From positions 2,924 to 66,923 of the forward strand of contig JACRKE010000037.1 in the NCBI GenBank assembly GCA_016215335.1: a stretch of DNA of 64,000 nt, written 5' to 3'. The stretch comes from Candidatus Vogelbacteria bacterium. Lineage in GTDB: Bacteria; Patescibacteriota; Minisyncoccia; Phycocordibacterales; JACRKE01. This document shows positions 1 through 64,000 of this stretch, piece by piece. Position 1 is the first letter of the stretch, and every line of letters begins with the position of its first letter. The notes under the pieces were generated by a model. The model saw only the letters and a program-made list of their open reading frames with translations. It was not told the origin of the DNA and made no database searches. Position numbers and translations under genes: made by a program.

Positions 1-44
1 AGTGGATTAAATACAATAATCAAAAAACACCCCTTGAGGCCCAA

Positions 45-368
45 GTGCAACCCCTGCTTTCAGAAGAAAAAGTTACAGAGGATGAAGAGCGCAAAATGGA
101 ACAAGATGAAGCGGTAGCCGAGAGTACTCCCGGAACTCCGATCGCAAAAATTCAGGAACTCGAAGCAAAAAGGTGGGCAACTCAACAAAAGCGTCACGGT
201 ATCGAGGAACAAAAATGGGCTTTTCAAAAGCAGACTGAGTCATTTAGAACTTCAATGGATTCACTAAGTGAAGAGTACAGAAAAATACTTGCCGAAGAAG
301 ACAATGTAAAGAAACAAATCAACGACACCGATTTAGCAATCCGCAATCTGGGAACGGGTCATGTCTAA
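45..368 (+). CDS. hypothetical charged coiled-coil protein
   Basis: 107-aa ORF, E/K-rich; no recognisable motif; immediately precedes 375..1661. Confidence 0.3.
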   Translation: MQPLLSEEKVTEDEERKMEQDEAVAESTPGTPIAKIQELEAKRWATQQKRHGIEEQKWAFQKQTESFRTSMDSLSEEYRKILAEEDNVKKQINDTDLAIRNLGTGHV

Positions 369-374
369 ATAATA

Positions 375-1661
375 ATGGCAGAAGAATCACAAACCAAACC
401 CGAAGACAATCTTTTGGCTGAAAGGGCCCTGGCAAGTCACGCTATGGAAGGAGAACTCCACCGACGTACAGTTACGGAAGAAGAGATCGCGAAGGTCATG
501 AATGTGAGAACGGATGGACCGACAAATATTCAAAACTTCACCATGGAACTTGCACGCCAACGTCAGCTTGCCGAAGCTGCCATGGAGGGACCAGAACATA
601 AAAAGGCCCGCGAAGCAAAGGAGCTTGAAAAACGTGCTCGGGAAGAAGCAATCAAACGCGAACAAGAAGAGAAGGAGCGCGCTCTTCGCATGAAACGTGA
701 GGAAGCCTCGGAATTGGAGAGGATTACAAGTGAGGCAAGAGAAAGGCAAAGAAAAGCGCTCGACGAAAAAAAAGCTACCGTAGATCAACTTTTGAAATCT
801 CCCTCAATGTCGATTAGGCCCGTTCGCACCTATAAGGATGATATGAGTGAGGCCATGAAGGGAGGTAATTTTTCACTTGTTGGCATGGCCATAAAGGAAG
901 ATGAAAAACGACGTGAAAAAATCGAAGAAGTAACAGAAGAAAAAAAAGAGTCACATTTGTTTGCCATTTTAAGTACTATATTAATTTTGGGAGCTTTGGG
1001 TATTGGCGGCTATTTGGTTTATACAAAAATACTCAGAGCGCCGAATTCAGTCGACAAAGCAGCGACATCCGGCTATATTGCTCCGGTATTTTCTGAAAAA
1101 GTTAACACGCTTGTGCTCGACAACAAAACGGATACGCAACTTATGGCGGCAATCAAGAGTGACGTAAGAAATATTTCAGCACCCATAGGGACGATGCAAG
1201 CGGAACGCATTGTTAACTCTGAAGTAGACAACATAGATATAACTTTTCAACGTTTCGCTTCGTTTCTAAGGTTACGTGCTCCCGCGAGTTTGGTGAGAAA
1301 TATCGATCCTGAATTTATGATAGGTATTCATTCATCCGCAGAAAGCACGGGATTCGTCTATTTAAAGCCAACAAATTACGAGACTGTGTTCGCGGGAATG
1401 CTCGAGTGGGAACCTTCAATCATGCGAGATCTTTATGGGATGTTGACCGGCAAGACACCAGACGACAGCTTGCTCAAACTAAAATTCACGGATGCAGTAA
1501 TAAAGAATGTCGACGCACGAGTTGCAAAAAATGAAACTGGTCAAACTGTTTTCATGTATTCATTCTTTACTCAAAATACACTTATAATAAGCACGAATGA
1601 AGGCACCTTTACCGAAGTTATAACTCGTTTGACGACTCCAAGACCAAGAATCCAAAGGTAG
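375..1661 (+). CDS. hypothetical membrane-anchored protein
   Basis: 428-aa ORF; charged coiled-coil N-terminal half (REQEEKERALRMKREE), one hydrophobic helix (LFAILSTILILGALGIGGYLVY), unknown C-terminal domain. Confidence 0.35.
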   Translation: MAEESQTKPEDNLLAERALASHAMEGELHRRTVTEEEIAKVMNVRTDGPTNIQNFTMELARQRQLAEAAMEGPEHKKAREAKELEKRAREEAIKREQEEKERALRMKREEASELERITSEARERQRKALDEKKATVDQLLKSPSMSIRPVRTYKDDMSEAMKGGNFSLVGMAIKEDEKRREKIEEVTEEKKESHLFAILSTILILGALGIGGYLVYTKILRAPNSVDKAATSGYIAPVFSEKVNTLVLDNKTDTQLMAAIKSDVRNISAPIGTMQAERIVNSEVDNIDITFQRFASFLRLRAPASLVRNIDPEFMIGIHSSAESTGFVYLKPTNYETVFAGMLEWEPSIMRDLYGMLTGKTPDDSLLKLKFTDAVIKNVDARVAKNETGQTVFMYSFFTQNTLIISTNEGTFTEVITRLTTPRPRIQR

Positions 1662-1763
1662 CAAAGATACCGAGCATCATGTCTCTCTGTGGACAGTCAC
1701 TTTTGGCTTTGATAGAATGCACACATTATTAACATTGTTAAATCTTAAACTTTCTTCTATTTA

Positions 1764-2144
1764 ATGACATTGGATATCACAAAGTTTCAGAAGAAACTCG
1801 AGGAAGACAAAAAAAGGCTAGAAACAGAGCTAAGTGGTGTAAGTGTCAGAGTAAACCCAAAAGATCCAGAAAACTGGGAAGCCGCTTACGACACTCCGGA
1901 CGAACTTACCGAAACACACTCGGCAGAAATAGACCCGATGGATGTCGCCGAAACAATTGGAAATTATGAAAAAGGGTTTGCCTTAAATCAACAGTTGGAA
2001 GAACAATTAAACCGTGTAAAGCACGCCCTCGACAAAATTAAGGATGGAACTTACGGCATGTGCGACAAATGTAACTCGATGATTCCCCTGGCTCGACTTG
2101 AAGCAAACCCGGCCGCAGTTACGTGCATGGCACATTCGAGATAG
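1764..2144 (+). CDS. DksA/TraR-family C4-type zinc-finger protein
   Basis: 126 aa; C-terminal CDKC-x17-C spacing typical of zf-DksA/TraR; coiled-coil N-terminus. Confidence 0.5.
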   Translation: MTLDITKFQKKLEEDKKRLETELSGVSVRVNPKDPENWEAAYDTPDELTETHSAEIDPMDVAETIGNYEKGFALNQQLEEQLNRVKHALDKIKDGTYGMCDKCNSMIPLARLEANPAAVTCMAHSR

Positions 2145-2169
2145 GGAAAAGTACATAGTATGTAGCGAA

Positions 2170-2208
2170 CCCCTATATACGATATACTATTTACTATATA
2201 CTAATTCA
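2170..2208 (+). promoter_or_regulatory. conserved upstream motif CCCCTATATAC-N9-TTTACTATATACTAATTCA abutting the comM ATG
   Basis: Near-identical blocks precede pilB (rc of 49981-50020), yidC (rc of 37429-37497), yebC (rc of 46759-46800) and the 60773 ORF (60735-60772); the TATACT -10-like hexamer ends 6-7 nt before the ATG. Confidence 0.55.
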
Positions 2209-3912
2209 ATGCTCTCCAAAGTCTACTCTGCACAGGTGCATGGCCTAGATGCCATGATCGTCACCGTGGAAGTAGACATTTCCAAAAGCCTCAAATCTTT
2301 TACGATAGTGGGCCTGGGGGACAAGGCGGTCGGAGAGGCTAAAGACAGAATATCTGCGGCTATTAAAAATTCAGACTTTCCGTCACCGCACAAGGGTAAC
2401 AAGAAAACGGTAGTGGCACTGGCGCCGGCTGACGTTAAAAAGGAGGGGACGGTTTTTGACCTCGCGATAGCGCTCGGACATCTTCTTGCCTCCGGCGAAG
2501 TTATTTTCGACACCGATTCTAAAATTTTCGTCGGCGAGCTTGCGCTTGGTGGGGAAGTGAGACCCGTACGCGGAGCTCTTATGATAGCGCGTCTCGCAAA
2601 ACAGTTGGGTTATAAAGAACTTTACTTGCCGGAAGCAAACGCACTCGAGGCGGCAATAATTGACGGGGTCAAAATTTTCCCATGCGTAAATTTGAAGCAA
2701 GTAGTCGGACATTTGACGGCAAAGAAGACAAACGTCCGAAAACCAGAAGCTAAACAAAGAGCCTTGCTTCCAAATACATCTGCCTGCCCGTCTGGCAGGC
2801 GAGAAAGCAAGACTTCTAAGTCAGTTTTCGGAATTTCGCCTTCTTTCATGAGCAGTGAAATCACCCCCGCACCTCTGACCAAAATTAAATACAGAGAGAA
2901 CAAAGCGGCGCTCGACTTTTCAGACGTACGCGGCCAAGAGTCGGCAAAACGAGGGCTTGAAATCGCGGCGGCAGGAAGACACAACATCGCGATGTACGGA
3001 CCGCCCGGGACCGGTAAAACCATGCTCGCCAAGGCTTTTCTCGGCATTTTACCTTCGCTTTATTTTGATGAAGTTTTGGAAGTTACGGGAATTCATTCTG
3101 TGGCGGGGCACTTGGAGGATGGCCTAATCACCGAACCGCCATTTCGTTCCCCGCACCACAGTTCTTCGCACGTAGCTCTCATCGGAGGTGGAGCAAACCC
3201 AAAGCCGGGAGAAATTACGCTCGCGCATCGGGGTGTACTATTTCTTGACGAGTTTCCGGAGTTTGACAGGAGAGTAATCGAGTCTCTGCGCCAACCCCTC
3301 GAAGACAGAGTGGTGCATGTGTCGCGGGCAAAAGGCTCTGCCAAATTTCCGGCCAATTTTATTCTTATCGCGGCCATGAATCCCTGTCCATGCGGCAACA
3401 AAGGGATGAGCAACAAAATGTGCAACTGCACAATCGGCGCTATCCAGAATTATGAAAAGAAAATGTCGGGCCCCATTATGGACAGAATAGACATTTGGCT
3501 TGAAGTGCCACACATTGATTACGAAAAACTTTCTGATGTAACCCTGAAGGGTGAAATATCTAGTAAGGTACGCGAAAGAGTGAAGGAAGCACGAGATATT
3601 GCGATCGCACGGTTCCAAAAAACCCGCCTGTCGAACGGTGAAGTTGGCCTGCCGAAGGGGCTGGCAAATTTGGAAAAAAGCGCAAACAGCGACATGGGGG
3701 TGAAAGAGCTTGAACAGTTTGCCAAATTATCAGCAGATGTCTGCAAGCTCCTGAATGAATCGGCGAGAAAACTTGATCTGTCCGCCAGGGGATATCACAG
3801 GGTAATTAAATTAGCCAGAACCATCGCCGATCTAGGAAAGAGAGAGGAGATTAGTGGGGGTGACGTATTGGAAGCCCTGCAATTTCGTCCAAGGTCACTT
3901 TCGAATATATGA
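2209..3912 (+). CDS. comM: YifB/ComM family Mg-chelatase-like AAA+ ATPase
   Basis: Lon-like N-terminal domain (MLSKVYSAQVHGLDAMIVTVEVDI), Walker A GPPGTGKT, Walker B LFLDEFPEF, Cys-rich segment and C-terminal YifB-type domain. First ATG at 2209 lies directly after the conserved upstream motif, so the 2098 ORF start is read-through. Low-complexity linker between the Lon and AAA domains. Confidence 0.8.
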   Translation: MLSKVYSAQVHGLDAMIVTVEVDISKSLKSFTIVGLGDKAVGEAKDRISAAIKNSDFPSPHKGNKKTVVALAPADVKKEGTVFDLAIALGHLLASGEVIFDTDSKIFVGELALGGEVRPVRGALMIARLAKQLGYKELYLPEANALEAAIIDGVKIFPCVNLKQVVGHLTAKKTNVRKPEAKQRALLPNTSACPSGRRESKTSKSVFGISPSFMSSEITPAPLTKIKYRENKAALDFSDVRGQESAKRGLEIAAAGRHNIAMYGPPGTGKTMLAKAFLGILPSLYFDEVLEVTGIHSVAGHLEDGLITEPPFRSPHHSSSHVALIGGGANPKPGEITLAHRGVLFLDEFPEFDRRVIESLRQPLEDRVVHVSRAKGSAKFPANFILIAAMNPCPCGNKGMSNKMCNCTIGAIQNYEKKMSGPIMDRIDIWLEVPHIDYEKLSDVTLKGEISSKVRERVKEARDIAIARFQKTRLSNGEVGLPKGLANLEKSANSDMGVKELEQFAKLSADVCKLLNESARKLDLSARGYHRVIKLARTIADLGKREEISGGDVLEALQFRPRSLSNI

Positions 3913-3961
3913 GCGCGAGCAGAATCAGATGTTTGTTTTTGTAGAAGAGATTAAACATTTT

Positions 3962-5239
3962 CTAGAATGGGTTTCTAGCTCCACGAACCTCAAAATGAAG
4001 ATGGGGGCCCGTTGATTTGCCAGTATTACCCAATAAACCGACAGTCTCTCCCTGCGCGACCCTGTCTCCGACTCCAACTGAACTCCTTAACAAATGAGAG
4101 TACAAAGTTTGGGTGCCGTTATCGTGGCTTACCACAACATAGTTGCCATAACCTCCATTCCATCCGCCTTGTCGACTTACAATGACCGTTCCCGCGGCAG
4201 CAGCCTTTATCGGGGCACCAGAACAACGGCACTCCGAAGCCAAGTCAACGCCATTGTATCCGTGCAATCCCTGTGTACGCCTGCCACCAGGCAAAGGATT
4301 CGCATAGTATCCGTTATAAGTAGGGCCGTTTATATCGTGCGCAGGATTATCTTTAACAGAGTCTTTTGAAACCCTATTTTTCGGAGGAGTCAAAACTACA
4401 ATCTCTCCGTCAGGAACCAATATTTCATCTCCTGCGCTAAGTCCATCTTGGATCACTTCTGAATTGAACAGTAAAATTTCGTCCGGATCCGCTTTGTACT
4501 TCGCCGCAATGCCACTAACTGTTTCACCCTTTTTGACAATATGTCTGACTCCGGTAACGGGCAATATGGTAAGAACCTGTCCCTCGGTCAGTTTTGAATT
4601 ACGGGAGAGATTGTTCGCCCAAAGCACTGTGTTTACCGAAACATTAAACGTCTTCGCTATCTCTCTCACACTGTCTCCGGCGCGTACCGTATACAAAGAT
4701 ATTTGGTCCGACCCCGCATAATCTCCTATGACATCAGCGATAGTTCCAAGGGGGCCGTCATCCGGAAGAAGAGAACCGCCGATAACACTTATATCTCCGC
4801 CGCCCATGGCGACAATTGTATTCGGGTTCTTTTCCGGATTAAGCAACGGCAAAGTTTGAGAATTGTTTCTCAAAATGGTTGACGGAGCGGCCTCCGCTTC
4901 ATGAAAAAGTTTAAAAAATGCGCGAGCCGGAATAGTGACCGCGAAAACCAAGACAAGAACGCTAAAAACAAAAAAACGCCTGTTCTCTCGAACCGGTGAG
5001 CAGAGGGAGTATATTTTGGCCTTAAGGGAGCTCGTGACGCTCCGGCTGGCCTTGGAATCTATAGATAAAATAAGCCTAATTATTTGGGTATTTTCTGAAT
5101 TCTTGAGTTTAAGCCTTCTGACTCTGAACCGGCCAAACCCCAAGAAATGCAACTGTACTTCCGTCCCTCTATCATAGCATGAATGGGCATGAATGAGAAC
5201 TCTAAAACACATTATCCTGTGGATAGGGGATTTGGTCAA
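3962..5239 (-). CDS. LysM-domain M23 family metallopeptidase
   Basis: Two LysM repeats (YTVRAGDSVREIAKTF..., HIVKKGETVSGIAAKY...) and a C-terminal M23 signature (HxxxD...GNTGKSTGPHLHFE). TM helix RRFFVFSVLVLVFAV near the N-terminus. True start uncertain: no ATG between 5212 and the TM segment, so the start may be internal or non-ATG. Confidence 0.75.
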   Translation of the reverse strand: MTKSPIHRIMCFRVLIHAHSCYDRGTEVQLHFLGFGRFRVRRLKLKNSENTQIIRLILSIDSKASRSVTSSLKAKIYSLCSPVRENRRFFVFSVLVLVFAVTIPARAFFKLFHEAEAAPSTILRNNSQTLPLLNPEKNPNTIVAMGGGDISVIGGSLLPDDGPLGTIADVIGDYAGSDQISLYTVRAGDSVREIAKTFNVSVNTVLWANNLSRNSKLTEGQVLTILPVTGVRHIVKKGETVSGIAAKYKADPDEILLFNSEVIQDGLSAGDEILVPDGEIVVLTPPKNRVSKDSVKDNPAHDINGPTYNGYYANPLPGGRRTQGLHGYNGVDLASECRCSGAPIKAAAAGTVIVSRQGGWNGGYGNYVVVSHDNGTQTLYSHLLRSSVGVGDRVAQGETVGLLGNTGKSTGPHLHFEVRGARNPF

Positions 5240-5385
5240 AATTTGACACTAAAGACATACACATGTTAATATAATAATCGGATTCGCGGCTGGGCAGTCG
5301 CGAAAATTTGTTGAAATGGAGGCGCCGAGTGAACAATAATCGAAGCAAGGACAACGAGCACGCGGAAGTATCGAGAGTCGAGTGC

Positions 5386-5889
5386 ATGACTGACAATGAA
5401 TTTTCAGCATGGGAAAGAGGGGCGAGCACGGAACCCGATCCATTGAGGACGATCCACGAAGCACGCTCGGGACTGCGAGATGTCGCCAGTCAGTCCAGTA
5501 TCAAGTCGGCTGGCAGGAGAATGTTCTCCTGGAGGCTGTCAGGCAACCTCCAGTTGATTCTAGCCGTAGCTTCAATGCTCTGCACTGTCGCCATCTTGCT
5601 CTGCTTGATGAGGATCAGGGCAGAGCGTGAGATTGTGTTTGCTGTCAACGCGACACTGCGGGCCGAGCTCTCTGATACAAGAGAACAACTGGCAAAGATG
5701 GAAATGAGTGTCGGACTGTTCAAGCAGTTGAACGGACTAGAGTTCTTCAGAGCCAAGGAAGGTGCAAGGCTGTCGGCGAGAGCTGCAATCTTGCACAGCA
5801 ATCTCGATACTCTTTTCACGACGCTGTCAGATAAACAGCGTCACAACAACAGCACCGCGAGAAGCACTCCCATTCCAATAGTCAAGTAA
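5386..5889 (+). CDS. hypothetical membrane/coiled-coil protein inside a GC-rich patch
   Basis: First in-frame ATG (MTDNEFSAW...) of ORF 5308..5889. One hydrophobic segment (LILAVASMLCTVAILLCLM) followed by a coiled-coil. Local GC clearly above surroundings. Confidence 0.3.
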   Translation: MTDNEFSAWERGASTEPDPLRTIHEARSGLRDVASQSSIKSAGRRMFSWRLSGNLQLILAVASMLCTVAILLCLMRIRAEREIVFAVNATLRAELSDTREQLAKMEMSVGLFKQLNGLEFFRAKEGARLSARAAILHSNLDTLFTTLSDKQRHNNSTARSTPIPIVK

Positions 5890-5977
5890 CCCGCCGCGAT
5901 GGACGGCCGAAAGGCCCTCCGTCGCAGGCGGGCTTTTCGTTTGCGATTAACCATTCACAAGACTGTCCTCGATTTAG

Positions 5978-6135
5978 GTATCTGCTCACAACTCCGAATA
6001 AGCGTCTTTGCGAGGTACTCCGAAGCAATCTAGGTTTATCGGAGCAATACACTGGATTGCTTCGGAGTACCTCGCAAAGACAGAGCGAGATATACAGTGT
6101 ATGTTAGCCAGCACTCGTTTTTGTGAGCAGATACC
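5978..6135. other. nested long inverted repeat (outer 15-bp arms, inner 27-bp perfect arms)
   Basis: Outer GGTATCTGCTCACAA 5978-5992 / TTGTGAGCAGATACC 6121-6135. Inner GTCTTTGCGAGGTACTCCGAAGCAATC 6004-6030 / GATTGCTTCGGAGTACCTCGCAAAGAC 6054-6080. Confidence 0.7.
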
Positions 6136-6179
6136 GATTTAGGAATTGCCAGCAACAATAATCGTGCTACGATTATTGC

Positions 6180-6977
6180 ATGAAAGCACAAACTTTTTGG
6201 GAACGTTTCAGAGATCTGAATCCTTGGCACGGGATGCTCATCTCTCTCATTATCATGGTGCTTTATGGAATATGGGCGCTTGGCGATGTGCGCGGGTCTC
6301 TCACGGTACTTTTAATGGTTGTACCAGTTGGCTTAGCCCTTGACTACATCTTGCATTATTTGCAAAACACAACGCTAAAAGGCAAATTTCCGGAGTCAGG
6401 CCTCATAACTTCGCTTATAGTAACAGTGCTAATGCCTCTTCAAGTGGCACCTCCGATCGCAATCGGCTCTATCATACTTGCCATACTTTCAAAGCATTTC
6501 GTTCGCTACGGAGGAGAGCACGTCTTCAATCCGGCTTCGTTCGGGGTGGTGGTCGTATCTCTTTTCACTCCATTTCCTCTGGCGTGGTGGCCGGACGGGT
6601 ACATATGGCTTGCAATATTACTTGGAGTTGTGAACCTGTGGCGCACCCGTAAATATTTCCAAGCTATCACTTTTCTTGCAGTTTACCTTGTATTTCTATT
6701 CACCATAGTAAACGATTCGAAAATCGCCCTACTATCTCTGCCGTTCTTCTTCGCCTGTTTTATGTTGCCGGAGCCGGTAACTTCCGAGGGAGGAATCAAG
6801 GGGCAGATATTTTTCGGTCTTTCAGCCTCCGTGGGAGCGATAATCGCAACATACATTCCGGCGATTTCGATGGCATCACTGCCGGCAGGATTGATGCTTG
6901 CAAACCTTACTCGTTATTTATGGAAAGACAACTCGCCAAAGTATTCTTTAACTCCCGGATTTGTTCCGCAAAAATAG
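6180..6977 (+). CDS. polytopic inner-membrane protein, unknown function
   Basis: 265 aa with at least 6 hydrophobic helices; no family motif recognised. Confidence 0.4.
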   Translation: MKAQTFWERFRDLNPWHGMLISLIIMVLYGIWALGDVRGSLTVLLMVVPVGLALDYILHYLQNTTLKGKFPESGLITSLIVTVLMPLQVAPPIAIGSIILAILSKHFVRYGGEHVFNPASFGVVVVSLFTPFPLAWWPDGYIWLAILLGVVNLWRTRKYFQAITFLAVYLVFLFTIVNDSKIALLSLPFFFACFMLPEPVTSEGGIKGQIFFGLSASVGAIIATYIPAISMASLPAGLMLANLTRYLWKDNSPKYSLTPGFVPQK

Positions 6978-6987
6978 TACGCGCAAA

Positions 6988-7016
6988 CTAAAACAGGCCC
7001 AGTTGGGCCTGTTTTA
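6988..7016. terminator. bidirectional intrinsic terminator between convergent genes
   Basis: aaacaggccc-agtt-gggcctgttt, 10-bp stem with an A-run before and a T-run after. Confidence 0.6.
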
Positions 7017-7032
7017 GTTCGCGGAATTAACG

Positions 7033-7566
7033 TTACTTAACTGTAACCGATCCGGCCGCTCCCGGGTTTAAATGATTGTGGAAACCGTAAGTACCGGCGA
7101 CCTTAAATGTATAGCTCCAACTTGCACCGGGCTGCAGCATACCGGAATCCATATCCGGATGTTCGGAGTGAACCGGGTGCGGGTTTGAAGAAACACGAAT
7201 TGCGGCATCAGAATTGTTCTTAAACGTTAATGAATCACCGACCTTCAAGGCAAGTGACGTTACATCAAATGCGCCTGAAGAATAACTCGCGTTTATATTT
7301 TTAGCCACTTCTGCTATTACTTGAGTGTTGACTTTGACGGTTGCCGGTGCGGCATCTTCAGCCGTGGCACTTGATGTTTCGGACGGCGCACTTGACTCAC
7401 CCGAAGCTGAACCACCTCCGAGAGCGGCGTCCGAATCCTTGGTTTCTGTTGTTGGAGAAATCGGCGCCGGCTCGGGGTTTTGAGTACTATCCCCTTGATT
7501 CTTATACCAAAAACCGAGGGCTGCCAATATTACTATGACGACGACTACGATACCTGCTGTTTTCAT
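7033..7566 (-). CDS. membrane-anchored exported protein with S/A/T-rich linker and beta-sandwich-like C-terminal domain
   Basis: N-terminal TM (IVVVVIVILAALGFW), low-complexity linker, C-terminal ~100 aa with cupredoxin-like hydropathy (GFHNHLNPG) but no Cys ligand. Confidence 0.35.
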   Translation of the reverse strand: MKTAGIVVVVIVILAALGFWYKNQGDSTQNPEPAPISPTTETKDSDAALGGGSASGESSAPSETSSATAEDAAPATVKVNTQVIAEVAKNINASYSSGAFDVTSLALKVGDSLTFKNNSDAAIRVSSNPHPVHSEHPDMDSGMLQPGASWSYTFKVAGTYGFHNHLNPGAAGSVTVK

Positions 7567-7668
7567 ACTTATTATAATTTATTGTTAATGGTTCATTTTC
7601 CAATATGACAAAGATACCATAATAAAAGAGTGAATCAAGGATTCGGAACATCCCATTTCAAGGCGACT

Positions 7669-10074
7669 CTATCGTTTCAGACGAGCGAAAATGTTTTCGT
7701 CCACTTCGCGTCTGTCTTGACCGTAAATCAGACGAGACAACTCCTTTAATTTTTCGCGTACCTCAATGTTACCCCTCGGTGCAAATATGACTTTCGTCAA
7801 AAATGGGCGAGTGGGCACACCCCCGATAAGCATCTTTGTATGTCCAAAAAGATTATCTGAAGTCGTGAGATCGTGCGTGTTGAAAACCGGCTCAAACTGT
7901 TTACCTAGAGTTTCAGTATCCGGCACACCGACCCTGAAAGCGATCATGGAACCGACGTTTCCAAATATGGCATCTCTAATTTTGTCCCCCAATTGATTAA
8001 TGAACTGATTGGCGACTGTAAGACACAGACGATATTTTCTGGCTTCTGAAAGAATGGTTCCAATGGTATCCGTTGTGAAATTCTGGAACTCATCCATGTA
8101 CAGATAGAAATCTCGACGATCCTTCTCTTCCTGATCCACTCTCCCAAACGCAGCCATCATAAGTTTGCCTACAATTATCATACCTAGCAAATTTGCGTTC
8201 ATCTCGCCAATTACACCTTTTGGAAGGTTGACGAAGAGAATTTTGCCTTCATCCATAATCTTCCTGAAATCAAAAGCAGACTTCTGCTGACCGATAATAG
8301 GTCTCATATAGTCGTTGTTTACGAATTGTGTGAATTTGGAAGTTATATAAGTTGTCATGTTGGGAAGAGACCCTTCACCCGTACGCTTGGAAGCATTCTG
8401 CCAAAAACCGACAACAAGGGGATCCTTACAAAGTTCGAGTTTGCGATTACGATATTCATCGTCCGTAAACAGACGCTGGACATCGAGAAGGCTTGCGTGA
8501 GATTTCTCATACTGTGCGCACTCTGTGAGCAACAAAAGTGCGTTTCTGAAATAAAGTTCAAACATTGGACCGCCCGTGGTCTTCAAATCATAAAGCTTGT
8601 CGAAAATTGTGAGCATTTCATTCACCACAAACGATCTTTGCTCCGGGTGGTTGAGATCATACTCAAGCATATTGAGGCCAACAGGACGAGACATGTCGGA
8701 AGGGTCAAATATAATAACGTCTTCTATCCTTTCTTTTGGAACATTCGCAATCATTAGATTAAAGAAGTCAGTATTCGGGTCTATGATGCAGACTCCTTTA
8801 CCATTTCTAATATCCTGTGCGGCAAGGCTCGCGAGAAGTGCGGTCTTTCCGGATCCTGTCTGGCCAATGGAGTAAAGGTGGCGCCTGCGATCTTCGTCTG
8901 TCAGTTTTACCAGTTTTGTGTCGCCCCTGAAAACACTTTCACCTAAAATTATCCCCTCGTTCGGAAGATTCTCCGGAGGAGGGGCCTCCTTGTCCTTCAA
9001 CCATTTAACGTATGGCACCGAACTAGAAGTGGTCGGCAAGTGGAACATACTAGCCATCTCTTCGGTATTTAGAAGCATGGATTCGTCTTTCTTAAACTCT
9101 CTGAATGCGTACGAAAATATAAGCCCCCTCACATCTTTCGGCTTAATACACTCTATTGTATTTCTTTGCGGAGAAGAAAACTGAGCAAAGGCGCTGCCGA
9201 TAGAGAGAAGCAGGTCTTCGGCACGATCTTTCACGGTGGCAGCTGTTATAATTCTCAAATTAACTTCGAACAAAGGCTTCGCAATCTTCTGTTGTAGCGC
9301 CTTAATCGCATCTTCGTCGATTATGATTGGCTTTGTTTTGTCGTCATCTTTCTTGTCGTTATCGGTTGTCATGAGAAAAGATTTACCGATTTTTGCAATG
9401 TCTTTACCTCTTACGAATCTAGTGTCAATAGCCTCTGAAAGTTTCGTGCCCTTCTTTAGACTATTGATTGAACTTAGTATGGACTTTTTCGTAGAATCGG
9501 CACTTGGAATCGCAACCATTTGGAGAGAGGCGCCTTCACCTTCAGTCGCGAGCTTGCTAAATGAGCTCAAAATCGGCCCAAATGTATCGGCTTCAGCCTC
9601 TTTGTATGTACGAATTGGCAAGACGAAGCTATCTTTAAGGCGCATGTACGCCGCGGAAGCCTTGGCCCCAGGCGCAAAAATAGTGTAATCAGAAATCTCC
9701 TCAATCTGCGCATCTAGAAATACTCCCTGTATCTGTCTGGCCGCGAATTCTACGTATTGCTTTGGCACGGCAACGTAGAAAAGGATGTCTTGCGTTTTAT
9801 TCAAAACTGAAACCTCGAAAACAAATGGTTGCTTAATGGCCGCAAGAGCTGCGAAAACTTGTTCCGATAGCATTATCTGCTTTGTGAGTTCATTTTTTTC
9901 TTTAGCGGCCTCATCGCCCTCATTTCTCGGCAACCTGAGAGAGAGCAGTCTCAAATCAAGCATCTCTTGGGCAACCTTCGAACCGCCTTTTTTTGCTTTG
10001 AATATCAGATACGCGACCAGGAGCAACAGTGCGACCGCGACCAAAATATATAAATAGAGCGAAATTTGAGACAT
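7669..10074 (-). CDS. type IV secretion coupling-protein-like ATPase (VirD4/TraG/TraD-like)
   Basis: N-terminal TM helix, Walker A GQTGSGKT, Walker B-plus motif LYMDEFQNF...ARKYRLCLTVANQFINQL typical of TraG/VirD4 (DE...RK...Q..Q), 801 aa. Confidence 0.55.
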   Translation of the reverse strand: MSQISLYLYILVAVALLLLVAYLIFKAKKGGSKVAQEMLDLRLLSLRLPRNEGDEAAKEKNELTKQIMLSEQVFAALAAIKQPFVFEVSVLNKTQDILFYVAVPKQYVEFAARQIQGVFLDAQIEEISDYTIFAPGAKASAAYMRLKDSFVLPIRTYKEAEADTFGPILSSFSKLATEGEGASLQMVAIPSADSTKKSILSSINSLKKGTKLSEAIDTRFVRGKDIAKIGKSFLMTTDNDKKDDDKTKPIIIDEDAIKALQQKIAKPLFEVNLRIITAATVKDRAEDLLLSIGSAFAQFSSPQRNTIECIKPKDVRGLIFSYAFREFKKDESMLLNTEEMASMFHLPTTSSSVPYVKWLKDKEAPPPENLPNEGIILGESVFRGDTKLVKLTDEDRRRHLYSIGQTGSGKTALLASLAAQDIRNGKGVCIIDPNTDFFNLMIANVPKERIEDVIIFDPSDMSRPVGLNMLEYDLNHPEQRSFVVNEMLTIFDKLYDLKTTGGPMFELYFRNALLLLTECAQYEKSHASLLDVQRLFTDDEYRNRKLELCKDPLVVGFWQNASKRTGEGSLPNMTTYITSKFTQFVNNDYMRPIIGQQKSAFDFRKIMDEGKILFVNLPKGVIGEMNANLLGMIIVGKLMMAAFGRVDQEEKDRRDFYLYMDEFQNFTTDTIGTILSEARKYRLCLTVANQFINQLGDKIRDAIFGNVGSMIAFRVGVPDTETLGKQFEPVFNTHDLTTSDNLFGHTKMLIGGVPTRPFLTKVIFAPRGNIEVREKLKELSRLIYGQDRREVDENIFARLKR

Positions 10075-10089
10075 TATTTTAGCACAATC

Positions 10090-10533
10090 TTAGTTAATCA
10101 GATTATGATTTTTGAGCTCATCATAGAGCTTGTCCACGAGGGCATCATGAAATGCGTCCAGTATAAATGGGTCTTCTTCCACAACCTGCTTGATTGTTTG
10201 GCTGATTCCTTTTTCAAAGATAGTGGCCATAAGAGCGTTAATCTTAGCCACAGCATCGTTGTCTAGAGTATCCAAATAAGTCGGTCTCTTGGCTTTAACC
10301 ACGGGTGCGACTTTGGACGAAGCGGACGGGCTAGTTGTGGGCGGGGTGATACTCATTGCCTGGCCCATTACCTCTCCGATTTTTTCAGCCACAACATGAC
10401 GTACCAGCTCTTTTTCCTCGACTATGCCATGTCCAGCTTCAAGCATTCTCCTTTTCTCCTCAATCTGCCTAGACAGCTCGGCTATCTCAGCCTCCACATT
10501 TCCGCGATTTATTTGATCAGTCATAATATCCAT
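10090..10533 (-). CDS. hypothetical coiled-coil protein
   Basis: 147-aa ORF immediately downstream of the VirD4-like gene; no motif. Confidence 0.3.
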   Translation of the reverse strand: MDIMTDQINRGNVEAEIAELSRQIEEKRRMLEAGHGIVEEKELVRHVVAEKIGEVMGQAMSITPPTTSPSASSKVAPVVKAKRPTYLDTLDNDAVAKINALMATIFEKGISQTIKQVVEEDPFILDAFHDALVDKLYDELKNHNLIN

Positions 10534-10647
10534 TTTAGCACGACAAAAGAAGAAAAAGTGTGGACAGCAAAAAAGATTTCCCCAAAATATGCATTGACTA
10601 TGGTTGGAATAAGCAGGACAATTGGTACATATTCATATCTTTTATAA

Positions 10648-12558
10648 ATGACGGACAGACCTACAAATAGTTCCACGGAGTTGGAAGATTGGTACAACCC
10701 GATGAAACATACTCTCGATCAGCTTCGAGAGAGAATGGCTTTTATAAGAAAGCGCCTAAAAGACGTGGGGGAAATGTCCAAATTGGAACTTACTAACAAA
10801 GACGAAATTGAGGCAGATTTAAAAAGAGAACTCGAAGTTTTAGAAAAAGCCGAAAAAATAAGGACGGTTTTTGCATCAGACCCAGGACAGGTGAGAGAGA
10901 CCGTAAGCGACTCCGCAAAGCCCGCCTCACCAAAAAATGCGACAGGTCCATCGGAAAGTGCTAAAGCAAACCCACTCGTCGACGTACCTGAGTACAAGGA
11001 GGAAACAAGTGTATCCGGGATTTCACCTGAATCAGAGGACGGCGATGCCGAAGTACCGGAAGAAATACTAATTAAGCTCGACGAACTTGATTCGGCAGAA
11101 GAGGAGATCGAGACACTGGCGCTAAAAGCCGACAAAATTTCCAATAAAAGTAGCACGAGCGAACTACTGTCTACCGCTGGCCAACTCTCGGACAAAGTCA
11201 CCGCCTATCGAACCCTCACGGCGGCACTAATTGAACTCGCGGACAAATCGCCAAATGTAAGTGAAAGACTCCTCCAGATTATAGAAGACTCGAGCGAGAG
11301 GTCTGCCTTGGTGGAAAAATTGTACACAAAAAGACACGGGAGACTCCTCCTGATACTAACGGAAATTGCCGAGCAGGAATCAAAAAAAGCACCGACAGAA
11401 GAGGCCGCGCCAGAAACTAAAACGCCGAGTGAGCTTTCGAACCAAGAAGCTCTTAGACGACCTGTTGCAGATGTTTTAAAAGGAGAAACGCCCGAGACCG
11501 AGAATCGAACGCAGTCACCTGAAGAAAAAGCGCCCACGGAGGAAGAAAAATTGGAGGTCTTGCTCAAAAGAGTAGGTTTTACCGAACTCGAGGAAAAATT
11601 TGACCCAATCCTTGTGGAAATATCCGGACTTAAGCCGGGAAGTGACGAGAGGAAGGCGAAGCTTATGGATTTTGTGATTGATTACTACGCCAGCCAAGGA
11701 AAAGTGCTAGGAGGAGCTCAAAACGAAGCGGAAAGAGAATTAATAAGCCAACAGTTCAAAATTATTGATGAAGCGTTACAGGAAGTTTGGAATGATAGTT
11801 TTGAAACGAAAGCAAAATCAGAAACAGCGGAGAGCGCGGGACCTGACGATCTAGCTCACCCAACAGAAGAGTTGTCTGCCCTAACACCTGAAGAAAGGTT
11901 AGAGATAGAGAGCGACGCCGAAGAAACAGAAAAGTTTCTCCTGCAACTTATGGAGGAGATGTCTACCGCAATCGAAAATAAGCTGACAAAGACTTGGCAC
12001 GCGGCTGAATCATCGAAAAAACCAGAACCGGAGAAGGATGATTTATATTTAGAATATGAAAAAGCGCTAATAGAGGCAGAATCAGAACTTTCAGCCGCAC
12101 TTTCAGGAGTGGAGCAAAATCCCAAGTTCAGGAAGTATAATGATCTGCTCACTCGAATAAAGTTTGCTCTAGAACAGACCCGGGCATTAAGACTAAGGAT
12201 TGAGGCCTTGAGAGAGAGTAGGGGCAGTGAATCACACAAAAAACCAGAATCAAAAGAGGAGAGGCTCCAAAATTTAAAGACCAGATCTAGCTCGATTTTG
12301 GATCAGTATTTTTTGGCAAAAGTGCCTGAAGCAAAAACTCTGAAACATGACAAAGACTACTGGGAGGAAGTCCTGGCCACACTGATCTCACTTGTTTCAG
12401 CAATTGATGAAATTGACGAAGCAGGGAAAGAGGAAAACGAAGAGATTAGAGCTATCGCGAAATATTATATAGATATAGCCAATTTCCATAAAGCTGTTAT
12501 GGAAGCGGAAAGAAGAAACCGTGAAGACAAAAATACCTACCAAGGTTTGTTGGACTAA
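10648..12558 (+). CDS. large acidic coiled-coil protein
   Basis: 636 aa, strongly E/K/D-rich, heptad-like periodicity, no enzymatic motif. Confidence 0.4.
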   Translation: MTDRPTNSSTELEDWYNPMKHTLDQLRERMAFIRKRLKDVGEMSKLELTNKDEIEADLKRELEVLEKAEKIRTVFASDPGQVRETVSDSAKPASPKNATGPSESAKANPLVDVPEYKEETSVSGISPESEDGDAEVPEEILIKLDELDSAEEEIETLALKADKISNKSSTSELLSTAGQLSDKVTAYRTLTAALIELADKSPNVSERLLQIIEDSSERSALVEKLYTKRHGRLLLILTEIAEQESKKAPTEEAAPETKTPSELSNQEALRRPVADVLKGETPETENRTQSPEEKAPTEEEKLEVLLKRVGFTELEEKFDPILVEISGLKPGSDERKAKLMDFVIDYYASQGKVLGGAQNEAERELISQQFKIIDEALQEVWNDSFETKAKSETAESAGPDDLAHPTEELSALTPEERLEIESDAEETEKFLLQLMEEMSTAIENKLTKTWHAAESSKKPEPEKDDLYLEYEKALIEAESELSAALSGVEQNPKFRKYNDLLTRIKFALEQTRALRLRIEALRESRGSESHKKPESKEERLQNLKTRSSSILDQYFLAKVPEAKTLKHDKDYWEEVLATLISLVSAIDEIDEAGKEENEEIRAIAKYYIDIANFHKAVMEAERRNREDKNTYQGLLD

Positions 12559-12591
12559 GGTGAAATAAATTTAAGCGACTATGAAGCAGTT

Positions 12592-14220
12592 GTGGGATCA
12601 TTGTTAGAGGCTAAAAAAATGGTGGATCTCGCGGATAATGAAATAGACCAAATTGAACGACTGCACAGAGGAGACCTTTCCCCAAAATACAGTGGGCCGG
12701 GCGGAGAAGAAGAACTCCGCGTTGAAATTTACAAAAGAAAGGAGACTCTGAGAAGCATCGTGGAGCGAATCGAGAATAGGCAATTGTGGCTCAAGGGTTT
12801 GGTTGACGAGGCAAAAGAAAAACTGCAAAAAACCCGAGAACAAAAAGAGAAGGCAACTGACGAAGCATTAAAGCAGATGGGCCGCAACAGCGAAGGCCGT
12901 TTAAAAAGGATTGCCGGACACGTTGGAAAAGAGTTCGCAGAAACAATCTCCGATATGGCGCTCGCCGCAAAGAAGGGCATGGAAAAGTTGGGCTGGAAAG
13001 GCCGGGCGGGTGTTTCGCTCGCGTTGGTGGGACTTGCAATGACAGGAAGTCTGCTTGGGGGAACAACTGGTGCCGGACTCGTGGCGGCATCTTCTATGGG
13101 GGGACTCGCAATGCGAATGAGTAGTGCTCTTGCAATGTCTGTTGTGGCGCATAGCGTAAGCGGCAGATTTACAGATGACAAAATTTGGAGGGGGGCAGCC
13201 GCTATCGGTGGCGGAGTGGTATCATTCTTTGTGCTACCCGAGATCGTTAAATACGGCATGCATGAATCAGGCTTAAGCGACTGGTTGGGAAGTCAATTTG
13301 ATCATGTTAGACACTGGTGGAACGGAGATGCTAACTTACCAGATACTCCCATGGTCAGGCCGGCTGGAGTGGGTCCTTCAGTACATCCCGGAACATCGCC
13401 TCATTCAATAACACCAGTTCAGCCCACAGTAACACCCACGCATCCAGTGCCACCGGTTCAATCTGCGCCAGCAAGTGTAATCCCGACTGAAGGTGACTTT
13501 GATATTGAACCTGAAACAGAAATACCGCCCGCACGAGTAGGGCCTAGCGTAGACCCCACACCAGCGCTAACCGCTGAAAAAATCCCAGAAATGCCTCCTC
13601 TGCCACCAAAACCAATAATACAGATTGAACCACCGGCACCTCCGGAGCCGAAAGTAGCTACACCCATCGAAGCTTCTCCAACTACAACTTCTCCCGAACC
13701 AGTAGTTCCCGCAGAACCTGTTCCATTGGCAAAACCTCCGGTGCCCGCCGAGGCTTTGCCTCACACAGCACATCCGGCGCCAGACGTATCTCGTATAGGG
13801 CTCGACAGGCTACACTATCCTGAAACGGCGATCGTGGGCCCAGAGGATAGTTCGTGGAACTATATCCGTGAGACTCTTAAAGCGTCAGGCGTTGGATCTC
13901 CAAGAGAGGTTGAAAATATAACCGGCAATATCGTAAGAAGAATAGAATTTCTTGGCTCGAATCCCAGCGCCTTACACGACACACTTGAAAAAATAGGCAA
14001 GGAAGGCCTAAAAGAATTGAACCTGACTGAAAATTCTTCATACAAAGAAGTCCTACGCGCGCTTGGCTATCAAGGCAATAATCCGTCTCTTAGAAATATT
14101 TACGACGGAGCCAAGGCGCCAAACATAAAAGGCCTCCTTAAGGTTGTGGGCGGAGAGGAGCAACTCAAGCGCTGGGTAATCCACGCGCACGATCTGATCA
14201 TGAGAGCGGGCCTTAAATAG
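12592..14220 (+). CDS. large coiled-coil / glycine-zipper / proline-rich protein (cassette L1)
   Basis: 542 aa. N-terminal coiled-coil; Gly/Ala-rich hydrophobic block (GAGLVAASSMGGLAMRMSSALAMSVVAHSVSG, GxxxG-like); Pro-rich linker (PVQPTVTPTHPVPPVQ); unknown C-terminal domain. Confidence 0.4.
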   Translation: MGSLLEAKKMVDLADNEIDQIERLHRGDLSPKYSGPGGEEELRVEIYKRKETLRSIVERIENRQLWLKGLVDEAKEKLQKTREQKEKATDEALKQMGRNSEGRLKRIAGHVGKEFAETISDMALAAKKGMEKLGWKGRAGVSLALVGLAMTGSLLGGTTGAGLVAASSMGGLAMRMSSALAMSVVAHSVSGRFTDDKIWRGAAAIGGGVVSFFVLPEIVKYGMHESGLSDWLGSQFDHVRHWWNGDANLPDTPMVRPAGVGPSVHPGTSPHSITPVQPTVTPTHPVPPVQSAPASVIPTEGDFDIEPETEIPPARVGPSVDPTPALTAEKIPEMPPLPPKPIIQIEPPAPPEPKVATPIEASPTTTSPEPVVPAEPVPLAKPPVPAEALPHTAHPAPDVSRIGLDRLHYPETAIVGPEDSSWNYIRETLKASGVGSPREVENITGNIVRRIEFLGSNPSALHDTLEKIGKEGLKELNLTENSSYKEVLRALGYQGNNPSLRNIYDGAKAPNIKGLLKVVGGEEQLKRWVIHAHDLIMRAGLK

Positions 14221-14235
14221 TTAACTTTCACCAAA

Positions 14236-14547
14236 ATGTTGCCATCACAAAAACAGATTAGAGAAACTATAATTAAAGAGTTAGACCTTGGACTTTTGTC
14301 GGCCGAAAAACAGACTGAAATAATAACCGGCCTTGCCGAGGAGATAATGAAGCGCGTAATGATAATGGCTATGGAAAGATTGCCGGCGGAGAGGCATGCT
14401 GATTTCAAATCACTTATAGGAGGAGACGAGCTTACGATTGTTAAATTTTTAGATGAAAATATCCCCGAGTTTCAGAAACTGATTGACCACGAAGTGAAGT
14501 CCGCCATAAAGGAATTTCAGGAATTGAGCGGTGCTCGGAAAAAGTAA
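14236..14547 (+). CDS. small acidic alpha-helical protein (cassette S1), paralogue of 15770..16078
   Basis: 103 aa. Aligns with the S2 protein (IIKELDLGLLSAEKQTEIITGL / IIIEQLGIDELPKEDQDEIVAGI; ERLPAERHADF / ERVPKDDRPKF; GGDELTIVKFL / KGDREEIKKFL; KSAIKEFQ / KKCINEFR). Confidence 0.45.
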   Translation: MLPSQKQIRETIIKELDLGLLSAEKQTEIITGLAEEIMKRVMIMAMERLPAERHADFKSLIGGDELTIVKFLDENIPEFQKLIDHEVKSAIKEFQELSGARKK

Positions 14548-14570
14548 CTAATCAAGAAAACAGTCATCAA

Positions 14571-14614
14571 ATGTGAATGCGTGGCAGTTTTGCACCGAGC
14601 ATCCACATTTTTTG
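14571..14614 (+). terminator. intrinsic terminator after S1 gene
   Basis: atgtgaatgc...gcatccacat stem followed by TTTTTT. Confidence 0.5.
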
Positions 14615-14672
14615 CTTGACTAAATATTCACAAAGCACGACAATTGTATGCATAGTTTAACTTGTCTAATAA

Positions 14673-15767
14673 ATGCCCGACGCAACATCTACTTTACAGA
14701 CTGATAATCACGAGGAAGTGCTGAAAGCTCTTGATTCGCGCCTAAAAGAAATAAAGGATCAAGCAGGACTGCATGACAATCTTGTTGCTGGAGCAAATGC
14801 TCTAAACATTAATGTTCCAGTAGCCAGTGTTCCCTTAAATTTACCGACAGTTGAATCTCCAAATATAAACTTAACTCCTAAGACGGCAGAAACCCTTGTC
14901 GAGGCCGAAAAGATAATCACAGAAATTGTACCCCCGTTACCCACGGTACCAATTTTAAATGTCTCCCCAGTTATAGAAAAAGCGCCCATAACGTTACAAC
15001 CGGAGATTTCTTTATCTAAAGCAGTAACAGCGCCACCTAATGTAACCGTAGCTCCTATCGCTAATAAGGAAGAGGTCAGAACCGAAGTTAAAACAGAAAT
15101 AGTACCCCAAAAAATAGAACAAATCGGACCGGTTATTTCTATGCCCTCGATGCGAAAGATTGATATCGCCAATCCCAATGTCGAAGAACACCAAACGGAA
15201 GTCCCCGTCGCTTCAGACTTTGTTGTTCACAAGATACCGGAAGGCAAGTCAATCGTAGTGGTGGAATTTGAAAGAGACATAGCGGCCATTGATGCAAAGT
15301 TAGATCAAATCGAAGAAGCGCAAAACAAAATGTCTGAAGAAGCGACAGCGCTCACAACAAACAAACATTCACTCGAGATTGCTAAAAGCCAAGCGATAAC
15401 TCACGAAAGGACACAAAAAGAAAAACTGTCGAGAAACATTCGAGAACTGGCACAAAATATGGTGGACGCAGTAATGACAAAAGCTCCTCAGAAAGACAGA
15501 CTAAAACTTCAAAAAGAGTACGACGGTCTTTTAGAAGAACTCCGGCTGGTTACTGAAGAGGGAATCACGGACGATTATATGCCAAAGAAAGGTGCGGATG
15601 TTGTCTCGCCTGAAACAAAAATTGATCTAAGTGACAAAACAAAGATCAAGGAAGCTCTACTGAAACAAAGAGAATCAATCGAGTCAGACAGAGATGAGTG
15701 GGTAGGGGACCCCATGAACGGGCTAGTCGCAGCCGCCTTAGTAAGTGATTCCTTGTCTATAAATTAG
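14673..15767 (+). CDS. proline-rich / coiled-coil protein (cassette L2)
   Basis: 364 aa; Pro/Val-rich repeats in the N-terminal half, coiled-coil C-terminal half. Confidence 0.4.
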   Translation: MPDATSTLQTDNHEEVLKALDSRLKEIKDQAGLHDNLVAGANALNINVPVASVPLNLPTVESPNINLTPKTAETLVEAEKIITEIVPPLPTVPILNVSPVIEKAPITLQPEISLSKAVTAPPNVTVAPIANKEEVRTEVKTEIVPQKIEQIGPVISMPSMRKIDIANPNVEEHQTEVPVASDFVVHKIPEGKSIVVVEFERDIAAIDAKLDQIEEAQNKMSEEATALTTNKHSLEIAKSQAITHERTQKEKLSRNIRELAQNMVDAVMTKAPQKDRLKLQKEYDGLLEELRLVTEEGITDDYMPKKGADVVSPETKIDLSDKTKIKEALLKQRESIESDRDEWVGDPMNGLVAAALVSDSLSIN

Positions 15768-15769
15768 AA

Positions 15770-16078
15770 ATGTCAAAAACAAAGAAGGTACTCAAGGACA
15801 TTATTATAGAACAGCTCGGCATAGATGAACTTCCCAAAGAAGATCAGGATGAAATCGTGGCTGGCATAAGCGGTAACGTCCTAAAGTCCATTACTCTCGC
15901 AATCCTAGAAAGGGTACCTAAAGACGACAGGCCCAAATTCGACAAGGTTAAAGAGAAAGGCGACAGAGAAGAGATAAAAAAATTCCTACAAAAATACGTT
16001 TCTGATCTTGAGTCTCTAGTAGAAGAAGAGACCAAGAAATGCATCAATGAGTTCAGGGCAATCGTTGCGTCGCTTTAA
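15770..16078 (+). CDS. small acidic alpha-helical protein (cassette S2), paralogue of 14236..14547
   Basis: 102 aa, starts 3 nt after the L2 stop; ~30% identity to S1 over its full length. Confidence 0.45.
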   Translation: MSKTKKVLKDIIIEQLGIDELPKEDQDEIVAGISGNVLKSITLAILERVPKDDRPKFDKVKEKGDREEIKKFLQKYVSDLESLVEEETKKCINEFRAIVASL

Positions 16079-16101
16079 AGACAAGCCACTGAATTACTAG
16101 C

Positions 16102-16449
16102 TCACAGCCCTGCCATAGCTGGACTTTTCAGAACAGATAGATCTGAAACAAGATCTATTCTTATTTTGTTGAGTGCGTTTAACACCCGCAAAGAGAAATC
16201 AGGTATTTGAGAACCTATTTTTTCCATTACCCCTCTCGGGTCTGGCTTTTCTGATTCAATCTCTTTTTTGACGAGTGCGGCCTGTTCGGGATCCATCGCT
16301 CCAACCATTTCTAGGAAAAGGCGCGCGTTCACCCTGTCGATGAGAGTTTTTTTGAACTGCCAATAGTGCATCGAGTCGTCTTTTTCGTTTACTCCTACTT
16401 CATCTAAGATGTCCACTACAAACTGCTCAATTATATTTATTTGTTCCAT
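16102..16449 (-). CDS. small acidic protein (possible divergent third member of the S family)
   Basis: 115 aa; begins INIIEQFVVDILDEV, resembling the IIIEQLGIDEL start of S2; overlaps the stop of 16437..18287 by 13 nt. Confidence 0.35.
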   Translation of the reverse strand: MEQINIIEQFVVDILDEVGVNEKDDSMHYWQFKKTLIDRVNARLFLEMVGAMDPEQAALVKKEIESEKPDPRGVMEKIGSQIPDFSLRVLNALNKIRIDLVSDLSVLKSPAMAGL

Positions 16450-18287
16450 ATTCTTTTAACGGCACCCCACATTCGCGGAGGCCATGTTACTACTGATGCC
16501 GGATTAATTAATAATTTTAGTGAAGCCACTACTCCGTAACCACTTTCCTTTGCTGCTTGAAACAATTTAGGAAGTTGCGTCATCTCTGCACCGCTCGAGA
16601 CGAATGTACCCACAGTACGTTCAACCTTGGCAACCAAACCCTCGTCAAACATATCATTCACTTTGAGTCTTGCTAAATCTCTACTAACCGCAGTCTCCTC
16701 ATGAATACTATCCAGCATATATGTTGCTGTTTGTAATTCAGCACTTGTGAGTTTCTTCTGGCCTTCAATTAGACTGCCAACCAATTCAGCTCGTTCTCGT
16801 TGTTCAATTTTATTCCTATCGCTCGTTGCGCCGGACATTTTGGTTCGCTCGCGGATTAGACTCACATTAGCTTCATGCGCGGCATGAATAAATCTAAGCC
16901 AGCCAGGGGAAATCGTTTGGTTGCCTATTTTTTCAAACTTAAAGCCTAAATTATCTGGGCTGCTCGCTATTTTTTTCACAGTTTCGAGTATTATGAGTCT
17001 TGGATCAGCCTCTCCATCTTCAAGCGCTCGCGGCTTTTTTGAAAATTCTTCCGCAGCTTCGATCATGCTATCAAGTCTTGAGACATCCGCACGGCTCGCG
17101 TTTTCTTCAATTAAACCTTTTATTCCACCGGCGACGAACATTGCCGCAGCTCCTCCGGCAACTGCACTAGGCCACCACGCCAGTGAGCCCGCAACGTCGG
17201 CAATTGTTTGTATTTTTGAGGCCACCATGCCCGCAATATCTGCTTGCGATCTACTCATCATCTCTGTGGCCTGATTCACCATTCTTGTCGCCCATTCGCC
17301 TATAATAGGCATCTGGCCTGCGGTTTGTCTTAGCGACTCCACAGAAGCAAGTTTGCTTTGAATAAAACTTGCAATATCTTGCAAGTGGGGAGCAGCTAAC
17401 TCTGTAAGCTTTGCGGCTGTAGCATTTACTGCTGCGATAGCACCCGCTTCTCCAACCAAATATCCACCAACGGCAGCGCTTGTACCGGCCACTCCGACAT
17501 TCTTTACGATCTTTCCAACTTTTGTGGTTAATACATACTCAACAATACTCATAACATCCTCACTGCTCGCGGCTTTGTTCATGAGTTTTACTGTCTCTGC
17601 GTCAAACAGTGGTAATCCATCCACCGAAATTTTCTCCAGTTTACCGACCAGATCAATCATGCCTTTCTCGCCATCATAAGTTCGCAGGATATCTTTTTTC
17701 AACCTGTCTATCTTCGCATTATGATCCACCGTTGTCGTAACCAAATCTCTGGGAGCTTGGGAAACCAGTTCAGTTTGTTCTCTCTGTGGCCTAAGAGATT
17801 CAACACCTTGGGGCGCTTCAGCTTTCATTCCTGTTTTTTGCTCTTGTCGAGCTCCTTCCGCCGGATGCTCTCTTTCTACAGCTTTGTTTGTCGCTTTTTC
17901 AAGCTCAATCCTTTGTCTGATCCTGTCCGCCACCGCCTTGAATCTGTCAGACTCTTTCGACACGTCCGGGGAAGAAACAGTTTCGGGAGTTTTTGTGTCT
18001 GATTTTTTTGGAGGCACAACTGAAGCCTCTGCGCTTTGCGCGGGCGCTTCCGATGCTTTTGTTCTCGCTTTTAATCTTTCGGGCCTCTGCTCGCGTAGTC
18101 GGCGTAATTTTGCAAACTCGTCTTCCTCTGCGCTGTCTGCTTTCACATTTGGCTGGTTGGATGCGGATAATATCTTTTTCACAGAGTCGTCTATGCCTGC
18201 CGGCATAGAGTCAGCAGGGGAGCGATCTTTTTCATCTTTTCTGCTTCGGCCACTTTGTTGTGTAAAATCTGGGATGTCTTGGCTCAT
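16437..18287 (-). CDS. large charged protein with glycine-zipper blocks (cassette L0)
   Basis: 616 aa. K/E/R-rich N-terminal third; Gly/Ala-rich hydrophobic blocks (AVGGYLVGEAGAIAAV, SAVAGGAAAMFVAGGIKG). Confidence 0.4.
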   Translation of the reverse strand: MSQDIPDFTQQSGRSRKDEKDRSPADSMPAGIDDSVKKILSASNQPNVKADSAEEDEFAKLRRLREQRPERLKARTKASEAPAQSAEASVVPPKKSDTKTPETVSSPDVSKESDRFKAVADRIRQRIELEKATNKAVEREHPAEGARQEQKTGMKAEAPQGVESLRPQREQTELVSQAPRDLVTTTVDHNAKIDRLKKDILRTYDGEKGMIDLVGKLEKISVDGLPLFDAETVKLMNKAASSEDVMSIVEYVLTTKVGKIVKNVGVAGTSAAVGGYLVGEAGAIAAVNATAAKLTELAAPHLQDIASFIQSKLASVESLRQTAGQMPIIGEWATRMVNQATEMMSRSQADIAGMVASKIQTIADVAGSLAWWPSAVAGGAAAMFVAGGIKGLIEENASRADVSRLDSMIEAAEEFSKKPRALEDGEADPRLIILETVKKIASSPDNLGFKFEKIGNQTISPGWLRFIHAAHEANVSLIRERTKMSGATSDRNKIEQRERAELVGSLIEGQKKLTSAELQTATYMLDSIHEETAVSRDLARLKVNDMFDEGLVAKVERTVGTFVSSGAEMTQLPKLFQAAKESGYGVVASLKLLINPASVVTWPPRMWGAVKRIWNK

Positions 18288-18332
18288 GAGTATATATATG
18301 TGCTAAAGTATATCACGTGTGTTTAGGCAAAA

Positions 18333-20378
18333 ATGAACAACTTATCAACAACTAATTCTAACTTGAATGAGGCTCAGCAATCAGCTGCTAATCATAAAGA
18401 CGGGCCGCTTCTCATAATCGCGGGTGCTGGCGCAGGTAAAACCAAAACCATAGCCCATCGAATAGAGAATCTCGTGGCAGGAGGCATCCTTCCTCATAAA
18501 ATTCTAGCCGTAACCTTCACAAACAAAGCAGCAAAAGAGATGCGGGAACGGATTGAGAGATTACTCTCAGAGTCCAGAGGCAGGAACCAAGAGGTAAGAG
18601 CTGATACGGGCCCCACCACAACCTACAACCTACAACCTACAACCTTTCCGTTCGTTGCCACCTTCCACGGTCTCGGCGTTCAGATTATAAAAGAAAACGC
18701 GGGAATCTTCGGAACCACCAAATATTTCACTATTTTAGACAAAAGCGAGACCCTCTCACTCATTAAAAAAGCCCTAAAAGACAAGGGCTTTGATCCAAAA
18801 ATTGAGTCACCGGGGAGACTCCAAAACTTCATTTCAGGACAAAAGAACAAGCTTGTTTCGTATGTAGATTTCAAGAAACTCGAGCCCGAAAGCTATTTCT
18901 ATGAAGTAGCTGAAAAAGTGTGGGGGAGGTATGAACAGTCTCTGAATGAGCAAAAGTCGTTCGACTTTGACGACTTGATTTTGAAGCCAGTTCGTCTCTT
19001 TCGAGAGCATCCGGACATTCTCGAGCGCTATCAAGATCGCTGGACCTATATTCACATTGACGAATACCAAGACACCAACAAAGCGCAATATGAACTATCA
19101 CGGCTTCTTTCAGACAAACACAAAAACATTTGTGTCGTTGGAGACGCTGATCAAAGTGTGTACGGATGGAGGGGTGCAGACTTTAAAAATATTTTAGATT
19201 TCGAAGAAAACTTTCCGAATTCGACCGTAGTTTTACTTGAAGAAAATTATCGCTCTACCAAAATTATTCTCGACACCGCGAATGAGATAATAAAGAAGAA
19301 CAAACTGCGTAAAGAGAAAAATCTGTTCACACGGAAAACCGGTGGAGAAAAAATCTCTGTTTATGAAGCATTCGACGAAGCGGATGAAGCAAGAAATATT
19401 GCAAAAAACATCGATACTATTTTGAAATCAGGAGTAAAGCTGGAGGAGATTGCCGTTTTGTATCGTGCCAACTTTCAATCACGTGCAATCGAAGAAGCGC
19501 TTCTTTTGCGCGGAGTTCAGTATCAAGTGCTTGGTACGAAATTTTATGACAGAAAGGAGATCAAAGATACGATTGCGTTCGTGCGTGCGTCGATGAACGA
19601 AAAAGATTACGCGTCATGGGAAAGGATTATAAATGTGCCAGCCCGCGGAATAGGGGATGTAACATTCAATAAAATTATTTCGGGGAGACTCGCGGAATTA
19701 CCGCAAAAAATGCAAGAAAAAGTCAGAGATTTTGAAAGACAACTAGTACACTTTAGAGATTTTTTACTTGTAGATAAACTCTCCGAATCCATTAAAAAAA
19801 TTATACGAGAAAGTGGTATGGAAAAGATGTACACCGAAGGGTCAGAGGAAGATGAAGAACGCCTCGAAAACCTCAAAGAACTAGTTACCATAGCCACAAA
19901 ATACGATCTGTTTCCACCGGAAGAGGCTGTGGAACGGTTTCTCACCGATACCGGACTTATGTCGGATCAAGACAGTCTGAAGGAGCGAGGAGGGGGCGTA
20001 AAACTCATGACGATTCACGCGTCGAAGGGCCTAGAATTTCGACATGTTTTTGTTACAGGGCTTGAACAAGGTTTATTCCCGCACGAGCGTCTTGAAAGCT
20101 CGAGGTCAATGGAAGAAGAGAACGAGGAAGAGCGTAGACTTTTTTATGTTGCAGTTACGCGTGCAAAAGAAAAGTTGCACTTGTCGTACGCAATATGTCG
20201 AACAATTTTCGGAAACAGACGAACCAATTTACCATCAGAATATCTGGGAGATATTAGCGAGGACGTAATTGATTTAACAAGTGCAATGGGGAATAGCAGT
20301 GGTAGGCAGTACATGTATAGTGATCCAGAGGCAGGAGATGATGTTATACAGTGGGGATGTCTTGGGGGAGGAAAGTAG
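18333..20378 (+). CDS. uvrD: UvrD/PcrA-type SF1 DNA helicase
   Basis: Walker A AGAGAGKTKT, motif Ia ATFHGLG, UvrD-family motifs through VTRAKEKL; carries an in-frame CTACAAC heptamer array (TTYNLQPTT). Confidence 0.85.
   Translation: MNNLSTTNSNLNEAQQSAANHKDGPLLIIAGAGAGKTKTIAHRIENLVAGGILPHKILAVTFTNKAAKEMRERIERLLSESRGRNQEVRADTGPTTTYNLQPTTFPFVATFHGLGVQIIKENAGIFGTTKYFTILDKSETLSLIKKALKDKGFDPKIESPGRLQNFISGQKNKLVSYVDFKKLEPESYFYEVAEKVWGRYEQSLNEQKSFDFDDLILKPVRLFREHPDILERYQDRWTYIHIDEYQDTNKAQYELSRLLSDKHKNICVVGDADQSVYGWRGADFKNILDFEENFPNSTVVLLEENYRSTKIILDTANEIIKKNKLRKEKNLFTRKTGGEKISVYEAFDEADEARNIAKNIDTILKSGVKLEEIAVLYRANFQSRAIEEALLLRGVQYQVLGTKFYDRKEIKDTIAFVRASMNEKDYASWERIINVPARGIGDVTFNKIISGRLAELPQKMQEKVRDFERQLVHFRDFLLVDKLSESIKKIIRESGMEKMYTEGSEEDEERLENLKELVTIATKYDLFPPEEAVERFLTDTGLMSDQDSLKERGGGVKLMTIHASKGLEFRHVFVTGLEQGLFPHERLESSRSMEEENEEERRLFYVAVTRAKEKLHLSYAICRTIFGNRRTNLPSEYLGDISEDVIDLTSAMGNSSGRQYMYSDPEAGDDVIQWGCLGGGK
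18617..18646. repeat. CTACAAC/ACAACCT heptamer array (4 units) in frame within uvrD
   Basis: accacaacctacaacctacaacctacaacct encodes TTYNLQPTT. Confidence 0.8.
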
Positions 20379-20428
20379 TTAGTAGTTGGTAGATAGCCAC
20401 CGCATTTTGCGGGGCCCCGCCAGAGGCG

Positions 20429-21394
20429 ATGGTAGCTAGCATGAAATACAAAAAAACAAAACTGAATGATGGGCCCCAACCAGCTACTAACCACCGACTA
20501 CTAACTACGCATCCAAAACGCTCCCTAGGGCAAAATTTTTTAACTTCAGAAGCGGCTGTCGCGAAAATTGTTGCTGCGGGCGAAATCAAATCAGATGACA
20601 CTGTTCTTGAGATCGGTCCAGGGAGGGGAGTACTCACAAAAAAACTTCTATCCCTTGCTAGAAAAGTAATAGCGGTCGAAAAAGACGACGAGCTATTTGA
20701 ACTACTCCAAAATAAATTTGCCAAAGAAATCGAAACAGGAAGGTTGCAACTTGTGCATGAGGACATCTTGAAATTTGATGAATCTAACTACAACCTACTA
20801 ACTACAACCTACAACCTAATTTCAAACATTCCATACAACATTACAGGTGCGATCCTCCGTAAATTCTTAACATCAGAACACCAACCATCAACAATGGTTC
20901 TGCTCGTACAAAAAGAGGTGGCGGAAAGAATCGTTGCGCGTGACGGAAAAGAGAGTTTACTCTCCGTAAGTGTGAAGGTCTATGGAAATCCGCAATATAT
21001 AGCTACAGTTAAGGCCGGCAGCTTCTTCCCAGCTCCAAAAGTGGACTCGGCGATAATAAAAATAAGTGACATTTCCCGCGACTTTTTCACCCACATGGAA
21101 ACCGAGCTTCAAAATAAAATAACGTCTAAGAATAACGATTTTACAGAGGGTTCCCCTCTGTATGTGGATAAGTCTGACGTGGAAAGAGAGTTTTTTGAGT
21201 TTGTTTCGGCTGGGTTTGCTCACAAGCGCAAGCTTCTATCCCGGAATTTGGCAGGATATTTTGGAGACCAGGGAGAATGGCTTCAGGCGTGCACAATTGT
21301 AAAAATAAATCCCAAATCCAGGGCGGAAAACTTAAATATTGAAAATTGGAAAATACTCTTTAACTTATCCACAAAAAACCAGAAAAATCCTTAG
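20429..21394 (+). CDS. rsmA: 16S rRNA (adenine1518/1519-N6)-dimethyltransferase RsmA/KsgA
   Basis: SLGQNFL, SAM-binding motif LEIGPGRGVLT, NIPYNIT motif; in-frame heptamer-repeat insert (YNLLTTTYNL) and extended C-terminus. Confidence 0.8.
   Translation: MVASMKYKKTKLNDGPQPATNHRLLTTHPKRSLGQNFLTSEAAVAKIVAAGEIKSDDTVLEIGPGRGVLTKKLLSLARKVIAVEKDDELFELLQNKFAKEIETGRLQLVHEDILKFDESNYNLLTTTYNLISNIPYNITGAILRKFLTSEHQPSTMVLLVQKEVAERIVARDGKESLLSVSVKVYGNPQYIATVKAGSFFPAPKVDSAIIKISDISRDFFTHMETELQNKITSKNNDFTEGSPLYVDKSDVEREFFEFVSAGFAHKRKLLSRNLAGYFGDQGEWLQACTIVKINPKSRAENLNIENWKILFNLSTKNQKNP
20784..20818. repeat. CTAACTA/CAACCTA heptamer array (5 units) in frame within rsmA
   Basis: ctaactacaacctactaactacaacctacaaccta encodes NYNLLTTTYNL; related degenerate copies at 20379-20396 and 20477-20510. 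Confidence 0.8.
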
Positions 21395-21434
21395 GTTTAG
21401 AGCCTTTTCGGTGATAAAATAGAGCTATTCTTAT

Positions 21435-22151
21435 ATGAAGAAAGAGCCGCAAAAAATGTGGCCGATATTTGCATTAGGAGCGGTGGTAGTTCTCGCCATC
21501 GTGCTTAAGATTTATACATGGATATTTTCAGGGGAGACCCTCCCGCCGGCTGAATACAAGGCAGTTGTTGGACCAGTGGGGACGAGCACTGGACTTGCTT
21601 TCAATATGGCCAACTGGCAAATCAATCCCTCCACCTCAAGCAACGAGTTTTCTAGTGTTGAGCCGATGAAAAACTTCACCGACAGCGACATTAAGAAAAC
21701 TTCCGATAATGGCAAGACGAGAATAAAAATGTACGCGACAGCTTTGAAATCAGCTCTGGCGCCGTATTCTGACCCCAAGCAGAAAAGTGCACCAGAAATA
21801 CTCATGAAAGTGTACGAAACGAACGACCCCGCCGAGCTTTCGAAACTTCTAGAAGCAAAAAATAATCACCAAACGGCACTGAACTCTCTACTTGCAATTG
21901 AAGTACCATCAGACATTGCGCGTTACCACTTAGTCTTAATCAATTCTGTAGGAAGATTACACTTTCTCGTAAATAATATGCTCAAAGTGGGGGACAAGCC
22001 AGTACTCGCGCTCACGAGCGCTAGAATCTTTGGCTCCGAAGTAAACAGATTCGCTGATGCTCTGACCGTTTTAAATAATGTTTTTTATAACAAAGGTTTA
22101 GTTTTCGAAGAGAAGGACGAGGTTAGGATTTATTTAACCGCCACCAAGTAA
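21435..22151 (+). CDS. hypothetical membrane-anchored protein
   Basis: 238 aa, N-terminal TM (IFALGAVVVLAIVLKIYTWIF), periplasmic-type remainder. Confidence 0.35.
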   Translation: MKKEPQKMWPIFALGAVVVLAIVLKIYTWIFSGETLPPAEYKAVVGPVGTSTGLAFNMANWQINPSTSSNEFSSVEPMKNFTDSDIKKTSDNGKTRIKMYATALKSALAPYSDPKQKSAPEILMKVYETNDPAELSKLLEAKNNHQTALNSLLAIEVPSDIARYHLVLINSVGRLHFLVNNMLKVGDKPVLALTSARIFGSEVNRFADALTVLNNVFYNKGLVFEEKDEVRIYLTATK

Positions 22152-22160
22152 CTTGCAGTT

Positions 22161-25100
22161 ATGAAACCTAAAGAGAATAGCGCAAAAACAGACAGACACC
22201 GAGAGAACGTAAAAAAATACGCTTTGGTGATTTTACTTACGTTCCCCCTACTCGCGCTTTATTTAAAATTTGACACCCCTAAGGTTTCAGCTAGCATAAT
22301 CGAAACCATACAGAATGGAATGACAAACTTTAATCAATCCGTGGGTAACGCAACCGGCGGAGGGAACAGTGCGACAGGAGCTTCGAATTCAGGGGTTGGT
22401 AAAGTATCTTGCTTTGAACAAACCGGTCTACCGATATCTGACAGCGAACTTGCGCCAAACAAGACTCCGAGCGCAACACCGGCAGATGGAGTTAAGGCTA
22501 CTGTTGGCGCAGTAAGAACTATCGGAGAGGGAGTTGCCGCCAGACTAAATCAGGCCGGACCGGGCATTGAAGCACTTGGCATTGTGGCATTTGGCTCTAG
22601 ACCAGCGAGCACAGCTATAGCTATGGGGTTACCACTCACGAATAAAACACTGGCCACAACCCAAGTTTCGACCATAGGAAACTTCGCCAGTCACAGCATA
22701 AGTAATGAGGCTATCAAAGTAGACGATTCAAAACCCATTCTGCCACATAGCTACTATTCCATTATGGAATCTCCGAAAGTTTTAGCGGTCGCAGTTATTT
22801 CTGATACAACAACCATATCGGAACAGATGTCTTTACTGCTTGGCGTAGTTACTGAAATCGGAAAGGAGATAAAAACATTAGGGGGAACTGCTCCGAACAA
22901 GACTGAATTCTTCCAAGGTACACAGATTATTTCGACTTCTCTCGACAATCTTTCTTCAATGTTTAGAGCTCAACCGACATCAGCCAACCGCAATTTAATT
23001 CAAAGTTCTATTACCGCTCTAACAGCATCCCTAAAAGAAACCCAAATCGCTCAAACTGATGTGAACCGCGCCCTTGCCGTAAGTGACTTGGTAATAAGGG
23101 GGGGCAATCTGCTTTCACAGATTGCTCAAGTACCCATTAGGCCGTCATCCGAGGAAATTGAATCCCTGCGTCTTTTCAATGAGAACGGTGCCACATTCAA
23201 TCAAAGCATGCAAAATATTTATGACCTAACAAATGACACTGGCAGTGGAATGCCGCTTGAAAATGCAGCCGTTTTAGCTGAAATCATAAAAATAGTTTCG
23301 GATGAATATTCGGTGGCACTCCAAACCGCAAGCGCCACAGGAAATTACAATAGCCCTGCGTTTCTCGAGGCCGCCAGACGAATGAAGGTTCTGACTGACA
23401 ACCTGACCACACTATCAAACAGGAATGTGAGTGATGATGTGGCCACAGGGGCCACCAATAACTTAATTAACGGGGGAATTATTTCCAGCAACCAAGGACC
23501 ATCAGCCCTAAGCGGTATGCAGGCAATCAATACAATCGCGCAAATGAGCGGTTCAGGGGGAGGAACACAGTCATTTACAAATATAAATAGAGCAATACAA
23601 CAGTCAGGAATGCTTTCATCGGGAGCCGGGGCCCAAATGGGCAACGCACTTCAAGCATTCGAACAAATCCAAAAGATTTTCAGTGGGAAGGGAGGGGCAA
23701 TGGGGATTCTTCAGGGCGTAAAACAGCTTAGTGGCATGTTTAGTGGTGGCTCAAGCTCAATCGGACGAGCGGTTTCCAATATGGGTTCTGGGGCAGGGGG
23801 AGGAGGACTGGGAGCGGGTGGTGGAAACACTCCGCCCCTGAACCCGTCGCCCGAGGAAGTCAATGGCCAAAGAATTGCCGCACGAGATTTGTCCGATAGC
23901 GCTGGCGGAGTGAAGGAAGACGCAGACGATGCCGGCGATAAAGCGGCGGAAGCGCCGGCGGCGGGCGAAGGTACCCCAGAAGCAGTCGACAAAAAAGGAG
24001 CAGAAAAAGAAGGCGGGGCCGGAACCGGTGGCACAAGCAAGAAAACACCTATCGCCGACAATCTGGGTGGTAGTGAAATCGGCGTACCAGTAAACGTGAA
24101 GAAAGGGACACCATATTTCAATATAGTGAAAAGCATTCGAGAGATTAGCTCGCAAGCGTGCGATTATCTCGCAGACATTGACCTTATCCAGCAACTCACG
24201 TGGGACAAGATTCACGTGCAAGACCCTAAAACTGTGAATGAGGTCGCAGAAGCGACCAAGAAAGCCGCCGAAGAATGGGAGAAGACAATGGCAGACAAGC
24301 GTAAATTGCCGGATGGTAATAAGGGCTCTTTCCGTCCAACATATGAACAGTTTGAGAAAGAGAACGTAACAGTAGCGGACGCGGCCGCCTATGACCGAGC
24401 TAAAAAAGCTTTCGAAAAAAACGCGTTCAAGGATGAACTCCAAAAAAAACTTGAAGCTGAAATGAAAAAAAGTGCCGACAAGGACGTAAGCTTTGAAAGC
24501 GTGCTCAAAATTGCGAAAGAGAAGCCGAAAGAAGGCAAAGATCAGAAAACGGCAAACGACTTTATCCAGGCTCACTCGCCCTACTTTGATCCAACCATAC
24601 TTTATGGCAAAGCCATAGAAATGGTAAAGGACACTAGAACAAAGAGGATAGAAGACGCGCAAGCCACATACCAAGGCAACTTGACAGTCCCGCCCCAAAC
24701 AAAATGCGAAGGCGCAGGAAGAAAGGTGAAAAATGCGCAAGGGAAAGAGATCTGTATACATCCTGAAATAGACGGTCCGGCAGGTGCGGTGCTTGCACTT
24801 ACTGATTACAGATGGAGGACTTCACCCATAGAACAGGCGGATTCGACGACCGGAACAAGCCAAAGAGACCACAAGGAAAGAGTGGCCGAGGCTCCAAAAG
24901 AACAGCTACCTGATTCCGGTATGCAGGATGGTGGCGACGACCGTGATCAGGATGGTAATCCCGGTGGAGACAATGACGACGGCGGCGGAAATGACGATGA
25001 CGGAGATGGAGGTGGAGACGATGGAGGAGATGATGGCGGAGGAGGAGGCGGAAATGGCGGGGGCGGTGAAGACTGGCTAAAAAAACTGCTCGAAATTTAT

Positions 25101-25886
25101 TGCAGAGCCAATCCGACAAGTCGAATATGTGGCGGAAATGGCGGCGGGGGCGGGGGAGATAATCCACCTGCTGAAGTCAAACCAGTCCTCGCACTATCAA
25201 GCACAAAAACAACGGTGAATGGTCTGCCAGCGGTAAGTTTGACATGGGCCGTGAACGGCGCAAGGTCGTGCCGAACCGATAACGCTTGGGTGAGTTACGG
25301 CAAAGGCGCGAGCGCATCGCTTACAAAAGAAAACTTGGTAACATCAGGTTCATCACTCCCGCCAAAATGCGGGAGTGGAAATGGGACATGCAGCCAAACG
25401 GTTTATGAGCCGGCGGTGTTTAAAGTGGCAGTATCGATCACATCGCCATCAGGCGTTCCGCGCGCCGACCAATCGCGCTCATTTGAAACATCACTCACGA
25501 TGGAACCGACGCTCAATCAGTCTTCCGGCAGTACGGTCTACCAAACAACTTCATTTAGGCCAAACTTAAGTGGTGTTGTCGCGGGAGACTCTGTTGTTCT
25601 AACCGTAAACGGATCCACGCTTAGAGGTGTAATCCCGGCAGGAACAGTAAGCGCTTCACTCGTCACCGATCTTATACGAGACGCTAAGAGCCTTCTCACT
25701 CCTACGAGCCCGGAGTATGAAACGTTTAATTCTCTCACTCTCTCGTCTCTAAACGAAATCCTCACTATTTCCGGAAGCACACGAAGCACGGCCACAATAC
25801 CCGCGAATACAGAATACAAAATGTCTTGCGAGAACAACGCGGGAGAGACCAAAGATTCCACAGTTTCAACAATAGCAACCCCATAG
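22161..25886 (+). CDS. giant (1241-aa) membrane-anchored surface protein with G/S-rich and D/G-rich acidic tracts
   Basis: N-terminal TM (YALVILLTFPLLALYL); long low-complexity Gly/Ser/Ala/Asn-rich region; acidic DGGDDRDQDGNPGGDNDDGGGNDDDGDGGGDDGG tract; Cys-containing C-terminal domain. Confidence 0.5.
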   Translation: MKPKENSAKTDRHRENVKKYALVILLTFPLLALYLKFDTPKVSASIIETIQNGMTNFNQSVGNATGGGNSATGASNSGVGKVSCFEQTGLPISDSELAPNKTPSATPADGVKATVGAVRTIGEGVAARLNQAGPGIEALGIVAFGSRPASTAIAMGLPLTNKTLATTQVSTIGNFASHSISNEAIKVDDSKPILPHSYYSIMESPKVLAVAVISDTTTISEQMSLLLGVVTEIGKEIKTLGGTAPNKTEFFQGTQIISTSLDNLSSMFRAQPTSANRNLIQSSITALTASLKETQIAQTDVNRALAVSDLVIRGGNLLSQIAQVPIRPSSEEIESLRLFNENGATFNQSMQNIYDLTNDTGSGMPLENAAVLAEIIKIVSDEYSVALQTASATGNYNSPAFLEAARRMKVLTDNLTTLSNRNVSDDVATGATNNLINGGIISSNQGPSALSGMQAINTIAQMSGSGGGTQSFTNINRAIQQSGMLSSGAGAQMGNALQAFEQIQKIFSGKGGAMGILQGVKQLSGMFSGGSSSIGRAVSNMGSGAGGGGLGAGGGNTPPLNPSPEEVNGQRIAARDLSDSAGGVKEDADDAGDKAAEAPAAGEGTPEAVDKKGAEKEGGAGTGGTSKKTPIADNLGGSEIGVPVNVKKGTPYFNIVKSIREISSQACDYLADIDLIQQLTWDKIHVQDPKTVNEVAEATKKAAEEWEKTMADKRKLPDGNKGSFRPTYEQFEKENVTVADAAAYDRAKKAFEKNAFKDELQKKLEAEMKKSADKDVSFESVLKIAKEKPKEGKDQKTANDFIQAHSPYFDPTILYGKAIEMVKDTRTKRIEDAQATYQGNLTVPPQTKCEGAGRKVKNAQGKEICIHPEIDGPAGAVLALTDYRWRTSPIEQADSTTGTSQRDHKERVAEAPKEQLPDSGMQDGGDDRDQDGNPGGDNDDGGGNDDDGDGGGDDGGDDGGGGGGNGGGGEDWLKKLLEIYCRANPTSRICGGNGGGGGGDNPPAEVKPVLALSSTKTTVNGLPAVSLTWAVNGARSCRTDNAWVSYGKGASASLTKENLVTSGSSLPPKCGSGNGTCSQTVYEPAVFKVAVSITSPSGVPRADQSRSFETSLTMEPTLNQSSGSTVYQTTSFRPNLSGVVAGDSVVLTVNGSTLRGVIPAGTVSASLVTDLIRDAKSLLTPTSPEYETFNSLTLSSLNEILTISGSTRSTATIPANTEYKMSCENNAGETKDSTVSTIATP

Positions 25887-25887
25887 A

Positions 25888-28347
25888 ATGAATCTCTTGA
25901 ACTCAAAATACAGGAGACTCACCATTGCAATAATCGCGCTTACACTTGTGGCATCTTTTTTCTATCTGCCTGTCCAAAATTATGGAAAGCTTTCTTTGGC
26001 GGGAGCGAACACAGCATATGCCGAAGGAGTGAAAGAAGCGGTGGAAACATTCACTGCGACAGTCTCAAAATTCACTTCGTACCTTAGTAATCCAGACAAA
26101 ATTCTTGACCTTTTGGCTGATTTGGCAAATTCCTTCTTTTCAGCTGTAGATTGGATCTTTTCTTGGGTAATAATAGTGGCCTCTGCAATTTTTGAAACAG
26201 TGGTTTATCAGTTTGTAATAAAACTTAGTACGTATTTTCAGAAAGGCGAGTTCGTGGAAAAAATATGGATCCAACTCCGTAACTTCAGTAATATTTTCTT
26301 TATATTTATCCTGTTATATATAGGCATAATGACTATAATACAGCCTATTACCAAGCAAACTTTCGACTGGGGCAAAAGAACCATAGCAGTAATAATCGCC
26401 GCCCTACTGATCAACTTCAGTCTGCCTCTCACAAAGACCGTTGTCGACATTTCGAACATTGTCGCTTATCAGTTCTACAGCAAAATGAAGAGCGAACCCG
26501 ACAAGCCGATAGGCGTGTCATTTAACCTTGAAAAATTGAGGAACGTCGACTTGAGAAAAGAGTTTATGGTCTGGAGCGTGATTGAAGCCAGAGAAGAAGT
26601 GTCAAAAAAGCTAAAAAGTCTTGTGTCTGGGAAAGGTTTGGCGGCGGGACTGAATGCCGGTGTAACCATACTTAATATTCTACTCATTGCTGTTATGGCC
26701 TACGGCATAGTATACGGGGCCTTCATAATTCTAGTTCGTTTTATCGCCGTAGTAGTGCTTGTGGCTGTGTCGCCCCTGCCCTTTCTCTTGTGGCACTTCA
26801 GACCGACACAACCGTATGCCCATATGTATATAAGAGAACTGATCGCCTCGTGTGCCGTACTGCCAGTCTTTATGGCCTGTCTTTATATAGCGCTCTTTAC
26901 TGCGAAAGAATTGCCGAGATTACTGGGCACAGGATCGGGAACGGCAGGAGCGTCAACCGGAGCGACCGGATCATTCCTGGGGACCGCTGCCTACGCCGCG
27001 GGTGCTGACGGAAGTGGTGCGAGCATAGCGATGCTAATGATAGGCTATCTTGTACCAGCAGCCATGGTAATAGGCGCAACCATAATAGCCAAACAAGTTG
27101 GTGGAAGTGTCGGCAGTATGGCGGAAGCCGCAACTAAAAAAGTGGCGGCTTACGGAACACTTGGAATTGGTGCTTACGCTGGCTCAAGAGTGGGAGGAGC
27201 GATGTTAAATAATCGTTTAGGAAATTGGGTAGACCAAAAAACCGGCGGAAGAATTACTCAATTTTCTACAAAAGCAGCAGCCATCACAAACTCCGGCCTT
27301 GCAATGGCAGGAGTAGCGCCTCTAGCTTCCACAACTGCACAAAGATTAGAGGCTAAAGAAACATCAGACAAGGCTAAAGAAAAAACAAGAGTGGATACAA
27401 GAGTTGCGGCTCTGAAAAATATGGTCAAAGCTCAGGGGCTAGAGGACAAAGGCAGAGAAGCGGAACACGCAAAGGTTATAGACTCTTTGAAAGACAAAGA
27501 AGTACAAAAAGCGTACTACAAGTCACTTGATCCTAAACAACAAAAAGCCGTGGAGGGCAGTTTGTCGCCAACAACCAAGAGTAATTTGATATCGCTCAGA
27601 AGCGCGCAGGTGAAGGATAATCCTAAGGAAATTGCAGACCACCTAAACGGCCTCAAGGGGGACGATCTAATAGAATTCTACACCGATCCAACCAAGATGA
27701 AAGACTACCAGAAACAGCAGGTAGAGAAACTACTAAGCCCTGAAACCAAGAAGGCACTCGACAGTACCCTCACCTTCAACCAAAGGAAACTTGGAAAAAT
27801 GGCGGAACTCGAGGGGAACATCGCTGGCCAAATGGCGTATTTGAAAAACACCCTCGCGAGTAACCCGACAGACCAAGAGCTATTCTTCACAAGTCTCTCG
27901 AATGAAGATGCGGCAAGTTTACTCAATCAGTTGGAAGCAAGTGGAACAGGCGGAAAAGCTCTTGCCTTGAATCTAAAGAACTCTTTAAGCAAATCGGCCA
28001 AAGGAAACGTTGGAAAAGAAGCGACAAAGATAGCAGCCGCACAGGACACAACAAGAAATTTGACAACAGCCAACAATTCTTCAGCCGCTCCTTCTGATAT
28101 TAAAAATTCGCTCCAGTGGCTATCTGAGAATTCCAAAGACAAATTATTGAAAGGGAATATGCTTTCTAAACCACACGTACTTCCACACATTAGCGTAGAA
28201 TTACTGAGAGACTTGTCCGAGATGACAGTCCAAAGAAAAGCTGTTGTTAATAATCTGATCCAGAGTGCTAAGAATCCGGGATATGCTGGCCCAATGCCAA
28301 CTTCTGACGTTCTTGATTTCGTAATGGATCATCCAGAATGGAAATAA
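25888..28347 (+). CDS. polytopic membrane protein with long coiled-coil C-terminal half (VirB6/TrbL-like candidate)
   Basis: 819 aa, 7 or more TM helices in the first ~420 aa, then a K/E-rich coiled-coil; topology resembles T4SS VirB6 proteins; no sequence motif. Confidence 0.35.
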   Translation: MNLLNSKYRRLTIAIIALTLVASFFYLPVQNYGKLSLAGANTAYAEGVKEAVETFTATVSKFTSYLSNPDKILDLLADLANSFFSAVDWIFSWVIIVASAIFETVVYQFVIKLSTYFQKGEFVEKIWIQLRNFSNIFFIFILLYIGIMTIIQPITKQTFDWGKRTIAVIIAALLINFSLPLTKTVVDISNIVAYQFYSKMKSEPDKPIGVSFNLEKLRNVDLRKEFMVWSVIEAREEVSKKLKSLVSGKGLAAGLNAGVTILNILLIAVMAYGIVYGAFIILVRFIAVVVLVAVSPLPFLLWHFRPTQPYAHMYIRELIASCAVLPVFMACLYIALFTAKELPRLLGTGSGTAGASTGATGSFLGTAAYAAGADGSGASIAMLMIGYLVPAAMVIGATIIAKQVGGSVGSMAEAATKKVAAYGTLGIGAYAGSRVGGAMLNNRLGNWVDQKTGGRITQFSTKAAAITNSGLAMAGVAPLASTTAQRLEAKETSDKAKEKTRVDTRVAALKNMVKAQGLEDKGREAEHAKVIDSLKDKEVQKAYYKSLDPKQQKAVEGSLSPTTKSNLISLRSAQVKDNPKEIADHLNGLKGDDLIEFYTDPTKMKDYQKQQVEKLLSPETKKALDSTLTFNQRKLGKMAELEGNIAGQMAYLKNTLASNPTDQELFFTSLSNEDAASLLNQLEASGTGGKALALNLKNSLSKSAKGNVGKEATKIAAAQDTTRNLTTANNSSAAPSDIKNSLQWLSENSKDKLLKGNMLSKPHVLPHISVELLRDLSEMTVQRKAVVNNLIQSAKNPGYAGPMPTSDVLDFVMDHPEWK

Positions 28348-28366
28348 ATCATAAATATACAACATC

Positions 28367-28975
28367 ATGCAAAACTTAAACATAAACGACTACTCAAGTA
28401 GACTGACCAATCTTCCACCAAAACTGAAGCAGGCGATTTTGTCTGCCGATACACAATCGGCCATCGAAAACATTCACCAAAAGTACAAGCTTCATATTGA
28501 CAAACTAGGGAACCTTGAAGACATTACTCTCGATGTGCTGTACGGGGTGATAAAGCCCCAGGAGTATGTAGACAAGCTGGAATCAACACTTGGGATTGAT
28601 CGGGCTACAGCGGCGGGAATAACGGTCGACATGAACAACTCCCTCTTCCAGCCACTTCGAGACTCACTCATGGAGATTGGCACACCGAGTAATCACGTTG
28701 AATCTGATAGGACTTCCATTTTAAATGAAATACAGAATCCCACACCCACACCCATATCCGGAAGAGTAGTAATTGATTCAATGGGGGAGCCTGAAATTAG
28801 TGCGGCCCAGAGTCAAGAGTTAGGAGTTAGGAGCCAAGAATTAGAATCCGAATCCCAACTACCAACTACTGAACCCAAAGCATTCAACTCTATAGCGGAG
28901 GAGAAGCTTGCAGGCCCAGTAGTGGCAGAAAAAATAGAGACAAGGGTTGATCCGTATTTGGAAGCGCTGAATTAG
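28367..28975 (+). CDS. hypothetical protein
   Basis: 202-aa ORF inside the T4SS-like cluster; its stop codon TAG is the first unit of a TAGGTTG heptamer array. Confidence 0.3.
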   Translation: MQNLNINDYSSRLTNLPPKLKQAILSADTQSAIENIHQKYKLHIDKLGNLEDITLDVLYGVIKPQEYVDKLESTLGIDRATAAGITVDMNNSLFQPLRDSLMEIGTPSNHVESDRTSILNEIQNPTPTPISGRVVIDSMGEPEISAAQSQELGVRSQELESESQLPTTEPKAFNSIAEEKLAGPVVAEKIETRVDPYLEALN

Positions 28976-29003
28976 GTTGTAGGTGGTAGGTTATAGGTTG
29001 TAG
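28972..29003. repeat. TAGGTTG heptamer array (reverse complement of CAACCTA), about 4.5 units
   Basis: Begins with the TAG stop of 28367..28975. Confidence 0.8.
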
Positions 29004-29076
29004 AACATACGGGCACATCAATACACAAGAGCAAACACAGTGAGCGTAGTATAATAAAATCAATCTTAGATTTAAA

Positions 29077-29484
29077 ATGCAATTTCAAGTTCCACAATTC
29101 ATCGAAGTAGAGGACAAAATAGTCGGGCCTTTTACTTTTAAACAACTGATTTTTATGATCGGCGGTCTTGGCGGAATCTATATTCTCAAAAAAATTCTGC
29201 CCGCCATGCTTGCGTATCCGCTCATGCTCGCGCTCGGAGTGTTCACGTGGGCTCTCATTTTTTACAAATACAATGACAGGCCTTTTATTCTAGCTCTTCA
29301 ATCTTGGATAAAATACGAACTTTCCGCCAAATTGTATCTGTGGAACAAGCATCCGAAACCGATTACAACCAAAGACCCAAAGAAGCCCGGTGCCGCAATA
29401 CCAACCACAATGGCACCTACAGTATCGCAGAACAAATTAAAAGAGCTGTCATGGAGTTTAGACATTCAAGATAGTGTGAAGTGA
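29077..29484 (+). CDS. PrgI-like small membrane protein (T4SS VirB3-like candidate)
   Basis: 135 aa with two hydrophobic helices (LIFMIGGLGGIYIL, AYPLMLALGVFTWALIFY), located directly upstream of the VirB4-like ATPase as in Gram-positive-type conjugation loci. Confidence 0.5.
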   Translation: MQFQVPQFIEVEDKIVGPFTFKQLIFMIGGLGGIYILKKILPAMLAYPLMLALGVFTWALIFYKYNDRPFILALQSWIKYELSAKLYLWNKHPKPITTKDPKKPGAAIPTTMAPTVSQNKLKELSWSLDIQDSVK

Positions 29485-29566
29485 TTACGAATACAGATTT
29501 ATGATTTAGGAATAAATGTACAGCTCTTAAATCTTAAATCTAATCTCCTAAATCCACCTAAAACAA

Positions 29567-30223
29567 ATGGCCGACGCAAAACAAACGAGATTAACGCAGG
29601 ATTTTGTACCTATCGAGGAGGTGCGTGATGGAATTGCCTTGCTCAAAGACGGTACAATGTGCCTTATATTGATGGCATCCTCACTCAACTTCGCCCTCAA
29701 GTCTTCAGACGAGCAGCAAGCGATCCTGCTCCAATTCCAAAACTTTTTAAACTCTCTTGACTTCAGCGTGCAATTTTACGTTCAGTCAAGAAAACTCGAC
29801 ATCAGACCATATTTAGCGACTCTTGAGGATCGTTTGGCTCTGCAGACCAACGACCTTATCAAGATTCAGATTAAGGAATACATTGGATTTATTAAAAACT
29901 TCACCGAAAACACAAGTATCATGACCAAAAGTTTTTTCTTGGTTATTCCGTATACGCCTGCCATGCTCAACGTAAAACAAAGCAAAGGCATACTGTCACA
30001 GTTCTTCGGAAAAGGTTCGACTAAAGAACAGGACGATCTGAAAAAGTTAACCTTCGAGGAGAACCGTACACAACTTGAACAAAGAGCGAGCGTGGTAGAA
30101 CAGGGACTCGCGAGAACAGGAGTGAGGACCATCCCTCTCGGCACAGAGGAGCTCGTGGAACTTTATTACAAAATATTCAATCCTGGCGAACTCGAGAAGC
30201 CGATCGCCAACAGAATACAATAA
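29567..30223 (+). CDS. VirB4-like N-terminal domain encoded as a separate ORF
   Basis: 218 aa; the stop at 30221-30223 is followed 4 nt later by the ATG of the ATPase ORF in another frame; combined length 836 aa equals a full-length VirB4. Confidence 0.4.
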   Translation: MADAKQTRLTQDFVPIEEVRDGIALLKDGTMCLILMASSLNFALKSSDEQQAILLQFQNFLNSLDFSVQFYVQSRKLDIRPYLATLEDRLALQTNDLIKIQIKEYIGFIKNFTENTSIMTKSFFLVIPYTPAMLNVKQSKGILSQFFGKGSTKEQDDLKKLTFEENRTQLEQRASVVEQGLARTGVRTIPLGTEELVELYYKIFNPGELEKPIANRIQ

Positions 30224-30227
30224 ACAT

Positions 30228-32084
30228 ATGGCACTATTCGGATTCTTGGGCAAAAAAAATACAGAGAGCGAAAAAGCAAGCGAGCCGACGACCGCGCCTA
30301 TTCTCCCGCAGCAGATTTATGAGGCGGGCCTGCTTGATCTTAAAGACGTCATCGCTCCTTCCGCTCTCAAAATCACGCCTCAAGAGCTCAATTTGGGAGA
30401 GAAAATCGCCAGAACATTTTTCGTAATTTCATACCCGAGGTTTCTTTCTGAAAATTGGTTCTCGCCAATTATCAACTTAGACAAAATTTTCGACGTATCC
30501 ATTCTGGTACACCCCATAGACACGGCTGATGTCTTGCACAAACTGCAGAAAAAGGTGGCGCAAGTGGAAAGCCAGATAGCCCTAAGAGCAGAGAAAGGTA
30601 TGGTCCGGGATCCTGTTCTTGATGTCGCCTTTCAAGACATCGAACAGTTGCGAGATCAGCTCCAGCAATCGAGAGAGCATATTTTCGATGTCGGTCTTTA
30701 CATCACAATTTACGCAGACACAATAGAAGAGCTAAACAAAACCGAGTCCGAGGTTAAATCTATCCTCGAGGCCAAATTAGTCTACATCAAGCCCGCGCTC
30801 TTCCAGCAAGAAGAAGGCTTCTCGACCGTAATGCCAATTGCAACCGACAAACTATCAGTAAACTCAAAGCTTAATTCATCACCGCTCTCAAGTCTTTTTC
30901 CATTCATCTCATTCGACTTGTCTTCTGATAAAGGTATTCTTTACGGCATCAACAGGCACAACTCGGGTCTTGTTTTATTTGACAGATTCTCTTTGGAGAA
31001 TTATAACTCGGTCGTATTCGCTAAGGCTGGATCGGGTAAGAGCTATCTCACAAAACTCGAGATTCTCCGCACACTAATGTTCGATACGGACGTCATTGTT
31101 ATAGATCCAGAGCGCGAGTACGAATACTTAGCCGAAGCTGCGGGTGGACGTTACTTTAACATTTCACTTACTTCAGAAAACCATATAAATCCGTTTGATC
31201 TACCTCCTGTGGGAGAAGGGGAAACTGCTGCTGACGTGCTTCGTTCAAACATTATTAACCTTGTTGGACTATTTCGTCTCATGCTTGGAGGGCTCACTCC
31301 GGAAGAAGATTCTATTATTGACTCTGCTGTTACTGAAACCTACGCCTTAAAAGACATCACTCCGGAAGCCGATTTCACAGGCAAAGAACCTCCGCTCCTT
31401 TCTGATATGGAACTTGTGCTTGCCGGCATGGAAGGAGGAGCGTCGCTCGCACAAAGAATGCTCAAGTATACTCAAGGTACGTGGGCGGGATTCATTAATC
31501 GCCCAACAAACGTAGACATCAACAAAAAGTTCGTAGTGTTTTCTATCCGCGATATGGAAGAAGAACTGAAGCCGGTCGCAATGTACATAGTCATGCACAA
31601 TATCTGGAACTCTGTGCGCAAAGAGCTGAAGAAGAGACTGCTTGTGGTGGACGAGGCGTGGTTTATGATGAAATCGCAAGATACCGCGTCCTTCCTATAC
31701 GGACTTGCCAAACGAGGCCGTAAATATTTCCTCGGGGTGGCTACGATCACCCAAGACGTGGAAGACTTCCTTAAATCTCCTTACGGAATTCCAATCATTA
31801 CGAACTCTTCTATTCAGGTGTTAATGAAGCAATCACCGGCATCCATTGATATTGTTCAGAAGACATTCAACCTGACAGAGGAGGAGAAATATCTGCTCCT
31901 TGAATCGGCGGTCGGAGAGGGGATCTTCTTCGCTGGGATGAAGCATGTGGCGATCAAAGTTATCGCGTCATACACCGAAGACCAGATCATTACGTCGGAC
32001 CCATCACAACTCCTGTCGATAAGAAAAGCGAAAGCTGAGTTGAAGATGGTGGAGGGTGAAGTCGGGCAGGGAACCGTAAATTAG
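30228..32084 (+). CDS. VirB4/TrbE/CagE-like type IV secretion ATPase (C-terminal ATPase part)
   Basis: Walker A AKAGSGKSYLTK, Walker B LLVVDEAWFMM, conserved VirB4 C-terminal motifs (GVATITQDVEDF). Confidence 0.75.
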   Translation: MALFGFLGKKNTESEKASEPTTAPILPQQIYEAGLLDLKDVIAPSALKITPQELNLGEKIARTFFVISYPRFLSENWFSPIINLDKIFDVSILVHPIDTADVLHKLQKKVAQVESQIALRAEKGMVRDPVLDVAFQDIEQLRDQLQQSREHIFDVGLYITIYADTIEELNKTESEVKSILEAKLVYIKPALFQQEEGFSTVMPIATDKLSVNSKLNSSPLSSLFPFISFDLSSDKGILYGINRHNSGLVLFDRFSLENYNSVVFAKAGSGKSYLTKLEILRTLMFDTDVIVIDPEREYEYLAEAAGGRYFNISLTSENHINPFDLPPVGEGETAADVLRSNIINLVGLFRLMLGGLTPEEDSIIDSAVTETYALKDITPEADFTGKEPPLLSDMELVLAGMEGGASLAQRMLKYTQGTWAGFINRPTNVDINKKFVVFSIRDMEEELKPVAMYIVMHNIWNSVRKELKKRLLVVDEAWFMMKSQDTASFLYGLAKRGRKYFLGVATITQDVEDFLKSPYGIPIITNSSIQVLMKQSPASIDIVQKTFNLTEEEKYLLLESAVGEGIFFAGMKHVAIKVIASYTEDQIITSDPSQLLSIRKAKAELKMVEGEVGQGTVN

Positions 32085-32110
32085 GGGGACAGAAAATACA
32101 CATTGGAAAC

Positions 32111-32168
32111 TTGAAACTGGAAGTTAGAAACTGGAATGGTACATTATTCAAGTTTCCATATTCCAGTT
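32111..32168 (+). repeat. cassette-boundary repeat copy A (AAACTGGAAGTTAGAAACTGGAATGGTACATTATTCAAG)
   Basis: ~40-nt unit sharing ~85% identity with copy B; lies 27 nt after the VirB4 stop. Confidence 0.7.
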
Positions 32169-32188
32169 ACCAGATTCTAAACAAAAAA

Positions 32189-32626
32189 ATGGCGAGCCAA
32201 GAGTCCGTAAAACTAGAGAAAAGAATCGAGGTCAGGTGGCCTCTTGTTTTCCTCGCCGCAATTATTTTCGATGGGATAAAGCTTTTACTGCTCGCCCTAG
32301 ATTTGATCGGCTTGCTTGGAGCGGGGTCAGCGGTGAACAGTATTTTGAGCTCAATTTCGGGCTGGATTATTTGGACTCTTTTGAAGTCGGGAGGCGCTCC
32401 AAATCCATGGAAAGATATCCAGAGTTCATTCATTTCAGGCATAATCCCGTTCTGGCACTACATAGGCCAATCGTGGATTGTGAGAAGCGCAAGGCTTCTC
32501 AAGAAATACAAGAAAATGAATGCCGAGTTTGATAAAAAGCGAGCGGAAGAGCTGAACAATCTTATAGCAGAGATAAACAGAGAATCTGCAGAAGCCTTGA
32601 GTTCACCTGAACCCCAAATAGCATAA
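32189..32626 (+). CDS. small membrane protein
   Basis: First ATG (MASQESVKLEK...). The upstream part of track ORF 32111.. is a TTG-initiated read-through of a repeat element. Two TM helices, then a charged C-terminus. Confidence 0.4.
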   Translation: MASQESVKLEKRIEVRWPLVFLAAIIFDGIKLLLLALDLIGLLGAGSAVNSILSSISGWIIWTLLKSGGAPNPWKDIQSSFISGIIPFWHYIGQSWIVRSARLLKKYKKMNAEFDKKRAEELNNLIAEINRESAEALSSPEPQIA

Positions 32627-32628
32627 CC

Positions 32629-33657
32629 ATGTTTCAAATTCAAAACCTAAAAAAATATCTGCCCGGAATATTACTTATAGCGGTGATATTGTTTGCCCTT
32701 CCGGAAAACAGTTGGGCGATAACACAATATTCAATCAAAGGAGATGTTTCCGTGGAAGCAGTACCCGAAAATCCCATTCCAAATTCAAGCGTTAAATTCA
32801 GCGTTACAGACGGTTCAACCGAGTACGAAAATTCAATATACCAGTGGACGCTCGATGGAAAAACTATCCTGAAGGGGCTCGGCCAGAAATCAGTGACTTT
32901 TGCCACCGGACGAGCGGGCAAAGTCATGCAACTTTCGCTCGAACTGCTGACCCCGAGGGGAGAGCTCGTGCAAAAAAAGTTCAGTATAAATCCCGCAAGC
33001 GTTTCAATTGTTTGGGAGACAGATAGTTACACTCCGGACTTCTACGACGGCAAGCCGTTGCCGACGGAAGGTTCCAACGTGCGTTTTATCGCTGTGCCCG
33101 AAATGTACGAGCCGAACGGCAGAAAACTCACGCCAAGCGAACTATACTTTGAATGGAGTCATGAATTCGAAAAAGATTCAGCCATGTCAGGCTACAACAA
33201 AGATGTTTACCCCTACGAGTTTTTAAACACTCTGCGTGAAGATAATTTCTCGGTCAGAGTGAGGAACTTGGATGGCAGTATCGTGGCCGATACCGCGACA
33301 TATCTTGAAGCCATAGATCCGGAAATGTACTTCTACGAGGACAGTCCTCTCCGCGGCACTATATTCAGTAGAGCGGTGAGCGGGGAGTACAATATGGGTT
33401 CGCGAGAAATTACACTCCGCGCAGAACCATATTTTCTGCCGCTCGATAACAAGAGCAGATTGGTGAATGGAATCTTCGACTGGGAGATCGACGGCAAGTT
33501 AGCCACTCCAAGCTCTGGAGACAGGTCTGCGATTACTCTCAGACAAGACAAGGCGGGCAGTGGTAGTGCTGATCTCTCGGCCAAAGTGACAACGGGAACA
33601 GTCGACGTGTCGGCAAATCTTACTGTAAACTTCAGCAAGGGAAGCGTTAGATTTTGA
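32629..33657 (+). CDS. exported protein (signal peptide)
   Basis: 342 aa; N-terminal signal (LLIAVILFALPENSWA); beta-rich composition. Confidence 0.4.
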   Translation: MFQIQNLKKYLPGILLIAVILFALPENSWAITQYSIKGDVSVEAVPENPIPNSSVKFSVTDGSTEYENSIYQWTLDGKTILKGLGQKSVTFATGRAGKVMQLSLELLTPRGELVQKKFSINPASVSIVWETDSYTPDFYDGKPLPTEGSNVRFIAVPEMYEPNGRKLTPSELYFEWSHEFEKDSAMSGYNKDVYPYEFLNTLREDNFSVRVRNLDGSIVADTATYLEAIDPEMYFYEDSPLRGTIFSRAVSGEYNMGSREITLRAEPYFLPLDNKSRLVNGIFDWEIDGKLATPSSGDRSAITLRQDKAGSGSADLSAKVTTGTVDVSANLTVNFSKGSVRF

Positions 33658-34565
33658 TCTATATGAACAGCAAAAAACATCTAAAAATTACAGGACTTAT
33701 AGTGATATTACTCTTTTCTCTTTCTATTTTTACTACAAGCTCATACGCGCTTCAGAACCCGGAAGGTCTCTCCGACAGCTCGGGCAATTCAGGAGCAAAT
33801 CTCCTCGAACCGAGCGTCGAAACAGTGCTTGGCTTCAGCTTTAATAGTTCTTTTGAATCTTTCGCTCTCAAAACATACCAGTGGCTTTTCTGGCTTGCGG
33901 AACTGCTGGCGGTCATAATGCTCGCAATGTATGGCATAGCCTATGTTTGGGGCGCTTTTGGCAGTGAGGCACTAATCAATGAATATAGAGGATACATTAA
34001 AGACATTTTAATCGGCGGCACAATACTGCTTTTAAGCTATCTCATACTAAATACAATCAATCCCAAACTTCTAACAAGTAAACTTTCCATTGAATGCATA
34101 GCAGCGAACGGCTGCAAGGGAATGACGGGGGGTGGGGGAAATAATGATGATTTGAATGTTGCGAGAGACACAACAGAGGCTAATCCGCCACAACGTTTTG
34201 TTCCACCAGTAGACAGAGGGACCGGAGATTTAATTACTGCAATGCGAACAAGTGGTATAGCGGTGAATGGAGACGTAACAAACATAACAAGTACGACAGT
34301 AGGAGGACTTAACGTATTGAACGGAGATATTACAGGAGATTTAACTGACTCGCGAGTCACTGGCACAACTCTCGATTATCGTGGGTTTGTCATCGGGGCT
34401 GACGGAAACCAAACAGTTATTTTAGCCCCGACAGAGAGATTAAATCTTTACTATAACACCTTGCCACGTTCGGGAATCACCGACTCTAGAAGTACTCCCC
34501 ACGGACTGCTTACATTTGATGAAACAAGTGGAAACTACGAATATCGTAATTCTCCAAGATTTTAA
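33654..34565 (+). CDS. membrane protein with signal peptide and two further hydrophobic helices (pilin/VirB2-like topology) plus G/T/N-rich C-terminal extension
   Basis: 303 aa; overlaps the previous stop by 4 nt; topology only. Confidence 0.35.
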   Translation: MIYMNSKKHLKITGLIVILLFSLSIFTTSSYALQNPEGLSDSSGNSGANLLEPSVETVLGFSFNSSFESFALKTYQWLFWLAELLAVIMLAMYGIAYVWGAFGSEALINEYRGYIKDILIGGTILLLSYLILNTINPKLLTSKLSIECIAANGCKGMTGGGGNNDDLNVARDTTEANPPQRFVPPVDRGTGDLITAMRTSGIAVNGDVTNITSTTVGGLNVLNGDITGDLTDSRVTGTTLDYRGFVIGADGNQTVILAPTERLNLYYNTLPRSGITDSRSTPHGLLTFDETSGNYEYRNSPRF

Positions 34566-34579
34566 CTACCCTGCATTCC

Positions 34580-35905
34580 ATGACCTACAAAAGTTTAATT
34601 ATTATAGTTCTAATCTTCCTCTCCATCGGAGCTGGGGCTGGTTGGTATTTCTTTCGGCCCGCCGCGCCGGCTCCGGACGGCGCGGCGGGTGATGCTGTTT
34701 CTGACACAGGCTATTTTCCATCCACGGGTAACTCTTCCGGCGATTCGTCGGGCAAAGGCTCGGGAGGAGCCACAATAATTAAACCTTCGGATCAGGCGGA
34801 CGGGGGTGATAATCTTAACGCAAATGTGAATGTAAATGTGCCGGTTATGCGCCAACTGGTATCGTCACCAGTTTCTGGAGCCACGATACTTACTCACGGG
34901 AGTTCAACATACGTAAGATACATCGAACAAAATACGGGACATATGAGTGAGATCGCTGCGACCGAAAAAGTCTCGAACAAAATCACAAACACAACTATTC
35001 CAAAGACTTACAAAATATTCTGGGGGCCTAAGGGAACTGCCGTCGTTGCAAAGATGTTTGGAGATGAAGGACGCATGAACATTTTGTTCGCCACAACCAC
35101 AATACCTCTTAAGGCCACCACCACGGAAGAAACCTATCGGACATTCACACCGGACTTCGGCTCTTCTATCGGAACACTAGATGGTCTTCTTCTCCCATCG
35201 ATAATAAAAAGTATCGCAGTCTCGCCGGACTCAAACAAACTTTTTTTCCTACTCAAAACCGAAAGCGGGACTGTGGGGGTAATTTCGAATTTCAAAGATG
35301 CCGTTTCAGCTAAAGCACAGATACCCATATTCCAGTCCAGATTGTCAGAGTGGCTTTCGGATTGGCCGGGGAGTGACATTATATTACTCAATTCAAGGCC
35401 GTCTTCAGGAATAACAGGCCTGACTTATTTATTAAACGCGAAAACCAAAAGAACCGAAAAAATTCTTGAAGGCATGGGTCTCACCGCAAAAGCAAGTCCG
35501 GATACCAAGAAGGTAATATTTGCCACCGGCGAGGGAAGCGGACTAAAAACTTTTCTCTATAACATCAATACAAACAAGAAGTTGGCATTTCCACTTCAAA
35601 CCTTGCCGGAAAAATGCACTTTTAGTTTCGACTCGCGTTATGCGTATTGTGGCGTACCCGCACAATTGCCTCTGGGAGAATACCCTGATGACTGGTACAA
35701 AGGCAAAATTCAGTTCAATGACGCAATATGGAAAGTGGACCTGGACAATTTAATCTCCACCGTAATTTCTCCTACCAACACATCACGTACAAGCAGAATT
35801 ATAGACGCAATAGAGTTGAAAACAGATCAAACAGGCGATCTGCTTATCTTTAAGAACAAAATAGATGACACGCTGTGGGCACTCACGCTGGAAACTGGAA
35901 GATAG
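34580..35905 (+). CDS. membrane-anchored exported protein
   Basis: 441 aa, N-terminal TM (LIIIVLIFLSIGAGAGWYFF), Gly/Ser-rich linker; stop codon lies inside repeat copy B. Confidence 0.4.
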   Translation: MTYKSLIIIVLIFLSIGAGAGWYFFRPAAPAPDGAAGDAVSDTGYFPSTGNSSGDSSGKGSGGATIIKPSDQADGGDNLNANVNVNVPVMRQLVSSPVSGATILTHGSSTYVRYIEQNTGHMSEIAATEKVSNKITNTTIPKTYKIFWGPKGTAVVAKMFGDEGRMNILFATTTIPLKATTTEETYRTFTPDFGSSIGTLDGLLLPSIIKSIAVSPDSNKLFFLLKTESGTVGVISNFKDAVSAKAQIPIFQSRLSEWLSDWPGSDIILLNSRPSSGITGLTYLLNAKTKRTEKILEGMGLTAKASPDTKKVIFATGEGSGLKTFLYNINTNKKLAFPLQTLPEKCTFSFDSRYAYCGVPAQLPLGEYPDDWYKGKIQFNDAIWKVDLDNLISTVISPTNTSRTSRIIDAIELKTDQTGDLLIFKNKIDDTLWALTLETGR

Positions 35906-35944
35906 AAACTAGAATGGCGCATTATTCTAGACTACAGATTCAAG
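35887..35944 (+). repeat. cassette-boundary repeat copy B (GAAACTGGAAGATAGAAACTAGAATGGCGCATTATTCTAG)
   Basis: Overlaps the stop codon of 34580..35905; contains a 7-bp hairpin CTAGAAT/ATTCTAG; 47 nt upstream of the MNT start. Confidence 0.7.
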
Positions 35945-35990
35945 TCTATGGCTCGTTCGGCTAGTTCAACCAATCAATTCGTGCTAACAT

Positions 35991-36287
35991 TTGGCTATGG
36001 AAGACATAAAACAATTAGAACAAAGTACGGATATATTTAAAAAATACGGCGCTAAATACGCCGCTCTTTTCGGTTCTCGCGCTCGGGGAGAGGCGGGGCC
36101 CGACAGTGATTTCGATATTTTGGTAAAACTAGAAAAACCAATAGGGCTGTTCTCATTTTCAAATTTCCAATTGGAACTTGAAGATAGACTTAAACGAAAA
36201 GTAGACCTAGTTTCAGAGGGAGGGTTGAATTCTAAAATTCGCGAATTTGTTATGCGCGACCTTAAAATTTTTTATGGACACAGATAA
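35991..36287 (+). CDS. minimal nucleotidyltransferase (MNT) antitoxin-like protein
   Basis: GSRARGEAGPDSDFDILV (GS-x9-DxD pol-beta-type NTase motif), 98 aa. Confidence 0.7.
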   Translation: MAMEDIKQLEQSTDIFKKYGAKYAALFGSRARGEAGPDSDFDILVKLEKPIGLFSFSNFQLELEDRLKRKVDLVSEGGLNSKIREFVMRDLKIFYGHR

Positions 36288-36612
36288 AGTTTACATCGAA
36301 CATATCATTGAGGCCATTGATGCGATACGGGATTATTCGAAGGATTTAACTCGTGACACGCTGAAGGACGCTGAACACCGAATGGCAAAAGACGCAATCG
36401 TTAGAGAGTTAGAAATAATAGGTGAAGCCTCTAAAAACCTGTCTGATGAATTTAAAGAAAAAGAGGAGGGAACCCCATGGCGAGCAGTTGTTGCCATGAG
36501 AAACAACTTAATCCACGAATATTTTGGGATTGACCTTGAAGACGTGTGGGACACAGTCCAGAACGATTTGCCGAAGCTCAAAATCTCACTCAAAAAATAT
36601 CTCGTTAATTAG
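36274..36612 (+). CDS. HepT-like (DUF86) HEPN toxin
   Basis: R-x4-HEY motif (RNNLIHEYF) near the C-terminus; 14-nt overlap with the MNT gene; classic HepT/MNT pair. Confidence 0.7.
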   Translation: MDTDKVYIEHIIEAIDAIRDYSKDLTRDTLKDAEHRMAKDAIVRELEIIGEASKNLSDEFKEKEEGTPWRAVVAMRNNLIHEYFGIDLEDVWDTVQNDLPKLKISLKKYLVN

Positions 36613-36625
36613 ACGCTACGCTTGG

Positions 36626-36683
36626 CGTTGAATCTTGAAGCTAGAATAGTGCATTATTCCAGTATCTAGTTTCTATTCTCCAA
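36626..36683 (+). repeat. cassette-boundary repeat copy C (CTTGAAGCTAGAATAGTGCATTATTCCAG)
   Basis: 14 nt after the HepT stop; shares the core AGAATRGYGCATTATTCYAG with A and B. Confidence 0.65.
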
Positions 36684-37428
36684 CTTCCTGTTTCCCGTCT
36701 ACACTTAACTTCTCCGCCTTCTTCTTGACGTAAAGTTCATGGGCTACTCCGACCGCACTATTAACTACCCAATATATTGAGACTGCAGCAGGTAATGTCA
36801 TCCCTATAAAGGTAATCATGACCGGAAGGAAATACACCATTTGAGTTTGCATGCTCTTCTGAAAGCTGCCGGAAAAACTCGCCGGTCCAGCTTCGACCAC
36901 CTTACTTTTGTCTAGCTTAGGGATAGAGAGCTTGGCTTGGAAAAACTGCGCGACGCCTGCGAGAATGGCAATTACAATGCTTGATTTTGTAACATCGACA
37001 AACCCAAGGAACATAAGGTTGAGCGAAGGGGGGAATGGAGTAAAAGAGTAAAGTTCGGCGGGAACAATCGCGAGGCCCTGAACAACCCAAAACAGTGCGT
37101 AAATAATTGGAATCTGGATAATCAGCGCGCCAAAGCCAGAAAATGGATTGATCCCGTGTTCCTTATAGAGCGCCATAATTTTCGCCCCTTGTTCTTGTGT
37201 GTTTCCTTTGTGTTTTACACGGATTGCCTCTATCTCCGGTTCTATCTCTTTCATTCTTCGCTGTGATTTCACGGACTTGTGCATAAGAGGGAGAGTAACA
37301 AGCCTGATTACAACTGTAACGATTATTATGGCCACACCTACGTCATTCGTGGGAAGAACTGCCGCTAGCCCGACCAAAAGGTTGTAGATAGGCTGGTAGA
37401 AAATTGTGTGAAATAGGAATGAGAACAT
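36673..37428 (-). CDS. yidC: membrane protein insertase YidC (short form)
   Basis: YidC/Oxa1 core with a 5-TM pattern, in the conserved rpmH-rnpA-yidC context. Confidence 0.8.
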   Translation of the reverse strand: MFSFLFHTIFYQPIYNLLVGLAAVLPTNDVGVAIIIVTVVIRLVTLPLMHKSVKSQRRMKEIEPEIEAIRVKHKGNTQEQGAKIMALYKEHGINPFSGFGALIIQIPIIYALFWVVQGLAIVPAELYSFTPFPPSLNLMFLGFVDVTKSSIVIAILAGVAQFFQAKLSIPKLDKSKVVEAGPASFSGSFQKSMQTQMVYFLPVMITFIGMTLPAAVSIYWVVNSAVGVAHELYVKKKAEKLSVDGKQEVGE

Positions 37429-37497
37429 GAGCTAATTAGTATATAGTAAGACCAATCAGTATATAGTATATAGTATATAGTATATAGTATATAGGGG
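37429..37497 (-). promoter_or_regulatory. same upstream motif before yidC, containing a (GTATATA)x5 tandem expansion
   Basis: rc reads TCTCCCCTATATAC(TATATAC)x4...TACTATATACTAATTAGCTC-ATG. Confidence 0.5.
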
Positions 37498-37508
37498 AGA
37501 AAATTCTT

Positions 37509-37865
37509 CTACGGTAAACCAAGTTTTGTGAGCACTCCCTCAATGTCTCGCTTAAGTTCGTCAAAGGTAGCCAAGACGGCGGGTTTTTTGAATATAAACA
37601 TAATGGTATGGCCGTCTTTCAGGTTCGGTAAAAGTCTGGCTACAATCGCACGGGCGCGACGTTTAATAAGATTTCGTCCCACCGCTGTCTTTTCTACAGA
37701 ACTACTGACAACAAAAGCGAACTTGCTTCCTTCGTTTTCTGTCTTCGTACTCTTGACCAAGAAGAGGGGGGAGTGAGTAGTTTGAAAAACTTTTTTCTTC
37801 GCCGGATCAGAACTAAAAAAAACATCGAGCTCATTCCTTCCCGCCCGATTAACCTTTGGTAACAT
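37509..37865 (-). CDS. rnpA: ribonuclease P protein component
   Basis: 118 aa, basic; RNR-like motif region (GRNLIKRRARAIVAR); position between rpmH and yidC. Confidence 0.7.
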   Translation of the reverse strand: MLPKVNRAGRNELDVFFSSDPAKKKVFQTTHSPLFLVKSTKTENEGSKFAFVVSSSVEKTAVGRNLIKRRARAIVARLLPNLKDGHTIMFIFKKPAVLATFDELKRDIEGVLTKLGLP

Positions 37866-37877
37866 AAAAGCGCTGTT

Positions 37878-38012
37878 CTAAACGGCTAATTTTTTGCGGC
37901 CCTTGCGTCTCCTTCGAAGGAGTGTCGCGCGTCCGGCTGCAGTTTTTTGACGCTCGAGAAAACCGTGTGTTGTTTTTCGTTTTTTTCGCTTCGGATTGTA
38001 TGTAAACGACAT
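37878..38012 (-). CDS. rpmH: 50S ribosomal protein L34
   Basis: Not in the ORF track (44 aa). Minus-strand translation [44 protein letters not shown] matches the L34 consensus; divergent from dnaA. Confidence 0.8.
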
Positions 38013-38175
38013 AAAGTTAGTGTATACTATTTGCACTCTGAAGACAAATAGTTTTTATTTCAAAAGTTTTTCGTAAAAAAAGTTAGACACAGGCAATCCA
38101 CAGACTTATGCACACATTTAGGTAGTTTTCCACAGGGGATAGAGGAGTATACTAAGAAAATTCTAACCATAAACT
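38013..38175. promoter_or_regulatory. rpmH-dnaA divergent spacer with DnaA-box-like 9-mers (candidate oriC segment / dnaA promoter)
   Basis: CAATCCACA 38094-38102, TTATGCACA 38106-38114, TTTTCCACA 38126-38134 (consensus TTATCCACA). Confidence 0.5.
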
Positions 38176-39549
38176 ATGCTAGAAAATAAAAAACTTTGGG
38201 ATGACGTGATTTCACAGATAGAGCTCGGAATTTCAAAGGCGAACTTTAGCACTTGGTTTAAAAACACTTATATTTCAAAGCAGGAAGATGGCATGGTGTT
38301 CCTCTCAGTGCCAAACGACTTTGTTAAAGAGTGGATTTGCAACAAATACCACAAATTTATTCTAAAGATTCTAAGGGATACCAACCCCGGTATACGCGGC
38401 GTCGAATATATAATTCACAAAGAGGACGGTTCGGCGAAACGAGTTGATATGGACGCTGAGGCAGCAGAAAATATCTTCGCCAATCAGCTCAAAATGCAAG
38501 AGATCTATATAAACAAGGAGGACAACCTGAATCCTCGCTACACTTTCGACACCTTAATCATTGGATCATTTAACGAATTGGCTCACGCGGCGGCACAAAG
38601 CGTAGTGCGCAAACCGGGCATGTCTTACAATCCCCTATTTATATACGGAGGAACGGGTCTTGGCAAAACTCATCTCATCCAGTCGATCGGAAATGAGATC
38701 AAGAAGGCTGATCCATCCAAAAAAATCTTCTACATGGGTGCCGAGAAATACGCCGTTGATCTCGTTAATTCCATAAACACAAACAAAATGCATGTGTTCA
38801 AAGACAAATACAAAAGATACGACGTCCTAATTCTCGACGATATTCAGTTCATAGCAGGCAAGGAGCGCACCCAAGAAGAGTTTTTCCATCTGTTCAACAG
38901 TTACCACGACAACAACAAACAGATTGTATTCTCCTCCGATAAACCCCCAAAGCATATAAACGAACTCGAAGAGAGACTTCGCTCAAGGTTTGAGGGTGGG
39001 ATGATTGTAGACATTTCAAGGCCGGAATTCGAGGCAAGACTCGCAATATTGAATGCCAAATTAAAACAAGTTGGGGTTTCGCTTGCCGACGAAGTGGTGC
39101 ACTATGTAGCAACATCCATCCAAGACAGCATACGTGAACTTGAAGGCTCGCTTAACTCGATTGTCTGCCAATCACAACTCAAAAAACGGCCACTGACCTT
39201 AAACGAAGTCAAAACATTAATAAAAAACAATGTTAAACCCCAAAGAACCATCTCAACAAAGGATGTAATTCAGACGGTCGCTGGCTTTTACAATATCGAG
39301 GAGAAAATTCTTTATGAAAAGAGCCGGCGGAAGGAGGTTGTAAAGCCGAGGCAAATTGTTATGTATATTTTACGAGAGGATTTCAACACCTCCTATCCAT
39401 ATATCGGCCAAAAGCTGGGCGGACGCGACCACACTACGGTCATGCATGCATACGAGAAGATCAAGCGTGAGTTAAAGACAGATAGATTACTCGAGCAAGA
39501 AATGGAACAGATAAAAAATATGCTCTACAACGAATACAGTACGGTATGA
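38176..39549 (+). CDS. dnaA: chromosomal replication initiator DnaA
   Basis: AAA+ Walker A GGTGLGKTHL, Walker B VLILDDIQF, sensor and box motifs, C-terminal DNA-binding domain (HTTVMHA). Confidence 0.9.
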   Translation: MLENKKLWDDVISQIELGISKANFSTWFKNTYISKQEDGMVFLSVPNDFVKEWICNKYHKFILKILRDTNPGIRGVEYIIHKEDGSAKRVDMDAEAAENIFANQLKMQEIYINKEDNLNPRYTFDTLIIGSFNELAHAAAQSVVRKPGMSYNPLFIYGGTGLGKTHLIQSIGNEIKKADPSKKIFYMGAEKYAVDLVNSINTNKMHVFKDKYKRYDVLILDDIQFIAGKERTQEEFFHLFNSYHDNNKQIVFSSDKPPKHINELEERLRSRFEGGMIVDISRPEFEARLAILNAKLKQVGVSLADEVVHYVATSIQDSIRELEGSLNSIVCQSQLKKRPLTLNEVKTLIKNNVKPQRTISTKDVIQTVAGFYNIEEKILYEKSRRKEVVKPRQIVMYILREDFNTSYPYIGQKLGGRDHTTVMHAYEKIKRELKTDRLLEQEMEQIKNMLYNEYSTV

Positions 39550-39857
39550 ACAGTATAAGTGTATAGTATAAATGCGTATACCTGTGGAAAAGATGTTAGT
39601 AGCACATCGAAATGTGAGGAAAAATCACTGGAGTAACGGGGGAGACGAAGACGGACGAGTGGGATAAAAATTACAGGTGGAATGCGACTGGGGATACAGT
39701 CTTTATAAATAGAGGTTTTATGAATAAGTTATACACATTGGTGATTAGAGAAAGAACGGCTATATATAAAGGTAGAACAAACTAAGTGAAGTGGTTATCA
39801 ACTTATCAACAACTTTAATAATAACAGTAAGCTAATTATTTAAATAGTACAGACACT
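39550..39857. promoter_or_regulatory. dnaA-dnaN spacer with DnaA-box-like 9-mers and AT-rich stretches (candidate oriC)
   Basis: TGTGGAAAA 39583-39591 (rc of TTTTCCACA), TTATACACA 39729-39737, tandem TTATCAACT/TTATCAACA 39795-39812; AT-rich runs tttataaatagaggttttatgaataag and taataataacagtaagctaattatttaaatag. Confidence 0.5.
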
Positions 39858-40973
39858 ATGAAAGTCGAATGCCTAAAAGAAAAACTGAGGACGGCTGCCA
39901 CAAACGCGGAAAGAGTAACCGGCAAGAATTTAGCGTTGCCGATTCTCGGTTCAATTCTTATTGAGGCCAAAGAAAAGACTCTCCTGATCCGTGCCACAAA
40001 TCTTGAGGTGGGAGTTGAATTTGAAATACCTTCAAAAATTTTAGAGAAAGGCAAAGTGGCTGTTTCGGGCTCACTCCTTAATAGTTTTCTTGGGCTGGTT
40101 GGTGACGGTGATGTTATCAAGATTGAGACCGTGAACGAAAACATGGTTCTTACAACCAGATCAAGCTCGTCCATGATTAAGTGTTTACCCTCTGATGACT
40201 TTCCAACTATTCCAAAGCTTGGCGACTCTAATGTCCTAGAATTGGACGCCGTAAAATTGGTAAACGGTCTCCGGTCGGTGGCATACGCGGCTTCGCTTTC
40301 AGACATGAAGCCGGAAATTTCGAGCGTCTACTTGTACGGAGAAGAGGACGAAATTGTTTTTGCGGCGACTGACTCGTTTCGCCTTGCCGAAAAAAGAATC
40401 AAACTTAAAAGCAGAGAACAGAAGGGAGATCAAATATCAATTATCATTCCTATTAAAAACGCGCTCGAAATCATACGTGTGCTCGAAGGCTTGAACGACT
40501 CTGTGTCTATCTACTACACAAAGAACCAGGTGTCGTTTTCGTCCGGTACGGGCGGAATCTACATCACTTCGCGACTGGTGAATGGTATATTCCCGAATTA
40601 CGGGCAGATCATTTCCAAGGATAAAAAAAGCGAAGTGGTCGTATCCAAGAAGGAACTGCTTAACGCTTTGAAACTCGCTACGGTTTTTACCGATAAATTC
40701 AATCAAGTGACATTCCGCATAATACCCGGGGAGGCGCTGTTCGAAGTAAGCTCGAGGAACAGTGACACCGGGGAGAACACAACCAAAGTTGAGGCTACTG
40801 TTGAAGGCGAAGATATCACTGTGAATTTCAACAACAAATATATTCTGGATTGTTTCAGCTCTATAGAAGAAAACACCCTTGGAATCGCGTTTAACGGTGC
40901 CCAGAGACCGATGGTGATAAGGGGGGTCGGGGATACATCATTTTTCTATCTTGTAATGCCTCTGAACCGATAG
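39858..40973 (+). CDS. dnaN: DNA polymerase III beta sliding clamp
   Basis: 371 aa, three-domain clamp pattern, typical N-terminus (MKVECLKEKL...NLALPILGSILIEA), directly downstream of dnaA. Confidence 0.9.
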   Translation: MKVECLKEKLRTAATNAERVTGKNLALPILGSILIEAKEKTLLIRATNLEVGVEFEIPSKILEKGKVAVSGSLLNSFLGLVGDGDVIKIETVNENMVLTTRSSSSMIKCLPSDDFPTIPKLGDSNVLELDAVKLVNGLRSVAYAASLSDMKPEISSVYLYGEEDEIVFAATDSFRLAEKRIKLKSREQKGDQISIIIPIKNALEIIRVLEGLNDSVSIYYTKNQVSFSSGTGGIYITSRLVNGIFPNYGQIISKDKKSEVVVSKKELLNALKLATVFTDKFNQVTFRIIPGEALFEVSSRNSDTGENTTKVEATVEGEDITVNFNNKYILDCFSSIEENTLGIAFNGAQRPMVIRGVGDTSFFYLVMPLNR

Positions 40974-40979
40974 TAAGCA

Positions 40980-41237
40980 ATGCTAAAGATTGCAGATTTA
41001 ATAAATAGATACACTAAACTTACGGTTCCTGATGGAATTTTACGCGCGAAAGTTTCAGAACTCATTATGCGGGAAATAGGTTTTGATATCCCCGTAGACA
41101 AAATAACAGTTAGAAGAAAAATTGCATTTGTAAATTGCTCACCAGCCATAAAATGTGAATTACAGATTAGAAAAGAGAAGATTCTCTCTAGTCTTATGGA
41201 CGAGTTAGGTAAAGATGCCCCGATAGACATCTCGTGA
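40980..41237 (+). CDS. small protein downstream of dnaN (DUF721/DciA-like candidate)
   Basis: 85 aa; a DUF721 gene is often found at this position; assignment by context only. Confidence 0.3.
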   Translation: MLKIADLINRYTKLTVPDGILRAKVSELIMREIGFDIPVDKITVRRKIAFVNCSPAIKCELQIRKEKILSSLMDELGKDAPIDIS

Positions 41238-41267
41238 TTCACTTGGAAGCTCGGCTTCCAAGTGAAT
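41237..41267. repeat. REP-like palindrome copy (ATTCACTTGGAAGC-TCGG-CTTCCAAGTGAAT)
   Basis: Perfect 13-bp stem; fills exactly the gap between the convergent stop codons of 40980..41237 and PBP1A. Confidence 0.8.
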
Positions 41268-43891
41268 TAATTCAAGGAAATAATTATCGCCTGAGTTGCT
41301 TCACCTTTATTCCCGATAGAATCTGTAACTACTGCTTTCAAAACATTGTTGGAGCCAATGAGACCGATGTCTTGCGGTACAAAAGTGAAACTGTACGGTT
41401 TTATGGTGCTTGATCCTATGTAGATGTTATTGAAATAAAATGAAGCTTGTGTGGTGGGGTACTGGCTCGTGGCCGTTACACTAATCGCTATTCGATCGTA
41501 TGTCCTAAACACGCTCGAAGTTCCTGGAAGATCGAATACAACTGTGGGTCTAGTTGATCTTGAGTGCGAAGTATCTACTGTGGTTGGTATCACAGAGCTG
41601 TCGCTATCAACGTATCCTTGTGCCGCAGCCCAAATTCTTACCGGTGTTTCCCATAGATTAAATTGCGGGTCGTTGCCCGGGTTTGAGGGTTTCGGTCCTA
41701 GCGGGTCATTTTTGTTTACCCAATATAAAATGGAGTGTACGCTTGGCACTACTCTAGGCTCTCTATAATCCTCGGGAGTTTCGGCTGTAGCAAGAGCTCC
41801 TGAAACCTTGTCTATTACATATTCTTGGCCGCCTTGCCATACTCCCCTTAGCACAGGTTTGATGTTTGTCGGAGTGGGTTCCGGTTTAGGAAAAGTTTCT
41901 TTGGGAAGAGAAGGCAGTAAATCTTGCATGAGAGAATTCCAGACAGGGGCCACCACCATTCCCGCCACTTTTTTGTCGATCGGCTTGTTGTCATTGTTTC
42001 CTGCCCAGATACCCACTGCTATATTCGGTGTATATCCCATAATCCAAACGTCTCTGTAATTATTGGTGGTTCCAGTCTTTGCAGCTACTGGTCGGTCGGG
42101 TATATAGAGTAGGGAATTGCTTCCAAACGCCGGAGTACGCGCTTCGTTGTCTGTTAAAATGTCTGTGATCTGTCGTGCTACCTGTTCAGAAATTGCCCTT
42201 TCCGGTTCTGATTGCCACTGCTCAAGAGTATTACCGTCTCTATCTTCTACCTTTATTATACTTGCCTCAGGATTTCTCATTCCATCGTTTGCAAACACAC
42301 TGTAGGCTTCTGTGAGATCAAGTAGTGACACTTCGCCTCCTCCAAGTACCAGCGTGAGGCCGTATCTAGCTGGGTCATCTAATCCGCGTATCCCCATTTT
42401 CTTTGCTGTCGCTATCGAATCTTTTATCCCGGCGAGGTATAGGGCCTTGATGGCGGGAACGTTTACTGACTGGGCGAGTGCATTCCTTATCGTCATTGGA
42501 CCTGTGTATTTGAGGTCATAGTTTTCAGGAGAGTAACATCTACTAGGGTTTGTGTTGCCTATTGGCCTCGAATCGTAAGTGCAGTTTGCGTTGAATTCGG
42601 TCCTTAAGTTAAAGAGAATGGTGTCTGGGGTGTAACCCTTGGCGAATGCCGTGGCGTATACGAATGGTTTGAAAGTAGAACCCGGTTGTCTGTGAGCGAT
42701 TGCGACGTTGAAATTTCCCTCGCCACCCTCTTCGAAGTAATCACGTGAGCCGACCATAACCAGTATCTGTCCTGTTTTTGGATCGACACCGACGATGCTC
42801 ATATTTTTTGCGTTGAATTTGGCCTCAAGTTCCGGTCCGAATTTGCGTGCGTTAGCTTCGGCTTTCTGTTGCATCTCCCAATCAAGCGAGGTGGTAACTT
42901 TAAGTCCGCCGTTGTCTACAACATCTTTGCCGTACTTTTCTTCAAGATACATTTTCACATACATTACAAAATGCGGGGCTTTAATTTTTCGGTTTGCAAC
43001 CGGTGCAAACTGGACATCTTCCGCTTTAGCCTGTTCTTCTTCGTCTTTAGTGATAAAACCAAGCTCTTTCATTCTACGCAATACTGTTTTCTGCCTGTTC
43101 CGGAGTGCATCTATGTGAGTACCATAGGGTGAATAGTAACTTGGGGCTTGCGGCATGGCGGCCAGATATGCTGCTTCAGCTATAGTTACGTCGTTCGCGT
43201 TTTTGCCGAAATAAGCGAGACTGGCCTCCTCAACGCCATATAAGCTTCCACCATACGGACTTTCGTTTAAATAAAGTGCGAGAATCTGGTCTTTGCCGAT
43301 AACACGCTCGAGTTTTATGGCGAGAATCATTTCAACAATTTTTCTGGATACGGACTTTTGTTGAGTGAGGAGCGAGTTTTTTATTACCTGCTGAGTAATA
43401 GTAGAACCGCCTTGGCTGAACCTGCCAGATGTTAAGTTGACCCAAGTGGCGCGGGCTAACGAGAGTGGCTCTATCCCTATGTGATGATAAAAGTTCGAAT
43501 CTTCAATGGCTACAGTCGCGTTTTTTATATTTCTTGAAATCTGGTCACCCGAGACAACTGTTCGTTGTATGTCTTGGTGCGCGTCAAAAAGCAAAATTTT
43601 TCCGGTTTTGTCATAAATCTTCGTCGACTGCGTAATTAAACGTTCATTGAACGAATTAAAGTCTGGGATAGTGAGGGTGGAGACCCATATCATAAACAAG
43701 CCACTCAAAATAAGGATGAACGCAAGCAGGGCGAAAGCGAGTTCTTTCAGATGATGCCGTGTTATTTTCTTTGTTCTGCGCCATAGTCGTTTGGACCAGG
43801 GTACATTATGTGTTGTGTGCGAAACGAAGTCTTTCATAAACTTATTAAAGAATGCTAGCATGATTTTCGGGCTTCTGATAGGTTTGAGCAA
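41267..43891 (-). CDS. class A penicillin-binding protein (PBP1A-type transglycosylase/transpeptidase) with C-terminal beta-rich extension
   Basis: N-terminal TM; GT51 motifs (EDSNFYHH, GGSTITQQV); transpeptidase SxxK (STFKPF), SVN and KTGTT motifs; ~200-aa C-terminal extension. Confidence 0.85.
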   Translation of the reverse strand: MLKPIRSPKIMLAFFNKFMKDFVSHTTHNVPWSKRLWRRTKKITRHHLKELAFALLAFILILSGLFMIWVSTLTIPDFNSFNERLITQSTKIYDKTGKILLFDAHQDIQRTVVSGDQISRNIKNATVAIEDSNFYHHIGIEPLSLARATWVNLTSGRFSQGGSTITQQVIKNSLLTQQKSVSRKIVEMILAIKLERVIGKDQILALYLNESPYGGSLYGVEEASLAYFGKNANDVTIAEAAYLAAMPQAPSYYSPYGTHIDALRNRQKTVLRRMKELGFITKDEEEQAKAEDVQFAPVANRKIKAPHFVMYVKMYLEEKYGKDVVDNGGLKVTTSLDWEMQQKAEANARKFGPELEAKFNAKNMSIVGVDPKTGQILVMVGSRDYFEEGGEGNFNVAIAHRQPGSTFKPFVYATAFAKGYTPDTILFNLRTEFNANCTYDSRPIGNTNPSRCYSPENYDLKYTGPMTIRNALAQSVNVPAIKALYLAGIKDSIATAKKMGIRGLDDPARYGLTLVLGGGEVSLLDLTEAYSVFANDGMRNPEASIIKVEDRDGNTLEQWQSEPERAISEQVARQITDILTDNEARTPAFGSNSLLYIPDRPVAAKTGTTNNYRDVWIMGYTPNIAVGIWAGNNDNKPIDKKVAGMVVAPVWNSLMQDLLPSLPKETFPKPEPTPTNIKPVLRGVWQGGQEYVIDKVSGALATAETPEDYREPRVVPSVHSILYWVNKNDPLGPKPSNPGNDPQFNLWETPVRIWAAAQGYVDSDSSVIPTTVDTSHSRSTRPTVVFDLPGTSSVFRTYDRIAISVTATSQYPTTQASFYFNNIYIGSSTIKPYSFTFVPQDIGLIGSNNVLKAVVTDSIGNKGEATQAIIISLN

Positions 43892-44016
43892 GGAAAAACT
43901 TTTGGTTTTAGCGCTTTTCTGCTTTAATTACGATAAGCGAGGAGCGCGTGGAGATGTAATCATCCACACGACGTCCGAGTCGAAATCGGAAAAAGGACTC
44001 GTGAACTTATTGAGAG

Positions 44017-45225
44017 ATGGACGACAAAGAAAAAATTGTAGATGACTTGCTTGCGCGCAGTATTGCGCTTGTTTTGCCATCTAAGGATGAGCTCAAAAAA
44101 GCATTGCTATCTGGGGAAAAATTGAGGATTTATTCCGGCTATGATGCAACTGCTCCAAAACTTCACCTGGGACATAGTACCAATTTTATTTTACTTGAAA
44201 AATTAAGGAGGCTCGGGCATGAGATTGTTGTACTTTTTGGGAACTTCACGGCTCGCATAGGAGACCCGTCTGATAAAACTGCGGCCAGAGTAAGATTAAA
44301 CGAAGAAGAAGTCGAGAAAAATATAGGAACATGGAAAGAGCAAGTTAGCCCCATCCTTAACTTTGATGATAGTGAAAATCCGGCAAGAATTGTAAGGAAT
44401 GCAGATTGGCTTTCTAAACTTACATTCGAAGATGTGATAAATTTGTCTTCCAATTTTACCGTTCAGCAGATGCTCGAGCGCGATATGTTTCAAGCGAGGC
44501 TTAAAGAAGAAAAGCCGATTTACCTACACGAGTTTTTTTATCCCCTTATGCAGGGTTACGATAGCGTACATTTGAATGTAGATGTGGAAATAGGGGGCAC
44601 AGACCAGACGTTCAATATGCTTATGGGGCGGACACTGCAACGTAAATACCACAATAAAGAGAAGTTTGTGATTTCCACAACGCTTCTCACTAATCCCACA
44701 ACTGGCAAAAAATTAATGAGCAAAAGCGAGGGCGGATATATAGCGCTGAATGACAACCCGCGCGACATGTTCGGCAAGACCATGTCGCTTCCCGATGAAA
44801 CAATAATTCAGATGTTTGTGGACTGCACTTTTGTTCCATTGTCAGAAATAGGTGAATTCGAGAAAGCAATGGACTTGGGAAATGTGAATCCTCGCGATCT
44901 TAAAATGAGACTCGCAGAGGAGATAACGCGGATTTATCATGGCGACTCAAAGGCTTGGGCTGCACGAGATGACTTCAATGCCGCTTTCAGAGATAGGGGG
45001 ATACCACAGAATATTCCTGAGTTCTCATGTAATTCAGGCACGCTATTCATAGACATCGCCACGGAAGCAAAGTTGGTTTCTTCACGGAGCGAGTACAAAC
45101 GCCTAGTGGGGGAAGGAGGAGTTAGTTTCGGTGAGGCAAAAATAGATGATTTCGCTACTGTGGTTGGTCGGGATGGAGTTTTCAAAATCGGCAAACACAA
45201 GTTTATTAAAATAGTCCTGAAGTAA
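44017..45225 (+). CDS. tyrS: tyrosine--tRNA ligase
   Basis: Class I HIGH-type motif (KLHLGHS) and KMSKS (KLMSKSEG); 402 aa including a C-terminal S4-like region. A TrpRS would be ~330 aa. Confidence 0.7.
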   Translation: MDDKEKIVDDLLARSIALVLPSKDELKKALLSGEKLRIYSGYDATAPKLHLGHSTNFILLEKLRRLGHEIVVLFGNFTARIGDPSDKTAARVRLNEEEVEKNIGTWKEQVSPILNFDDSENPARIVRNADWLSKLTFEDVINLSSNFTVQQMLERDMFQARLKEEKPIYLHEFFYPLMQGYDSVHLNVDVEIGGTDQTFNMLMGRTLQRKYHNKEKFVISTTLLTNPTTGKKLMSKSEGGYIALNDNPRDMFGKTMSLPDETIIQMFVDCTFVPLSEIGEFEKAMDLGNVNPRDLKMRLAEEITRIYHGDSKAWAARDDFNAAFRDRGIPQNIPEFSCNSGTLFIDIATEAKLVSSRSEYKRLVGEGGVSFGEAKIDDFATVVGRDGVFKIGKHKFIKIVLK

Positions 45226-45270
45226 TTAACCTAAACAAAAATGGCCCAGAGATAGCCATTTTTGTTTAGG
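45226..45270. terminator. bidirectional terminator hairpin between tyrS and the acidic small ORF
   Basis: aacctaaacaaaaatggc-ccagagata-gccatttttgtttaggtt, 18-bp perfect stem. Confidence 0.6.
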
Positions 45271-45537
45271 TTAGTCAGATTCTTCGTCGTCTATGTCTTC
45301 TTCAAAATAGTCAGTGGGTTCGTCGTTTCGATCTATGCCGTATTTACCCTTGGGCAGGCCGTCGGCTTCTTCGTCGTCATCGAGGACTTCGTCATCTGGC
45401 AGTTCAACCGGACGCTCAACTGCATCGATGCCACCTTCATCTAACTCAACGGGTTCTGCTGCTGGTTTCACCGAATCAGCCTCCTCGTCACCTGAATTAA
45501 TTTTCTTCTTCTTGTCTTCTTTCTTTGCCATATGCAA
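45271..45537 (-). CDS. small highly acidic protein
   Basis: 88 aa (MAKKEDKKKK..., D/E-rich). Preferred over the overlapping plus-strand ORF 45314..45601 because of its clean ATG start and compositional coherence. Confidence 0.3.
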   Translation of the reverse strand: MHMAKKEDKKKKINSGDEEADSVKPAAEPVELDEGGIDAVERPVELPDDEVLDDDEEADGLPKGKYGIDRNDEPTDYFEEDIDDEESD

Positions 45538-45641
45538 ATTTGTTTTAACTGCTCTTAATTCGAGGATAATTTCCTCATGTGTAATCTTTTATCAGAACTG
45601 AATATTTTATGCAACTTTAGCAGAAAGAAAATTGTGGAAAA

Positions 45642-46163
45642 TTATACAAATCTAGACTGAGCCAAACACGTCAGACCAACCGCGATCGCGTCGTACTCGT
45701 CATCATGTTTGATTTGCTTTTCTATTTTAAGAAGTTTGTGGAGCATGTCGGTAACTTGTTTTTTGTCCGCTCTGCCGTAACTCGCGACTGCCAGCTTAAC
45801 TTCATTTGGCGCGAACTCTTTAAAGGTTAGACCATTGGAACTTGCAATATAAGTAACCATGCCTTTGACCTCGGCGACATTGAGAGCTGTCTTCTGGTTT
45901 GCCGCGAAAAAAAGTTTCTCAATCGCGAGTACATTTGGCTTCCATTTTTTTATAACTTTCTCAAGTTCTCGGCCTAATAATAAAAGTCGTTCGTTGAATT
46001 CAATTTTTGGAGTGATTACACAGTCGGAGTAGAGGAGTGAATCTTTTTGGGCTATTCGTTCAAGTACGGCAATCCCCATACGCTCGTAGCCGGGGTCCAC
46101 TGCCAAAACCCGGAGGGTTTTGGGTGAGTGAGTAGTTTGTAGTGAGTAGTTCCTAGTGAGCAC
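45642..46163 (-). CDS. ruvC: Holliday junction resolvase RuvC
   Basis: LAVDPGYERMGIAVLE catalytic-Asp N-terminus and RuvC-like remainder. The annotated N-terminal ~19 aa translate the heptamer repeat array, so the real start is probably the TTG near 46106 (MAVDPGY...). Confidence 0.8.
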   Translation of the reverse strand: MLTRNYSLQTTHSPKTLRVLAVDPGYERMGIAVLERIAQKDSLLYSDCVITPKIEFNERLLLLGRELEKVIKKWKPNVLAIEKLFFAANQKTALNVAEVKGMVTYIASSNGLTFKEFAPNEVKLAVASYGRADKKQVTDMLHKLLKIEKQIKHDDEYDAIAVGLTCLAQSRFV

Positions 46164-46216
46164 GGACTTATTCTACAACCTACAACCTACAACCTACAAC
46201 CTACAACCTACAACCC
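46129..46216. repeat. heptamer tandem array: (NNNTAGT)x4 followed by (CTACAAC)x6
   Basis: Directly visible; lies in the yebC-ruvC spacer and the annotated ruvC 5' end. Confidence 0.85.
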
Positions 46217-46224
46217 GTCTTGGT

Positions 46225-46758
46225 CTATTCTGCCGCACTATGCCAAACGTCCTCAATATCCTCGTGTTCTTCGAGGAGATCCAAAAGTTCTCCAAGTTTT
46301 TCACCGTCTTCAGGCGAGAGAGGTAGTGGCGAGTTTGGCACCCATTCACCTCCGACTTTTGTAAATGCCCATGTGGTCGAACCCGAACCACCGAGCGAGC
46401 CTCCGTGTTCACTAAGCAGATGCTTTATTTCCGCATTTGTTCGATTTTTGCTGTCTGTGATACCGGTGATAATAATAGCGACACCTCCGGGTCCGTAAGC
46501 TTCGTACATTACTTCGGTTATTGATTCGCTTCCGGCACCCATGCCTTTCTGTATGGCGCGTTCGATATTGTCGTTTGGGAAATTAGACGCTTTCGCTTTT
46601 TCAATTACAGCACGAAGGCGAGGTGAGTTCCTATCGCCTTTTGCAGCTTTCGATTCCATGGCAATCTGTTTTGCAAAAACCGAAAAGATTTTGCTCTTTT
46701 TGGCGTCCTCGGCACCCTTCTTGTGCTTGATCTTTGACCATTTATTGTGACCTGACAT
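46225..46758 (-). CDS. yebC: YebC/PmpR-family transcriptional regulator (short)
   Basis: Characteristic N-terminus MSGHNKWSKIKHKKGAEDAKKSKIF; 177 aa versus ~240 typical. Confidence 0.75.
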   Translation of the reverse strand: MSGHNKWSKIKHKKGAEDAKKSKIFSVFAKQIAMESKAAKGDRNSPRLRAVIEKAKASNFPNDNIERAIQKGMGAGSESITEVMYEAYGPGGVAIIITGITDSKNRTNAEIKHLLSEHGGSLGGSGSTTWAFTKVGGEWVPNSPLPLSPEDGEKLGELLDLLEEHEDIEDVWHSAAE

Positions 46759-46874
46759 GGTTTGTATATGGTATATAGTACATAGTATATAGGAAAACTC
46801 AATATTTTATTCAGCGAGGATTAATGGGTTGGAGTTCACTATATACTATGTACAATTTACTATATACTTTCCCC

Positions 46875-47921
46875 CTATATACCCATCCGAGTTTGTTTGT
46901 CATCAGGTGCTGGAAATCCAAGATGCTCGTATCCCTTCGACGTCGCCACTCGTCCTCTCGGCGTGCGCTCGATCATTCCTTGTTGGAGTAGAAATGGTTC
47001 GTACACATCTTCAATAGTTGCTTCTTCTTCTGATGTTGCAGCTGCAAGAGTGCTGACTCCCACGGGGCCACCGTTGAACTTTTCAATAAGTACTGAAAGT
47101 ATCCTTCTGTCAGACGCAGTCAGTCCAAGCTCATCCACTTCGAGCATATTGAGCGCTTCTTTTACCGTCTTTTTGTCTAGTTTTATTTTGTGTACTTGTG
47201 CATAGTCGCGACAGCGTTTTAGAAACTGGTTTGCAATGCGCGGAGTACAACGACTGCGAGCCGCGATCTCTTTACATGCATCGTTTTCAGTATCAACACT
47301 TAAAATTTCTGCAGAACGCCTTATGATTTTCTCTACTTCATCCGGAGAATAAAACTCCATGCGAAAAGTTCCTCCGGAAAAACGTGAACGAAGCGGGGAA
47401 GAGAGTAGAGCCATGCGTGTGGTGGCGGCAATTAGAGTAAACGGCGGAAGTTCGAGCTGGATTGTGCGCGCTGATGGACCTTTGCCAATAATAATATTGA
47501 GTACGCCTGACTCCATGGCCGGGTAAAGTACTTCTTCTATGGTTTTGTTTAATCGATGTATCTCGTCAATGAAAAGTATGTCTCCAGCCTGTAGGTTCGT
47601 AAGGATCGATGCAAGGTCTCCGACTTTTTCTACGGCAGGACCGGAAGTTACCTTCATTTGAGCGGAAAGTTCTTTGGCAATTAGATGCGCGAGGGTTGTT
47701 TTGCCAAGTCCGGGCGGGCCATAGAACAAAAGATGTTCCGGCGGGTGGCCGCGTTCACGCGCCGCCTGCAGAAGAATTTTCAAATTATTTTTGATGTTTT
47801 CTTGCCCGACGTACTCTTCCCAAACGGCGGGTCTAAGCGCGCTATCAAGAAAGCGATCATCCATCTGACCTTGGTTTTTCTCTTTGCTAGAGCCGTTTTT
47901 TGGCGCGCTACTGCTTGACAT
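46875..47921 (-). CDS. ruvB: Holliday junction branch-migration ATPase RuvB
   Basis: LLFYGPPGLGKTTLAHLIA Walker A, DEIHRL Walker B, sensor motifs, winged-helix C-terminus. Confidence 0.9.
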   Translation of the reverse strand: MSSSSAPKNGSSKEKNQGQMDDRFLDSALRPAVWEEYVGQENIKNNLKILLQAARERGHPPEHLLFYGPPGLGKTTLAHLIAKELSAQMKVTSGPAVEKVGDLASILTNLQAGDILFIDEIHRLNKTIEEVLYPAMESGVLNIIIGKGPSARTIQLELPPFTLIAATTRMALLSSPLRSRFSGGTFRMEFYSPDEVEKIIRRSAEILSVDTENDACKEIAARSRCTPRIANQFLKRCRDYAQVHKIKLDKKTVKEALNMLEVDELGLTASDRRILSVLIEKFNGGPVGVSTLAAATSEEEATIEDVYEPFLLQQGMIERTPRGRVATSKGYEHLGFPAPDDKQTRMGI

Positions 47922-48279
47922 GTAAATTTTATTATGCTATTCTCGAACCAGTAACATTTATGCTCCAGAGTCTGAATCTCTAGGCGATTGAGTTTTACCG
48001 CTCACGGGTTTTGCTCTAAGGACGTTTCGGTTTCCACGCTTGTTCGCGGAAGTGCTTGGACTATCCTTAAGTTTCAACCTAACTCTTCTGTCTTTGGCAG
48101 AGGAGGAATCGCCTAGAGATTTAAATTCTCGAGTTTCCGCCATCTGGCGGATTGTAAAAAAGAACTCTTGTCCCGTTAGAGACAGTTTCCCATTATGGCC
48201 TTAGAAACGAGGTCTCAAATGGGGGCTTCTCCCACCCTAGCACTTAACTCTGTGGAAGCAAGTGGATACTAGTTCATTG
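47922..48279. other. 358-bp gene-free segment with long-range complementarity (candidate structured ncRNA, unidentified)
   Basis: 15-bp inverted repeat AATCTCTAGGCGATT 47977-47991 / AATCGCCTAGAGATT 48108-48122; hairpin CCGCCATCTGGCGG 48138-48151; no ORF with a convincing start. Confidence 0.25.
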
Positions 48280-49980
48280 CTATTTTCCAACTCCGTACAA
48301 ATCGACCACGCGGTCGAGTTCTTCAACTGATGTTATCCCTTTGAGCACTTTAAGCACTCCGTCTTGGCGCATATCGAGAATGCCTTGAGGTCTTGCCGCT
48401 ACAACAATGTCACGTTCGCTCGGGTTGTTTATAATTGCTGTCTCGACAGCTTTGTTAGAAATAATGGCTTCAAAGAGCCCAATGCGCCCTTTGTAGCCAA
48501 TGCCGTGACACGCCCCGCAAGTTTTACCATCCGCCGGCGGCACCCAAACTTTTTCAACAGTTGGAATTTTCTCCCCGGTTTCCGGCGCGATGCCTGAAAG
48601 AATTGTTTGGATAATTTTCCACTGATCAGCTGATGGTGCGACAGCGACTTTGCAAGTTTGGCAGAGGCGGCGAACCAGACGTTGCGCGATCGAGATACTA
48701 ATGGCTGAAGTAATAACTTTCGGGTTCACGCCAAGGTCAATGAGGCGGGGATAGGAGCCGGCTGCGTCGTTCGTGTGAAGTGTCGAGAACACCAAGTGTC
48801 CGGTAAGCGAGGAGTTTATAGCAATCTTCGCTGTCTCAGTGTCTCTGATTTCGCCAATCATAATTACGTCAGGATCTTGACGCAGTACCGAGCGGAGCCC
48901 TTCGAGGAATGTGTAGCCTTTCTCGTCATTCACCTGCGTCTGTTCGATACCTTTCACGTGGTATTCGATCGGGTCTTCGATTGTAATTATCTTTATCGCA
49001 GGGTCGTTGATTTTTTTCAGGCAGGCGTAGAGCGTTGTTGACTTACCGGATCCCGTTGGTCCTGTCACCAGCACCATGCCATTAGGCTTCAAAATTTCCT
49101 TGTTTAAAATGTCTAGGAGTTTGGAACCGAAGCCCATGTCTTCGAGCGCGATATTGAGTGACGCTGGGTTTAGAATACGGAGCACTATAGATTCTCCGTA
49201 CCCTCCCGGAAGTACGGAAGTACGGATTTCAAAGCTGTCGCTGTCTAAGTTTATTGTCAAACGTCCATCTTGAGCACTCTGCTTAACGTTAAGTTTCAAA
49301 CCGGAAATCAGCTTTACGCGTGAAAGCAACAGTAGATATATTTCCTTTTTGAAATCAGAAATGTCGTGGAGCACGCCGTCCAAACGAAAACGCAAACGCA
49401 CGGTCGTCTCTTGCGGTTCGAAGTGAATATCAGAGGAGTTCACCGCAATCGCACCGGCTAATATAATTTCCAAGATTTTTGAAATTCCTTGCCCCTGCTC
49501 TTTTTCAGAACCGACTATCTCTTCTATGTGTTCCTGTAAGTCTACAACGGTATGAATCTTGTCCATGAAATATTTCAGGTGTTCTGAAGATATCTCAATG
49601 AGGCCCGCCTTGGTGCTTAAAGCGTCAGACACTTCCTTGTACCTATCCCATGCTCGTTTTAGGCTCGCTGGGGACACCATGTACATAGTAACTTTGTAAT
49701 GGTCTCGGCTAAGGTCTTCAAGAATGCCGGGGATAAGTTCTCCGTGAGGCGATAATACTGCGAGGCTTAACTCTTTGCCTTGAAGTTGAAATGCTGCCAC
49801 TTCCGAGCGTCGTGCGAGTTCTTCGTCGATGACTTTAAGCGCGTCGGTATTTATGGAAGTCCTTGAGAGATCAGCATAGATAAGCTTGTATCTGGCAGCG
49901 AGGATCTGTGCCAGCTCCTCGGCCTCTTTGAGCTTGAGATCGTCTATTTTTTTTGTATTCAGTGTGTCGTCGAATGGCAT
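48280..49980 (-). CDS. pilB: type IV pilus / type II secretion assembly ATPase (PilB/GspE family)
   Basis: Walker A LVTGPTGSGKSTTL, GEIRD, tetracysteine motif (CQTC...CGAC). Start taken as the ATG at 49980 (MPFDDT...) directly after the conserved upstream motif; residues upstream of it in the track ORF translate that motif. Confidence 0.85.
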   Translation of the reverse strand: MPFDDTLNTKKIDDLKLKEAEELAQILAARYKLIYADLSRTSINTDALKVIDEELARRSEVAAFQLQGKELSLAVLSPHGELIPGILEDLSRDHYKVTMYMVSPASLKRAWDRYKEVSDALSTKAGLIEISSEHLKYFMDKIHTVVDLQEHIEEIVGSEKEQGQGISKILEIILAGAIAVNSSDIHFEPQETTVRLRFRLDGVLHDISDFKKEIYLLLLSRVKLISGLKLNVKQSAQDGRLTINLDSDSFEIRTSVLPGGYGESIVLRILNPASLNIALEDMGFGSKLLDILNKEILKPNGMVLVTGPTGSGKSTTLYACLKKINDPAIKIITIEDPIEYHVKGIEQTQVNDEKGYTFLEGLRSVLRQDPDVIMIGEIRDTETAKIAINSSLTGHLVFSTLHTNDAAGSYPRLIDLGVNPKVITSAISISIAQRLVRRLCQTCKVAVAPSADQWKIIQTILSGIAPETGEKIPTVEKVWVPPADGKTCGACHGIGYKGRIGLFEAIISNKAVETAIINNPSERDIVVAARPQGILDMRQDGVLKVLKGITSVEELDRVVDLYGVGK

Positions 49981-50020
49981 ACGAATTAGTATATAGTAAA
50001 TAGCATATGGTATGTAGGGG
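49981..50020 (-). promoter_or_regulatory. same upstream motif before pilB
   Basis: rc reads TTCCCCTACATACCATATGCTATTTACTATATACTAATTCGT-ATG. Confidence 0.5.
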
Positions 50021-50036
50021 AATACACACATGTCAG

Positions 50037-50150
50037 GAATTTTCAACTTACAATTTTGCAGTTTTCAATAAATTTTTAATTTTCAAATCTTGAATTGCGC
50101 GTGGTTTTATAACTTTACGCTGAAAATTGAAAATCGAGCCTTGAAAATTT
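50037..50150. promoter_or_regulatory. cluster of three direct and three inverted copies of ATTTTCAA in the pilB / 50223 divergent promoter region
   Basis: gaattttcaa 50037-46, gttttcaa 50061-68, aattttcaa 50078-86; inverted tgaaaattgaaaat 50121-34 and ttgaaaattt 50141-50; TTGACA-N17-TAGCAT about 50 nt upstream of 50223. Confidence 0.4.
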
Positions 50151-50222
50151 GCTCGGGACTTGTCCATTGACAGAGTACCTAAAAAAAGGTAGCATATAAC
50201 GTTTTAATTTAACACAAATTAT

Positions 50223-51035
50223 ATGCCCCAAAAATACAAACTTTTAAGTTTCGTAACAGCAGTTTTGATGCTTGTTTCCTTCGTGCGCGTAGCAGAGGCC
50301 GGAACACCTGCTTGTGGAACGTATGATCCTTCGTATGGTTACGGAGATTGCTCTACTAATCCCTCGACCGTTACCGGTACAAATAATGCAGGAATCAATA
50401 ACACTAATCGTACCGTTACCTACGACAATACCTACTACAACAATTCAAGTAACGTAATAGGAAATTTGCCTTGGGGCACGAGCAATAGTTCGTCTAATAC
50501 TACAAACACGGTATATACTCCATCAAACTATACGACTGTTACGTATTCACCAGCTCCAGCCTATGCCCCAGTAGCGAATTACGGTACTCCTAATTATGCG
50601 CCTTCTTACGGCAATATTCCTTACGGCGGGTATATGCCAACCTACAATTATGCTCCAAGTTATAACGACGGATACGGCTATAACTACGGGTACAACAATC
50701 ATAACTACTCAAACAATTCGGGCGGTAGCGACGCGCTGGATTGGATCTACGCGATTGGTTCACTTGCGAATATTTTCGGAGGTGGCAATTCGGGATATGG
50801 CGGAGGTTATGGTGGCTATGATGATTACGGTTATGGAGGCGGTTACGATGATTATGCCTACAACGGTGGTTATGATTATAATGACAGCTATTACGGTGGC
50901 TATGATGATTACGGTTATGGTGGCGGTTCAAGCTGGGATAACTATACAACGGACTATGGCACCTCTTGGAACTATGGCGGGGGATCGTCCTGGGATGACT
51001 ATACAACGGACTACGGCACTGGCTGGAACTACTAA
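50223..51035 (+). CDS. secreted Tyr/Gly/Asn-rich low-complexity repeat protein
   Basis: Signal peptide (LLSFVTAVLMLVSFVRVAEA); repeats YGYGGGYDDY and SWDDYTTDYGT. Confidence 0.45.
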   Translation: MPQKYKLLSFVTAVLMLVSFVRVAEAGTPACGTYDPSYGYGDCSTNPSTVTGTNNAGINNTNRTVTYDNTYYNNSSNVIGNLPWGTSNSSSNTTNTVYTPSNYTTVTYSPAPAYAPVANYGTPNYAPSYGNIPYGGYMPTYNYAPSYNDGYGYNYGYNNHNYSNNSGGSDALDWIYAIGSLANIFGGGNSGYGGGYGGYDDYGYGGGYDDYAYNGGYDYNDSYYGGYDDYGYGGGSSWDNYTTDYGTSWNYGGGSSWDDYTTDYGTGWNY

Positions 51036-51086
51036 ATAAATTGCGACACGATGGGTATTGACATAGTATTACTGGTGTGGTAGGGT

Positions 51087-51902
51087 ATGATTATGAAAAA
51101 TATATACATCAAAATAGCCTTATTTGTAAGCATAATTCTCGCACCCGTGGTTTCTTCGGCGAGCAATATGCTTGATCCATATCCGATAAACGCGAATGAC
51201 AATCGTTCTGTTTATAACGCATCAGTAACAACATCTCTTGCACTTGCAGGGCGTAATCAAAATCAGGTTTATACAACCATACCCGCAGTTACTCAACCCG
51301 CGCAAGTTACAATACCGGCTCAGACAATGTACACTACGAATACAGTACAAAATACAACACAGCCCGCAGCAGTTTATACTAATTACAGTAATCTATCAGC
51401 AAATTCAGGTATTCAAACTTATGTAGGCGTAGGAACAAATAACAATAGTTACGCGAACAACAATTACACTGTCGCACAGACAGCACAGCCTGTTTACGCA
51501 AACTACACAAACATTACACAGCCGAACACTGCTTCAAACAGTTGGACGTACAACCTTCCAAATCAGTCACTTGTGCCTGCATCAGTGGCGGGGAATCAGT
51601 ACGCTTTTTCTAATCAGAATCTCGTCGCCATGGATACGAGCTATAAATATAGTTACGCAAATTCTCTCCCAAGTTATTACGGAGCAGGTGCGACGAGTGG
51701 TGTGTACACAGTGTACGGAGGACAGAACTACGATGCCTCGAACATTTACAACAGGGGCTTAGCTCTCGCTACCGGCACAACTCACAATACAAACAGACCG
51801 AATATGTCAGGAGTATCATCGGGCGATTGGGTCCAAACCTCCGGGCTAGCAAACTCCAATCAGTATTCGAACAGGAGAGTGTCAGGGCATTTGCCTTGGT
51901 AA
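51087..51902 (+). CDS. secreted Asn/Thr/Gln/Tyr-rich low-complexity protein
   Basis: Signal peptide (IALFVSIILAPVVSSA); NYT / QPA-type repeats. Confidence 0.45.
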   Translation: MIMKNIYIKIALFVSIILAPVVSSASNMLDPYPINANDNRSVYNASVTTSLALAGRNQNQVYTTIPAVTQPAQVTIPAQTMYTTNTVQNTTQPAAVYTNYSNLSANSGIQTYVGVGTNNNSYANNNYTVAQTAQPVYANYTNITQPNTASNSWTYNLPNQSLVPASVAGNQYAFSNQNLVAMDTSYKYSYANSLPSYYGAGATSGVYTVYGGQNYDASNIYNRGLALATGTTHNTNRPNMSGVSSGDWVQTSGLANSNQYSNRRVSGHLPW

Positions 51903-52118
51903 AAGACTCCACTCGCACCCTTTTCTGGGTACGGATATTTTCTTGCTAGAAAATTCCTCGTGCTCGCGCCGTCGCGCTCCCAAGTCCCAGAAAAGGGTGC
52001 GAGTTCCGTCATTGCTTATTTCAAAACATCAAAAAACTGTCTTCTGGGCAGTTTTTTGATGTTTTGAAATGGGCTTATCCACATCTAAAACTTGCAAATA
52101 GACAGGGGGGTTTGTTGC

Positions 52119-52148
52119 TTGACAGTTGTCAGCTAAATGTTATACAAT
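52119..52148 (+). promoter_or_regulatory. consensus sigma70-type promoter (TTGACA-N16-TATACAAT) with an operator-like palindrome TGACAGTTGTCA over the -35
   Basis: Read directly; 68 nt upstream of the SD/ATG of the GC-rich island gene. Confidence 0.5.
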
Positions 52149-52215
52149 AGGCTTGGAAAACTAACTAATTTTGGCCGATGAAACGGCCACGACATCGAGC
52201 TCTAGGAGGGCCACG

Positions 52216-53367
52216 ATGAAGTATCTTGAGAACCTTTTCAAACTATTTGTTCTGGTTTGTATTTCCGTGAGTTCGGCTGGTGCGGATTGCCATCCGGGCC
52301 ATGTTGGCAGTGCGGGCTCGACGTCTTCGACATCGAGCCCGAGGATCGTATCCGCCGCGAAACATAAAGCGGCGCGCCAACACAGGTCGGCCCCGAGATC
52401 GCGGGTGACGGAGGCGCCCGTGGAAGCCCCTGAAGCTGTTATGCACCGCTTCTCTCGGACAAGTTTCCACGTCAGAGACGAGTCGAGTGCTGGCACCGCG
52501 GCTCGCATGATTCGCGACTGGCTTGCGGGCAAGAGCTCGTCGAGTCCAATGCGGGCGGGTGTGACTCGTGAAGAGTACGCTGAAGCGCTCGGCTGCTCTT
52601 CGCCCGAAGAGGCAGCGCAGAAGGTGGCTGGCATGCACCTATACCACGTTGACATAACTATTACCCAGGATCTTTTCGAAATGGCCTACTTGGCCGCAGA
52701 CGAGAGGGTCCACTGGGCAAGTTATCGGTCAATGCCGGAGGGGACGTGGGCCTTGTTCGACAAGGAGTCGTCCATCGGGATTGACCTTGGCGACGAGCAC
52801 GACCCAAAGCGAGGGGGGTGCTTCAACCCTTTCCGGTTCCATCCGGAGGAGGTCGAGCATCAGGAACCGCCACCTGAGCACATGCACGTCGCCAAGGGCA
52901 ACATGCCGACTCAGTGTCGGCAGCGATGCTCGGAGGGCTTCATGTCTGCTCCGCCACGCCGGGTGCAGATTCGAGAAGCTCGACCACGCTACGCATCGGC
53001 GACCTATCGGCAGCCGCCTCCAAGGTTCGTGATGCGGCCGCAGTTCAAGCGGCGGCAGTTCAGGCAGTACAGGCCGCATCAGTACCGCGGTCCGCACTTC
53101 CGCCAGGCGCCGCCGCAGATGGTGCGTACGCGCCGTGGTCCGCCCCAGCCGGGACCTCAATGGCGCGGCGTTCCACGAAGTCCGGTCTATATTCCACCCC
53201 AGGCTCGTGGCGGACCGATGAACCCCTACAGCCAGCCGTTCAATCCGGTACCCCGGTCTGGCGGTGGACCGACGAACCCTTACGGTCAGCCATTCCAAGG
53301 TCTGTCTCGAGGTGGTGGGCCGGCGAGTCCTGGCGGAGGGTTCAACCCTCTGCCACGGAACTACTAG
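52216..53367 (+). CDS. exported Pro/Arg/Gln/Gly-rich protein encoded in a GC-rich island
   Basis: First in-frame ATG, preceded by AGGAGG at 52204-52209; signal peptide (LFKLFVLVCISVSSAGA); C-terminal third consists of RGGPxNPYxQPF-type repeats; local GC far above window average. Confidence 0.45.
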   Translation: MKYLENLFKLFVLVCISVSSAGADCHPGHVGSAGSTSSTSSPRIVSAAKHKAARQHRSAPRSRVTEAPVEAPEAVMHRFSRTSFHVRDESSAGTAARMIRDWLAGKSSSSPMRAGVTREEYAEALGCSSPEEAAQKVAGMHLYHVDITITQDLFEMAYLAADERVHWASYRSMPEGTWALFDKESSIGIDLGDEHDPKRGGCFNPFRFHPEEVEHQEPPPEHMHVAKGNMPTQCRQRCSEGFMSAPPRRVQIREARPRYASATYRQPPPRFVMRPQFKRRQFRQYRPHQYRGPHFRQAPPQMVRTRRGPPQPGPQWRGVPRSPVYIPPQARGGPMNPYSQPFNPVPRSGGGPTNPYGQPFQGLSRGGGPASPGGGFNPLPRNY

Positions 53368-53405
53368 AGAACCAGAACAAGAAGTACCCGAACTATCCCA
53401 AAACA

Positions 53406-53443
53406 AGAAGCCTTGCTTCCTAATGCATTTGGAAGCAAGGCTT
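53406..53443 (+). terminator. strong hairpin after the GC-island gene
   Basis: gaagccttgcttcc-taatgcattt-ggaagcaaggcttc, 14-bp perfect stem, then aaagcctgttt. Confidence 0.5.
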
Positions 53444-53767
53444 CAAAGCCTGTTTGGCGGATAGTCCGGGCCAAACCCAAGGGCGGCGAGCACTTGCTCG
53501 CGGGTTTCAGTGGAAGGAGGACGATATGACAGCGAGAGAGCGCATGTCCCGCCCGACTTCCACTCTCTCATTAAGTTGTTGACTAAGGCTTAAAGTAAGC
53601 ATAGCCTAGTCGAGAACTTATAAGAGAATTCAACAGGACATATACAATTTCGTCTTTACGAAGCAATCGGGCCATGGCGGTCCATGGGTCTCAATTGCTT
53701 CGCGTTAGCTCGCAAAGACGTCCAAATTGTGAATCCTTCGAGCATATTAATGAGTAATTTAAACATT

Positions 53768-56700
53768 ATGAAAATAGATAAAATCTTTAACAAGCGAGCC
53801 ATCGCGCTCTTCACGTTTCTGTTTTCAATAATATTGCCACTTCAAGCGAGTGCATATGCCGCCATGAATACGGATCCGCAGGATTACCCGACAGTGGCAG
53901 TAGTTAATGTTCGCACTAACCCTGTTCCGTCACAAACTGTATGGAGCACATCTGAAACCGCGCGACCTGGTGACCCCATGAATGTCCGTATCTATTTTCA
54001 CACTGACAATGCATCCACCGAGCCGGCTCGTCAGGTACGCGCCAGGATTCAGATGCCAACTGGCAACTCGACCCAGTTCACAATTTCTGGAAGCGTTGGT
54101 GGAACAAACACTAATCTTTCGACTGGTCAATCAACTATTACACTAAACCCCGCCGAACAGCAGCATATTATAATCCGACCGAATTCAGTGAAGTGGTTCC
54201 CAACTCAAGCATCGATACAAGCCAACCAACCTGCTCCATTTCCTAATGGTCAGACAGGAGATGAAATTTTCACAAGCGGTGGAGTACTACTCGGTGATGT
54301 TCCTGGTGGGTGGCCGAATCAAGGCGCGATAGTCGCTGATTTTTGGATCAGTAATGACGCGCCCGTAGCGCCCGTTGTTACAACCAATCCCGCAACCAAC
54401 GTGACCGTGAGTTCAGCAACACTGAATGGTAATGTCACAACGAACGGTGCCCCAGGAATGACCGCATGGTTTGATTGGGGGACTGACCAAAACAACCTTT
54501 CGAATCGCACTCAAGTCATTTCGACATCGGGCGGCGTCTATTCGGCAAACTTGAACGGACTTTCCTCAAACACAACTTATTACTTTAGAGCATCCGGCAA
54601 GGCATCAGATTCAGTGCAAATTTTCAGCGGTGCTACATTGAATTTCACCACAGGTAATAACCCCGCATCAGTCTGTCCAGCAGTGACTACCTCGCCGGCA
54701 ACATCCGTCACTCAAACTTCCGCAACTATTGGGGGGTCAATAACCGGAACTTCGGGTTCGACTGTTACTCGTTGGTTTGATCTTGGTAATTCGCCTTCAA
54801 ATTTAGGACAATTTACTCAAGAGATTCCAGCAAATGTCGATGGATCAGTTTCGCAAAATCTTTTCAACCTTCAACCAAATCAGATCTATTATTACAGATT
54901 AGTTGCAAGAACATCTAATCTTTCATGTCCGGGTGCCGTGAACGGTATTATATTGGGGAACGCTTTGAACTTCACAACGGGAGCGCAAGCACAGGGCATA
55001 AGCGCCACCACAAATCCGGCAACTTCGGTAACTCAGGCTTCAGCAACCCTAAACGGTGCCACTACCTTGAACGGTAACACCAATGTTACGCGATGGTTCG
55101 AATGGGGCCCAACTCAAGGACTTGGTGTGCTTACAGCGCCACAGAATGCTTCGGACTCGAACTATCAGGACGCGATCGGCAATCTAAGCCCAAATACAAC
55201 TTACTATTTCCAAGCTGTTGCGAGAACACAAACAGGTCAAGTGGCGAGAGGTGTCATACTGCCGTTCGCTACACAGGGTACGGTTAATAGTTGTCCCACG
55301 ATAACAACTTTATCGGCTACCAACTTAACCATAAACGGTGCCACATTGAACGCGACTGTTTCGGGTATTACTGGCATTGGCCCAGGCATGTGGTTTGAAT
55401 ACGGCCCAACAACAAGCTACGGTTACACCACAACCATACAAGCTCCGCAGAATGGTCAGAACCAAGCTTTCGCCGGAAATCTGACCCCCGGCCAGACGTA
55501 TTTCTTCCGTGCCATTCTGCAAGCACCTAACTGTGCAGTTACAAATGGAGGTCAGATGTCATTTACACTTGGGCAACAAGCACAAAATCTTTCCGTTACA
55601 ACTCAATCTGCTACGAATGTAACGGTGAGTTCTGCGACGTTGAACGGTTACCTAACCGCATCGAACTATTCGAACGTCACAAGGTGGTTTGAGTGGGGCA
55701 CGAACTCTTCATACGGCAATCGCACAAACACCCAGTCCGCTTATTCCGCCGGAAATTTTAGCGATTACATTTCCGGACTTTCGCAGAACACTACTTATTT
55801 CTTTAGGGCAGTGGCACAAGATGGCAACGGGAATGTCGCCTACGGTTCACAGCTTAACTTCACCACTCCATCATCTGGCGGTAGCGCTAACTTCTATAGT
55901 TGTCCTAACTACACCATAGGAACGCTTACGGCTTCTCCAATTGATTCAACTTCCGCATACTTGAGAGGAGTTGTGAATTCAAACAGTTCGAGTGGTTATA
56001 GTTACACAACATGGATTGAATACGGTCCGACAACTTCCTACGGCATGTCCACAACTCGTCAATATAATTCTGGAGGCACATTTACCCAGTTAGTAGCAAA
56101 TCTTCAGCCCGGAGTGATTTATTATTACAGGGCAGTGGCCCAGGTTGAGAATAACGGTTACTCCGGGGGTTACTTCAACAGTTTCTTCTGCGGTTATCAG
56201 AACATCCAGTATGGAAATTCACTTACAGTGAGCACCCAAAGTCAGACGTTCGTTCCTTATGTACAGCCGGTGATTCAGCCGCAGCCTGTAATTATTCAAC
56301 AGCAAATTACGCAAAGCGTAATTACCCAACCTGCAACATCAATAACTCAAACCGCTGCCAGAGTGAATGGTGTTGCGACAATTAGTAATGTTCCCACAAA
56401 TGGATGGTTTGAGTGGGGTACGAGCGTTAACCTTGGCAGTCAGACCAACCCAGCGGATCTTGGTAACTACTCTTCAAATACTTTCTACGCGAACTTAAAC
56501 AGTTTGCAGCCAGGACAGACCTACTATTTCAGAGCGGTTATTCAAAACAAGCAAAACGGTAATACCTTAAAAGGCGACGTACTCTCGTTCCGCACCCTTA
56601 CTCCGGTTTACGTTCCACCTGTTTACGATTACACGCCACCGGTTAAACCAAGTACCGCTCCAGTAAAATTAACGATTGCAAAGGAGGCTCAAAATATCTC

Positions 56701-57628
56701 TTCTCCAAATGGAGGTATTGGATGTTCAGACGCTGTGACTGCAAAAGCAGGAAACACAATCGCGTACTACATAACAGTAAAAAATAGCGGAGGGGTAGAG
56801 GCAAATGGTGTCTTGGTTAAAGATGTAATGCCTGATTTCCTACGGTTTAGAGCTGGAAGTGATAATGCCAGATATGATGAGTCATCGAGAGAAGTTTCTT
56901 GGAATATCGACCTTCGCGCCGGTGAGACAAAGCAGCTGCAGGTTCAAGCATTAGTCGACCGCGTAACAGAGAATAAGACAGTAAAGAATACAGCATCAAT
57001 AACTTACGGCTCAACGGTAAAGCGCTCAGGTACTCCATGTTTGATAATCATGGTGGACCCCGTAACTCTCGTGTTGTCACCCGACAAAAACTCCGTAAAC
57101 GCTGGTGACACTCTTACGTACACTGTAATCTACAGAAATAGTAGTGGTGCAAAGATAAGTTCCGCTGTACTTCGAGTATTGCTTCCTGCGGACACGACAC
57201 TCATTTCTGCGGAAAAGGGAACGATTTCTTCATCTGACGGCACGATCGTTCTAACCGTTGGCGACATGCAGCCAAAAGAGGAGGGAAGATTTAGAATTAC
57301 AGTCAAGATTGGTAATACTGCAGCGGCAGGGTCAACTTTGACTGCGGTACTTGTAATGGATTATCGCGATGCTGTCGGGCAGGAACAGGCTGAAGCGCAC
57401 AGTTTTGTACCAGTATTAATCGGAGGTTCAGCTGCGACTCAGATTCTCGACTCATCCATGGAAAAACAAGGAACGGGTCTCGGAGCTCTGTTCGGTACGG
57501 GTTTCTTGCCTCAGACCTTGATTGGTTGGCTCGTGCTCATTGTGATTTTACTCGCTCTCTACTTCATTGGACGTAAGATTTTGAATCCGAATGCTGGAGT
57601 AAGTAAAACAGACGTAATCGTTAAATAA
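53768..57628 (+). CDS. giant surface protein with ~10 tandem Fn3-like ~100-aa repeats, DUF11-like repeat region and C-terminal LPxTx-like sorting signal
   Basis: Signal peptide (MKIDKIF...ILPLQASAYA). Recurrent WF(E/D)WG...Y...L.PNTTYYFRAVA.....G motif at least 8 times. C-terminus ...GFLPQTLIGWLVLIVILLALYFIGRK (LPQTL + hydrophobic + basic). Start could also be 53750 or 53684. Confidence 0.6.
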   Translation: MKIDKIFNKRAIALFTFLFSIILPLQASAYAAMNTDPQDYPTVAVVNVRTNPVPSQTVWSTSETARPGDPMNVRIYFHTDNASTEPARQVRARIQMPTGNSTQFTISGSVGGTNTNLSTGQSTITLNPAEQQHIIIRPNSVKWFPTQASIQANQPAPFPNGQTGDEIFTSGGVLLGDVPGGWPNQGAIVADFWISNDAPVAPVVTTNPATNVTVSSATLNGNVTTNGAPGMTAWFDWGTDQNNLSNRTQVISTSGGVYSANLNGLSSNTTYYFRASGKASDSVQIFSGATLNFTTGNNPASVCPAVTTSPATSVTQTSATIGGSITGTSGSTVTRWFDLGNSPSNLGQFTQEIPANVDGSVSQNLFNLQPNQIYYYRLVARTSNLSCPGAVNGIILGNALNFTTGAQAQGISATTNPATSVTQASATLNGATTLNGNTNVTRWFEWGPTQGLGVLTAPQNASDSNYQDAIGNLSPNTTYYFQAVARTQTGQVARGVILPFATQGTVNSCPTITTLSATNLTINGATLNATVSGITGIGPGMWFEYGPTTSYGYTTTIQAPQNGQNQAFAGNLTPGQTYFFRAILQAPNCAVTNGGQMSFTLGQQAQNLSVTTQSATNVTVSSATLNGYLTASNYSNVTRWFEWGTNSSYGNRTNTQSAYSAGNFSDYISGLSQNTTYFFRAVAQDGNGNVAYGSQLNFTTPSSGGSANFYSCPNYTIGTLTASPIDSTSAYLRGVVNSNSSSGYSYTTWIEYGPTTSYGMSTTRQYNSGGTFTQLVANLQPGVIYYYRAVAQVENNGYSGGYFNSFFCGYQNIQYGNSLTVSTQSQTFVPYVQPVIQPQPVIIQQQITQSVITQPATSITQTAARVNGVATISNVPTNGWFEWGTSVNLGSQTNPADLGNYSSNTFYANLNSLQPGQTYYFRAVIQNKQNGNTLKGDVLSFRTLTPVYVPPVYDYTPPVKPSTAPVKLTIAKEAQNISSPNGGIGCSDAVTAKAGNTIAYYITVKNSGGVEANGVLVKDVMPDFLRFRAGSDNARYDESSREVSWNIDLRAGETKQLQVQALVDRVTENKTVKNTASITYGSTVKRSGTPCLIIMVDPVTLVLSPDKNSVNAGDTLTYTVIYRNSSGAKISSAVLRVLLPADTTLISAEKGTISSSDGTIVLTVGDMQPKEEGRFRITVKIGNTAAAGSTLTAVLVMDYRDAVGQEQAEAHSFVPVLIGGSAATQILDSSMEKQGTGLGALFGTGFLPQTLIGWLVLIVILLALYFIGRKILNPNAGVSKTDVIVK

Positions 57629-57663
57629 TCCTTACAGCTAAAGAGGCCACCAGGATCTCATAA

Positions 57664-57707
57664 AAGCACAAAAATACCCCCCTCCGCCCATTGGCGGAAA
57701 GGGGGTA
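57664..57707. terminator. bidirectional terminator hairpin after the giant surface-protein gene
   Basis: aaaataccccctccgcc-catt-ggcggaaagggggtatttt with a flanking A-run and T-run. Confidence 0.6.
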
Positions 57708-57729
57708 TTTTTGTGCTAAACTATTTCAA

Positions 57730-58179
57730 ATGGCAAGACAAGTTATAACCAAAAGCCTAAAGGAAACACATGATGTGGCTCGCGGGTTTTACTCGTGGCT
57801 TACGCAACAACCGAATGGGTCCGGTACTGGGCATATTGTGTGTCTCAGGGGTGATCTTGGTGCTGGCAAAACGTCATTCACCCAGGGTCTCGCTCTGGCC
57901 ATGGGGGTAGAAGATAATATCACAAGCCCTACGTTTGTGCTCATGAAAAAATACAAAGGCCTTAACGAGAAAAATTTAGTTCACTTCGATGTGTATAGGC
58001 TTGAGAATTCAAAAGATCTCGAGCCTCTTCGATTTGAAGAATATGTCGGAAACTTGAACAATATAGTTGTTGTAGAATGGCCGGAGAAGATTGGCGAAGC
58101 ATTACCGGCACACGCGCATACAGTGCTTTTTAAATTTATAGATGAAAATACCAGAGAGATAACCTTGCCCTATGAGTGA
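57730..58179 (+). CDS. tsaE: tRNA threonylcarbamoyladenosine biosynthesis protein TsaE
   Basis: P-loop GDLGAGKTSF and PTFVLM motif typical of YjeE/TsaE; first ATG downstream of the terminator hairpin. Confidence 0.7.
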   Translation: MARQVITKSLKETHDVARGFYSWLTQQPNGSGTGHIVCLRGDLGAGKTSFTQGLALAMGVEDNITSPTFVLMKKYKGLNEKNLVHFDVYRLENSKDLEPLRFEEYVGNLNNIVVVEWPEKIGEALPAHAHTVLFKFIDENTREITLPYE

Positions 58180-60688
58180 CCAAAGAAAAAAAATAGTTCT
58201 TCTTGATACTCACGCGATTCTTCATCGCGCATACCATGCCCTGCCGGATTTTGCGAGCGACAAGGGAGAACCGACTGGTGCGCTCTATGGCTTAACGGTT
58301 TTGCTTCTAAAACTTATCAAAGAATTTCGGCCGGAGATAATCGTGGCATGTTACGATCTGCCGAAACTTACTTTTAGACACGCAAAGTTTGCTGAATATA
58401 AAGCTGGTAGAGCACAAGTCGAGGATAACTTAATTTCCCAAATTAGGCGTTCGAGCCAGCTTTTCGAGGCGTTTGGAATTCCTATCGTGGCGGCGCCAGG
58501 TTTTGAGGCAGATGACATGCTAGGAACCATTGTAGAAAAGTTGAAAGGTAATAGGAGTTATCAAATTATTATTGCGTCGGGAGACATGGACACTCTCCAG
58601 CTCGTGACAGACGATAATGTGGTTGTATATACTCTGAAAAAAGGTATCAACGACACAATAATTTATGACGAGAAAGGGGTAAAAGCCCGCTTCGGTTTTG
58701 GGCCTGAACTTTTGCCTGATTATAAGGGGCTTCGTGGAGATCCGACTGACAATATACCGGGGGTGAAAGGCATAGGGGAGAAGACTGCAACGGAACTCAT
58801 CCTGAAGTTTGGCACGATCGAGAAAATGTACGAAACATTAGAAAAGCACAAAACACAAACCGTACAAAAACCAAACAAAACACAAAACTCAAAAAACAAA
58901 AGTTCGTCAAAAAACCAAAACGAATTCGGATTGTCACCGAGGATTTTGGATTTATTACTTGCGAACAAAGAAGAGGCTGAATTTTCAAAAATGCTTGGTA
59001 CCATCAGACGCGATGCGCCAATTGATTTTTCGCTAGAGCTGAGTAACTTCAAAGATAATTTCAAAATTGAAACAGCCAAAAAGTTTTTAGGCGAACTATC
59101 ATTTAGAAGCTTAGTTCCGCGACTCAATGAGGTTGCGACCGGAGAAGTTAAGAAACCGCAGATGTCGACAAAACCTAATCATGGAAGCGAGCTCTCTGTT
59201 GACTGGGCAGAAAGCCCTGCGAATGCAATAGATGCTGTTGTCCGAGGCGAGACCTCGGACATGCCGATTGTTGACGTAAATTCTCAGCAGTTCAAACGTT
59301 CGGCTATTATGTATTGGCTTATTGATTCCAGTAAGACCGATCCGACAGGACAACAGATATTTGAATATACCAAAACTAACAATCTTGAAGACGCGGAAAA
59401 TTTTTTATTAAAAAAAATTAAAATCGACAAGCTCGAAGATGTGTATAAGGAAATCGAGCTTCCACTTATTCCCATTCTTGAACGAGTAAAAGAACACGGA
59501 ATGCTCGTGGATGTAGGGTATCTGAAAGAGCTCTCAGATAAATATCATATAGTTTTAAGCCAACTTGAAAAAGATATTTGGGAACTTGCGGGAGGCGAGT
59601 TTAATATTAATTCTCCAAAACAACTTGGGGAAATCATTTTCGATAAACTCGGACTGGGTGGTAAGAAAGTGAAGAAAACCGCAACAGGAAACGCTTCGAC
59701 CAAAGTGGAAGAATTGGAGAAGCTAAAAGGCACTCATCCTATTATTGAAAAGATCATGGATTATCGAGAATACCAAAAGTTACTCTCAACCTATATTGAC
59801 TCTATACCGGAACAACTCGGCAAGGATGGCAGACTCCACTCAGATTTGATTCAGACTGGTGCCGCAACGGGTAGAATGTCGTCTCACAATCCAAATCTTC
59901 AAAATATTCCCATTAAAACTGAACTAGGCAGGGTAATTAGGAAGGCATTTGTTGCGAGCCTCGGATTTGTGCTCGCCGCCTTCGACTACTCGCAAATTGA
60001 TCTACGCATGGCGGCACTGCTCTCTAGGGATCCGCTGTTTATAAAAATATTTCAAGGCAAGAATGATGTACATACGAGTGTGGCGTCTCTTGTATTTAAA
60101 GTTGCACCAGAGAAAGTGGATCGTGAGATGCGAAGACGGGCTAAAGTAATAAACTTCGGAATATTGTACGGTATGGGAGTGAATGCGCTTAAACAAAATT
60201 TAGGCACAGAGAGAAAGGAAGCCGAAGAGTTTTACAAAATGTATTTTGAACAGTTCCATGGGCTTCGAGAATATCTTGATTCTCTAAAAGAGTTTGCCAG
60301 AAAAAACGGCTACACCACAACCTTTTTTGGCCGCAGGAGATACTATCCAAAAATTAAATCCCCGATGCCTTTCGTCCGAAGTATGGAAGAACGTATGGCT
60401 ATGAACGCGCCAATACAAGGCACCTCTGCCGACGTGATTAAACTTGCCATGAGCAAGGCGGATGAAGAACTTAAAAAAGCGGGCATTGAAACTAAAGTTT
60501 TTCCACTGCTTCAGGTGCACGATGAACTAATATATGAAATAAAAAAGGGTGTAGAGAAAGAAGCTACTAAAATAATAATTAAAGCAATGGAAAGCGTGCT
60601 CGACGGGCCGGTACCACTCGAAGTACATGCATCTTTAGGCAAGGATTGGGGAACTCTCGTTGGTACTAATATAGTATATTGTACATAG
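58172..60688 (+). CDS. polA: DNA polymerase I (5'-3' exonuclease + family A polymerase)
   Basis: 5'-nuclease motifs (LLDTHAILHRAYHA, GDPTDNIPGV); polymerase motif A (DYSQIDLRMAA), motif B (RRRAKVINFGILYGMG), motif C (LQVHDELIYE); low-complexity K/N/Q/S insert between domains; overlaps tsaE by 8 nt. Confidence 0.85.
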   Translation: MSDQRKKIVLLDTHAILHRAYHALPDFASDKGEPTGALYGLTVLLLKLIKEFRPEIIVACYDLPKLTFRHAKFAEYKAGRAQVEDNLISQIRRSSQLFEAFGIPIVAAPGFEADDMLGTIVEKLKGNRSYQIIIASGDMDTLQLVTDDNVVVYTLKKGINDTIIYDEKGVKARFGFGPELLPDYKGLRGDPTDNIPGVKGIGEKTATELILKFGTIEKMYETLEKHKTQTVQKPNKTQNSKNKSSSKNQNEFGLSPRILDLLLANKEEAEFSKMLGTIRRDAPIDFSLELSNFKDNFKIETAKKFLGELSFRSLVPRLNEVATGEVKKPQMSTKPNHGSELSVDWAESPANAIDAVVRGETSDMPIVDVNSQQFKRSAIMYWLIDSSKTDPTGQQIFEYTKTNNLEDAENFLLKKIKIDKLEDVYKEIELPLIPILERVKEHGMLVDVGYLKELSDKYHIVLSQLEKDIWELAGGEFNINSPKQLGEIIFDKLGLGGKKVKKTATGNASTKVEELEKLKGTHPIIEKIMDYREYQKLLSTYIDSIPEQLGKDGRLHSDLIQTGAATGRMSSHNPNLQNIPIKTELGRVIRKAFVASLGFVLAAFDYSQIDLRMAALLSRDPLFIKIFQGKNDVHTSVASLVFKVAPEKVDREMRRRAKVINFGILYGMGVNALKQNLGTERKEAEEFYKMYFEQFHGLREYLDSLKEFARKNGYTTTFFGRRRYYPKIKSPMPFVRSMEERMAMNAPIQGTSADVIKLAMSKADEELKKAGIETKVFPLLQVHDELIYEIKKGVEKEATKIIIKAMESVLDGPVPLEVHASLGKDWGTLVGTNIVYCT

Positions 60689-60734
60689 TATATAGGGATG
60701 AAAACCTTGTAGCTCTCGAAATAATCTTAAATTT

Positions 60735-60772
60735 ACCTATATACAATTTACTATTTACCATATACTAACCCG
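60735..60772 (+). promoter_or_regulatory. same upstream motif before ORF 60773
   Basis: TACCTATATACAATTTACTATTTACCATATACTAACCCG-ATG; an oppositely oriented degenerate copy overlaps the polA 3' end at 60668-60702. Confidence 0.45.
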
Positions 60773-61492
60773 ATGATTCATATAATCCACGGAAAAGATC
60801 AATCGAAAGCTTACAAACGCTTTTGTGAAGTCTCAAAAAAGATTCAGACAGATGATCCGACTCTTGCTCTGTATAATTTTTCACCTGAAAATTTCGTCGC
60901 ATCATCACTCGATGAACTCGTGCAAGCCCAGTCACTTTTTGGTGGAGGACACTTGGTGCTCGGAGAAAATCTGCTAAGCAATACTAACTTAAGCGGGGCC
61001 ATACTTGCATCTCTCGAAAACTTGAGCCTATCACCCCATATGTTTGTGTTTTTTGAAGAAGAGCTGAACAAAGAAATCTTAGAGAAAATTAAACCACATG
61101 CCAAAGTTGAAGAGTTTACAATGGCAAAAGGTTGGGACAAAGATCTGGAGAAGCCGGTTTATGCTCTTCAAGATGCTATTGGAGCGCACGACAAAAAAAC
61201 AATTTGGGTTTCATATCAAAAAGTGCTTTATGCAGGTTTCGCTGAAGAGATGATCTTCTGGAAACTGGCAAAATATTTGAAAAACTTGCTTGTTATTCAA
61301 AGGGGAGGCGGGATGTCTGAAATCGGAACCACGAGTGAATATTATTTCGGAAAGTTAAAGGCTCAGTCGAGTAAGTTTAAAGACAAAGAGTTAATTACCA
61401 AACTGGGTGACCTGATTTCAATCTGGCATGATTCGCACAGGGGACTTTGTGACTTTGATCTGGCACTAGAGAGATGGGTACTTGGGATTTAA
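60773..61492 (+). CDS. hypothetical protein (possible DNA polymerase III delta subunit HolA-like)
   Basis: 239 aa; N-terminus IHIIHGKDQSKAYKRF is reminiscent of HolA starts; weak. Confidence 0.3.
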   Translation: MIHIIHGKDQSKAYKRFCEVSKKIQTDDPTLALYNFSPENFVASSLDELVQAQSLFGGGHLVLGENLLSNTNLSGAILASLENLSLSPHMFVFFEEELNKEILEKIKPHAKVEEFTMAKGWDKDLEKPVYALQDAIGAHDKKTIWVSYQKVLYAGFAEEMIFWKLAKYLKNLLVIQRGGGMSEIGTTSEYYFGKLKAQSSKFKDKELITKLGDLISIWHDSHRGLCDFDLALERWVLGI

Positions 61493-61595
61493 ATTTTCGA
61501 TCGGCATTTACTTATCACTAAAACGTGATAGTATGTTCACCGGATAGGAGAAGTTAAAAACTGAAACAACGACCCGGAGTCAAGTGAATTAAGAG

Positions 61596-62315
61596 GTGCT
61601 AGATGCCCATAATACTTGGAGTAGTCGCTACCTTGGTTGCCTTCTTGGTGACTGGAGCGATTCAATGCCAACAATTTACGTTGGCATCATGACAGGTGTA
61701 AGTACGGTCTACATCACTAAGGCGTGGCAACGACAGACTTCGCCCGTACTGGTAACGTGGGTGATATTTGCGTTCGCAACAGTCCTCGCACTTTGGACCG
61801 CCCTCTCGTTTGGCGAGGCGCTTTCGGTCAACGTTCCAAACTTGCTCGACATCCCAGTAACTTGGGGAGTCGCAGCAGTTCTTGTCTATCGTAGGCGAGA
61901 CATTAAGTTTTTCCCAGCAGAGAAACTTGATAAGTGGCTCACCGCTCTGTGTCTTGTTGCGACCGTGGTAGTCTTCGTAGAATGGTTGATTAGTCATGAT
62001 CACAAACACGCGAACAACTGCATTCAGGTGATAATGTCTGTCGCCTATATTCCCACGTGGAGGGGATTGTATAAGGCGGACAAAAACCCAGAAGCTTACG
62101 GTGTTTGGTGCGTCATCTTTATCGTATCAGCTCTCGCTATGCTAATGGGATTCTTGCGAGGGCAGGATGTGGCCATGAAGTACGGTATTAGGGCGACGGT
62201 GTGCGTGGGCGGAGTGCTGTTGCTCATGGTGCGCCTGGATTATTACCTTCCAACGTTCGCCCTCACAAACGGTACAATTCCGGACTGGCTAAGGAAAAAA
62301 GACATTGGTGCATAA
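61596..62315 (+). CDS. polytopic membrane protein
   Basis: The track start is probably non-ATG; first ATG is MPTIYVGIMTG near 61665; ~6 TM helices; moderately GC-rich. Confidence 0.4.
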   Translation: MLDAHNTWSSRYLGCLLGDWSDSMPTIYVGIMTGVSTVYITKAWQRQTSPVLVTWVIFAFATVLALWTALSFGEALSVNVPNLLDIPVTWGVAAVLVYRRRDIKFFPAEKLDKWLTALCLVATVVVFVEWLISHDHKHANNCIQVIMSVAYIPTWRGLYKADKNPEAYGVWCVIFIVSALAMLMGFLRGQDVAMKYGIRATVCVGGVLLLMVRLDYYLPTFALTNGTIPDWLRKKDIGA

Positions 62316-62346
62316 AGGCTAACACACGATAGAAAGGAGAGTCTCT

Positions 62347-62520
62347 ATGCAGTGTCCTGAATGTCAGGCGTACAGTGGGAATACTCACGAGACGTGGTGT
62401 CCTGGTAGAAGGAAAGAAGAAGAGGTGAAGAATTTCGGTAAAGTGCAGGCATACAGATGTCCGACGTGCCAAGCGTACAAAGGCAACGTGCACGAATCAT
62501 GGTGCCAGTATCGCAAATAG
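62347..62520 (+). CDS. small Cys-rich protein with tandem CPxCQAYxGNxHExWC motifs (zinc-ribbon-like)
   Basis: Not in the ORF track (57 aa): MQCPECQAYSGNTHETWCPGRRKEEEVKNFGKVQAYRCPTCQAYKGNVHESWCQYRK. AAGGAG SD 9 nt upstream; followed by a hairpin plus T-run terminator. Confidence 0.5.
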   Translation: MQCPECQAYSGNTHETWCPGRRKEEEVKNFGKVQAYRCPTCQAYKGNVHESWCQYRK

Positions 62521-62603
62521 GAAAGAAGCAGACGAAAGGTTATCAATCCGTGCAGGCCAGACGTAACATCTGACGGCAGAACGTCTTAGATTCTGTCACT
62601 ATC

Positions 62604-62634
62604 GACCCCGCCCAAGGCGGGGCCGTTTTCTTTA
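62604..62634 (+). terminator. intrinsic terminator after the small Cys-rich ORF
   Basis: gaccccgcc-caa-ggcggggcc followed by gttttcttt. Confidence 0.6.
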
Positions 62635-62648
62635 GTAAATTTAATTTG

Positions 62649-62721
62649 TCCGCCCACCTGGATTCGAACCAGGGACCACTTCCTTAAAAGGGAATTGCTC
62701 TACCAACTGAGCTATGGGCGG
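62649..62721 (-). tRNA. tRNA-Lys (anticodon UUU)
   Basis: Minus-strand cloverleaf: acceptor CCGCCCA/TGGGCGG; D-arm GCTC-AGTTGGTA-GAGC; anticodon loop CTTTTAA (U33, UUU, A37); T-arm CCTGG-TTCGAAT-CCAGG; discriminator A; CCA not encoded. Confidence 0.85.
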
Positions 62722-62773
62722 GAATAACAAACTAGTCAGAAAACAATACCAGAAAGTTACACTTAAGTCTATA

Positions 62774-62798
62774 CACTTGGAAGCCGAGCTTCCAAGTG
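62774..62798. repeat. REP-like palindrome copy, inverted orientation (CACTTGGAAG-CCGAG-CTTCCAAGTG)
   Basis: Same core, with loop CCGAG (the reverse complement of the CTCGG loop of the other copies); 14 nt upstream of the HUH transposase start. Confidence 0.8.
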
Positions 62799-62811
62799 AT
62801 ATGATTAAATT

Positions 62812-63453
62812 ATGAGAAACTTAGATTTTGTGGAGGGCGAATATTACCATATTTACAATCGGGGCACTGACAAAAGGTCGATTGTTGAGGATGCTTATGA
62901 TTCCAATCGTTTTGTTCAGTGCCTTAAGGAGTTGAATGTAAAGGACCCGATTGGTAGTATGTTTGAAAATTCATTTAGGAATAAAGACACATCATCAGAA
63001 CCGCTTGTTGATATCGTATGCTATTGTCTGAATCCTAATCACTACCATTTACTTCTTAGCCCTCACGTTGAAAATGGAATAGAAAAGTTCATGCATAGAC
63101 TCGGGACCGCACATACCAAATATTATAACAATAGACACAAGAGAAATGGAGTCTTGTTTCAGGGCAAGTTTAAGGCGGTATATGTAGCGGATAATGACTA
63201 TTTGCTACACGTTAGTTCGTATGTGAATATTAATGATAGGGTACACCAACTTGGAAGCTCGGCTTCCAAGTTGGTGAGATCGAGCTGGGATGAGTATGTT
63301 CTGAACAAGACTGGATTTTGTGTTAAGGATGTTGTTTTGGGTCAATTTAAAAATCCGAATGAGTACAAGAAGTTTGCGGAGGATTCCTTGAGTTCAATGT
63401 TAGACAGCAAGAAAGAACAACGGGAGCTGGATAATTTTGAGTTTGACGTATAG
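62812..63453 (+). CDS. HUH/Y1 single-strand DNA transposase (IS200/IS605 TnpA- or RAYT-like)
   Basis: YCLNPNHYHLLLSP (HuH motif in IS200-typical context) and a downstream Tyr-rich catalytic segment QGKFKAVYVADNDYLLHVSSYVNIN. The ORF continues through an internal REP-like palindrome, so the functional protein may end near 63240. Confidence 0.65.
   Translation: MRNLDFVEGEYYHIYNRGTDKRSIVEDAYDSNRFVQCLKELNVKDPIGSMFENSFRNKDTSSEPLVDIVCYCLNPNHYHLLLSPHVENGIEKFMHRLGTAHTKYYNNRHKRNGVLFQGKFKAVYVADNDYLLHVSSYVNINDRVHQLGSSASKLVRSSWDEYVLNKTGFCVKDVVLGQFKNPNEYKKFAEDSLSSMLDSKKEQRELDNFEFDV
63244..63276. repeat. REP-like palindrome copy inside the transposase ORF (CACCAACTTGGAAGC-TCGG-CTTCCAAGTTGGTG)
   Basis: 14-bp perfect stem; reads in frame as HQLGSSASKLV. 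Confidence 0.75.
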
Positions 63454-63465
63454 GTAGCTTAACAA

Positions 63466-63502
63466 CCCATCTACTTGGAAGCTCGGCTTCCAAGTAGATG
63501 GG
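63466..63502. repeat. REP-like palindrome copy (CCCATCTACTTGGAAGC-TCGG-CTTCCAAGTAGATGGG)
   Basis: 16-bp perfect stem, 13 nt downstream of the transposase stop. Confidence 0.8.
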
Positions 63503-63520
63503 TATAGGAGTTTTAACAAT

Positions 63521-63994
63521 ATGAATCACGAGCTTTGTTTGATACTGCATAACATTCGGAGCGTTTATAATGTTGGGGCGATTTTCCGTACCGCTGATGC
63601 TTGTGGTGTGGCTAAGATTTATCTAACTGGCTACACACCAACGCCACTTGATCGCTTTGGCTTGTCGCGAAAGGATCTACATAAAGCGGCGCTTGGAGCG
63701 GAAAAAAGTGTAGCTTGGGAGCAGATTAAATCACCAACCCGGCTTGTCCTCAGACTTAAGTCAGAAGGCTTAGAAATTCTTGCACTTGAGCAATCTCCTA
63801 AGTCTGTTGATTATAAAAATTCCGAATTAACCAAAAGCTCTGCATTGATTATAGGAAATGAGGTTAGGGGAGTCTCTGAATCTTTACTAGAGAAGTGCGA
63901 CAAAATTTTAGAAATCCCGATGCGGGGCAAGAAGGAGTCTTTGAACGTTTCTGTTGCTACTGGGATACTGTTGGCTCGTCTATTAAATCTGTAG
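63521..63994 (+). CDS. SpoU/TrmH-family RNA 2'-O-methyltransferase (TrmL-like)
   Basis: 157 aa; SPOUT motifs (NVGAIFRTADACG, IGNEVRGVS, ESLNVSVATGILLARL); size fits TrmL. Confidence 0.6.
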   Translation: MNHELCLILHNIRSVYNVGAIFRTADACGVAKIYLTGYTPTPLDRFGLSRKDLHKAALGAEKSVAWEQIKSPTRLVLRLKSEGLEILALEQSPKSVDYKNSELTKSSALIIGNEVRGVSESLLEKCDKILEIPMRGKKESLNVSVATGILLARLLNL

Positions 63995-64000
63995 TGCTAG

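What the first reader, a model, noticed from the sequence alone, without database searches (positions are those of the whole stretch)
2170..2208. Conserved ~40-nt AT-rich block (CCCCTATATAC...TTTACTATATACTAATTC) placed immediately before start codons of unrelated genes; possible lineage-specific promoter for leaderless or short-leader mRNAs
Near-identical blocks abut the ATG of:
- comM (2170-2208)
- pilB (rc of 49981-50020)
- yidC (rc of 37429-37497, with a (GTATATA)x5 expansion)
- yebC (rc of 46759-46800)
- ORF 60773 (60735-60772)

A related TAGTATACACTAAC / GAGTATACTAAG precedes rpmH and dnaA. TAGTATAAT precedes the PrgI-like gene.

The -10-like TATACT ends 6-7 nt before the ATG. Transcription would therefore start at or next to the start codon.

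Almost no gene here has a Shine-Dalgarno, whereas the GC-rich island and the small Cys-rich ORF do.

Oppositely oriented partial copies occur at the 3' ends of polA (60668-60702) and ruvB (46838-46882). The element is near-palindromic (TAGTATATA / TATATACTA), so it may also act as a bidirectional element or protein-binding site.
Basis: seen in the sequence. Interest (0 to 1): 0.7.

Follow-up and report, generated by a model that had tools for sequence, protein, structure and literature searches.

The report
Heptad-repeat promoters for leaderless genes
The repeated AT-rich block in front of several genes of this uncultured Candidatus Vogelbacteria genome is a tandem array of 7-base units whose last unit supplies a promoter -10 box 6-7 bases before the ATG, so these genes are probably transcribed without a leader; the arrays resemble heptamer repeats already described, but not explained, in other bacteria.

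Summary
Five blocks abut the start codons of comM, pilB, yidC, yebC and ORF 60773, and two inverted copies lie at the 3' ends of ruvB and polA.

The block is not a unitary 40-nt consensus. It is four to five degenerate CTATATA heptads, usually after a C-run. It is one family within a clade-wide set of period-7 arrays: 19 in this window, against none in shuffles and none for periods 8-12. These arrays are strongly G-poor on one strand, mostly intergenic, sometimes inside coding sequence, and often in inverted pairs.

The leaderless-promoter reading is supported for the last heptad only. TATACT ends 6, 7 and 6 nt before the ATG of comM, pilB and ORF 60773. Across 112 ORFs of this clade, TANNNT peaks at a 6-nt gap (14 against about 2.7) and there is no Shine-Dalgarno peak. 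Array-poor relatives show the same peak.

The upstream heptads carry neither a -35 nor a TG motif. Orthologous comM, pilB, yebC and ruvC promoters in relatives carry arrays of different units. What reads the arrays is unknown.

The closest analogues are the Beggiatoaceae TAACTGA repeats, cyanobacterial STRR repeats and omega-repressor heptad operators. I rate it a new variant of a known kind, of moderate interest.

The parts
2170..2208 (+). Family-A heptad array upstream of comM: CCCC, then CTATATA CGATATA CTATTTA CTATATA CTAATTCA. The -10-like TATACT is at 2197-2202 and the ATG at 2209 (6-nt gap).
   Evidence: (TRF: period 7, 4.4 copies). ComM is confirmed. The N-terminus MLSKVY is conserved in relatives.
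2150..2165 (+). Short inverted partner (AGTACATAGTATGTAG) of the comM array. It can pair with the first heptads.
   Evidence: hairpin -13.8 kcal/mol, z = -1.45, not significant.
49981..50020 (-). Family-A array upstream of pilB: CCCCTACATACCATATGCTATTTACTATATACTAATTCGT. TATACT is at 49988-49993 and the ATG at 49980 (7-nt gap). The 21-mer CTATTTACTATATACTAATTC is identical to the one in the comM copy.
37429..37497 (-). Family-A array filling the rnpA-yidC spacer: CCCC, then five perfect CTATATA units, then TGATTGGTCTTA, then CTATATACTAATTAGCTC. The proximal TATACT is at 37438-37443 and the ATG at 37428 (9-nt gap).
   Evidence: (period 7, 5.3 copies, 100% match). A Logan contig from the same sample ends inside this array.
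46759..46800 (-). Family-A array upstream of yebC: TTCCTATATACTATGTACTATATACCATATACAAACC. TATACA is at 46763-46768 and the ATG at 46758 (4-nt gap).
46835..46882 (+). Inverted family-A copy overlapping the ruvB stop codon. It contains a perfect 15-nt complement (GTACATAGTATATAG, read on the minus strand) of the yebC array.
   Evidence: (hairpin -33.7 kcal/mol, z = -1.66).
60735..60772 (+). Family-A array upstream of ORF 60773 (239 aa, no Pfam match): ACCTATATACAATTTACTATTTACCATATACTAACCCG. TATACT is at 60761-60766 and the ATG at 60773 (6-nt gap).
60668..60702 (-). Inverted family-A copy overlapping the last codons and the stop of polA.
46164..46220 (-). Array of a second family, (GTTGTAG)x6 perfect, between the yebC stop and ruvC. 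Its last unit runs into TAGAAT, then 6 nt, then the GTG of ruvC (46163). A G-less array (CTCACTA GGAACTA CTCACTA CAAACTA CTCACTC) follows inside the ruvC N-terminal codons (46125-46160).
   Evidence: (6.1 copies, 100% match). A Logan contig ends inside the array.
38021..38026 (-). Single TATACA -10-like box (AGTATACACTAAC) 8 nt before the rpmH ATG at 38012. There is no array here.
38148..38153 (+). Single TATACT box (GAGTATACTAAG) 22 nt before the dnaA ATG at 38176. This implies a short leader, not a leaderless transcript.
28971..29009 (+). Array of GTTGTAG-type units just after the stop of ORF 28367-28975 and about 70 nt upstream of the PrgI-like gene, which has its own TATAAT.
29521..29566 (+). 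TCTTAAA-type heptad array running up to the ATG of ORF 29567.
20371..20398 (+). AGTAGTT-type array at the uvrD stop. It is inverted relative to the CTACTAA units in the first codons of ksgA (20470-20510).

Best explanation
Each block is the promoter region of a gene transcribed without a leader, or with at most about 3 nt of leader.

The last full unit of a tandem array of CTATATA heptads provides a sigma-70-type -10 hexamer, TATACT. It sits 6-7 nt (range 4-9) upstream of the ATG, so transcription would start at or next to the A of the ATG. No Shine-Dalgarno sequence is then needed.

The 25-60 nt upstream of the -10 is not a -35 element. It is a heptanucleotide tandem repeat of the kind called LSSR or STRR elsewhere. 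A small clade of Vogelbacteria-like Patescibacteria carries many such arrays, with many different units, all nearly G-free on one strand and usually starting after a C-run. They most plausibly arise by replication slippage.

The arrays are kept at particular promoters (comM, pilB, yebC, ruvC) while the unit sequence turns over. This suggests they do something there. Candidate roles are:
- standing in for the -35 and spacer region;
- offering a 7-bp-register binding platform;
- forming a hairpin with an inverted partner at the end of the upstream gene, which would insulate the promoter from read-through.

Shown: the array anatomy, the -10 spacing, the clade-wide -10 peak, the lack of a Shine-Dalgarno signal, and positional conservation with unit turnover.

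Inferred: the transcription start site, the slippage origin, and any role of the upstream heptads.
For: Period and anatomy:
- The window has 12 arrays of at least 4 units against 0 in shuffles, and none for periods 8-12. Relatives L002 and L005 show the same (TRF).
- The seven copies align.

-10 position:
- Gaps of 6, 7, 6, 9 and 4 nt can be read directly from the sequence.
- Over 112 ORFs (window, L002, L005, L047), TANNNT peaks at a 6-nt gap: 14 against 2.7, P about 1e-6. SD-like tetramers are not enriched.
- The same peak appears in array-poor Paceibacteria.
- TATACT is also used at a 6-7 nt gap by array-free promoters in L002.

Start codons are secure:
- The N-termini MLSKVY (ComM) and MPFDD / MPQFDE (PilB) are conserved, while the upstream DNA is not.

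Placement and orientation:
- Five of seven copies abut a start codon in the sense orientation (P about 1e-6).

Positional conservation with different units:
- comM in L002 has CTACTNN units, and in L005 TTTTGTG-type units, with TTTAAT plus 6 nt plus ATG.
- pilB in L047 has CCCCA, then CTNCCAC-type units, then TATACT plus 6 nt plus ATG.
- yebC in L047 has CTACAAG units, then TACTAT plus 6 nt plus ATG.
- ruvC has arrays in the window, L047 and L048.

Other array properties:
- Arrays are enriched in intergenic DNA: 12 of 19, although only 7.5% of the window is non-coding (P about 1e-9).
- Arrays are 6.9% G on one strand, against 19% for random 35-mers oriented the same way.
- Inverted array pairs fold into long hairpins in relatives (z = -5.8 and -5.4).
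Against: - No 5'-end data exist for this organism or any close relative. The start site is inferred from spacing alone.
- Family A has no -35 match and no TG extension. Array-free promoters in the same window often have TGn or TTGACA. On sequence alone the blocks are weak promoters.
- yidC (9-nt gap) and yebC (TATACA, 4-nt gap) fit less well.
- In yidC, five further perfect TATACT copies lie upstream and would predict extra starts.
- Four of the five genes follow a co-directional gene. Read-through transcripts carrying the array as an internal untranslated region cannot be excluded.
- For pilB, a CTGACA-18-TACCAT pair at the 5' edge of the block would place most of the block in a 5' UTR.
- The near-absence of G on the sense strand is what an unstructured RNA leader would look like.
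- Hairpins in the window itself are not better than shuffles (z = -1.0 to -1.7).
Confidence: 0.55

Rival explanations
1. Translational element. The array is transcribed from a promoter further upstream or as part of an operon. It then acts as an unstructured, G-free 5' leader that recruits ribosomes without a Shine-Dalgarno sequence, for example through S1 or a cold-shock-type RNA-binding protein. This was proposed for the TAACTGA repeats of Beggiatoaceae.
For: - Arrays next to start codons are G-poor on the sense strand in 13 of 15 cases.
- No SD signal is present.
- Four of the five genes follow a co-directional gene.
- A possible -35/-10 pair lies at the 5' edge of the pilB block.
- The published analogue has the same geometry: forward orientation, ending a few nt before starts that lack an RBS (PMC4679880).
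Against: - It does not explain why a TANNNT hexamer sits at exactly 6-7 nt. This spacing is shared with array-free genes and with array-poor relatives.
- The ruvC arrays are G-rich on the sense strand.
- Where an inverted partner exists, a transcript holding both arms would bury the region next to the ATG in a long hairpin.
- Arrays also occur after stop codons and inside coding sequence.
Confidence: 0.2
2. Operator arrays. The heptads are binding sites for a protein that reads DNA in a 7-bp register. The model is the ribbon-helix-helix omega/ParB protein of pSM19035, which binds four or more contiguous heptads in direct or inverted orientation. ToxT and H-NS on the ctx TTTTGAT heptads are a second model. 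The protein would switch a set of DNA-uptake and recombination genes (comM, pilB, yebC, ruvC) on or off.
For: - Units are contiguous, in both direct and inverted orientation, and overlap the -10 and the region upstream of it.
- The two best-conserved boxes are 21 bp apart, so they lie on one face of the helix.
- The same functional set of genes carries arrays in two or three genomes.
- There is physical precedent for reading heptads (PMC9499535; ctx heptads).
Against: - In the relative Ga0210057_1000141, the comM, pilB, yebC and ruvC arrays have four different units. A single sequence-specific reader is therefore unlikely there.
- No ribbon-helix-helix or other candidate gene was found among the window ORFs scanned.
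- Arrays also lie inside coding sequence.
- The loci studied were chosen around comM and pilB, so the functional theme may be a sampling effect.
Confidence: 0.2
3. Neutral microsatellites. The arrays are slippage products with no function. They accumulate wherever they are tolerated, and the only functional part is an ordinary -10 box that happens to be their seed or their boundary.
For: - Heptanucleotide repeats are the over-represented long simple repeat class in many bacteria, and slippage has been proposed as the cause (Mrazek 2007, as cited in PMC4679880 and PMC4692102).
- Units are highly diverse, and arrays occur in coding loops of uvrD, ksgA, polA and PNPase.
- The arrays are clade-restricted.
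Against: - Sense orientation and fixed spacing to starts (P about 1e-6).
- Arrays persist at orthologous promoters across genomes whose ComM and PilB proteins are only about 67% identical, while the unit changes.
- Strong strand asymmetry.
- No length variation between near-identical assemblies. This argues against very high slippage rates.
Confidence: 0.25
4. Contingency loci. Changes in heptad number switch promoters on and off by altering spacing, or switch coding sequences by frameshift, in pilus, competence and repair genes.
For: - Perfect arrays lie at the yidC promoter (5 units), the ruvC promoter (6 units) and inside uvrD (4 units).
- There are precedents for repeat-number control of promoters (the ctx heptads; other examples are reviewed in PMC4679880).
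Against: - Most arrays are degenerate.
- No copy-number difference is seen between assemblies from different samples at 99.995-100% identity that cover at least 15 arrays.
- yidC and ruvC are unlikely targets for on/off switching.
Confidence: 0.07
5. Mobile element. The blocks are copies of a MITE- or REP-like element spread by a transposase.
For: - The comM and pilB copies share an identical 21-mer.
- A Y1 (IS200-like) transposase gene flanked by REP-like palindromes lies in the window.
Against: - The blocks have no terminal inverted repeats and no target-site duplications, and a block is not a palindrome by itself.
- Similarity between copies is explained by the shared heptad.
- The REP-like palindrome is a different sequence.
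- Locus L062 has two Y1 transposase genes and no heptad arrays.
Confidence: 0.03

Closest known systems
TAACTGA direct heptamer repeats of marine Beggiatoaceae (MacGregor 2015, PMC4679880)
   Same: Both are tandem 7-nt units, 2-6 per set, often interrupted by a related 7-mer. Most are intergenic, in forward orientation, and end a few nt before start codons that lack a ribosome-binding site. A minority lie inside ORFs or as inverted repeats. Downstream genes are unrelated in function. The function is unresolved.
   Different: - The unit differs (CTATATA and many others, not TAACTGA).
- Here one genome has many unit families.
- Here the last unit forms a -10 hexamer at leaderless spacing. That points to transcription, whereas a translational role was suggested there.
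- The host is a Patescibacterium.
Cyanobacterial STRR repeats and other heptanucleotide long simple sequence repeats (Mazel 1990; Mrazek 2007; Xanthomonas/Nostoc GGGAATC repeats, PMC4692102; Nostoc heptamers near recF and recO, bioRxiv 10.1101/2022.06.06.494920)
   Same: Period 7 is specifically over-represented. The arrays are intergenic, occur in several unit families per genome, sometimes form inverted pairs, and lie near start codons or promoters, including those of DNA-repair genes. Orthologous sites are kept while length and sequence vary.
   Different: - Those arrays are often longer, and some are G-rich and form quadruplexes.
- They have no reported fixed relation to a -10 box or to leaderless starts.
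- They have not been reported in Patescibacteria (searches found nothing).
Bacterial leaderless promoters (the -10 box about 7 nt before the start codon, as in Actinobacteria, Deinococcus and GeneMarkS-2 group C genomes)
   Same: TANNNT lies at a 6-nt gap from the ATG, there is no Shine-Dalgarno sequence, and ATG starts are used. The pattern is clade-wide.
   Different: In family A the -10 is one unit of a tandem repeat, and neither a -35 nor a TG extension accompanies it.
Heptad operators and centromeres bound by the omega (ParB) ribbon-helix-helix protein of pSM19035 (PMC9499535)
   Same: Both are contiguous 7-bp units in direct and inverted orientation, four or more per site, lying at promoters.
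   Different: - The consensus differs (WATCACW there; recalled from memory, not checked in the paper).
- No cognate protein was identified here.
- Here the units vary from site to site.
TTTTGAT heptad repeats of the Vibrio cholerae ctxAB promoter
   Same: Tandem heptads lie immediately upstream of the core promoter, their number affects promoter activity, and regulators bind them (abstract listed).
   Different: - That is a single locus.
- The repeats lie upstream of the -35, not at the -10.
- The reader proteins are known (ToxT/ToxR from the abstract; H-NS recalled from memory).

Membership tests
Sigma-70-type promoter of a leaderless mRNA | A -10 hexamer (TANNNT) ending about 6-7 nt before the start codon | tested here: met
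   TATACT lies at gaps of 6, 7 and 6 nt (comM, pilB, ORF 60773). yidC has 9 nt. yebC has TATACA at 4 nt. This matches the clade-wide peak.
Sigma-70-type promoter of a leaderless mRNA | A -35 hexamer at 16-18 nt, or a TGn extended -10 | tested here: not met
   The consensus scan calls no -35/-10 pair that ends at these TATACT boxes. The bases before TATACT are CTA or CCA, not TGn.
Sigma-70-type promoter of a leaderless mRNA | A mapped primary 5' end at the start codon | not testable with these tools
   No transcript data exist for this MAG or its relatives.
Sigma-70-type promoter of a leaderless mRNA | An AUG start and no Shine-Dalgarno sequence | tested here: met
   All five genes start with ATG, and there is no GGAG/GAGG/AGGA enrichment upstream.
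Heptanucleotide tandem repeats (LSSR / STRR type) | Head-to-tail units with a period of exactly 7 and at least 3 units | tested here: met
   TRF finds period 7 with 4-6 copies at every family-A site. Lag-7 self-similarity is seen for period 7 only.
Heptanucleotide tandem repeats (LSSR / STRR type) | Dispersed over many loci and enriched in intergenic DNA | tested here: met
   There are 19 arrays in 64 kb, of which 12 lie in the 7.5% that is non-coding. The same holds in L002, L005, L047 and L048.
TAACTGA-type start-proximal repeats | The unit TAACTGA | tested here: not met
   The units here are CTATATA, CTACAAC, CTACTAA, TCTTAAA and others.
TAACTGA-type start-proximal repeats | Forward orientation, ending within a few nt of a start codon that lacks an RBS | tested here: met
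   Five of seven family-A copies qualify. Thirteen of 15 start-proximal arrays have the G-poor strand as the sense strand.
REP elements with a RAYT transposase | Each unit is an imperfect palindrome with a conserved GTAG head, and a Y1 transposase gene is flanked by such units | tested here: not met
   A family-A block is a direct repeat, not a palindrome. The Y1_Tnp gene at 62812-63453 is flanked by a different palindrome.
MITE | Terminal inverted repeats and a target-site duplication | tested here: not met
   The alignment of the copies with their flanks shows neither.
Omega/RHH heptad operator | Four or more contiguous 7-bp units, direct or inverted, at a promoter | tested here: met
   Inverted partners are shown.
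Omega/RHH heptad operator | A cognate ribbon-helix-helix protein and a fixed unit consensus | tested here: inconclusive
   No RHH domain was found in the window ORFs scanned, but only 64 kb of the genome is available. Units differ between sites in the relatives.
DNA uptake sequence (DUS/USS) | One short fixed motif at high density genome-wide, often as inverted pairs behind genes | tested here: not met
   There are only 7 family-A sites in 64 kb, the units are variable, and most sites are in front of genes, not behind them.

The most novel reading that the evidence does not exclude
In one clade of Patescibacteria, G-free heptanucleotide arrays may be a true cis-regulatory class read by their 7-bp register and strand composition, not by a fixed sequence.

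The arrays would stand in for the -35 and spacer of leaderless promoters. With an inverted partner, they would act as combined terminator and promoter modules.

They would preferentially control DNA uptake, pilus and recombination genes (comM, pilB, yebC, ruvC). This would explain why the arrays stay at orthologous promoters while their units turn over.
Probability: 0.18. Interest if true: 0.75.

Novelty: new variant of a known kind. Interest (0 to 1): 0.5.

Why it matters
Patescibacteria make up a large share of bacterial diversity, yet almost nothing is known about how they start transcription and translation.

These data give a sequence-level case that Paceibacteria-type genomes use leaderless mRNAs widely. 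The -10 box sits 6 nt before the ATG and there is no Shine-Dalgarno signal. This affects gene calling and start-codon choice in thousands of MAGs.

The data also tie heptamer repeats next to start codons to a concrete promoter feature. These repeats have been an unexplained oddity since 1990 in cyanobacteria and since 2015 in Beggiatoaceae. The link gives a testable idea for what they do in all these lineages.

On the practical side, the perfect arrays break short-read assemblies.

Tried and rejected
- **Whole-collection scan for CTATTTACYATATACTAA in genome contigs.** The source MAG is not in that collection. The 39 hits are about the number expected by chance, so the genome-wide distribution could not be obtained. 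Fourteen of the 39 lie in longer period-7 arrays in Bacteroidota, Atribacterota, a Sedimentisphaerales MAG and other CPR lineages. Most of these do not abut start codons.
- **Strain variation in array length.** The only other contigs of this organism (Logan, SRR12113407) are identical or end inside the arrays. Near-identical assemblies of the two relatives differ only by runs of N.
- **Consensus promoter and terminator scan.** Hit counts are no higher than in shuffles, so it is uninformative except for showing that family A has no -35.
- **Hairpins formed by inverted copies in the window.** They fold no better than shuffles (z = -1.0 to -1.7), unlike those in the relatives.
- **Link to the Y1 transposase and REP-like palindrome.** Rejected, because the sequences are unrelated and array-poor L062 has two such genes.
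- **Rfam.** It finds only a tRNA, so there is no known RNA family at the blocks.
- **Fixed phase between heptad register and ATG.** None is seen; the last CTA lies at -6 to -15, judged by eye.
- **Literature.** No paper was found on heptamer arrays or leaderless promoters in Patescibacteria.
Not possible, because the window holds no rRNA gene.
Full report
**Source and genes**

The window comes from an uncultured Candidatus Vogelbacteria bacterium (Patescibacteria/CPR). Its ComM protein is 100% identical to an NCBI MAG protein on an 88.5-kb contig. The next relatives are only 66-67% identical. ORF 60773 has no Pfam match.

The blocks are at the stated places and are far beyond chance:
- CTATATAC occurs 17 times against 0.6 expected.
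- CCCCTATATAC with up to 1 mismatch occurs 5 times against 0.4.
- The 15-mer TTTACTATATACTAA with up to 3 mismatches occurs 22 times against 1.8.

Start codons are at 2209 (comM), 49980 (pilB), 37428 (yidC), 46758 (yebC) and 60773. They are trustworthy because the protein N-termini are conserved in relatives while the upstream DNA is not.

Five of the seven copies end 4-9 nt before a start codon in the sense orientation. With 55 starts and 4773 nt of intergenic DNA, this has a probability of about 1e-6. The other two copies are inverted and overlap the stop codons of ruvB and polA.

**What the block is**

The matches step by 7 nt. Tandem Repeats Finder reports period 7 at every site. The block is a C-run followed by four or five degenerate heptads: CTATATA, CnATnTA, CWATTTA, CYATATA, CTAAnnn (alignment). 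yidC has five perfect units.

This is one family among many. Arrays of at least 4 units occur 12 times in the window for period 7. They occur zero times in shuffles and zero times for periods 8-12. Two relatives show the same pattern. A looser scan finds 19 arrays in the window. Their units include CTACAAC, CTACTAA, AGTAGTT, TCTTAAA, TGGAAAC and AAAACAC.

Properties of the arrays:
- Twelve of the 19 lie in the 7.5% of the window that is non-coding (P about 1e-9).
- Others lie inside uvrD, ksgA, polA and the first codons of ruvC, keeping the 7-nt DNA period within the reading frame.
- One strand is almost free of G: 6.9%, against 19% for random 35-mers oriented the same way.
- They are clade-specific. 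They are abundant in the window, in L002, in L005/L047 (one genome) and in L048. They are absent or rare in more distant Paceibacteria.

**The promoter reading**

In family A the last full heptad gives TATACT. Its gap to the ATG is 6 nt (comM), 7 nt (pilB) and 6 nt (ORF 60773). For yidC the gap is 9 nt, and for yebC it is 4 nt with TATACA.

I asked whether that spacing means anything in this lineage. Over 112 ORFs from the window and three related loci, TANNNT shows a sharp peak at a 6-nt gap to the start codon: 14 cases against a background of 2.7 (Poisson P about 1e-6). Shine-Dalgarno-like tetramers show no peak. Array-poor Paceibacteria show the same peak, 20 of 138 against 3.7. This is the known signature of leaderless transcription, in which the -10 box ends about 6 nt before the first transcribed base.

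Many gap-6 promoters here have no array. They often carry a TGn extension or a TTGACA -35. Family A itself has neither a -35 nor a TG. The upstream heptads therefore occupy the place of those elements.

**Comparative evidence**

At orthologous genes in relatives the array is kept but its unit is different:
- comM in L002 reads CTACCAA CTACTGC CTACTAG CTACTGT CTACTAT ttgt ATG, with an inverted array upstream.
- comM in L005 has TTTTGTG-type units and TTTAAT plus 6 nt plus ATG.
- pilB in L047 reads CCCCA cttacta tctgcca tctacca cctgcga cctgc TATACT gactcc ATG.
- yebC in L047 has CTACAAG units, then TACTAT plus 6 nt plus ATG.
- ruvC has arrays in the window ((GTTGTAG)x6 running into TAGAAT plus 6 nt plus GTG), in L047 and in L048.

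The VirD4-like gene has an array in L002 but not in the window. So conservation is partial.

Keeping the position while the unit turns over argues against a purely neutral microsatellite. It also argues against a single sequence-specific reader.

Inverted array pairs form long hairpins between genes in the relatives (z = -5.8 and -5.4). In the window itself the hairpins are unremarkable.

**What remains open**

- No transcript 5' ends are available.
- The G-free sense strand and the co-directional upstream genes keep a 5'-UTR or translational-enhancer model alive.
- A protein that reads a 7-bp register is physically plausible. The omega/ParB ribbon-helix-helix protein of pSM19035 needs four or more contiguous heptads in either orientation. 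No candidate gene was found in the 64 kb examined.
- Phase variation is not supported. Assemblies from different samples at 99.995-100% identity show no array length differences.

**Relation to what is known**

- Heptanucleotide repeats are the over-represented class of long simple repeats in many bacteria (Mrazek 2007, as cited).
- Cyanobacteria have STRR heptamers.
- Xanthomonas and Nostoc have GGGAATC arrays.
- Nostoc has heptamers near the start codons or promoters of recF and recO, with measurable effects on expression.
- Marine Beggiatoaceae have TAACTGA repeats, most of which point toward start codons that lack an RBS and end 1 to a few nt before them.

The present case has the same geometry as the Beggiatoaceae repeats. 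It differs in host phylum, in having many unit families per genome, and in the fusion of the array to a -10 box at leaderless spacing. Searches found no report of this in Patescibacteria.

A pattern scan of 185,579 genomes did not contain the source MAG. It returned about the number of hits expected by chance. Even so, 14 of the 39 hits lie in longer period-7 arrays in other phyla, a few of them next to start codons.

**Verdict**

The -10 box and the leaderless start are likely. The '40-nt promoter consensus' is in fact a heptad tandem array of unknown added function.
- It is a new variant of a known but unexplained kind of element.
- Interest is moderate. It would rise if 5'-end data confirm leaderless starts and a reader of the arrays is found.

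Noticed in passing
window 18618-18645; 20470-20510; 20788-20818; 58843-58901; 46125-46160: Period-7 DNA repeats lie inside coding sequence: uvrD/pcrA (ACAACCT x4, perfect), ksgA (two sites), polA and the ruvC N-terminus. The G-poor strand is the coding strand. Against a Nomurabacteria PcrA, the uvrD site looks like an insertion of about 14 residues. A one-unit slip would shift the reading frame.
   Followed up: partly
window 62812-63453, with palindromes at 41241-41263, 62775-62797, 63249-63271 and 63473-63495: An IS200-like Y1 transposase gene (Pfam PF01797, E = 5e-9) is flanked by a perfect 23-nt palindrome, ACTTGGAAGC-NNN-GCTTCCAAGT. The palindrome is present four times against 0 expected. 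This looks like a RAYT/REP-type system. One copy lies inside the ORF as called.
   Followed up: partly
window 6165-6173, 10532-10540 (minus strand), 35982-35990, 57715-57723, 62797-62805, and upstream of 10074 (minus strand): A recurring (C)GTGCTAA / TGnTANNNT extended -10 motif lies directly before start codons. At two genes (7669-10074 and 10090-10533) it nearly touches or overlaps the called ATG, so those starts are probably a few codons further downstream (for example 10524).
   Followed up: partly
window and loci L049-L064: Leaderless architecture seems general in Paceibacteria. TANNNT peaks at a 6-nt gap in array-poor relatives too (20 of 138 ORFs against 3.7 background), with at most a weak SD-like signal. 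This is relevant to start-codon calling in CPR MAGs.
   Followed up: yes
L060 1-59 and L061 1-38 (Logan contigs of SRR12113407): Short-read contigs of the same organism end inside the perfect (CTATATA)n and (GGTTGTA)n arrays. The arrays therefore fragment assemblies.
   Followed up: yes
window 39795-39810: (TTATCAAC)x2, which resembles DnaA boxes, lies between dnaA and dnaN. This is a likely oriC region. The cumulative GC skew does not turn anywhere in the window.
   Followed up: no
window 52000-54000: A GC-rich island (55% against about 45%) holds a 398-aa ORF (52171-53367) with no Pfam match. It is followed by a 1314-aa surface-type protein with DUF11, fn3 and PhoD_N-like domains.
   Followed up: no
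window 7669-10074 (minus strand) and 21435-35905: There is a type IV secretion-like gene set: a VirD4/TraG-like coupling protein, a PrgI-family protein (29077-29484), a VirB4/TraG P-loop ATPase (30228-32084) and several large ORFs without Pfam matches.
   Followed up: no
window 46225-46758; L047 13865-14395: YebC is only 176-177 aa in both genomes, against about 240 aa usually. Part of the third domain is missing. It is a lineage feature, not a truncation in this MAG.
   Followed up: partly
L020, L028, L030 (Atribacterota); L017; L039, L008 (Bacteroidia); L025: Similar G-poor heptad arrays (ACTATAT / ATACTAA units) occur in unrelated phyla. In two Atribacterota loci the array sits just upstream of a canonical TTGACA-17-TAAAAT promoter. 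In L039 and L025 it runs up to an ATG.
   Followed up: partly
L002 3140-3235; L005 5338-5417: Relatives carry two adjacent heptad arrays inside the PNPase gene, between the second RNase PH domain and the expected KH/S1 region. The L002 array (CTACAAA CTACTCA ...) is nearly identical to the array in the ruvC N-terminus of the window.
   Followed up: no
window arrays in GTAG/TAG orientation, for example 46164-46220 and 28971-29009: Because 7 and 3 share no factor, a heptad containing TAG puts a stop codon in all three frames every 21 nt on that strand. The G-free strand is almost free of stop codons, which is why ORF callers over-extend comM and pilB through the arrays.
   Followed up: no

What the first reader, a model, noticed from the sequence alone, without database searches (positions are those of the whole stretch)
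12592..18287. Three tandem 'large glycine-zipper/coiled-coil protein + small acidic ~100-aa paralogue' cassettes next to a VirD4-like coupling ATPase
Three gene pairs are arranged L1-S1 > L2-S2 > < S3-L0:
- 12592..14220 + 14236..14547
- 14673..15767 + 15770..16078
- 16437..18287 + 16102..16449 on the opposite strand

Each small gene starts 3-16 nt after its large partner, or overlaps it by 13 nt.

S1 and S2 are clearly homologous (~30% identity, collinear over the full length). S3 shares their N-terminal IIEQ...DEL block.

The large proteins share no obvious sequence but share architecture: coiled-coil, Gly/Ala-rich GxxxG hydrophobic blocks and Pro-rich linkers.

The array sits directly downstream of the VirD4/TraG-like gene (7669..10074) and an acidic 636-aa coiled-coil protein.

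Two readings are possible:
- Secretion substrates (effector-like proteins or pilus/adhesin subunits) each paired with a small acidic chaperone/adaptor of one family.
- A polymorphic toxin/immunity-like system in which the small protein is the conserved partner.

None of these proteins has a recognisable known domain.
Basis: inference. Interest (0 to 1): 0.8.

Follow-up and report, generated by a model that had tools for sequence, protein, structure and literature searches.

The report
Paired membrane-protein/DUF5663 cassettes in Patescibacteria
Three neighbouring gene pairs in a Candidatus Vogelbacteria chromosome each join a large, fast-evolving protein to a ~100-residue helical protein of the uncharacterised DUF5663 family; this pairing recurs across the ultra-small Patescibacteria, often in one operon with a VirD4-like ATPase, and its function is unknown.

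Summary
All are under purifying selection.

**Small proteins.**
- S1 and S2 are clear paralogues (BLASTP E=5e-15).
- They belong to Pfam DUF5663, a large Patescibacteria family (≥1208 clusters at 50% identity).
- S3 is a very divergent member, detectable only with profiles (hhalign E=8.5e-6; shuffled controls fail).

**Large proteins.**
- They do not all share one architecture.
- L1 belongs to a conserved 'L-core' family: a juxtamembrane coiled coil plus Gly/Ala-rich transmembrane helices.
- L0 resembles that layout without detectable homology.
- L2 has no hydrophobic block.

**Wider pattern.**
- L-core and DUF5663 genes are strictly adjacent: 19 of 19 L-core loci among 80 VirD4-like loci (Fisher p=4e-14).
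- The usual order is L → S → ~145-aa protein → VirD4-like ATPase.
- L–S pairs also occur with no VirD4 nearby.
- Units [A636–L1–S1] and [L2–S2] look like a tandem duplication. They share a promoter-like motif and an N-terminal similarity.

**Interpretation.**
- Best reading: S is a cytoplasmic adaptor or assembly partner of membrane-anchored L proteins, working with the VirD4-like ATPase.
- A toxin–immunity reading is disfavoured.
- The mechanism is inferred, not shown.

The parts
7669..10074 (-). VirD4-like coupling-type ATPase (801 aa): one N-terminal hydrophobic helix, a ~350-aa Patescibacteria-specific N-domain (DUF8128 in relatives) and a P-loop/TrwB-like domain
   Evidence: Pfam T4SS-DNA_transf 32.6 bits (GA 20.1) and TrwB_AAD_bind 27 bits (GA 20.5). 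Relatives are annotated PF26449 DUF8128. 568 relatives found in GTDB genomes.
10090..10533 (-). p147: small acidic protein (pI 5.0), near-invariant upstream partner of the VirD4-like gene. It has an N-terminal coiled coil, a Pro/Ser/Thr linker and the C-terminal motif PFxLDAFHDxLVDKLY.
   Evidence: 65% identical to its positional equivalent in L003 and 32% to that in L007. A profile finds it in 73 of 80 VirD4-like loci; where single-sequence phmmer found it (52 of 80), it lies just upstream of the VirD4-like match on the same strand in nearly all. No Pfam family. Not related to S.
10594..10624 (+). Promoter-like motif TTGACTA-N10-AAGCAnGACAATTG upstream of A636 (copy 1 of 2)
   Evidence: Only two matches in the 64-kb window, 0.01 expected. 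Alignment of the two upstream regions. Sigma-70-type scan.
10648..12558 (+). A636: acidic (pI 4.7) coiled-coil protein with no hydrophobic segment. It probably corresponds to the N-terminal cytoplasmic half of the single ~979-aa L protein of related genomes, now a separate ORF.
   Evidence: Same position as the 979-aa gene of L002/L003. Its N-terminus resembles that of L002_979 (p=0.018). It is separated from the L1 ORF by a single in-frame TAA.
12592..14220 (+). L1: member of the L-core family. It has an N-terminal coiled coil, a juxtamembrane 'KLGWKGR' motif, Gly/Ala-rich hydrophobic helices (139-186, 198-219), a Pro-rich linker (~250-400) and a lineage-specific helical C-terminal domain. 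The start may be GTG 12592 or ATG 12619.
   Evidence: L-core HMM E=2.7e-20 over residues 37-214. hhalign 98%. Hydropathy and GxxxG. C-terminal domain 60% identical in L092.
14236..14547 (+). S1: DUF5663-family protein (103 aa, pI 5.45)
   Evidence: Family HMM E=1e-31. BLASTP against S2 E=5e-15. Pfam DUF5663 positions 1-82 of 84, E=0.022. Orthologue P0006 is 78% identical.
14616..14646 (+). Promoter-like motif TTGACTA-N10-AAGCAnGACAATTG upstream of L2 (copy 2 of 2)
14673..15767 (+). L2: acidic (pI 4.8) 364-aa protein with no hydrophobic block. It has a Pro/Val/Ile-rich middle and a coiled-coil C-half. Its N-terminus resembles that of the ancestral-type L protein.
   Evidence: No transmembrane candidate, Gly 2.5%. 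N-terminal similarity to L002_979: Smith-Waterman 44 against 21±3.9, 0 of 2000 shuffles reach it. 68% identical C-terminus in L001. No L-core match.
15770..16078 (+). S2: DUF5663-family protein (102 aa, pI 5.3), the most conserved of the three. By similarity it is the orthologue of the single S of related genomes.
   Evidence: Family HMM E=1.7e-37. Pfam DUF5663 22.0 bits against GA 23.7. Orthologues carry PF18908. 45% identical to P0007 of L002. AF2 model has five helices, pLDDT 84.9.
16102..16449 (-). S3: highly divergent DUF5663-like protein (115 aa, pI 4.75), overlapping the end of L0 by 13 nt
   Evidence: hhalign of the S3 family against the DUF5663 family: 83%, E=8.5e-6. Shuffled controls fail. 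Almost all sub-threshold HMM hits are DUF5663 members, best E=6e-4. Identical to NCBI HZA95_03475.
16437..18287 (-). L0: 616-aa lineage-restricted protein. It has a charged, disordered N-part (~260 aa) and two Gly/Ala-rich hydrophobic blocks ~100 aa apart (264-287, 365-389), then a helical C-part. This resembles the L layout without detectable homology.
   Evidence: Architecture. Only a self-hit among 5.8 billion proteins. L-core HMM and hhalign negative. C-terminus 91% identical in L001, and the same convergent arrangement is seen in L093.

Best explanation
The region holds three copies of a Patescibacteria-specific two-gene module. Each module is a large, rapidly evolving envelope protein (L) followed by a tightly coupled gene for a small cytoplasmic five-helix protein of the DUF5663 family (S).

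**The canonical L protein (here L1, with A636 as its detached N-terminal half)**
- It has a long charged coiled-coil part in the cytoplasm.
- It has Gly/Ala-rich (glycine-zipper-like) membrane helices.
- It has a Pro-rich stalk and a variable distal domain, probably outside the cell.

**Proposed mechanism**
- S binds the cytoplasmic or juxtamembrane part of its L partner.
- It acts as a dedicated assembly factor or adaptor.
- It connects L to the neighbouring p147 / VirD4-like ATPase pair, with which L-S forms a four-gene operon in many other Patescibacteria.

**Origin of the array**
- The array arose in the Vogelbacteria lineage. One ancestral [promoter-L-S] unit was tandemly duplicated into [A636-L1-S1] and [L2-S2].
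- A third, very divergent pair [L0-S3] was added on the opposite strand.

**What is shown and what is inferred**
- Shown: family membership, gene coupling, synteny, purifying selection and the duplication signatures.
- Inferred: the topology of L, the physical L-S interaction, and the functional link to the ATPase.
For: **S is a large, well-defined family**
- A profile of S1/S2 finds 1208 representative clusters, almost all ~100 aa.
- 71 of 106 representatives hit Pfam DUF5663.

**L and S are tightly coupled**
- 19 of 80 VirD4-like loci contain an L-core protein. All 19 have S directly adjacent, and no locus has L-core without S (Fisher p=3.7e-14).
- All 20 evaluable S genes have a same-strand gene 15-139 nt upstream. 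19 of these are at least 439 aa.
- S-anchored look-ups give the same picture, with gaps of 1-11 nt.

**Link to the ATPase**
- S lies within 10 kb of the VirD4-like gene in 24 of 80 loci, nearly always in the order L, S, ~145-aa protein, VirD4-like.
- p147 is found in 73 of 80 loci.
- L060 has three L-core genes and two S genes flanking VirD4, so multi-cassette arrays recur.

**S is cytoplasmic**
- It has no signal peptide or transmembrane segment.
- Variant P0073 carries an N-terminal transmembrane helix followed by RKRKK and then the S domain.

**L topology**
- The N-part is charged, with no signal peptide.
- There are more Lys/Arg before than after the hydrophobic blocks.

**Duplication**
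- An identical promoter-like motif occurs only upstream of A636 and L2.
- The N-termini of L2 and A636 resemble that of the single L of L002.
- Relatives with one L-S pair have the same flanks: p147-VirD4 on one side, uvrD-ksgA on the other.

**Selection**
- S2 evolves about four times more slowly than the L proteins.
Against: - No direct evidence of L-S, S-p147 or S-ATPase contact.
- 56 of 80 VirD4-like loci, including the 30 closest relatives of this ATPase, have no S within 10 kb.
- L095 and L094 carry L-S next to uvrD with no VirD4-like gene within the available flanks.
- L2 has no membrane segment, and L0 is not detectably homologous to L-core. S partners are thus heterogeneous.
- Published Tn-seq found the VirD4-like gene of a Saccharibacterium dispensable for epibiotic growth. 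Most Patescibacteria T4CP genes are far from virB4 (PMC12102498).
- The ORF calling in the loci was a simple greedy procedure. The family HMMs may miss divergent members.
Confidence: 0.45

Rival explanations
1. Strict secretion reading: the L proteins, especially the soluble acidic ones (L2, A636), are substrates exported through the nearby VirB4-type T4SS (VirB4-like gene at 30228-32084). S proteins are their cognate secretion chaperones, handing them to the VirD4-like coupling protein.
For: - S is small, helical, mildly acidic and cytoplasmic, and is encoded directly after its partner.
- Linkage to a T4CP-like gene is frequent.
- A VirB4-like cluster lies 12-20 kb away, near dnaA.
- L2 and A636 lack membrane segments.
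Against: - Canonical L partners have hydrophobic Gly/Ala-rich helices and look like resident membrane proteins.
- S has no similarity to known T4SS chaperones or adaptors.
- Only 148 of 5713 Patescibacteria T4CP genes lie near virB4 (PMC12102498).
- L-S pairs occur with no VirD4 nearby.
Confidence: 0.2
2. L-S is a cell-envelope module with no functional tie to VirD4, for example a wall-spanning anchor, adhesin or division-associated scaffold with a cytoplasmic partner. On this view its frequent adjacency to p147-VirD4 reflects shared regulation or compact genomes rather than a common machine.
For: - L-S sits between an M23/LysM peptidase and uvrD-ksgA in L095/L096 with no VirD4 within 8 kb. 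The window has the same flanking genes.
- 56 of 80 VirD4-like loci lack S nearby.
- Weak LysM half-motif hits (E~0.1) occur in the post-linker domain of two L proteins.
Against: - The fixed order L, S, p147, VirD4 on one strand with short gaps, in about 15-20 phylogenetically spread loci, is hard to explain without co-function.
- In L060, L-S pairs lie on both sides of VirD4.
Confidence: 0.2
3. Signalling pair: S is a sigma-region-2-like regulatory domain, held at the membrane by L in the manner of an anti-sigma factor. L would be a transmembrane sensor with a variable outer domain.
For: - L has a variable distal domain, and S is translationally coupled to it.
Against: - Foldseek finds nothing.
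- S has no region 4 and no Pfam sigma match.
- The gene order (membrane protein first) and the link to an ATPase are unlike ECF pairs.
Confidence: 0.07
4. Polymorphic toxin / immunity system: the variable L C-termini are toxins and S is the protecting partner.
For: - Large variable protein followed by a small overlapping ORF.
- Several tandem cassettes.
- Fast evolution of L.
Against: - S is one conserved family across non-homologous L C-termini, the opposite of immunity proteins.
- No toxin, LXG, Rhs or CDI domain in 11 L proteins.
- No PADLOC or PHROG support: the single LeoBC hit was not reproduced in 10 other L proteins.
- S and the module were absent from the phage and plasmid collections.
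Confidence: 0.05

Closest known systems
Pfam DUF5663 (PF18908), an uncharacterised ~84-residue family
   Same: - S1 and S2 align to the whole model (positions 1-83 of 84).
- Their orthologues and 71 of 106 family representatives are Pfam hits.
- S3 is a remote relative.
   Different: - The family has no described function, structure or context. No paper in the searchable library mentions it.
- The coupling to L-core proteins and to p147/VirD4 is not part of any annotation I could find.
Patescibacteria T4SS and its orphan VirD4-like coupling proteins (Quinonero-Coronel et al. 2025, PMC12102498; Wang et al. 2023, PMC10633639)
   Same: - Same phylum, and a chromosomal location near dnaA.
- A VirB4-like cluster in the same window.
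- A VirD4-like ATPase of the type counted there.
   Different: - Those studies catalogue VirB1/2/3/4/6/8, TrsD and T4CP.
- In the passages I read or term-searched they do not mention an L, DUF5663 or p147-like partner of the T4CP. They leave open that the T4CP was 'exapted for other functions'.
T4SS coupling-protein adaptors and substrate chaperones (DotL-IcmS/IcmW/LvgA in Legionella; VirE1-VirE2 in Agrobacterium). Comparison drawn from general knowledge.
   Same: Small, acidic, cytoplasmic helical proteins encoded beside their client or the coupling ATPase.
   Different: - No sequence or fold similarity.
- The clients here are mostly membrane proteins.
- The small protein is one family serving non-homologous clients.
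Type VIIb secretion LXG toxin / Lap partner / WXG100 systems with the FtsK-like EssC ATPase. Comparison drawn from general knowledge.
   Same: A monoderm envelope, an FtsK/HerA-superfamily ATPase, ~100-aa helical partner proteins and large polymorphic proteins in tandem cassettes.
   Different: - S is predicted as a five-helix bundle, not a WXG helical hairpin.
- There is no LXG domain.
- S lies downstream of, not upstream of, the large gene.
- The only trace is a DUF3130 hit of A636 at E=0.012, which is not significant.
Glycine-zipper membrane proteins
   Same: L1 and L0 carry GxxxG and small-xxx-small runs in hydrophobic segments.
   Different: - No match to any Pfam glycine-zipper family.
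- The L-core adds a conserved juxtamembrane coiled coil and a basic motif not found in those families.

Membership tests
Pfam DUF5663 (PF18908) | Full-length match to the family profile at or above the gathering score (23.7 bits) | tested here: inconclusive
   - S2 scores 22.0 bits and S1 15.8 bits, both end to end but just under the threshold of the local PF18908.5 copy.
- S2 orthologues P0001 and P0002 carry a precomputed PF18908.7 hit.
Pfam DUF5663 (PF18908) | Reciprocal family membership: relatives retrieved with S1/S2 are themselves DUF5663 proteins | tested here: met
   - 1208 representatives at E<=1e-3.
- 71 of 106 aligned representatives hit DUF5663 at E<=1e-3, and no competing family appears.
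Pfam DUF5663 (PF18908) | S3 belongs to the same family | tested here: met
   - Pairwise comparison is not significant, and a single sequence against the profile gives P=0.005.
- A 4-sequence S3 profile gives hhalign 83%, E=8.5e-6, over 77 collinear columns.
- Shuffled and reversed controls score at most 15.1, against 32.6.
- This is remote homology, not a Pfam-threshold match.
L-core family (defined here) | Match to the iterated HMM: juxtamembrane coiled coil, basic motif and Gly/Ala-rich helices | tested here: met
   L1 residues 37-214 give E=2.7e-20 and hhalign 98%.
L-core family (defined here) | The same match for L0, L2 and A636 | tested here: not met
   - No HMM hit at E<=10.
- hhalign probability below 1%.
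- L0 shares only the layout of hydrophobic blocks.
Type IV coupling protein (VirD4/TraG/TrwB) | P-loop NTPase domain plus all-alpha domain matching the T4CP profiles | tested here: met
   - T4SS-DNA_transf 32.6 bits (GA 20.1) and TrwB_AAD_bind 27 bits (GA 20.5).
- NCBIfam T4CP models match only far below their cut-offs.
Type IV coupling protein (VirD4/TraG/TrwB) | Encoded with a relaxase or within a VirB4 T4SS cluster | tested here: inconclusive
   - A VirB4-like gene lies 20 kb away in the window.
- No relaxase family turned up among the ORFs scanned.
- Most loci in other genomes show no conserved T4SS neighbours.
T4SS secretion chaperone / adaptor (VirE1, IcmS/IcmW and similar) | Sequence or fold similarity to a known chaperone or adaptor | tested here: not met
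T4SS secretion chaperone / adaptor (VirE1, IcmS/IcmW and similar) | Physical binding to the client and to the coupling ATPase | not testable with these tools
Only gene order supports this feature.
Polymorphic toxin / immunity pair | A recognisable toxin domain at the variable C-terminus of the large protein | tested here: not met
   No Pfam domain in L1, L2 or L0, nor in eight other L proteins. No PDB sequence match.
Polymorphic toxin / immunity pair | The small downstream protein co-varies with the toxin domain, with a different immunity family per toxin | tested here: not met
   One conserved S family follows non-homologous L C-termini.
WXG100 / T7SS small substrates | A ~100-aa helix-turn-helix hairpin with a central WXG motif | tested here: not met
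   The AF2 model has five helices. The S-family consensus has no WXG motif. No Pfam WXG100 hit.
ECF sigma factor | Sigma region 2 plus region 4 | tested here: not met

The most novel reading that the evidence does not exclude
L, DUF5663, p147 and the DUF8128-type VirD4-like ATPase together form an undescribed, self-contained envelope machine of Patescibacteria that works independently of the VirB4 T4SS. In this reading a glycine-zipper L oligomer is the membrane conduit or wall-spanning, host-facing stalk. The hexameric ATPase powers it, and S and p147 act as coupling subunits. The tandem, fast-evolving L-S cassettes would then give host-range or antigenic variation at the episymbiont-host interface.
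Probability: 0.2. Interest if true: 0.85.

Novelty: new variant of a known kind. Interest (0 to 1): 0.55.

Why it matters
Patescibacteria make up a large share of uncultivated bacterial diversity and live attached to host cells.

- **An unexplained ATPase.** Their VirD4-like ATPases are abundant (about two per genome in PMC12102498). They are usually unlinked from the VirB4 secretion genes, and their role is unexplained.
- **Candidate partners.** This analysis gives that orphan ATPase a set of conserved gene partners:
  - a near-invariant ~145-aa protein;
  - in many lineages, a membrane protein of a new 'L-core' family;
  - a DUF5663 protein.
- **First testable context for a DUF.** It gives a large domain-of-unknown-function family (≥1200 clusters at 50% identity) a first testable context.
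- **Possible biological role.** If the L proteins are surface-exposed and the cassettes diversify by duplication, they are candidates for host recognition or attachment factors.
- **Caveat.** Even if the ATPase link fails, the strict L-core/DUF5663 coupling still defines a protein pair to test.

Tried and rejected
**Searches and predictions that gave nothing**
- Degenerate-pattern search of genomes with S-family alignments failed: no stretch was conserved enough. I anchored on the VirD4-like protein instead.
- The L0 homologue search returned only L0 itself.
- Metagenome scans with the S3 family found nothing. With close S2 relatives they found only the already known L002-type locus.
- AF2 of the L1 C-terminal domain without an alignment gave pLDDT 45.5, which is unusable.
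The afdb50 library was not available.
- PDB sequence searches for L1, L0 and the S profile found nothing significant.
- The VirD4-like protein was not found in IMG/VR viral contigs, and S was not found in the phage or plasmid collections. A mobile-element origin therefore has no support.

**Leads considered and rejected**
- The PADLOC 'LeoBC' (dynamin-like) hit of L1 at E=3e-5 was not reproduced in 10 other L proteins. One of those hit the SMC-like LmuB instead, so I regard it as coiled-coil/transmembrane noise.
- LysM appeared only as half-motif hits at E~0.1 in the post-linker region of two L proteins, and not in L1. I keep it as a lead only.
- There is no S-p147 fusion among the long S-family proteins, and no S/p147 homology.
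- Neighbours beyond the four-gene module are not conserved between loci.
- There are no DNA tandem repeats inside 12.5-18.3 kb.

Full report
**Source and setting.** S3 is identical to NCBI protein HZA95_03475 of a Candidatus Vogelbacteria MAG. The window is therefore a chromosomal segment from a member of the Patescibacteria (CPR). It carries ordinary housekeeping genes:
- comM-like, an M23/LysM peptidase, uvrD, ksgA, yidC, dnaA and dnaN;
- a class A PBP, tyrS/trpS-type synthetase, ruvB, a T2SS/T4P ATPase and polA.

A VirB4-like gene lies at 30228-32084. It sits among unannotated large ORFs a few kb from dnaA, the arrangement described for Patescibacteria T4SS genes (PMC12102498).

**Checking the observation.** All six ORFs are present as described.
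- Against close relatives from metagenomes (L001, L092, L093), every gene shows low non-synonymous change against saturated synonymous change: pN 0.05-0.22, pS 0.65-0.86. They are real genes.
- S2 is the slowest-evolving (pN 0.048). The L proteins are about four times faster.
- S1 and S2 are paralogues: 27.7% identity over 101 aa, E=5e-15.
- S3 is not similar to either pairwise (E 0.4-2).
- The small proteins are mildly acidic, pI 4.75-5.45.
- L1 and L0 have Gly/Ala-rich hydrophobic blocks with GxxxG motifs. L2 has none. The claim of a shared L architecture therefore holds for two of three.

**What the small proteins are.**
- S1 and S2 match Pfam DUF5663 over the whole model, just under threshold. 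S2 orthologues carry the Pfam hit.
- An exhaustive profile search with S1/S2 found 1208 representative clusters at E<=1e-3, nearly all ~100 aa. 71 of 106 aligned representatives hit DUF5663 and nothing else of note.
- The consensus is I..ELGI..LP.E.Q.EI....GE..LK......L..LP...R.EF..L...GD......FL...IP........E......EFK. It has no catalytic-looking pattern.
- An AF2 model of S2 built with this alignment is a five-helix bundle, pLDDT 84.9.
- One family variant has an N-terminal transmembrane helix followed by RKRKK and then the S domain (P0073). That places the domain on the cytoplasmic side.

**S3.**
- The family HMM ranks S3 as the best non-member ORF of the window, but at E=0.14.
- A more divergent S3 homologue was recovered from L093: 34% identical, in the same convergent position after an S2 orthologue.
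- With it, a 4-sequence S3 profile aligns to the DUF5663 family over 77 collinear columns: hhalign 83%, E=8.5e-6.
- Almost all its sub-threshold HMM hits in a 6286-sequence test set are DUF5663 members, best E=6e-4.
- Thirty column-shuffled controls and a reversed control reach at most score 15.1, against 32.6.
- I accept S3 as a remote family member.

**What the large proteins are.**
- No Pfam, NCBIfam or PDB relatives exist for L1, L2, L0 or A636.
- Starting from the large protein that precedes S in a distant genome (L007), an iterated HMM defined an 'L-core'. It is a coiled coil, then a basic juxtamembrane motif (Y.KL.WK.K-like), then Gly/Ala-rich helices.
- The L-core HMM matches L1 residues 37-214 at E=2.7e-20, and also the single 979-aa L of the related genome L002. 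It does not match L0, L2 or A636.
- Across 26 S-associated large proteins the layout is consistent:
  - a 170-720-aa charged N-part with no signal peptide;
  - one or two hydrophobic blocks, often ~100 aa apart;
  - more Lys/Arg before than after those blocks;
  - a long, non-conserved C-part.
- This suggests N-in topology with the variable part outside. That is an inference.
- L0 fits the layout but not the HMM, and has no relatives beyond its own lineage.
- The C-terminal domain of L1 is lineage-specific and could not be modelled.

**Conservation of the pairing.** I fetched 80 loci around relatives of the VirD4-like ATPase, from one genome per species.
- A p147-like gene is present in 73 of 80 loci by profile search. 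Where single-sequence phmmer found it (52 of 80), it lies just upstream of the ATPase match on the same strand in nearly all.
- S occurs within 10 kb in 24 of 80 loci. It is almost always in the order L, S, p147-like, VirD4-like on one strand, with L-S gaps of 15-139 nt.
- L-core proteins occur in 19 loci, and S is directly adjacent in all 19. No locus has L-core without S (Fisher p=3.7e-14).
- One locus (L060) has three L-core genes and two S genes around VirD4. Multi-cassette arrays are therefore not unique to this window.
- Look-ups anchored on S gave the same pairing, with gaps of 1-11 nt. Twice the L-core gene followed S instead (L006 and L058).
- The link to VirD4 is not obligatory.
  - The 30 closest VirD4 relatives keep p147 but have no S within 10 kb.
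  - L095/L096 and L094 have L-S directly before uvrD, as in this window, with no VirD4-like gene in the available flanks.

**Origin of the three cassettes.**
- A related genome (L002/L003; VirD4 68% identical, S 45% identical to S2) has the same flanking genes but a single 979-aa L plus one S.
- In the window, A636 and L1 occupy that position. They lie in the same frame, separated by one TAA. Together they reproduce the 979-aa layout, so A636 is best read as the detached N-terminal half of L.
- A 20-specified-base promoter-like motif (TTGACTA-N10-AAGCAnGACAATTG) occurs only twice in 64 kb, upstream of A636 and of L2. The expected count is 0.01.
- The N-terminus of L2 resembles that of L002's L: score 44 against 21±3.9, with 0 of 2000 shuffles reaching it. 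A636 does so more weakly, p=0.018.
- So [A636-L1-S1] and [L2-S2] look like tandem duplicates of one [promoter-L-S] unit. After duplication L2 lost the membrane part.
- The S2 / S3-L0 convergent arrangement is conserved in relatives down to 71% S2 identity.

**Mechanism.**
- What is shown is a strict gene pair, with frequent operonic linkage to p147 and a T4CP-like ATPase.
- The most economical reading is that S is a cytoplasmic partner (adaptor or assembly factor) of L-type envelope proteins, acting with the ATPase pair. I hold this at about 0.45.
- Rivals:
  - A strict 'exported effector plus chaperone' model (0.2) fits the soluble L2 and A636 better than the membrane-anchored L-core proteins.
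  - An envelope module unrelated to VirD4 (0.2) fits the loci that lack VirD4.
  - A sigma/anti-sigma-like signalling pair (0.07) rests only on weak fold resemblance.
  - Toxin/immunity (0.05) is contradicted, because the small protein is the conserved partner and no toxin domain was found.
- The literature I could search does not mention DUF5663 or DUF8128.
  - The main survey notes that 5713 VirD4-like genes in 2918 Patescibacteria genomes are mostly far from virB4.
  - It notes that the gene is dispensable in the one species tested.
  - It leaves open that these genes are exapted for other functions.
  - Wang et al. saw no recognisable coupling protein in the essential T4SS cluster.

**Verdict.**
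- The finding is real and non-random, with the corrections above.
- The small proteins are new members of a known but uncharacterised family.
- The conserved L-core/DUF5663(/p147/VirD4-like) module appears to be undescribed.
- Its function remains inferred from context only.

Noticed in passing
window 12556-12594: A636 ends with TAA at 12556-12558. The open frame that contains L1 starts at the very next codon in the same frame, with no other stop. It could be a recently split gene, an assembly error or coincidence (one chance in three). An AAGGTG lies across the stop, and a GAGG lies 8 nt before the alternative start ATG 12619.
   Followed up: partly
window 10594-10624 and 14616-14646: Two copies of TTGACTA-N10-AAGCAnGACAATTG, each about 25-30 nt before a start codon of a protein beginning M-(T/P)-D. 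There is no other copy in the window and none in the 93 loci fetched up to that point.
   Followed up: yes
window 10090-10533 (-) and 73 of 80 VirD4-like loci: The p147 family is a near-universal upstream partner of the Patescibacteria VirD4-like ATPase. It has a nearly invariant C-terminal motif (PF.LDAFHD.LVDKLY; His129 invariant in 32 sequences) and no Pfam family. It may be more informative about the ATPase than the L-S pair.
   Followed up: partly
window 7669-10074 (-): The VirD4-like protein matches PHROG family phrog_5156 (unknown function) over nearly its full length (E=8.5e-83), and the PADLOC model mad8 (E=1e-13). tblastn finds only distant (20-25% identity) relatives in large Bacillus phages such as phage G and SPO1-like phages.
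   Followed up: partly
L060 2197-14911: A locus from a MAG labelled Micavibrio sp. has three L-core genes (796, 1479 and 629 aa) and two DUF5663 genes flanking the p147-like/VirD4-like pair. This is an independent multi-cassette array.
   Followed up: partly
proteins P0083, P0073, P0063, P0146 (S-family representatives): Variants of the S family:
- a tandem double-DUF5663 protein (P0083, 203 aa);
- a membrane-anchored form (P0073);
- forms with long acidic/Pro-rich C-terminal tails ending in ...QPAY (P0063, P0146).
   Followed up: no
window 21435-35905: A run of same-strand ORFs (238, 1241, 819, 202, 218, 618 [VirB4-like], 171, 342, 303 and 441 aa). Only the VirB4-like one has a convincing Pfam domain. 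The 238-aa and 1241-aa genes are conserved in the related locus L002 (38% and 30% identity). This is presumably the T4SS cluster, lying next to yidC, dnaA and dnaN.
   Followed up: partly
window 52000-53500: The highest G+C stretch of the window (0.548 against about 0.45). It has overlapping long ORFs on both strands (398 aa on + and 225 aa on -), no Pfam match and no Rfam match. It lies just upstream of a 1314-aa DUF11/fn3 surface-type protein.
   Followed up: no
L095 7500-7999, L007 ~7950-8250, L094 ~180-420: The post-linker domains of several L proteins begin with a 'G-[DNE]-[ST]-x-W/Y' motif and end with a 'PGQ.I.L'-like motif around a ~40-residue insert. Pfam LysM appears as a half-motif hit at E~0.1 for two of them. 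This may be a split LysM-like wall-binding domain. It is not significant and is not seen in L1.
   Followed up: partly

What the first reader, a model, noticed from the sequence alone, without database searches (positions are those of the whole stretch)
21435..35905. Conjugation/T4SS-like cluster with Gram-positive-type organisation
Contiguous plus-strand genes:
- TM protein (21435)
- 1241-aa surface protein (22161)
- 819-aa polytopic VirB6-like protein (25888)
- PrgI-like two-TM protein (29077)
- VirB4-like ATPase (29567-32084)
- Four further exported or membrane proteins, including one with pilin-like topology (33654..34565)

A VirD4/TraG-like coupling ATPase lies at 7669..10074. pilB and comM are elsewhere in the window.

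No relaxase, VirB11 or pilin gene is recognisable. The apparatus may therefore serve DNA uptake or host-cell interaction rather than conjugation.
Basis: partly seen in the sequence, partly recalled or inferred. Interest (0 to 1): 0.65.

Follow-up and report, generated by a model that had tools for sequence, protein, structure and literature searches.

The report
Patescibacteria chromosomal type IV secretion locus
This is the relaxase-less, Gram-positive-type type IV secretion gene cluster that nearly all ultra-small CPR/Patescibacteria carry next to their replication origin; it has been described since 2023-2025, so the reading is correct but not new.

Summary
Window 21435-35905 is a tightly packed plus-strand block of 12 genes in a Candidatus Vogelbacteria MAG (Parcubacteria/Paceibacteria, CPR).

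Recognisable parts:
- A PrgI/VirB3 protein.
- A VirB4 ATPase encoded as two genes: a TrsD-like N-domain plus the ATPase. The split is present in 78 of 78 related loci.
- An extended VirB6/TrbL-like polytopic protein.
- A VirB2-like pilin (PF18895 family) with a C-terminal extension.

I found no relaxase, integrase, VirB11 or outer-membrane core. The VirD4-like ATPase at 7669-10074 belongs to a separate conserved two-gene module.

The whole block sits between uvrD-rsmA and yidC-rnpA-dnaA-dnaN in about 60 or more other species, so it is a fixed chromosomal locus and not a mobile element. Its VirB4 ATPase (median 76% identity) is more conserved than DnaA (55%) across the same loci.

This matches the Patescibacteria T4SS of Wang et al. 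2023 and Quinonero-Coronel et al. 2025. That system is essential for epibiotic growth in Saccharibacteria, and what it transports is unknown.

Modest additions from this work:
- Conserved unannotated accessory genes, including a membrane-anchored protein with three Ig-like domains and a TolB-like beta-propeller.
- Pilin-peptidoglycan hydrolase fusions in some relatives.

Novelty is low.

The parts
21435..22151 (+). g238: bitopic membrane protein (one N-terminal TM helix, apparently helical ectodomain). First gene of the conserved block. Function unknown.
   Evidence: TM at residues 8-26. Family present in 55 related loci at the same position. No Pfam, NCBIfam or PDB match.
22161..25886 (+). 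g1241: large N-terminally anchored, Gly/Asp-rich protein, presumably on the surface. It occupies the lineage-variable slot that other Paceibacteria fill with a 300-1300 aa secreted protein (family F9).
   Evidence: TM at 17-35. The only homologue is in the closest relative L001 (33% identity over about 1100 aa). No detectable relation to F9 (hhalign probability 0.2). Some F9 members carry F5/8 type C or InlB B-repeat domains.
25888..28347 (+). Extended VirB6/TrbL-like polytopic membrane protein: about 7-8 TM segments in residues 1-400, then a hydrophilic C-terminal domain of about 400 aa.
   Evidence: TM prediction. 13/45 orthologues hit Pfam TrbL/VirB6 PF04610, best E=1.9e-7. The family profile weakly hits R388 TrwI (7o3v_F, E=0.42). 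The window protein itself has no TrbL hit.
28367..28975 (+). g202: soluble, presumably cytoplasmic protein with a conserved N-terminal domain of about 100 aa and an invariant C-terminal DPYxE motif. Function unknown.
   Evidence: No TM segment. Family present in 64 loci. D195, P196, Y197 and E199 are invariant in 45 sequences. No PDB hit.
29077..29484 (+). PrgI/VirB3-like small two-TM protein.
   Evidence: Pfam PrgI PF12666, E=9.6e-9, 36.1 bits against a gathering score of 27. Present in 66 related loci directly upstream of the VirB4 genes.
29567..30223 (+). TrsD-like protein, equivalent to the N-terminal domain of VirB4 encoded as a separate gene.
   Evidence: NCBIfam VirB4_plasma positions 100-233 (E=2.7e-10), CD1110 positions 2-119 (E=2e-5), TrsD/TraD (E=1.6e-4). 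A separate ORF in 78/78 loci. Median identity 61%.
30228..32084 (+). VirB4 ATPase proper, with Walker A (AKAGSGKS) and Walker B (LLVVDEAW) intact.
   Evidence: NCBIfam conju_CD1110 371 bits against a cutoff of 325, covering model positions 185-734. Pfam P-loop_TraG E=5e-25. PDB 4AG5 E=1.5e-39 and TrwK E=1.9e-8. 74-87% identity to 80 Patescibacteria loci. Motifs read from the translation.
32189..32626 (+). g171/145: small multi-TM protein with a charged C-terminal tail. It occupies the slot just downstream of virB4 that holds small TM proteins (families F18/F23/F26) in relatives. Function unknown.
   Evidence: TM prediction. Matches the F18 HMM at E=1.2e-6. No consistent Pfam hit among 44 members.
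32629..33657 (+). g342: N-terminal TM anchor followed by three tandem Ig-like beta-sandwich domains outside the membrane. Conserved accessory component.
   Evidence: AlphaFold2 mean pLDDT 89.3. Foldseek against PDB returns only generic tandem Ig/FnIII matches. Present in 75 related loci. W73, G141, W176 and Y236 are among the invariant positions in both alignments.
33654..34565 (+). VirB2-like T4SS pilin-family protein: signal peptide, a hairpin of two hydrophobic helices (about residues 65-134), and a C-terminal extension of about 170 aa of unknown fold.
   Evidence: Pfam T4SS_pilin E=0.019 alone. Matches the F3 family HMM at E=1e-24 over residues 1-166. 51/60 F3 members hit PF18895 and 5 hit TrbC/VirB2. 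TM segments.
34580..35905 (+). g441: N-terminal TM anchor, disordered Gly/Ser linker, and a TolB-like beta-propeller outside the membrane. Last gene of the conserved block.
   Evidence: AlphaFold2 mean pLDDT 85.8. Foldseek top hits include TolB. The family profile hits TolB 7mx5 at E=3.3e-5. Some homologues carry PD40 or a fused PG_binding_1 domain. Present in 60 loci.
7669..10074 (-). VirD4/TraG-type coupling-protein-like ATPase with Walker A (GQTGSGKT) and Walker B (YMDEFQ) and an unusual N-terminal domain of about 380 aa. It is not part of the cluster proper.
   Evidence: Pfam T4SS-DNA_transf 32.6 bits against 20.1, and TrwB_AAD_bind 27 bits against 20.5. All NCBIfam T4CP models score below their cutoffs. 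PDB DotL E=0.002. Not within 10 kb of virB4 in any of 80 genome loci. Motifs read from the translation.
10090..10533 (-). g147: small soluble protein encoded directly upstream of the T4CP-like gene. Together they form a conserved two-gene module.
   Evidence: Found next to the T4CP homologue in 45/80 metagenome loci. No Pfam hit.
20429..21394 (+). rsmA/ksgA, the conserved left flank of the locus (uvrD lies at 18333-20378).
   Evidence: Pfam RrnaAD E=1e-51, UvrD, synteny.
36673..40973 (.). Conserved right flank at the replication-origin region: yidC (-), rnpA (-), dnaA (+), dnaN (+).
   Evidence: Pfam hits, synteny in about 45-59 loci.

Best explanation

Shown here:
- A cytoplasmic-membrane translocon of monoderm (MPF_FATA) ancestry. 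It comprises PrgI/VirB3, a two-gene VirB4 (TrsD-like N-domain plus ATPase with intact Walker motifs) and an extended VirB6.
- One VirB2-like pilin-family protein.
- Seven other conserved or position-conserved proteins. Six are membrane-anchored or secreted and one (g202) appears soluble. Among them are a three-Ig-domain protein and a TolB-like beta-propeller.
- The locus is vertically inherited, fixed between rsmA and yidC-rnpA-dnaA next to the origin, and has no relaxase in the window.
- Its ATPase is under stronger constraint than DnaA.

Inferred:
- VirB4 powers assembly of an envelope-spanning channel and probably a VirB2-type pilus-like tube.
- The Ig-like and propeller proteins would form or stabilise the cell-wall-spanning part.
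- The variable large surface protein and the variable pilin C-terminal domains would provide host contact or wall-cutting functions.
- The machine serves the obligate host-attached lifestyle, exchanging macromolecules with the host cell (effector export and/or import of host material). It does not serve plasmid conjugation.

The transported substrate and its direction are unknown.
For: Component identities.

The VirB4 split is conserved in 78/78 loci.

The order uvrD-rsmA-g238-[variable]-VirB6-g202-PrgI-TrsD-VirB4-[small TM]-g342-pilin-g441-yidC-rnpA-dnaA-dnaN recurs in most of 80 species loci. Flanks are confirmed.

Median identity to the window across the same loci: VirB4 ATPase 76%, TrsD-like 61%, DnaA 55%, UvrD 50%, DnaN 44%, YidC 39%.

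No relaxase or integrase family appears in any scanned window ORF. GC content is uniform across the cluster and its flanks.

Structures of g342 and g441.

Literature:
- 2,425 VirB4s form a monophyletic Patescibacteria clade nested in MPF_FATA. TrsD, PrgI, VirB6 and VirB2-like pilins lie nearby, relaxases are rare, T4CP lies elsewhere, and the locus is near ksgA/rnpA/dnaA/dnaN in Paceibacteria (PMC12102498).
- T4SS and pilin genes are essential for epibiotic growth of Southlakia epibionticum (PMC10633639; review PMC12857230).
Against: - No experiment exists for any Paceibacteria system. Function is extrapolated from one Saccharibacteria species.
- The window's VirB6-like and pilin-like proteins do not pass Pfam thresholds on their own, only through their orthologous families.
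- No VirB8-like or VirB1-like component was found in the window cluster.
- Roles proposed for g238, g1241, g202, g171, g342 and g441 rest on position, topology and fold only.
- The loci compared were chosen by VirB4 similarity (the top 80 of at least 526), which inflates the VirB4 identity somewhat.
- A relaxase elsewhere in the genome cannot be excluded from a 64-kb window.
Confidence: 0.88

Rival explanations
1. It is the transfer module of an integrated conjugative element (ICE) or a decaying remnant of one. The distant VirD4-like ATPase would act as its coupling protein and move DNA to other cells.
For: VirB4 belongs to the CD1110 family typical of Firmicutes ICEs. A T4CP-like ATPase with intact Walker motifs lies 11 kb away. 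In the closest relatives the T4CP module lies within about 6-8 kb of uvrD-rsmA-g238 (L082, L083, L096).
Against: No relaxase, integrase or Rep family appears in any window ORF. The chromosomal position and flanks are identical in dozens of species, which mobile elements do not show. There is no compositional break. All ORFs are intact and VirB4 is more conserved than DnaA, so the locus is not decaying. T4CP is not linked to virB4 in 80/80 genome loci. Relaxases occur in only 103 of 3,035 Patescibacteria genomes (PMC12102498).
Confidence: 0.03
2. It is a DNA-uptake (competence-type) T4SS, analogous to Helicobacter ComB or the archaeal Ced system. It would import environmental or host DNA for transformation or as a nucleotide source.
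For: There is no relaxase and no linked T4CP, as in ComB-type systems. comM (2098-3912) and pilB (48280-50046) are in the window. Weak NCBIfam hits to CedB for both ATPases. In the ABY1 class, T4SS loci sit with comF, recG and radA (PMC12102498). CPR bacteria lack nucleotide synthesis.
Against: The CedB hits are far below cutoff (42.6 and 22.5 bits against 700). The comM and pilB linkage is not conserved: comM appears in only 3 of 80 T4CP loci and in none of the virB4 loci. In S. epibionticum, competence depends on ComEC, and deleting comEC abolishes transformation without affecting viability, whereas the T4SS is essential (PMC12857230). The essential role is therefore not ComEC-dependent transformation.
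Confidence: 0.12
3. The flanking conserved genes (g238, g1241/F9, g202, g171, g342, g441) are unrelated envelope genes that merely sit beside a minimal PrgI-VirB4-VirB6-pilin system because both are near the origin.
For: None of these six has any sequence or fold match to a known T4SS component. Ig-like and beta-propeller folds are generic.
Against: They interleave with the recognised components: g202 lies between VirB6 and PrgI, and g171 and g342 lie between VirB4 and the pilin. They are on the same strand with gaps of -4 to about 100 nt. The order is kept in about 55-75 of 80 loci while sequences have diverged to 25-30% identity.
Confidence: 0.1

Closest known systems
Patescibacteria-clade T4SS (Southlakia epibionticum SEML1_0006-0019, Wang et al. 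2023, PMC10633639; phylum-wide survey by Quinonero-Coronel et al. 2025, PMC12102498)
   Same: TrsD-like gene plus VirB4, PrgI/VirB3, VirB6 and VirB2-like PF18895 pilin. No relaxase, T4CP unlinked, chromosomal and origin-proximal (near ksgA, rnpA, dnaA and dnaN), monoderm ancestry.
   Different: A single pilin-family gene with a long C-terminal extension, where Saccharimonadia have an array of 6 pilins. No peptidase or lysozyme gene downstream of virB4. The Paceibacteria-specific conserved accessory genes (three-Ig protein, TolB-like propeller, g238, g202) are not discussed in those papers.
MPF_FATA conjugative T4SSs of Firmicutes (CTn2 CD1110-type; pGO1/pSK41 TrsC-TrsD-TrsE; pCF10 PrgH-PrgI-PrgJ)
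   Same: VirB4 passes the CD1110 equivalog cutoff. There is a separate TrsD-like N-domain gene as in pGO1. PrgI-type VirB3 and VirB6-type polytopic protein are present. There is no outer-membrane core complex.
   Different: No relaxase, no adjacent T4CP, and no VirB8-like (PrgL/TcpC) or VirB1-like (PrgK/TrsG/CwlT) gene recognised. It has a VirB2-like pilin, which Gram-positive systems lack. It is chromosomally fixed and not mobile.
DNA-import T4SS-like systems (Helicobacter ComB; crenarchaeal Ced)
   Same: VirB4-family ATPase acting without a relaxase. A possible import direction.
   Different: No membership is supported: CedB models score far below cutoff and no ComB/Ced-specific subunits were found. 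Essentiality in Saccharibacteria is independent of ComEC-mediated competence.

Membership tests
Type IV secretion system, Patescibacteria clade (MPF_FATA-derived) | VirB4-family ATPase with intact nucleotide-binding motifs | tested here: met
   NCBIfam conju_CD1110 371 bits against a cutoff of 325. PDB 4AG5 E=1.5e-39. Walker A and B read in the translation.
Type IV secretion system, Patescibacteria clade (MPF_FATA-derived) | VirB4 groups with the monophyletic Patescibacteria VirB4 clade | tested here: inconclusive
   No tree was built. Indirect support: 74-87% identity to VirB4 of 80 Patescibacteria MAG species, with more than 526 relatives found.
Type IV secretion system, Patescibacteria clade (MPF_FATA-derived) | TrsD-like protein (VirB4 N-domain homologue) encoded next to virB4 | tested here: met
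   29567-30223 hits the N-terminal parts of VirB4 models and TrsD. It is a separate ORF in 78/78 loci.
Type IV secretion system, Patescibacteria clade (MPF_FATA-derived) | VirB3/PrgI small membrane protein adjacent to VirB4 | tested here: met
   Pfam PrgI 36.1 bits against a gathering score of 27.
Type IV secretion system, Patescibacteria clade (MPF_FATA-derived) | VirB6/TrbL polytopic membrane protein | tested here: met
   Met at family level only. 13/45 positional orthologues hit PF04610, best E=1.9e-7. The window protein has the polytopic topology but no direct hit.
Type IV secretion system, Patescibacteria clade (MPF_FATA-derived) | VirB2-like pilin (PF18895/PF04956) near virB4 | tested here: met
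   Met at family level. The window protein scores E=0.019 alone and E=1e-24 against the orthologue HMM. 51/60 orthologues hit PF18895.
Type IV secretion system, Patescibacteria clade (MPF_FATA-derived) | No associated relaxase | tested here: met
   No relaxase family in any ORF of the 64-kb window. The rest of the genome was not available.
Type IV secretion system, Patescibacteria clade (MPF_FATA-derived) | Chromosomal, origin-proximal context (ksgA, rnpA, dnaA, dnaN) as reported for Paceibacteria | tested here: met
   rsmA/ksgA lies directly upstream. yidC, rnpA, dnaA and dnaN lie directly downstream. The same flanks occur in about 45-59 loci.
Type IV secretion system, Patescibacteria clade (MPF_FATA-derived) | VirB8-like bitopic NTF2-fold protein (present in most monoderm T4SSs, rarely found in Patescibacteria) | tested here: not met
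   No Pfam, NCBIfam or PDB-profile hit for any cluster protein.
Conjugative element (ICE or plasmid transfer region) | Relaxase (MOB) and a linked type IV coupling protein | tested here: not met
   No relaxase found. The T4CP-like gene lies 11 kb away on the other strand in its own module and is never within 10 kb of virB4 in 80 loci.
Conjugative element (ICE or plasmid transfer region) | Mobility signatures: integrase, variable insertion site, compositional break | tested here: not met
   No integrase in or next to the cluster. An IS200-type transposase lies 27 kb away. The position is fixed across species. GC content is uniform.
Type IV coupling protein (VirD4/TraG/TrwB) for 7669-10074 | Match to the T4CP nucleotide-binding domain, plus an N-terminal membrane anchor | tested here: met
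   Pfam T4SS-DNA_transf and TrwB_AAD_bind are above their gathering scores. One N-terminal TM helix is visible in the sequence. All NCBIfam T4CP equivalogs are far below cutoff, so it is a divergent member.
DNA-import systems (Ced/ComB) | CedB/ComB-specific ATPase and partner subunits | tested here: not met
   CedB scores 42.6 bits against a cutoff of 700. No CedA or ComB subunit hits.

The most novel reading that the evidence does not exclude
The Paceibacteria version of the system may be an import machine and not a secretion machine. In this reading it forms a pilus-like tube. The pilin C-termini (fused to SLT, CHAP or NlpC/P60 hydrolases in some relatives) and the variable large surface protein would breach the host wall. 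The conserved three-Ig protein and the TolB-like propeller would form a new cell-wall-spanning scaffold that replaces VirB8 and VirB1. Host nucleic acids or other macromolecules would be drawn through this conduit to feed a cell that cannot make nucleotides.
Probability: 0.2. Interest if true: 0.85.

Novelty: already known. Interest (0 to 1): 0.3.

Why it matters
CPR/Patescibacteria make up a large share of bacterial diversity, and how they exploit host cells is an open question. This T4SS is among their most conserved machines and is essential in the one species tested.

The locus itself adds no new kind of system. It does provide a clean, complete Paceibacteria example with a defined 12-gene boundary. 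The comparison across 80 species picks out conserved but unannotated partners as candidates for the missing cell-wall-spanning parts of the apparatus: the three-Ig protein, the TolB-like propeller, g202 with its invariant DPYxE tail, and g238.

Tried and rejected
1. Frameshift or sequencing error in VirB4. Rejected: the two-ORF arrangement is present in 78/78 loci with varied spacers and frames.

2. Alternative genetic code. Rejected: long ORFs are intact under table 11 throughout.

3. Homology between the 1241-aa protein and the F9 family that fills the same slot elsewhere. Local hmmsearch, including --max, found nothing and hhalign gave probability 0.2. No link is claimed.

4. Profile searches of the g238, g202 and F9 families against PDB sequences gave no significant hits. 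The g342 profile also gave none.

5. Pfam scan of the small-TM family downstream of virB4 gave no consistent family, only 3 weak PT-TG hits.

6. Promoter and terminator consensus scans gave fewer sites than in shuffled sequence, so they are uninformative.

The alignments were rebuilt from database hits.

8. Single-sequence homologue search for g342 found only 5 proteins. An alignment query was needed.

9. Rfam and tRNA scans found nothing in or next to the cluster.

Full report
**Observation**

The window carries a compact plus-strand run of ORFs from 21435 to 35905. Gaps between genes range from -4 to about 100 nt. The ORFs are:
- 238 aa (one TM helix)
- 1241 aa (N-terminal anchor, Gly/Asp-rich)
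- 819 aa (about 8 hydrophobic segments, then a hydrophilic half)
- 135 aa
- 218 aa
- 618 aa
- about 145 aa (multi-TM)
- 342 aa
- 303 aa
- 441 aa

The last three each have an N-terminal TM helix or signal. GC content is even across the block and its flanks.

**Recognisable components**

- **PrgI.** The 135-aa protein passes Pfam's threshold for PrgI, the VirB3 of Gram-positive systems (36.1 bits against 27).
- **VirB4 ATPase.** The 618-aa protein passes NCBI's equivalog cutoff for the CD1110-type VirB4 of Firmicutes conjugative elements (371 bits against 325, model positions 185-734). Its best solved relative is the Thermoanaerobacter VirB4 C-terminal domain 4AG5 (E=1.5e-39), followed by R388 TrwK. 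Walker A (AKAGSGKS) and Walker B (LLVVDEAW) are intact in the translation.
- **TrsD-like N-domain.** The 218-aa protein matches the N-terminal parts of VirB4 models and the TrsD family.

They are separated by TAA-ACAT-ATG and lie in different frames. I tested whether this is an assembly error. In 78 of 78 related loci that cover both parts, the two parts are also separate ORFs, with different spacers and frames. The split is a conserved trait.

- **VirB6.** The 819-aa protein has no direct Pfam hit. However, 13 of 45 positional orthologues hit TrbL/VirB6 (best E=1.9e-7), and the family profile weakly finds R388 TrwI. With its long hydrophilic C-terminal half it is an 'extended VirB6'.
- **Pilin.** The 303-aa protein scores only E=0.019 for Pfam T4SS_pilin on its own. 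It matches an HMM of its positional orthologues at E=1e-24 over residues 1-166. Of those orthologues, 51 of 60 hit PF18895 and 5 hit TrbC/VirB2.

**Organism and context**

The proteins are identical to entries from a Candidatus Vogelbacteria MAG with locus tags HZA95_035xx.

A scan of one genome per species found more than 526 relatives of the VirB4 gene. The best 80 are all Patescibacteria MAGs and share 74-87% identity. Many are labelled 'uncultured Candidatus Saccharibacteria', but they share the Paceibacteria-type gene order. I take that label as generic.

Gene-family clustering of these loci gives a consensus order:

uvrD - rsmA - (one or two minus-strand genes) - g238 - variable secreted protein of 300-1300 aa - VirB6 - g202 - PrgI - TrsD-like - VirB4 - small TM protein - g342 - one or two pilins - g441 - yidC - rnpA - dnaA - dnaN

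The flanks in the window were confirmed by HMM: RrnaAD, UvrD, and YidC, RNase P protein, DnaA and DnaN.

This fixed position beside the origin in dozens of species, the absence of any relaxase or integrase family among all window ORFs scanned, and the even composition together exclude a mobile element.

**Constraint**

Across the same loci, median identity to the window is:

| Protein | Median identity |
|---|---|
| VirB4 ATPase | 76% |
| TrsD-like | 61% |
| DnaA | 55% |
| UvrD | 50% |
| RsmA | 45% |
| PrgI | 45% |
| DnaN | 44% |
| YidC | 39% |
| Envelope components | 25-30% |

The loci were selected by VirB4 similarity, so the VirB4 figure is somewhat inflated. Even so, the ATPase is at least as constrained as core replication proteins. 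That fits an indispensable function.

**The coupling protein**

7669-10074 (-) passes Pfam thresholds for T4SS-DNA_transf and TrwB_AAD_bind and has intact Walker motifs. It falls far below every NCBIfam T4CP cutoff and carries an unusual N-terminal domain of about 380 aa.

It is never within 10 kb of virB4 in the 80 genome loci. In 80 metagenome loci found with it, its only regular neighbour is the small upstream gene g147, present in 45 of 80. Only the closest relatives place it near uvrD-rsmA-g238 (L082, L083, L096). It is best treated as a separate module whose link to the T4SS is unproven.

**Unannotated conserved partners**

I modelled two of them with alignments built from database homologues.

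- **g342.** The model (mean pLDDT 89.3) shows a TM anchor followed by three tandem Ig-like beta-sandwiches. Foldseek gives only generic Ig/FnIII matches.
- **g441.** The model (mean pLDDT 85.8) shows a TM anchor, a disordered Gly/Ser linker and a beta-propeller. TolB is among the top structural hits and is also found by sequence profile (E=3.3e-5). Some homologues are fused to a peptidoglycan-binding domain.
- **g202.** It has an invariant C-terminal DPYxE motif.
- **g238, g202 and the F9 family.** None has a Pfam or PDB match.
- **g1241.** It has a homologue only in the closest relative (33% identity) and no detectable tie to F9. That slot is lineage-variable. In some species it holds proteins with F5/8 type C or InlB B-repeat adhesin-type domains.

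No VirB8-like or VirB1-like protein was recognised in the window. In some relatives the pilin-family gene carries a C-terminal peptidoglycan hydrolase. One example is SLT at residues 393-484 of L018:13774-15240, above Pfam's threshold. CHAP and NlpC/P60 matches in other relatives are weaker.

**Comparison with the literature**

This is the system described by two papers.
- Wang et al. 2023 (PMC10633639) studied Southlakia epibionticum. They report a T4SS closest to Gram-positive conjugative systems but with pilins and no recognisable relaxase or coupling protein, essential for epibiotic growth.
- Quinonero-Coronel et al. 2025 (PMC12102498) surveyed 3,035 genomes. They found VirB4 in 2,417. Of these proteins, 2,425 form a monophyletic clade inside MPF_FATA. 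TrsD is the commonest partner, and PrgI, VirB6 and PF18895 pilins lie nearby. Relaxases occur in only 103 genomes. T4CP is mostly unlinked. In Paceibacteria the locus lies near ksgA, rnpA, dnaA and dnaN.

A 2025 review lists it as a new branch of the T4SS superfamily (PMC12857230). A 2026 preprint shows tubular structures at a parasite-host interface that may be T4SS pili (10.64898/2026.06.21.733656).

The survey paper does not mention the Ig-like or propeller partners.

**Mechanism**

Shown: the component identities, the topology, the conservation, and the lack of conjugation-specific genes.

Inferred:
- VirB4, together with its separate N-domain, PrgI and VirB6, energises assembly of a channel across the single membrane and the wall, and probably of a VirB2-type filament.
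- The wall-associated Ig and propeller proteins scaffold the extracellular part.
- The variable surface protein and the pilin extensions mediate host contact or wall cutting.
- The machine exchanges macromolecules with the host.

The direction of transport and the substrate remain unknown.

A ComEC-linked competence role is unlikely to be the essential one. In S. epibionticum, deleting comEC abolishes transformation but not viability, whereas the T4SS is essential.

**Verdict**

The feature is an instance of an already described system, so novelty is low. The residual interest lies in the conserved unannotated partners and in the open question of function.

Noticed in passing
window 35991-36612: A nucleotidyltransferase (MNT-type, Pfam Polbeta/NTP_transf_2) and HepT-like RNase pair, i.e. 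a HEPN/MNT toxin-antitoxin module, lies between the last T4SS gene and yidC. None of the 80 related loci has it at this position.
   Followed up: partly
L018:13774-15240; L031:15002-16300; L006:13898-14941: In some relatives the VirB2-like pilin-family gene is fused to a C-terminal peptidoglycan hydrolase domain. SLT is above Pfam's threshold; CHAP and NlpC/P60 are weaker. Across 60 family members, VanY, 3D and Amidase_5 also occur. This may supply the missing VirB1 function or act on the host wall.
   Followed up: partly
L005:13885-15303: A single ORF contains two near-identical tandem T4SS_pilin domains (two Pfam stretches). The next gene (L005:15358-16143) repeats the same pilin core again.
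   Followed up: no
window 7669-10533 (-); L081-L160: The T4CP-like ATPase and the small upstream gene g147 form a conserved two-gene module (45/80 metagenome loci). The full 800-aa architecture, including the unusual N-terminal domain of about 380 aa, is kept at 43-71% identity.
   Followed up: partly
window 10648-18287: Between the T4CP module and uvrD lies a block of large acidic, coiled-coil or Pro-rich proteins with no Pfam hit: 636, 542 and 364 aa on the + strand and 616 aa on the - strand. Two of them have hydrophobic central segments. They are interspersed with three small, apparently paralogous proteins at 14236-14547, 15770-16078 and 16102-16449, one of which weakly hits DUF5663. The large proteins have no tblastn match in any of the 160 fetched loci. 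Only the small DUF5663-like proteins recur, in a few of the 80 T4CP loci.
   Followed up: no
window 28367-28975 (alignment A10): The 202-aa soluble protein encoded between VirB6 and PrgI ends in a DPYxE motif that is invariant in 45 orthologues, while the preceding approximately 100 residues are highly variable. It may be a docking peptide.
   Followed up: no
L001:9576-9998; L005 and L006 between the TrsD-like and VirB4 genes: In four close relatives (L001, L005, L006, L009) the spacer between the two VirB4 genes is about 460-590 nt. In L001 and L005 it holds an extra ORF of about 120-140 aa (family F21). The same family sits upstream of PrgI in L001, L008, L016 and L043. The window lacks it.
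   Followed up: no
window 37458-37494 and 46173-46215: Perfect heptamer tandem repeats in intergenic DNA: AGTATAT x5.3 between yidC and rnpA, and CTACAAC x6.1 between ruvC and the yebC-like gene.
   Followed up: no
window 52000-54000: A local GC peak (0.548 against about 0.45). ORFs are open in several frames. The longest (52171-53367) encodes a Pro/Arg/Gly-rich protein with no Pfam hit, and there is no Rfam match.
   Followed up: partly
window 62648-63453: An IS200-type Y1 transposase homologue (62812-63453) lies next to tRNA-Lys(ttt) (62648-62721).
   Followed up: no
window 53684-57628: A 1314-aa protein with DUF11, fn3-like (PhoD_N/Pur_ac_phosph_N) and MG2-like repeats. It is a large surface protein unrelated to the T4SS block.
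   Followed up: no
L003-L075 record titles: Many loci titled 'uncultured Candidatus Saccharibacteria bacterium' have the Paceibacteria-type gene order and 75-80% VirB4 identity to a Vogelbacteria MAG. The taxonomic label in those records is probably generic.
   Followed up: no
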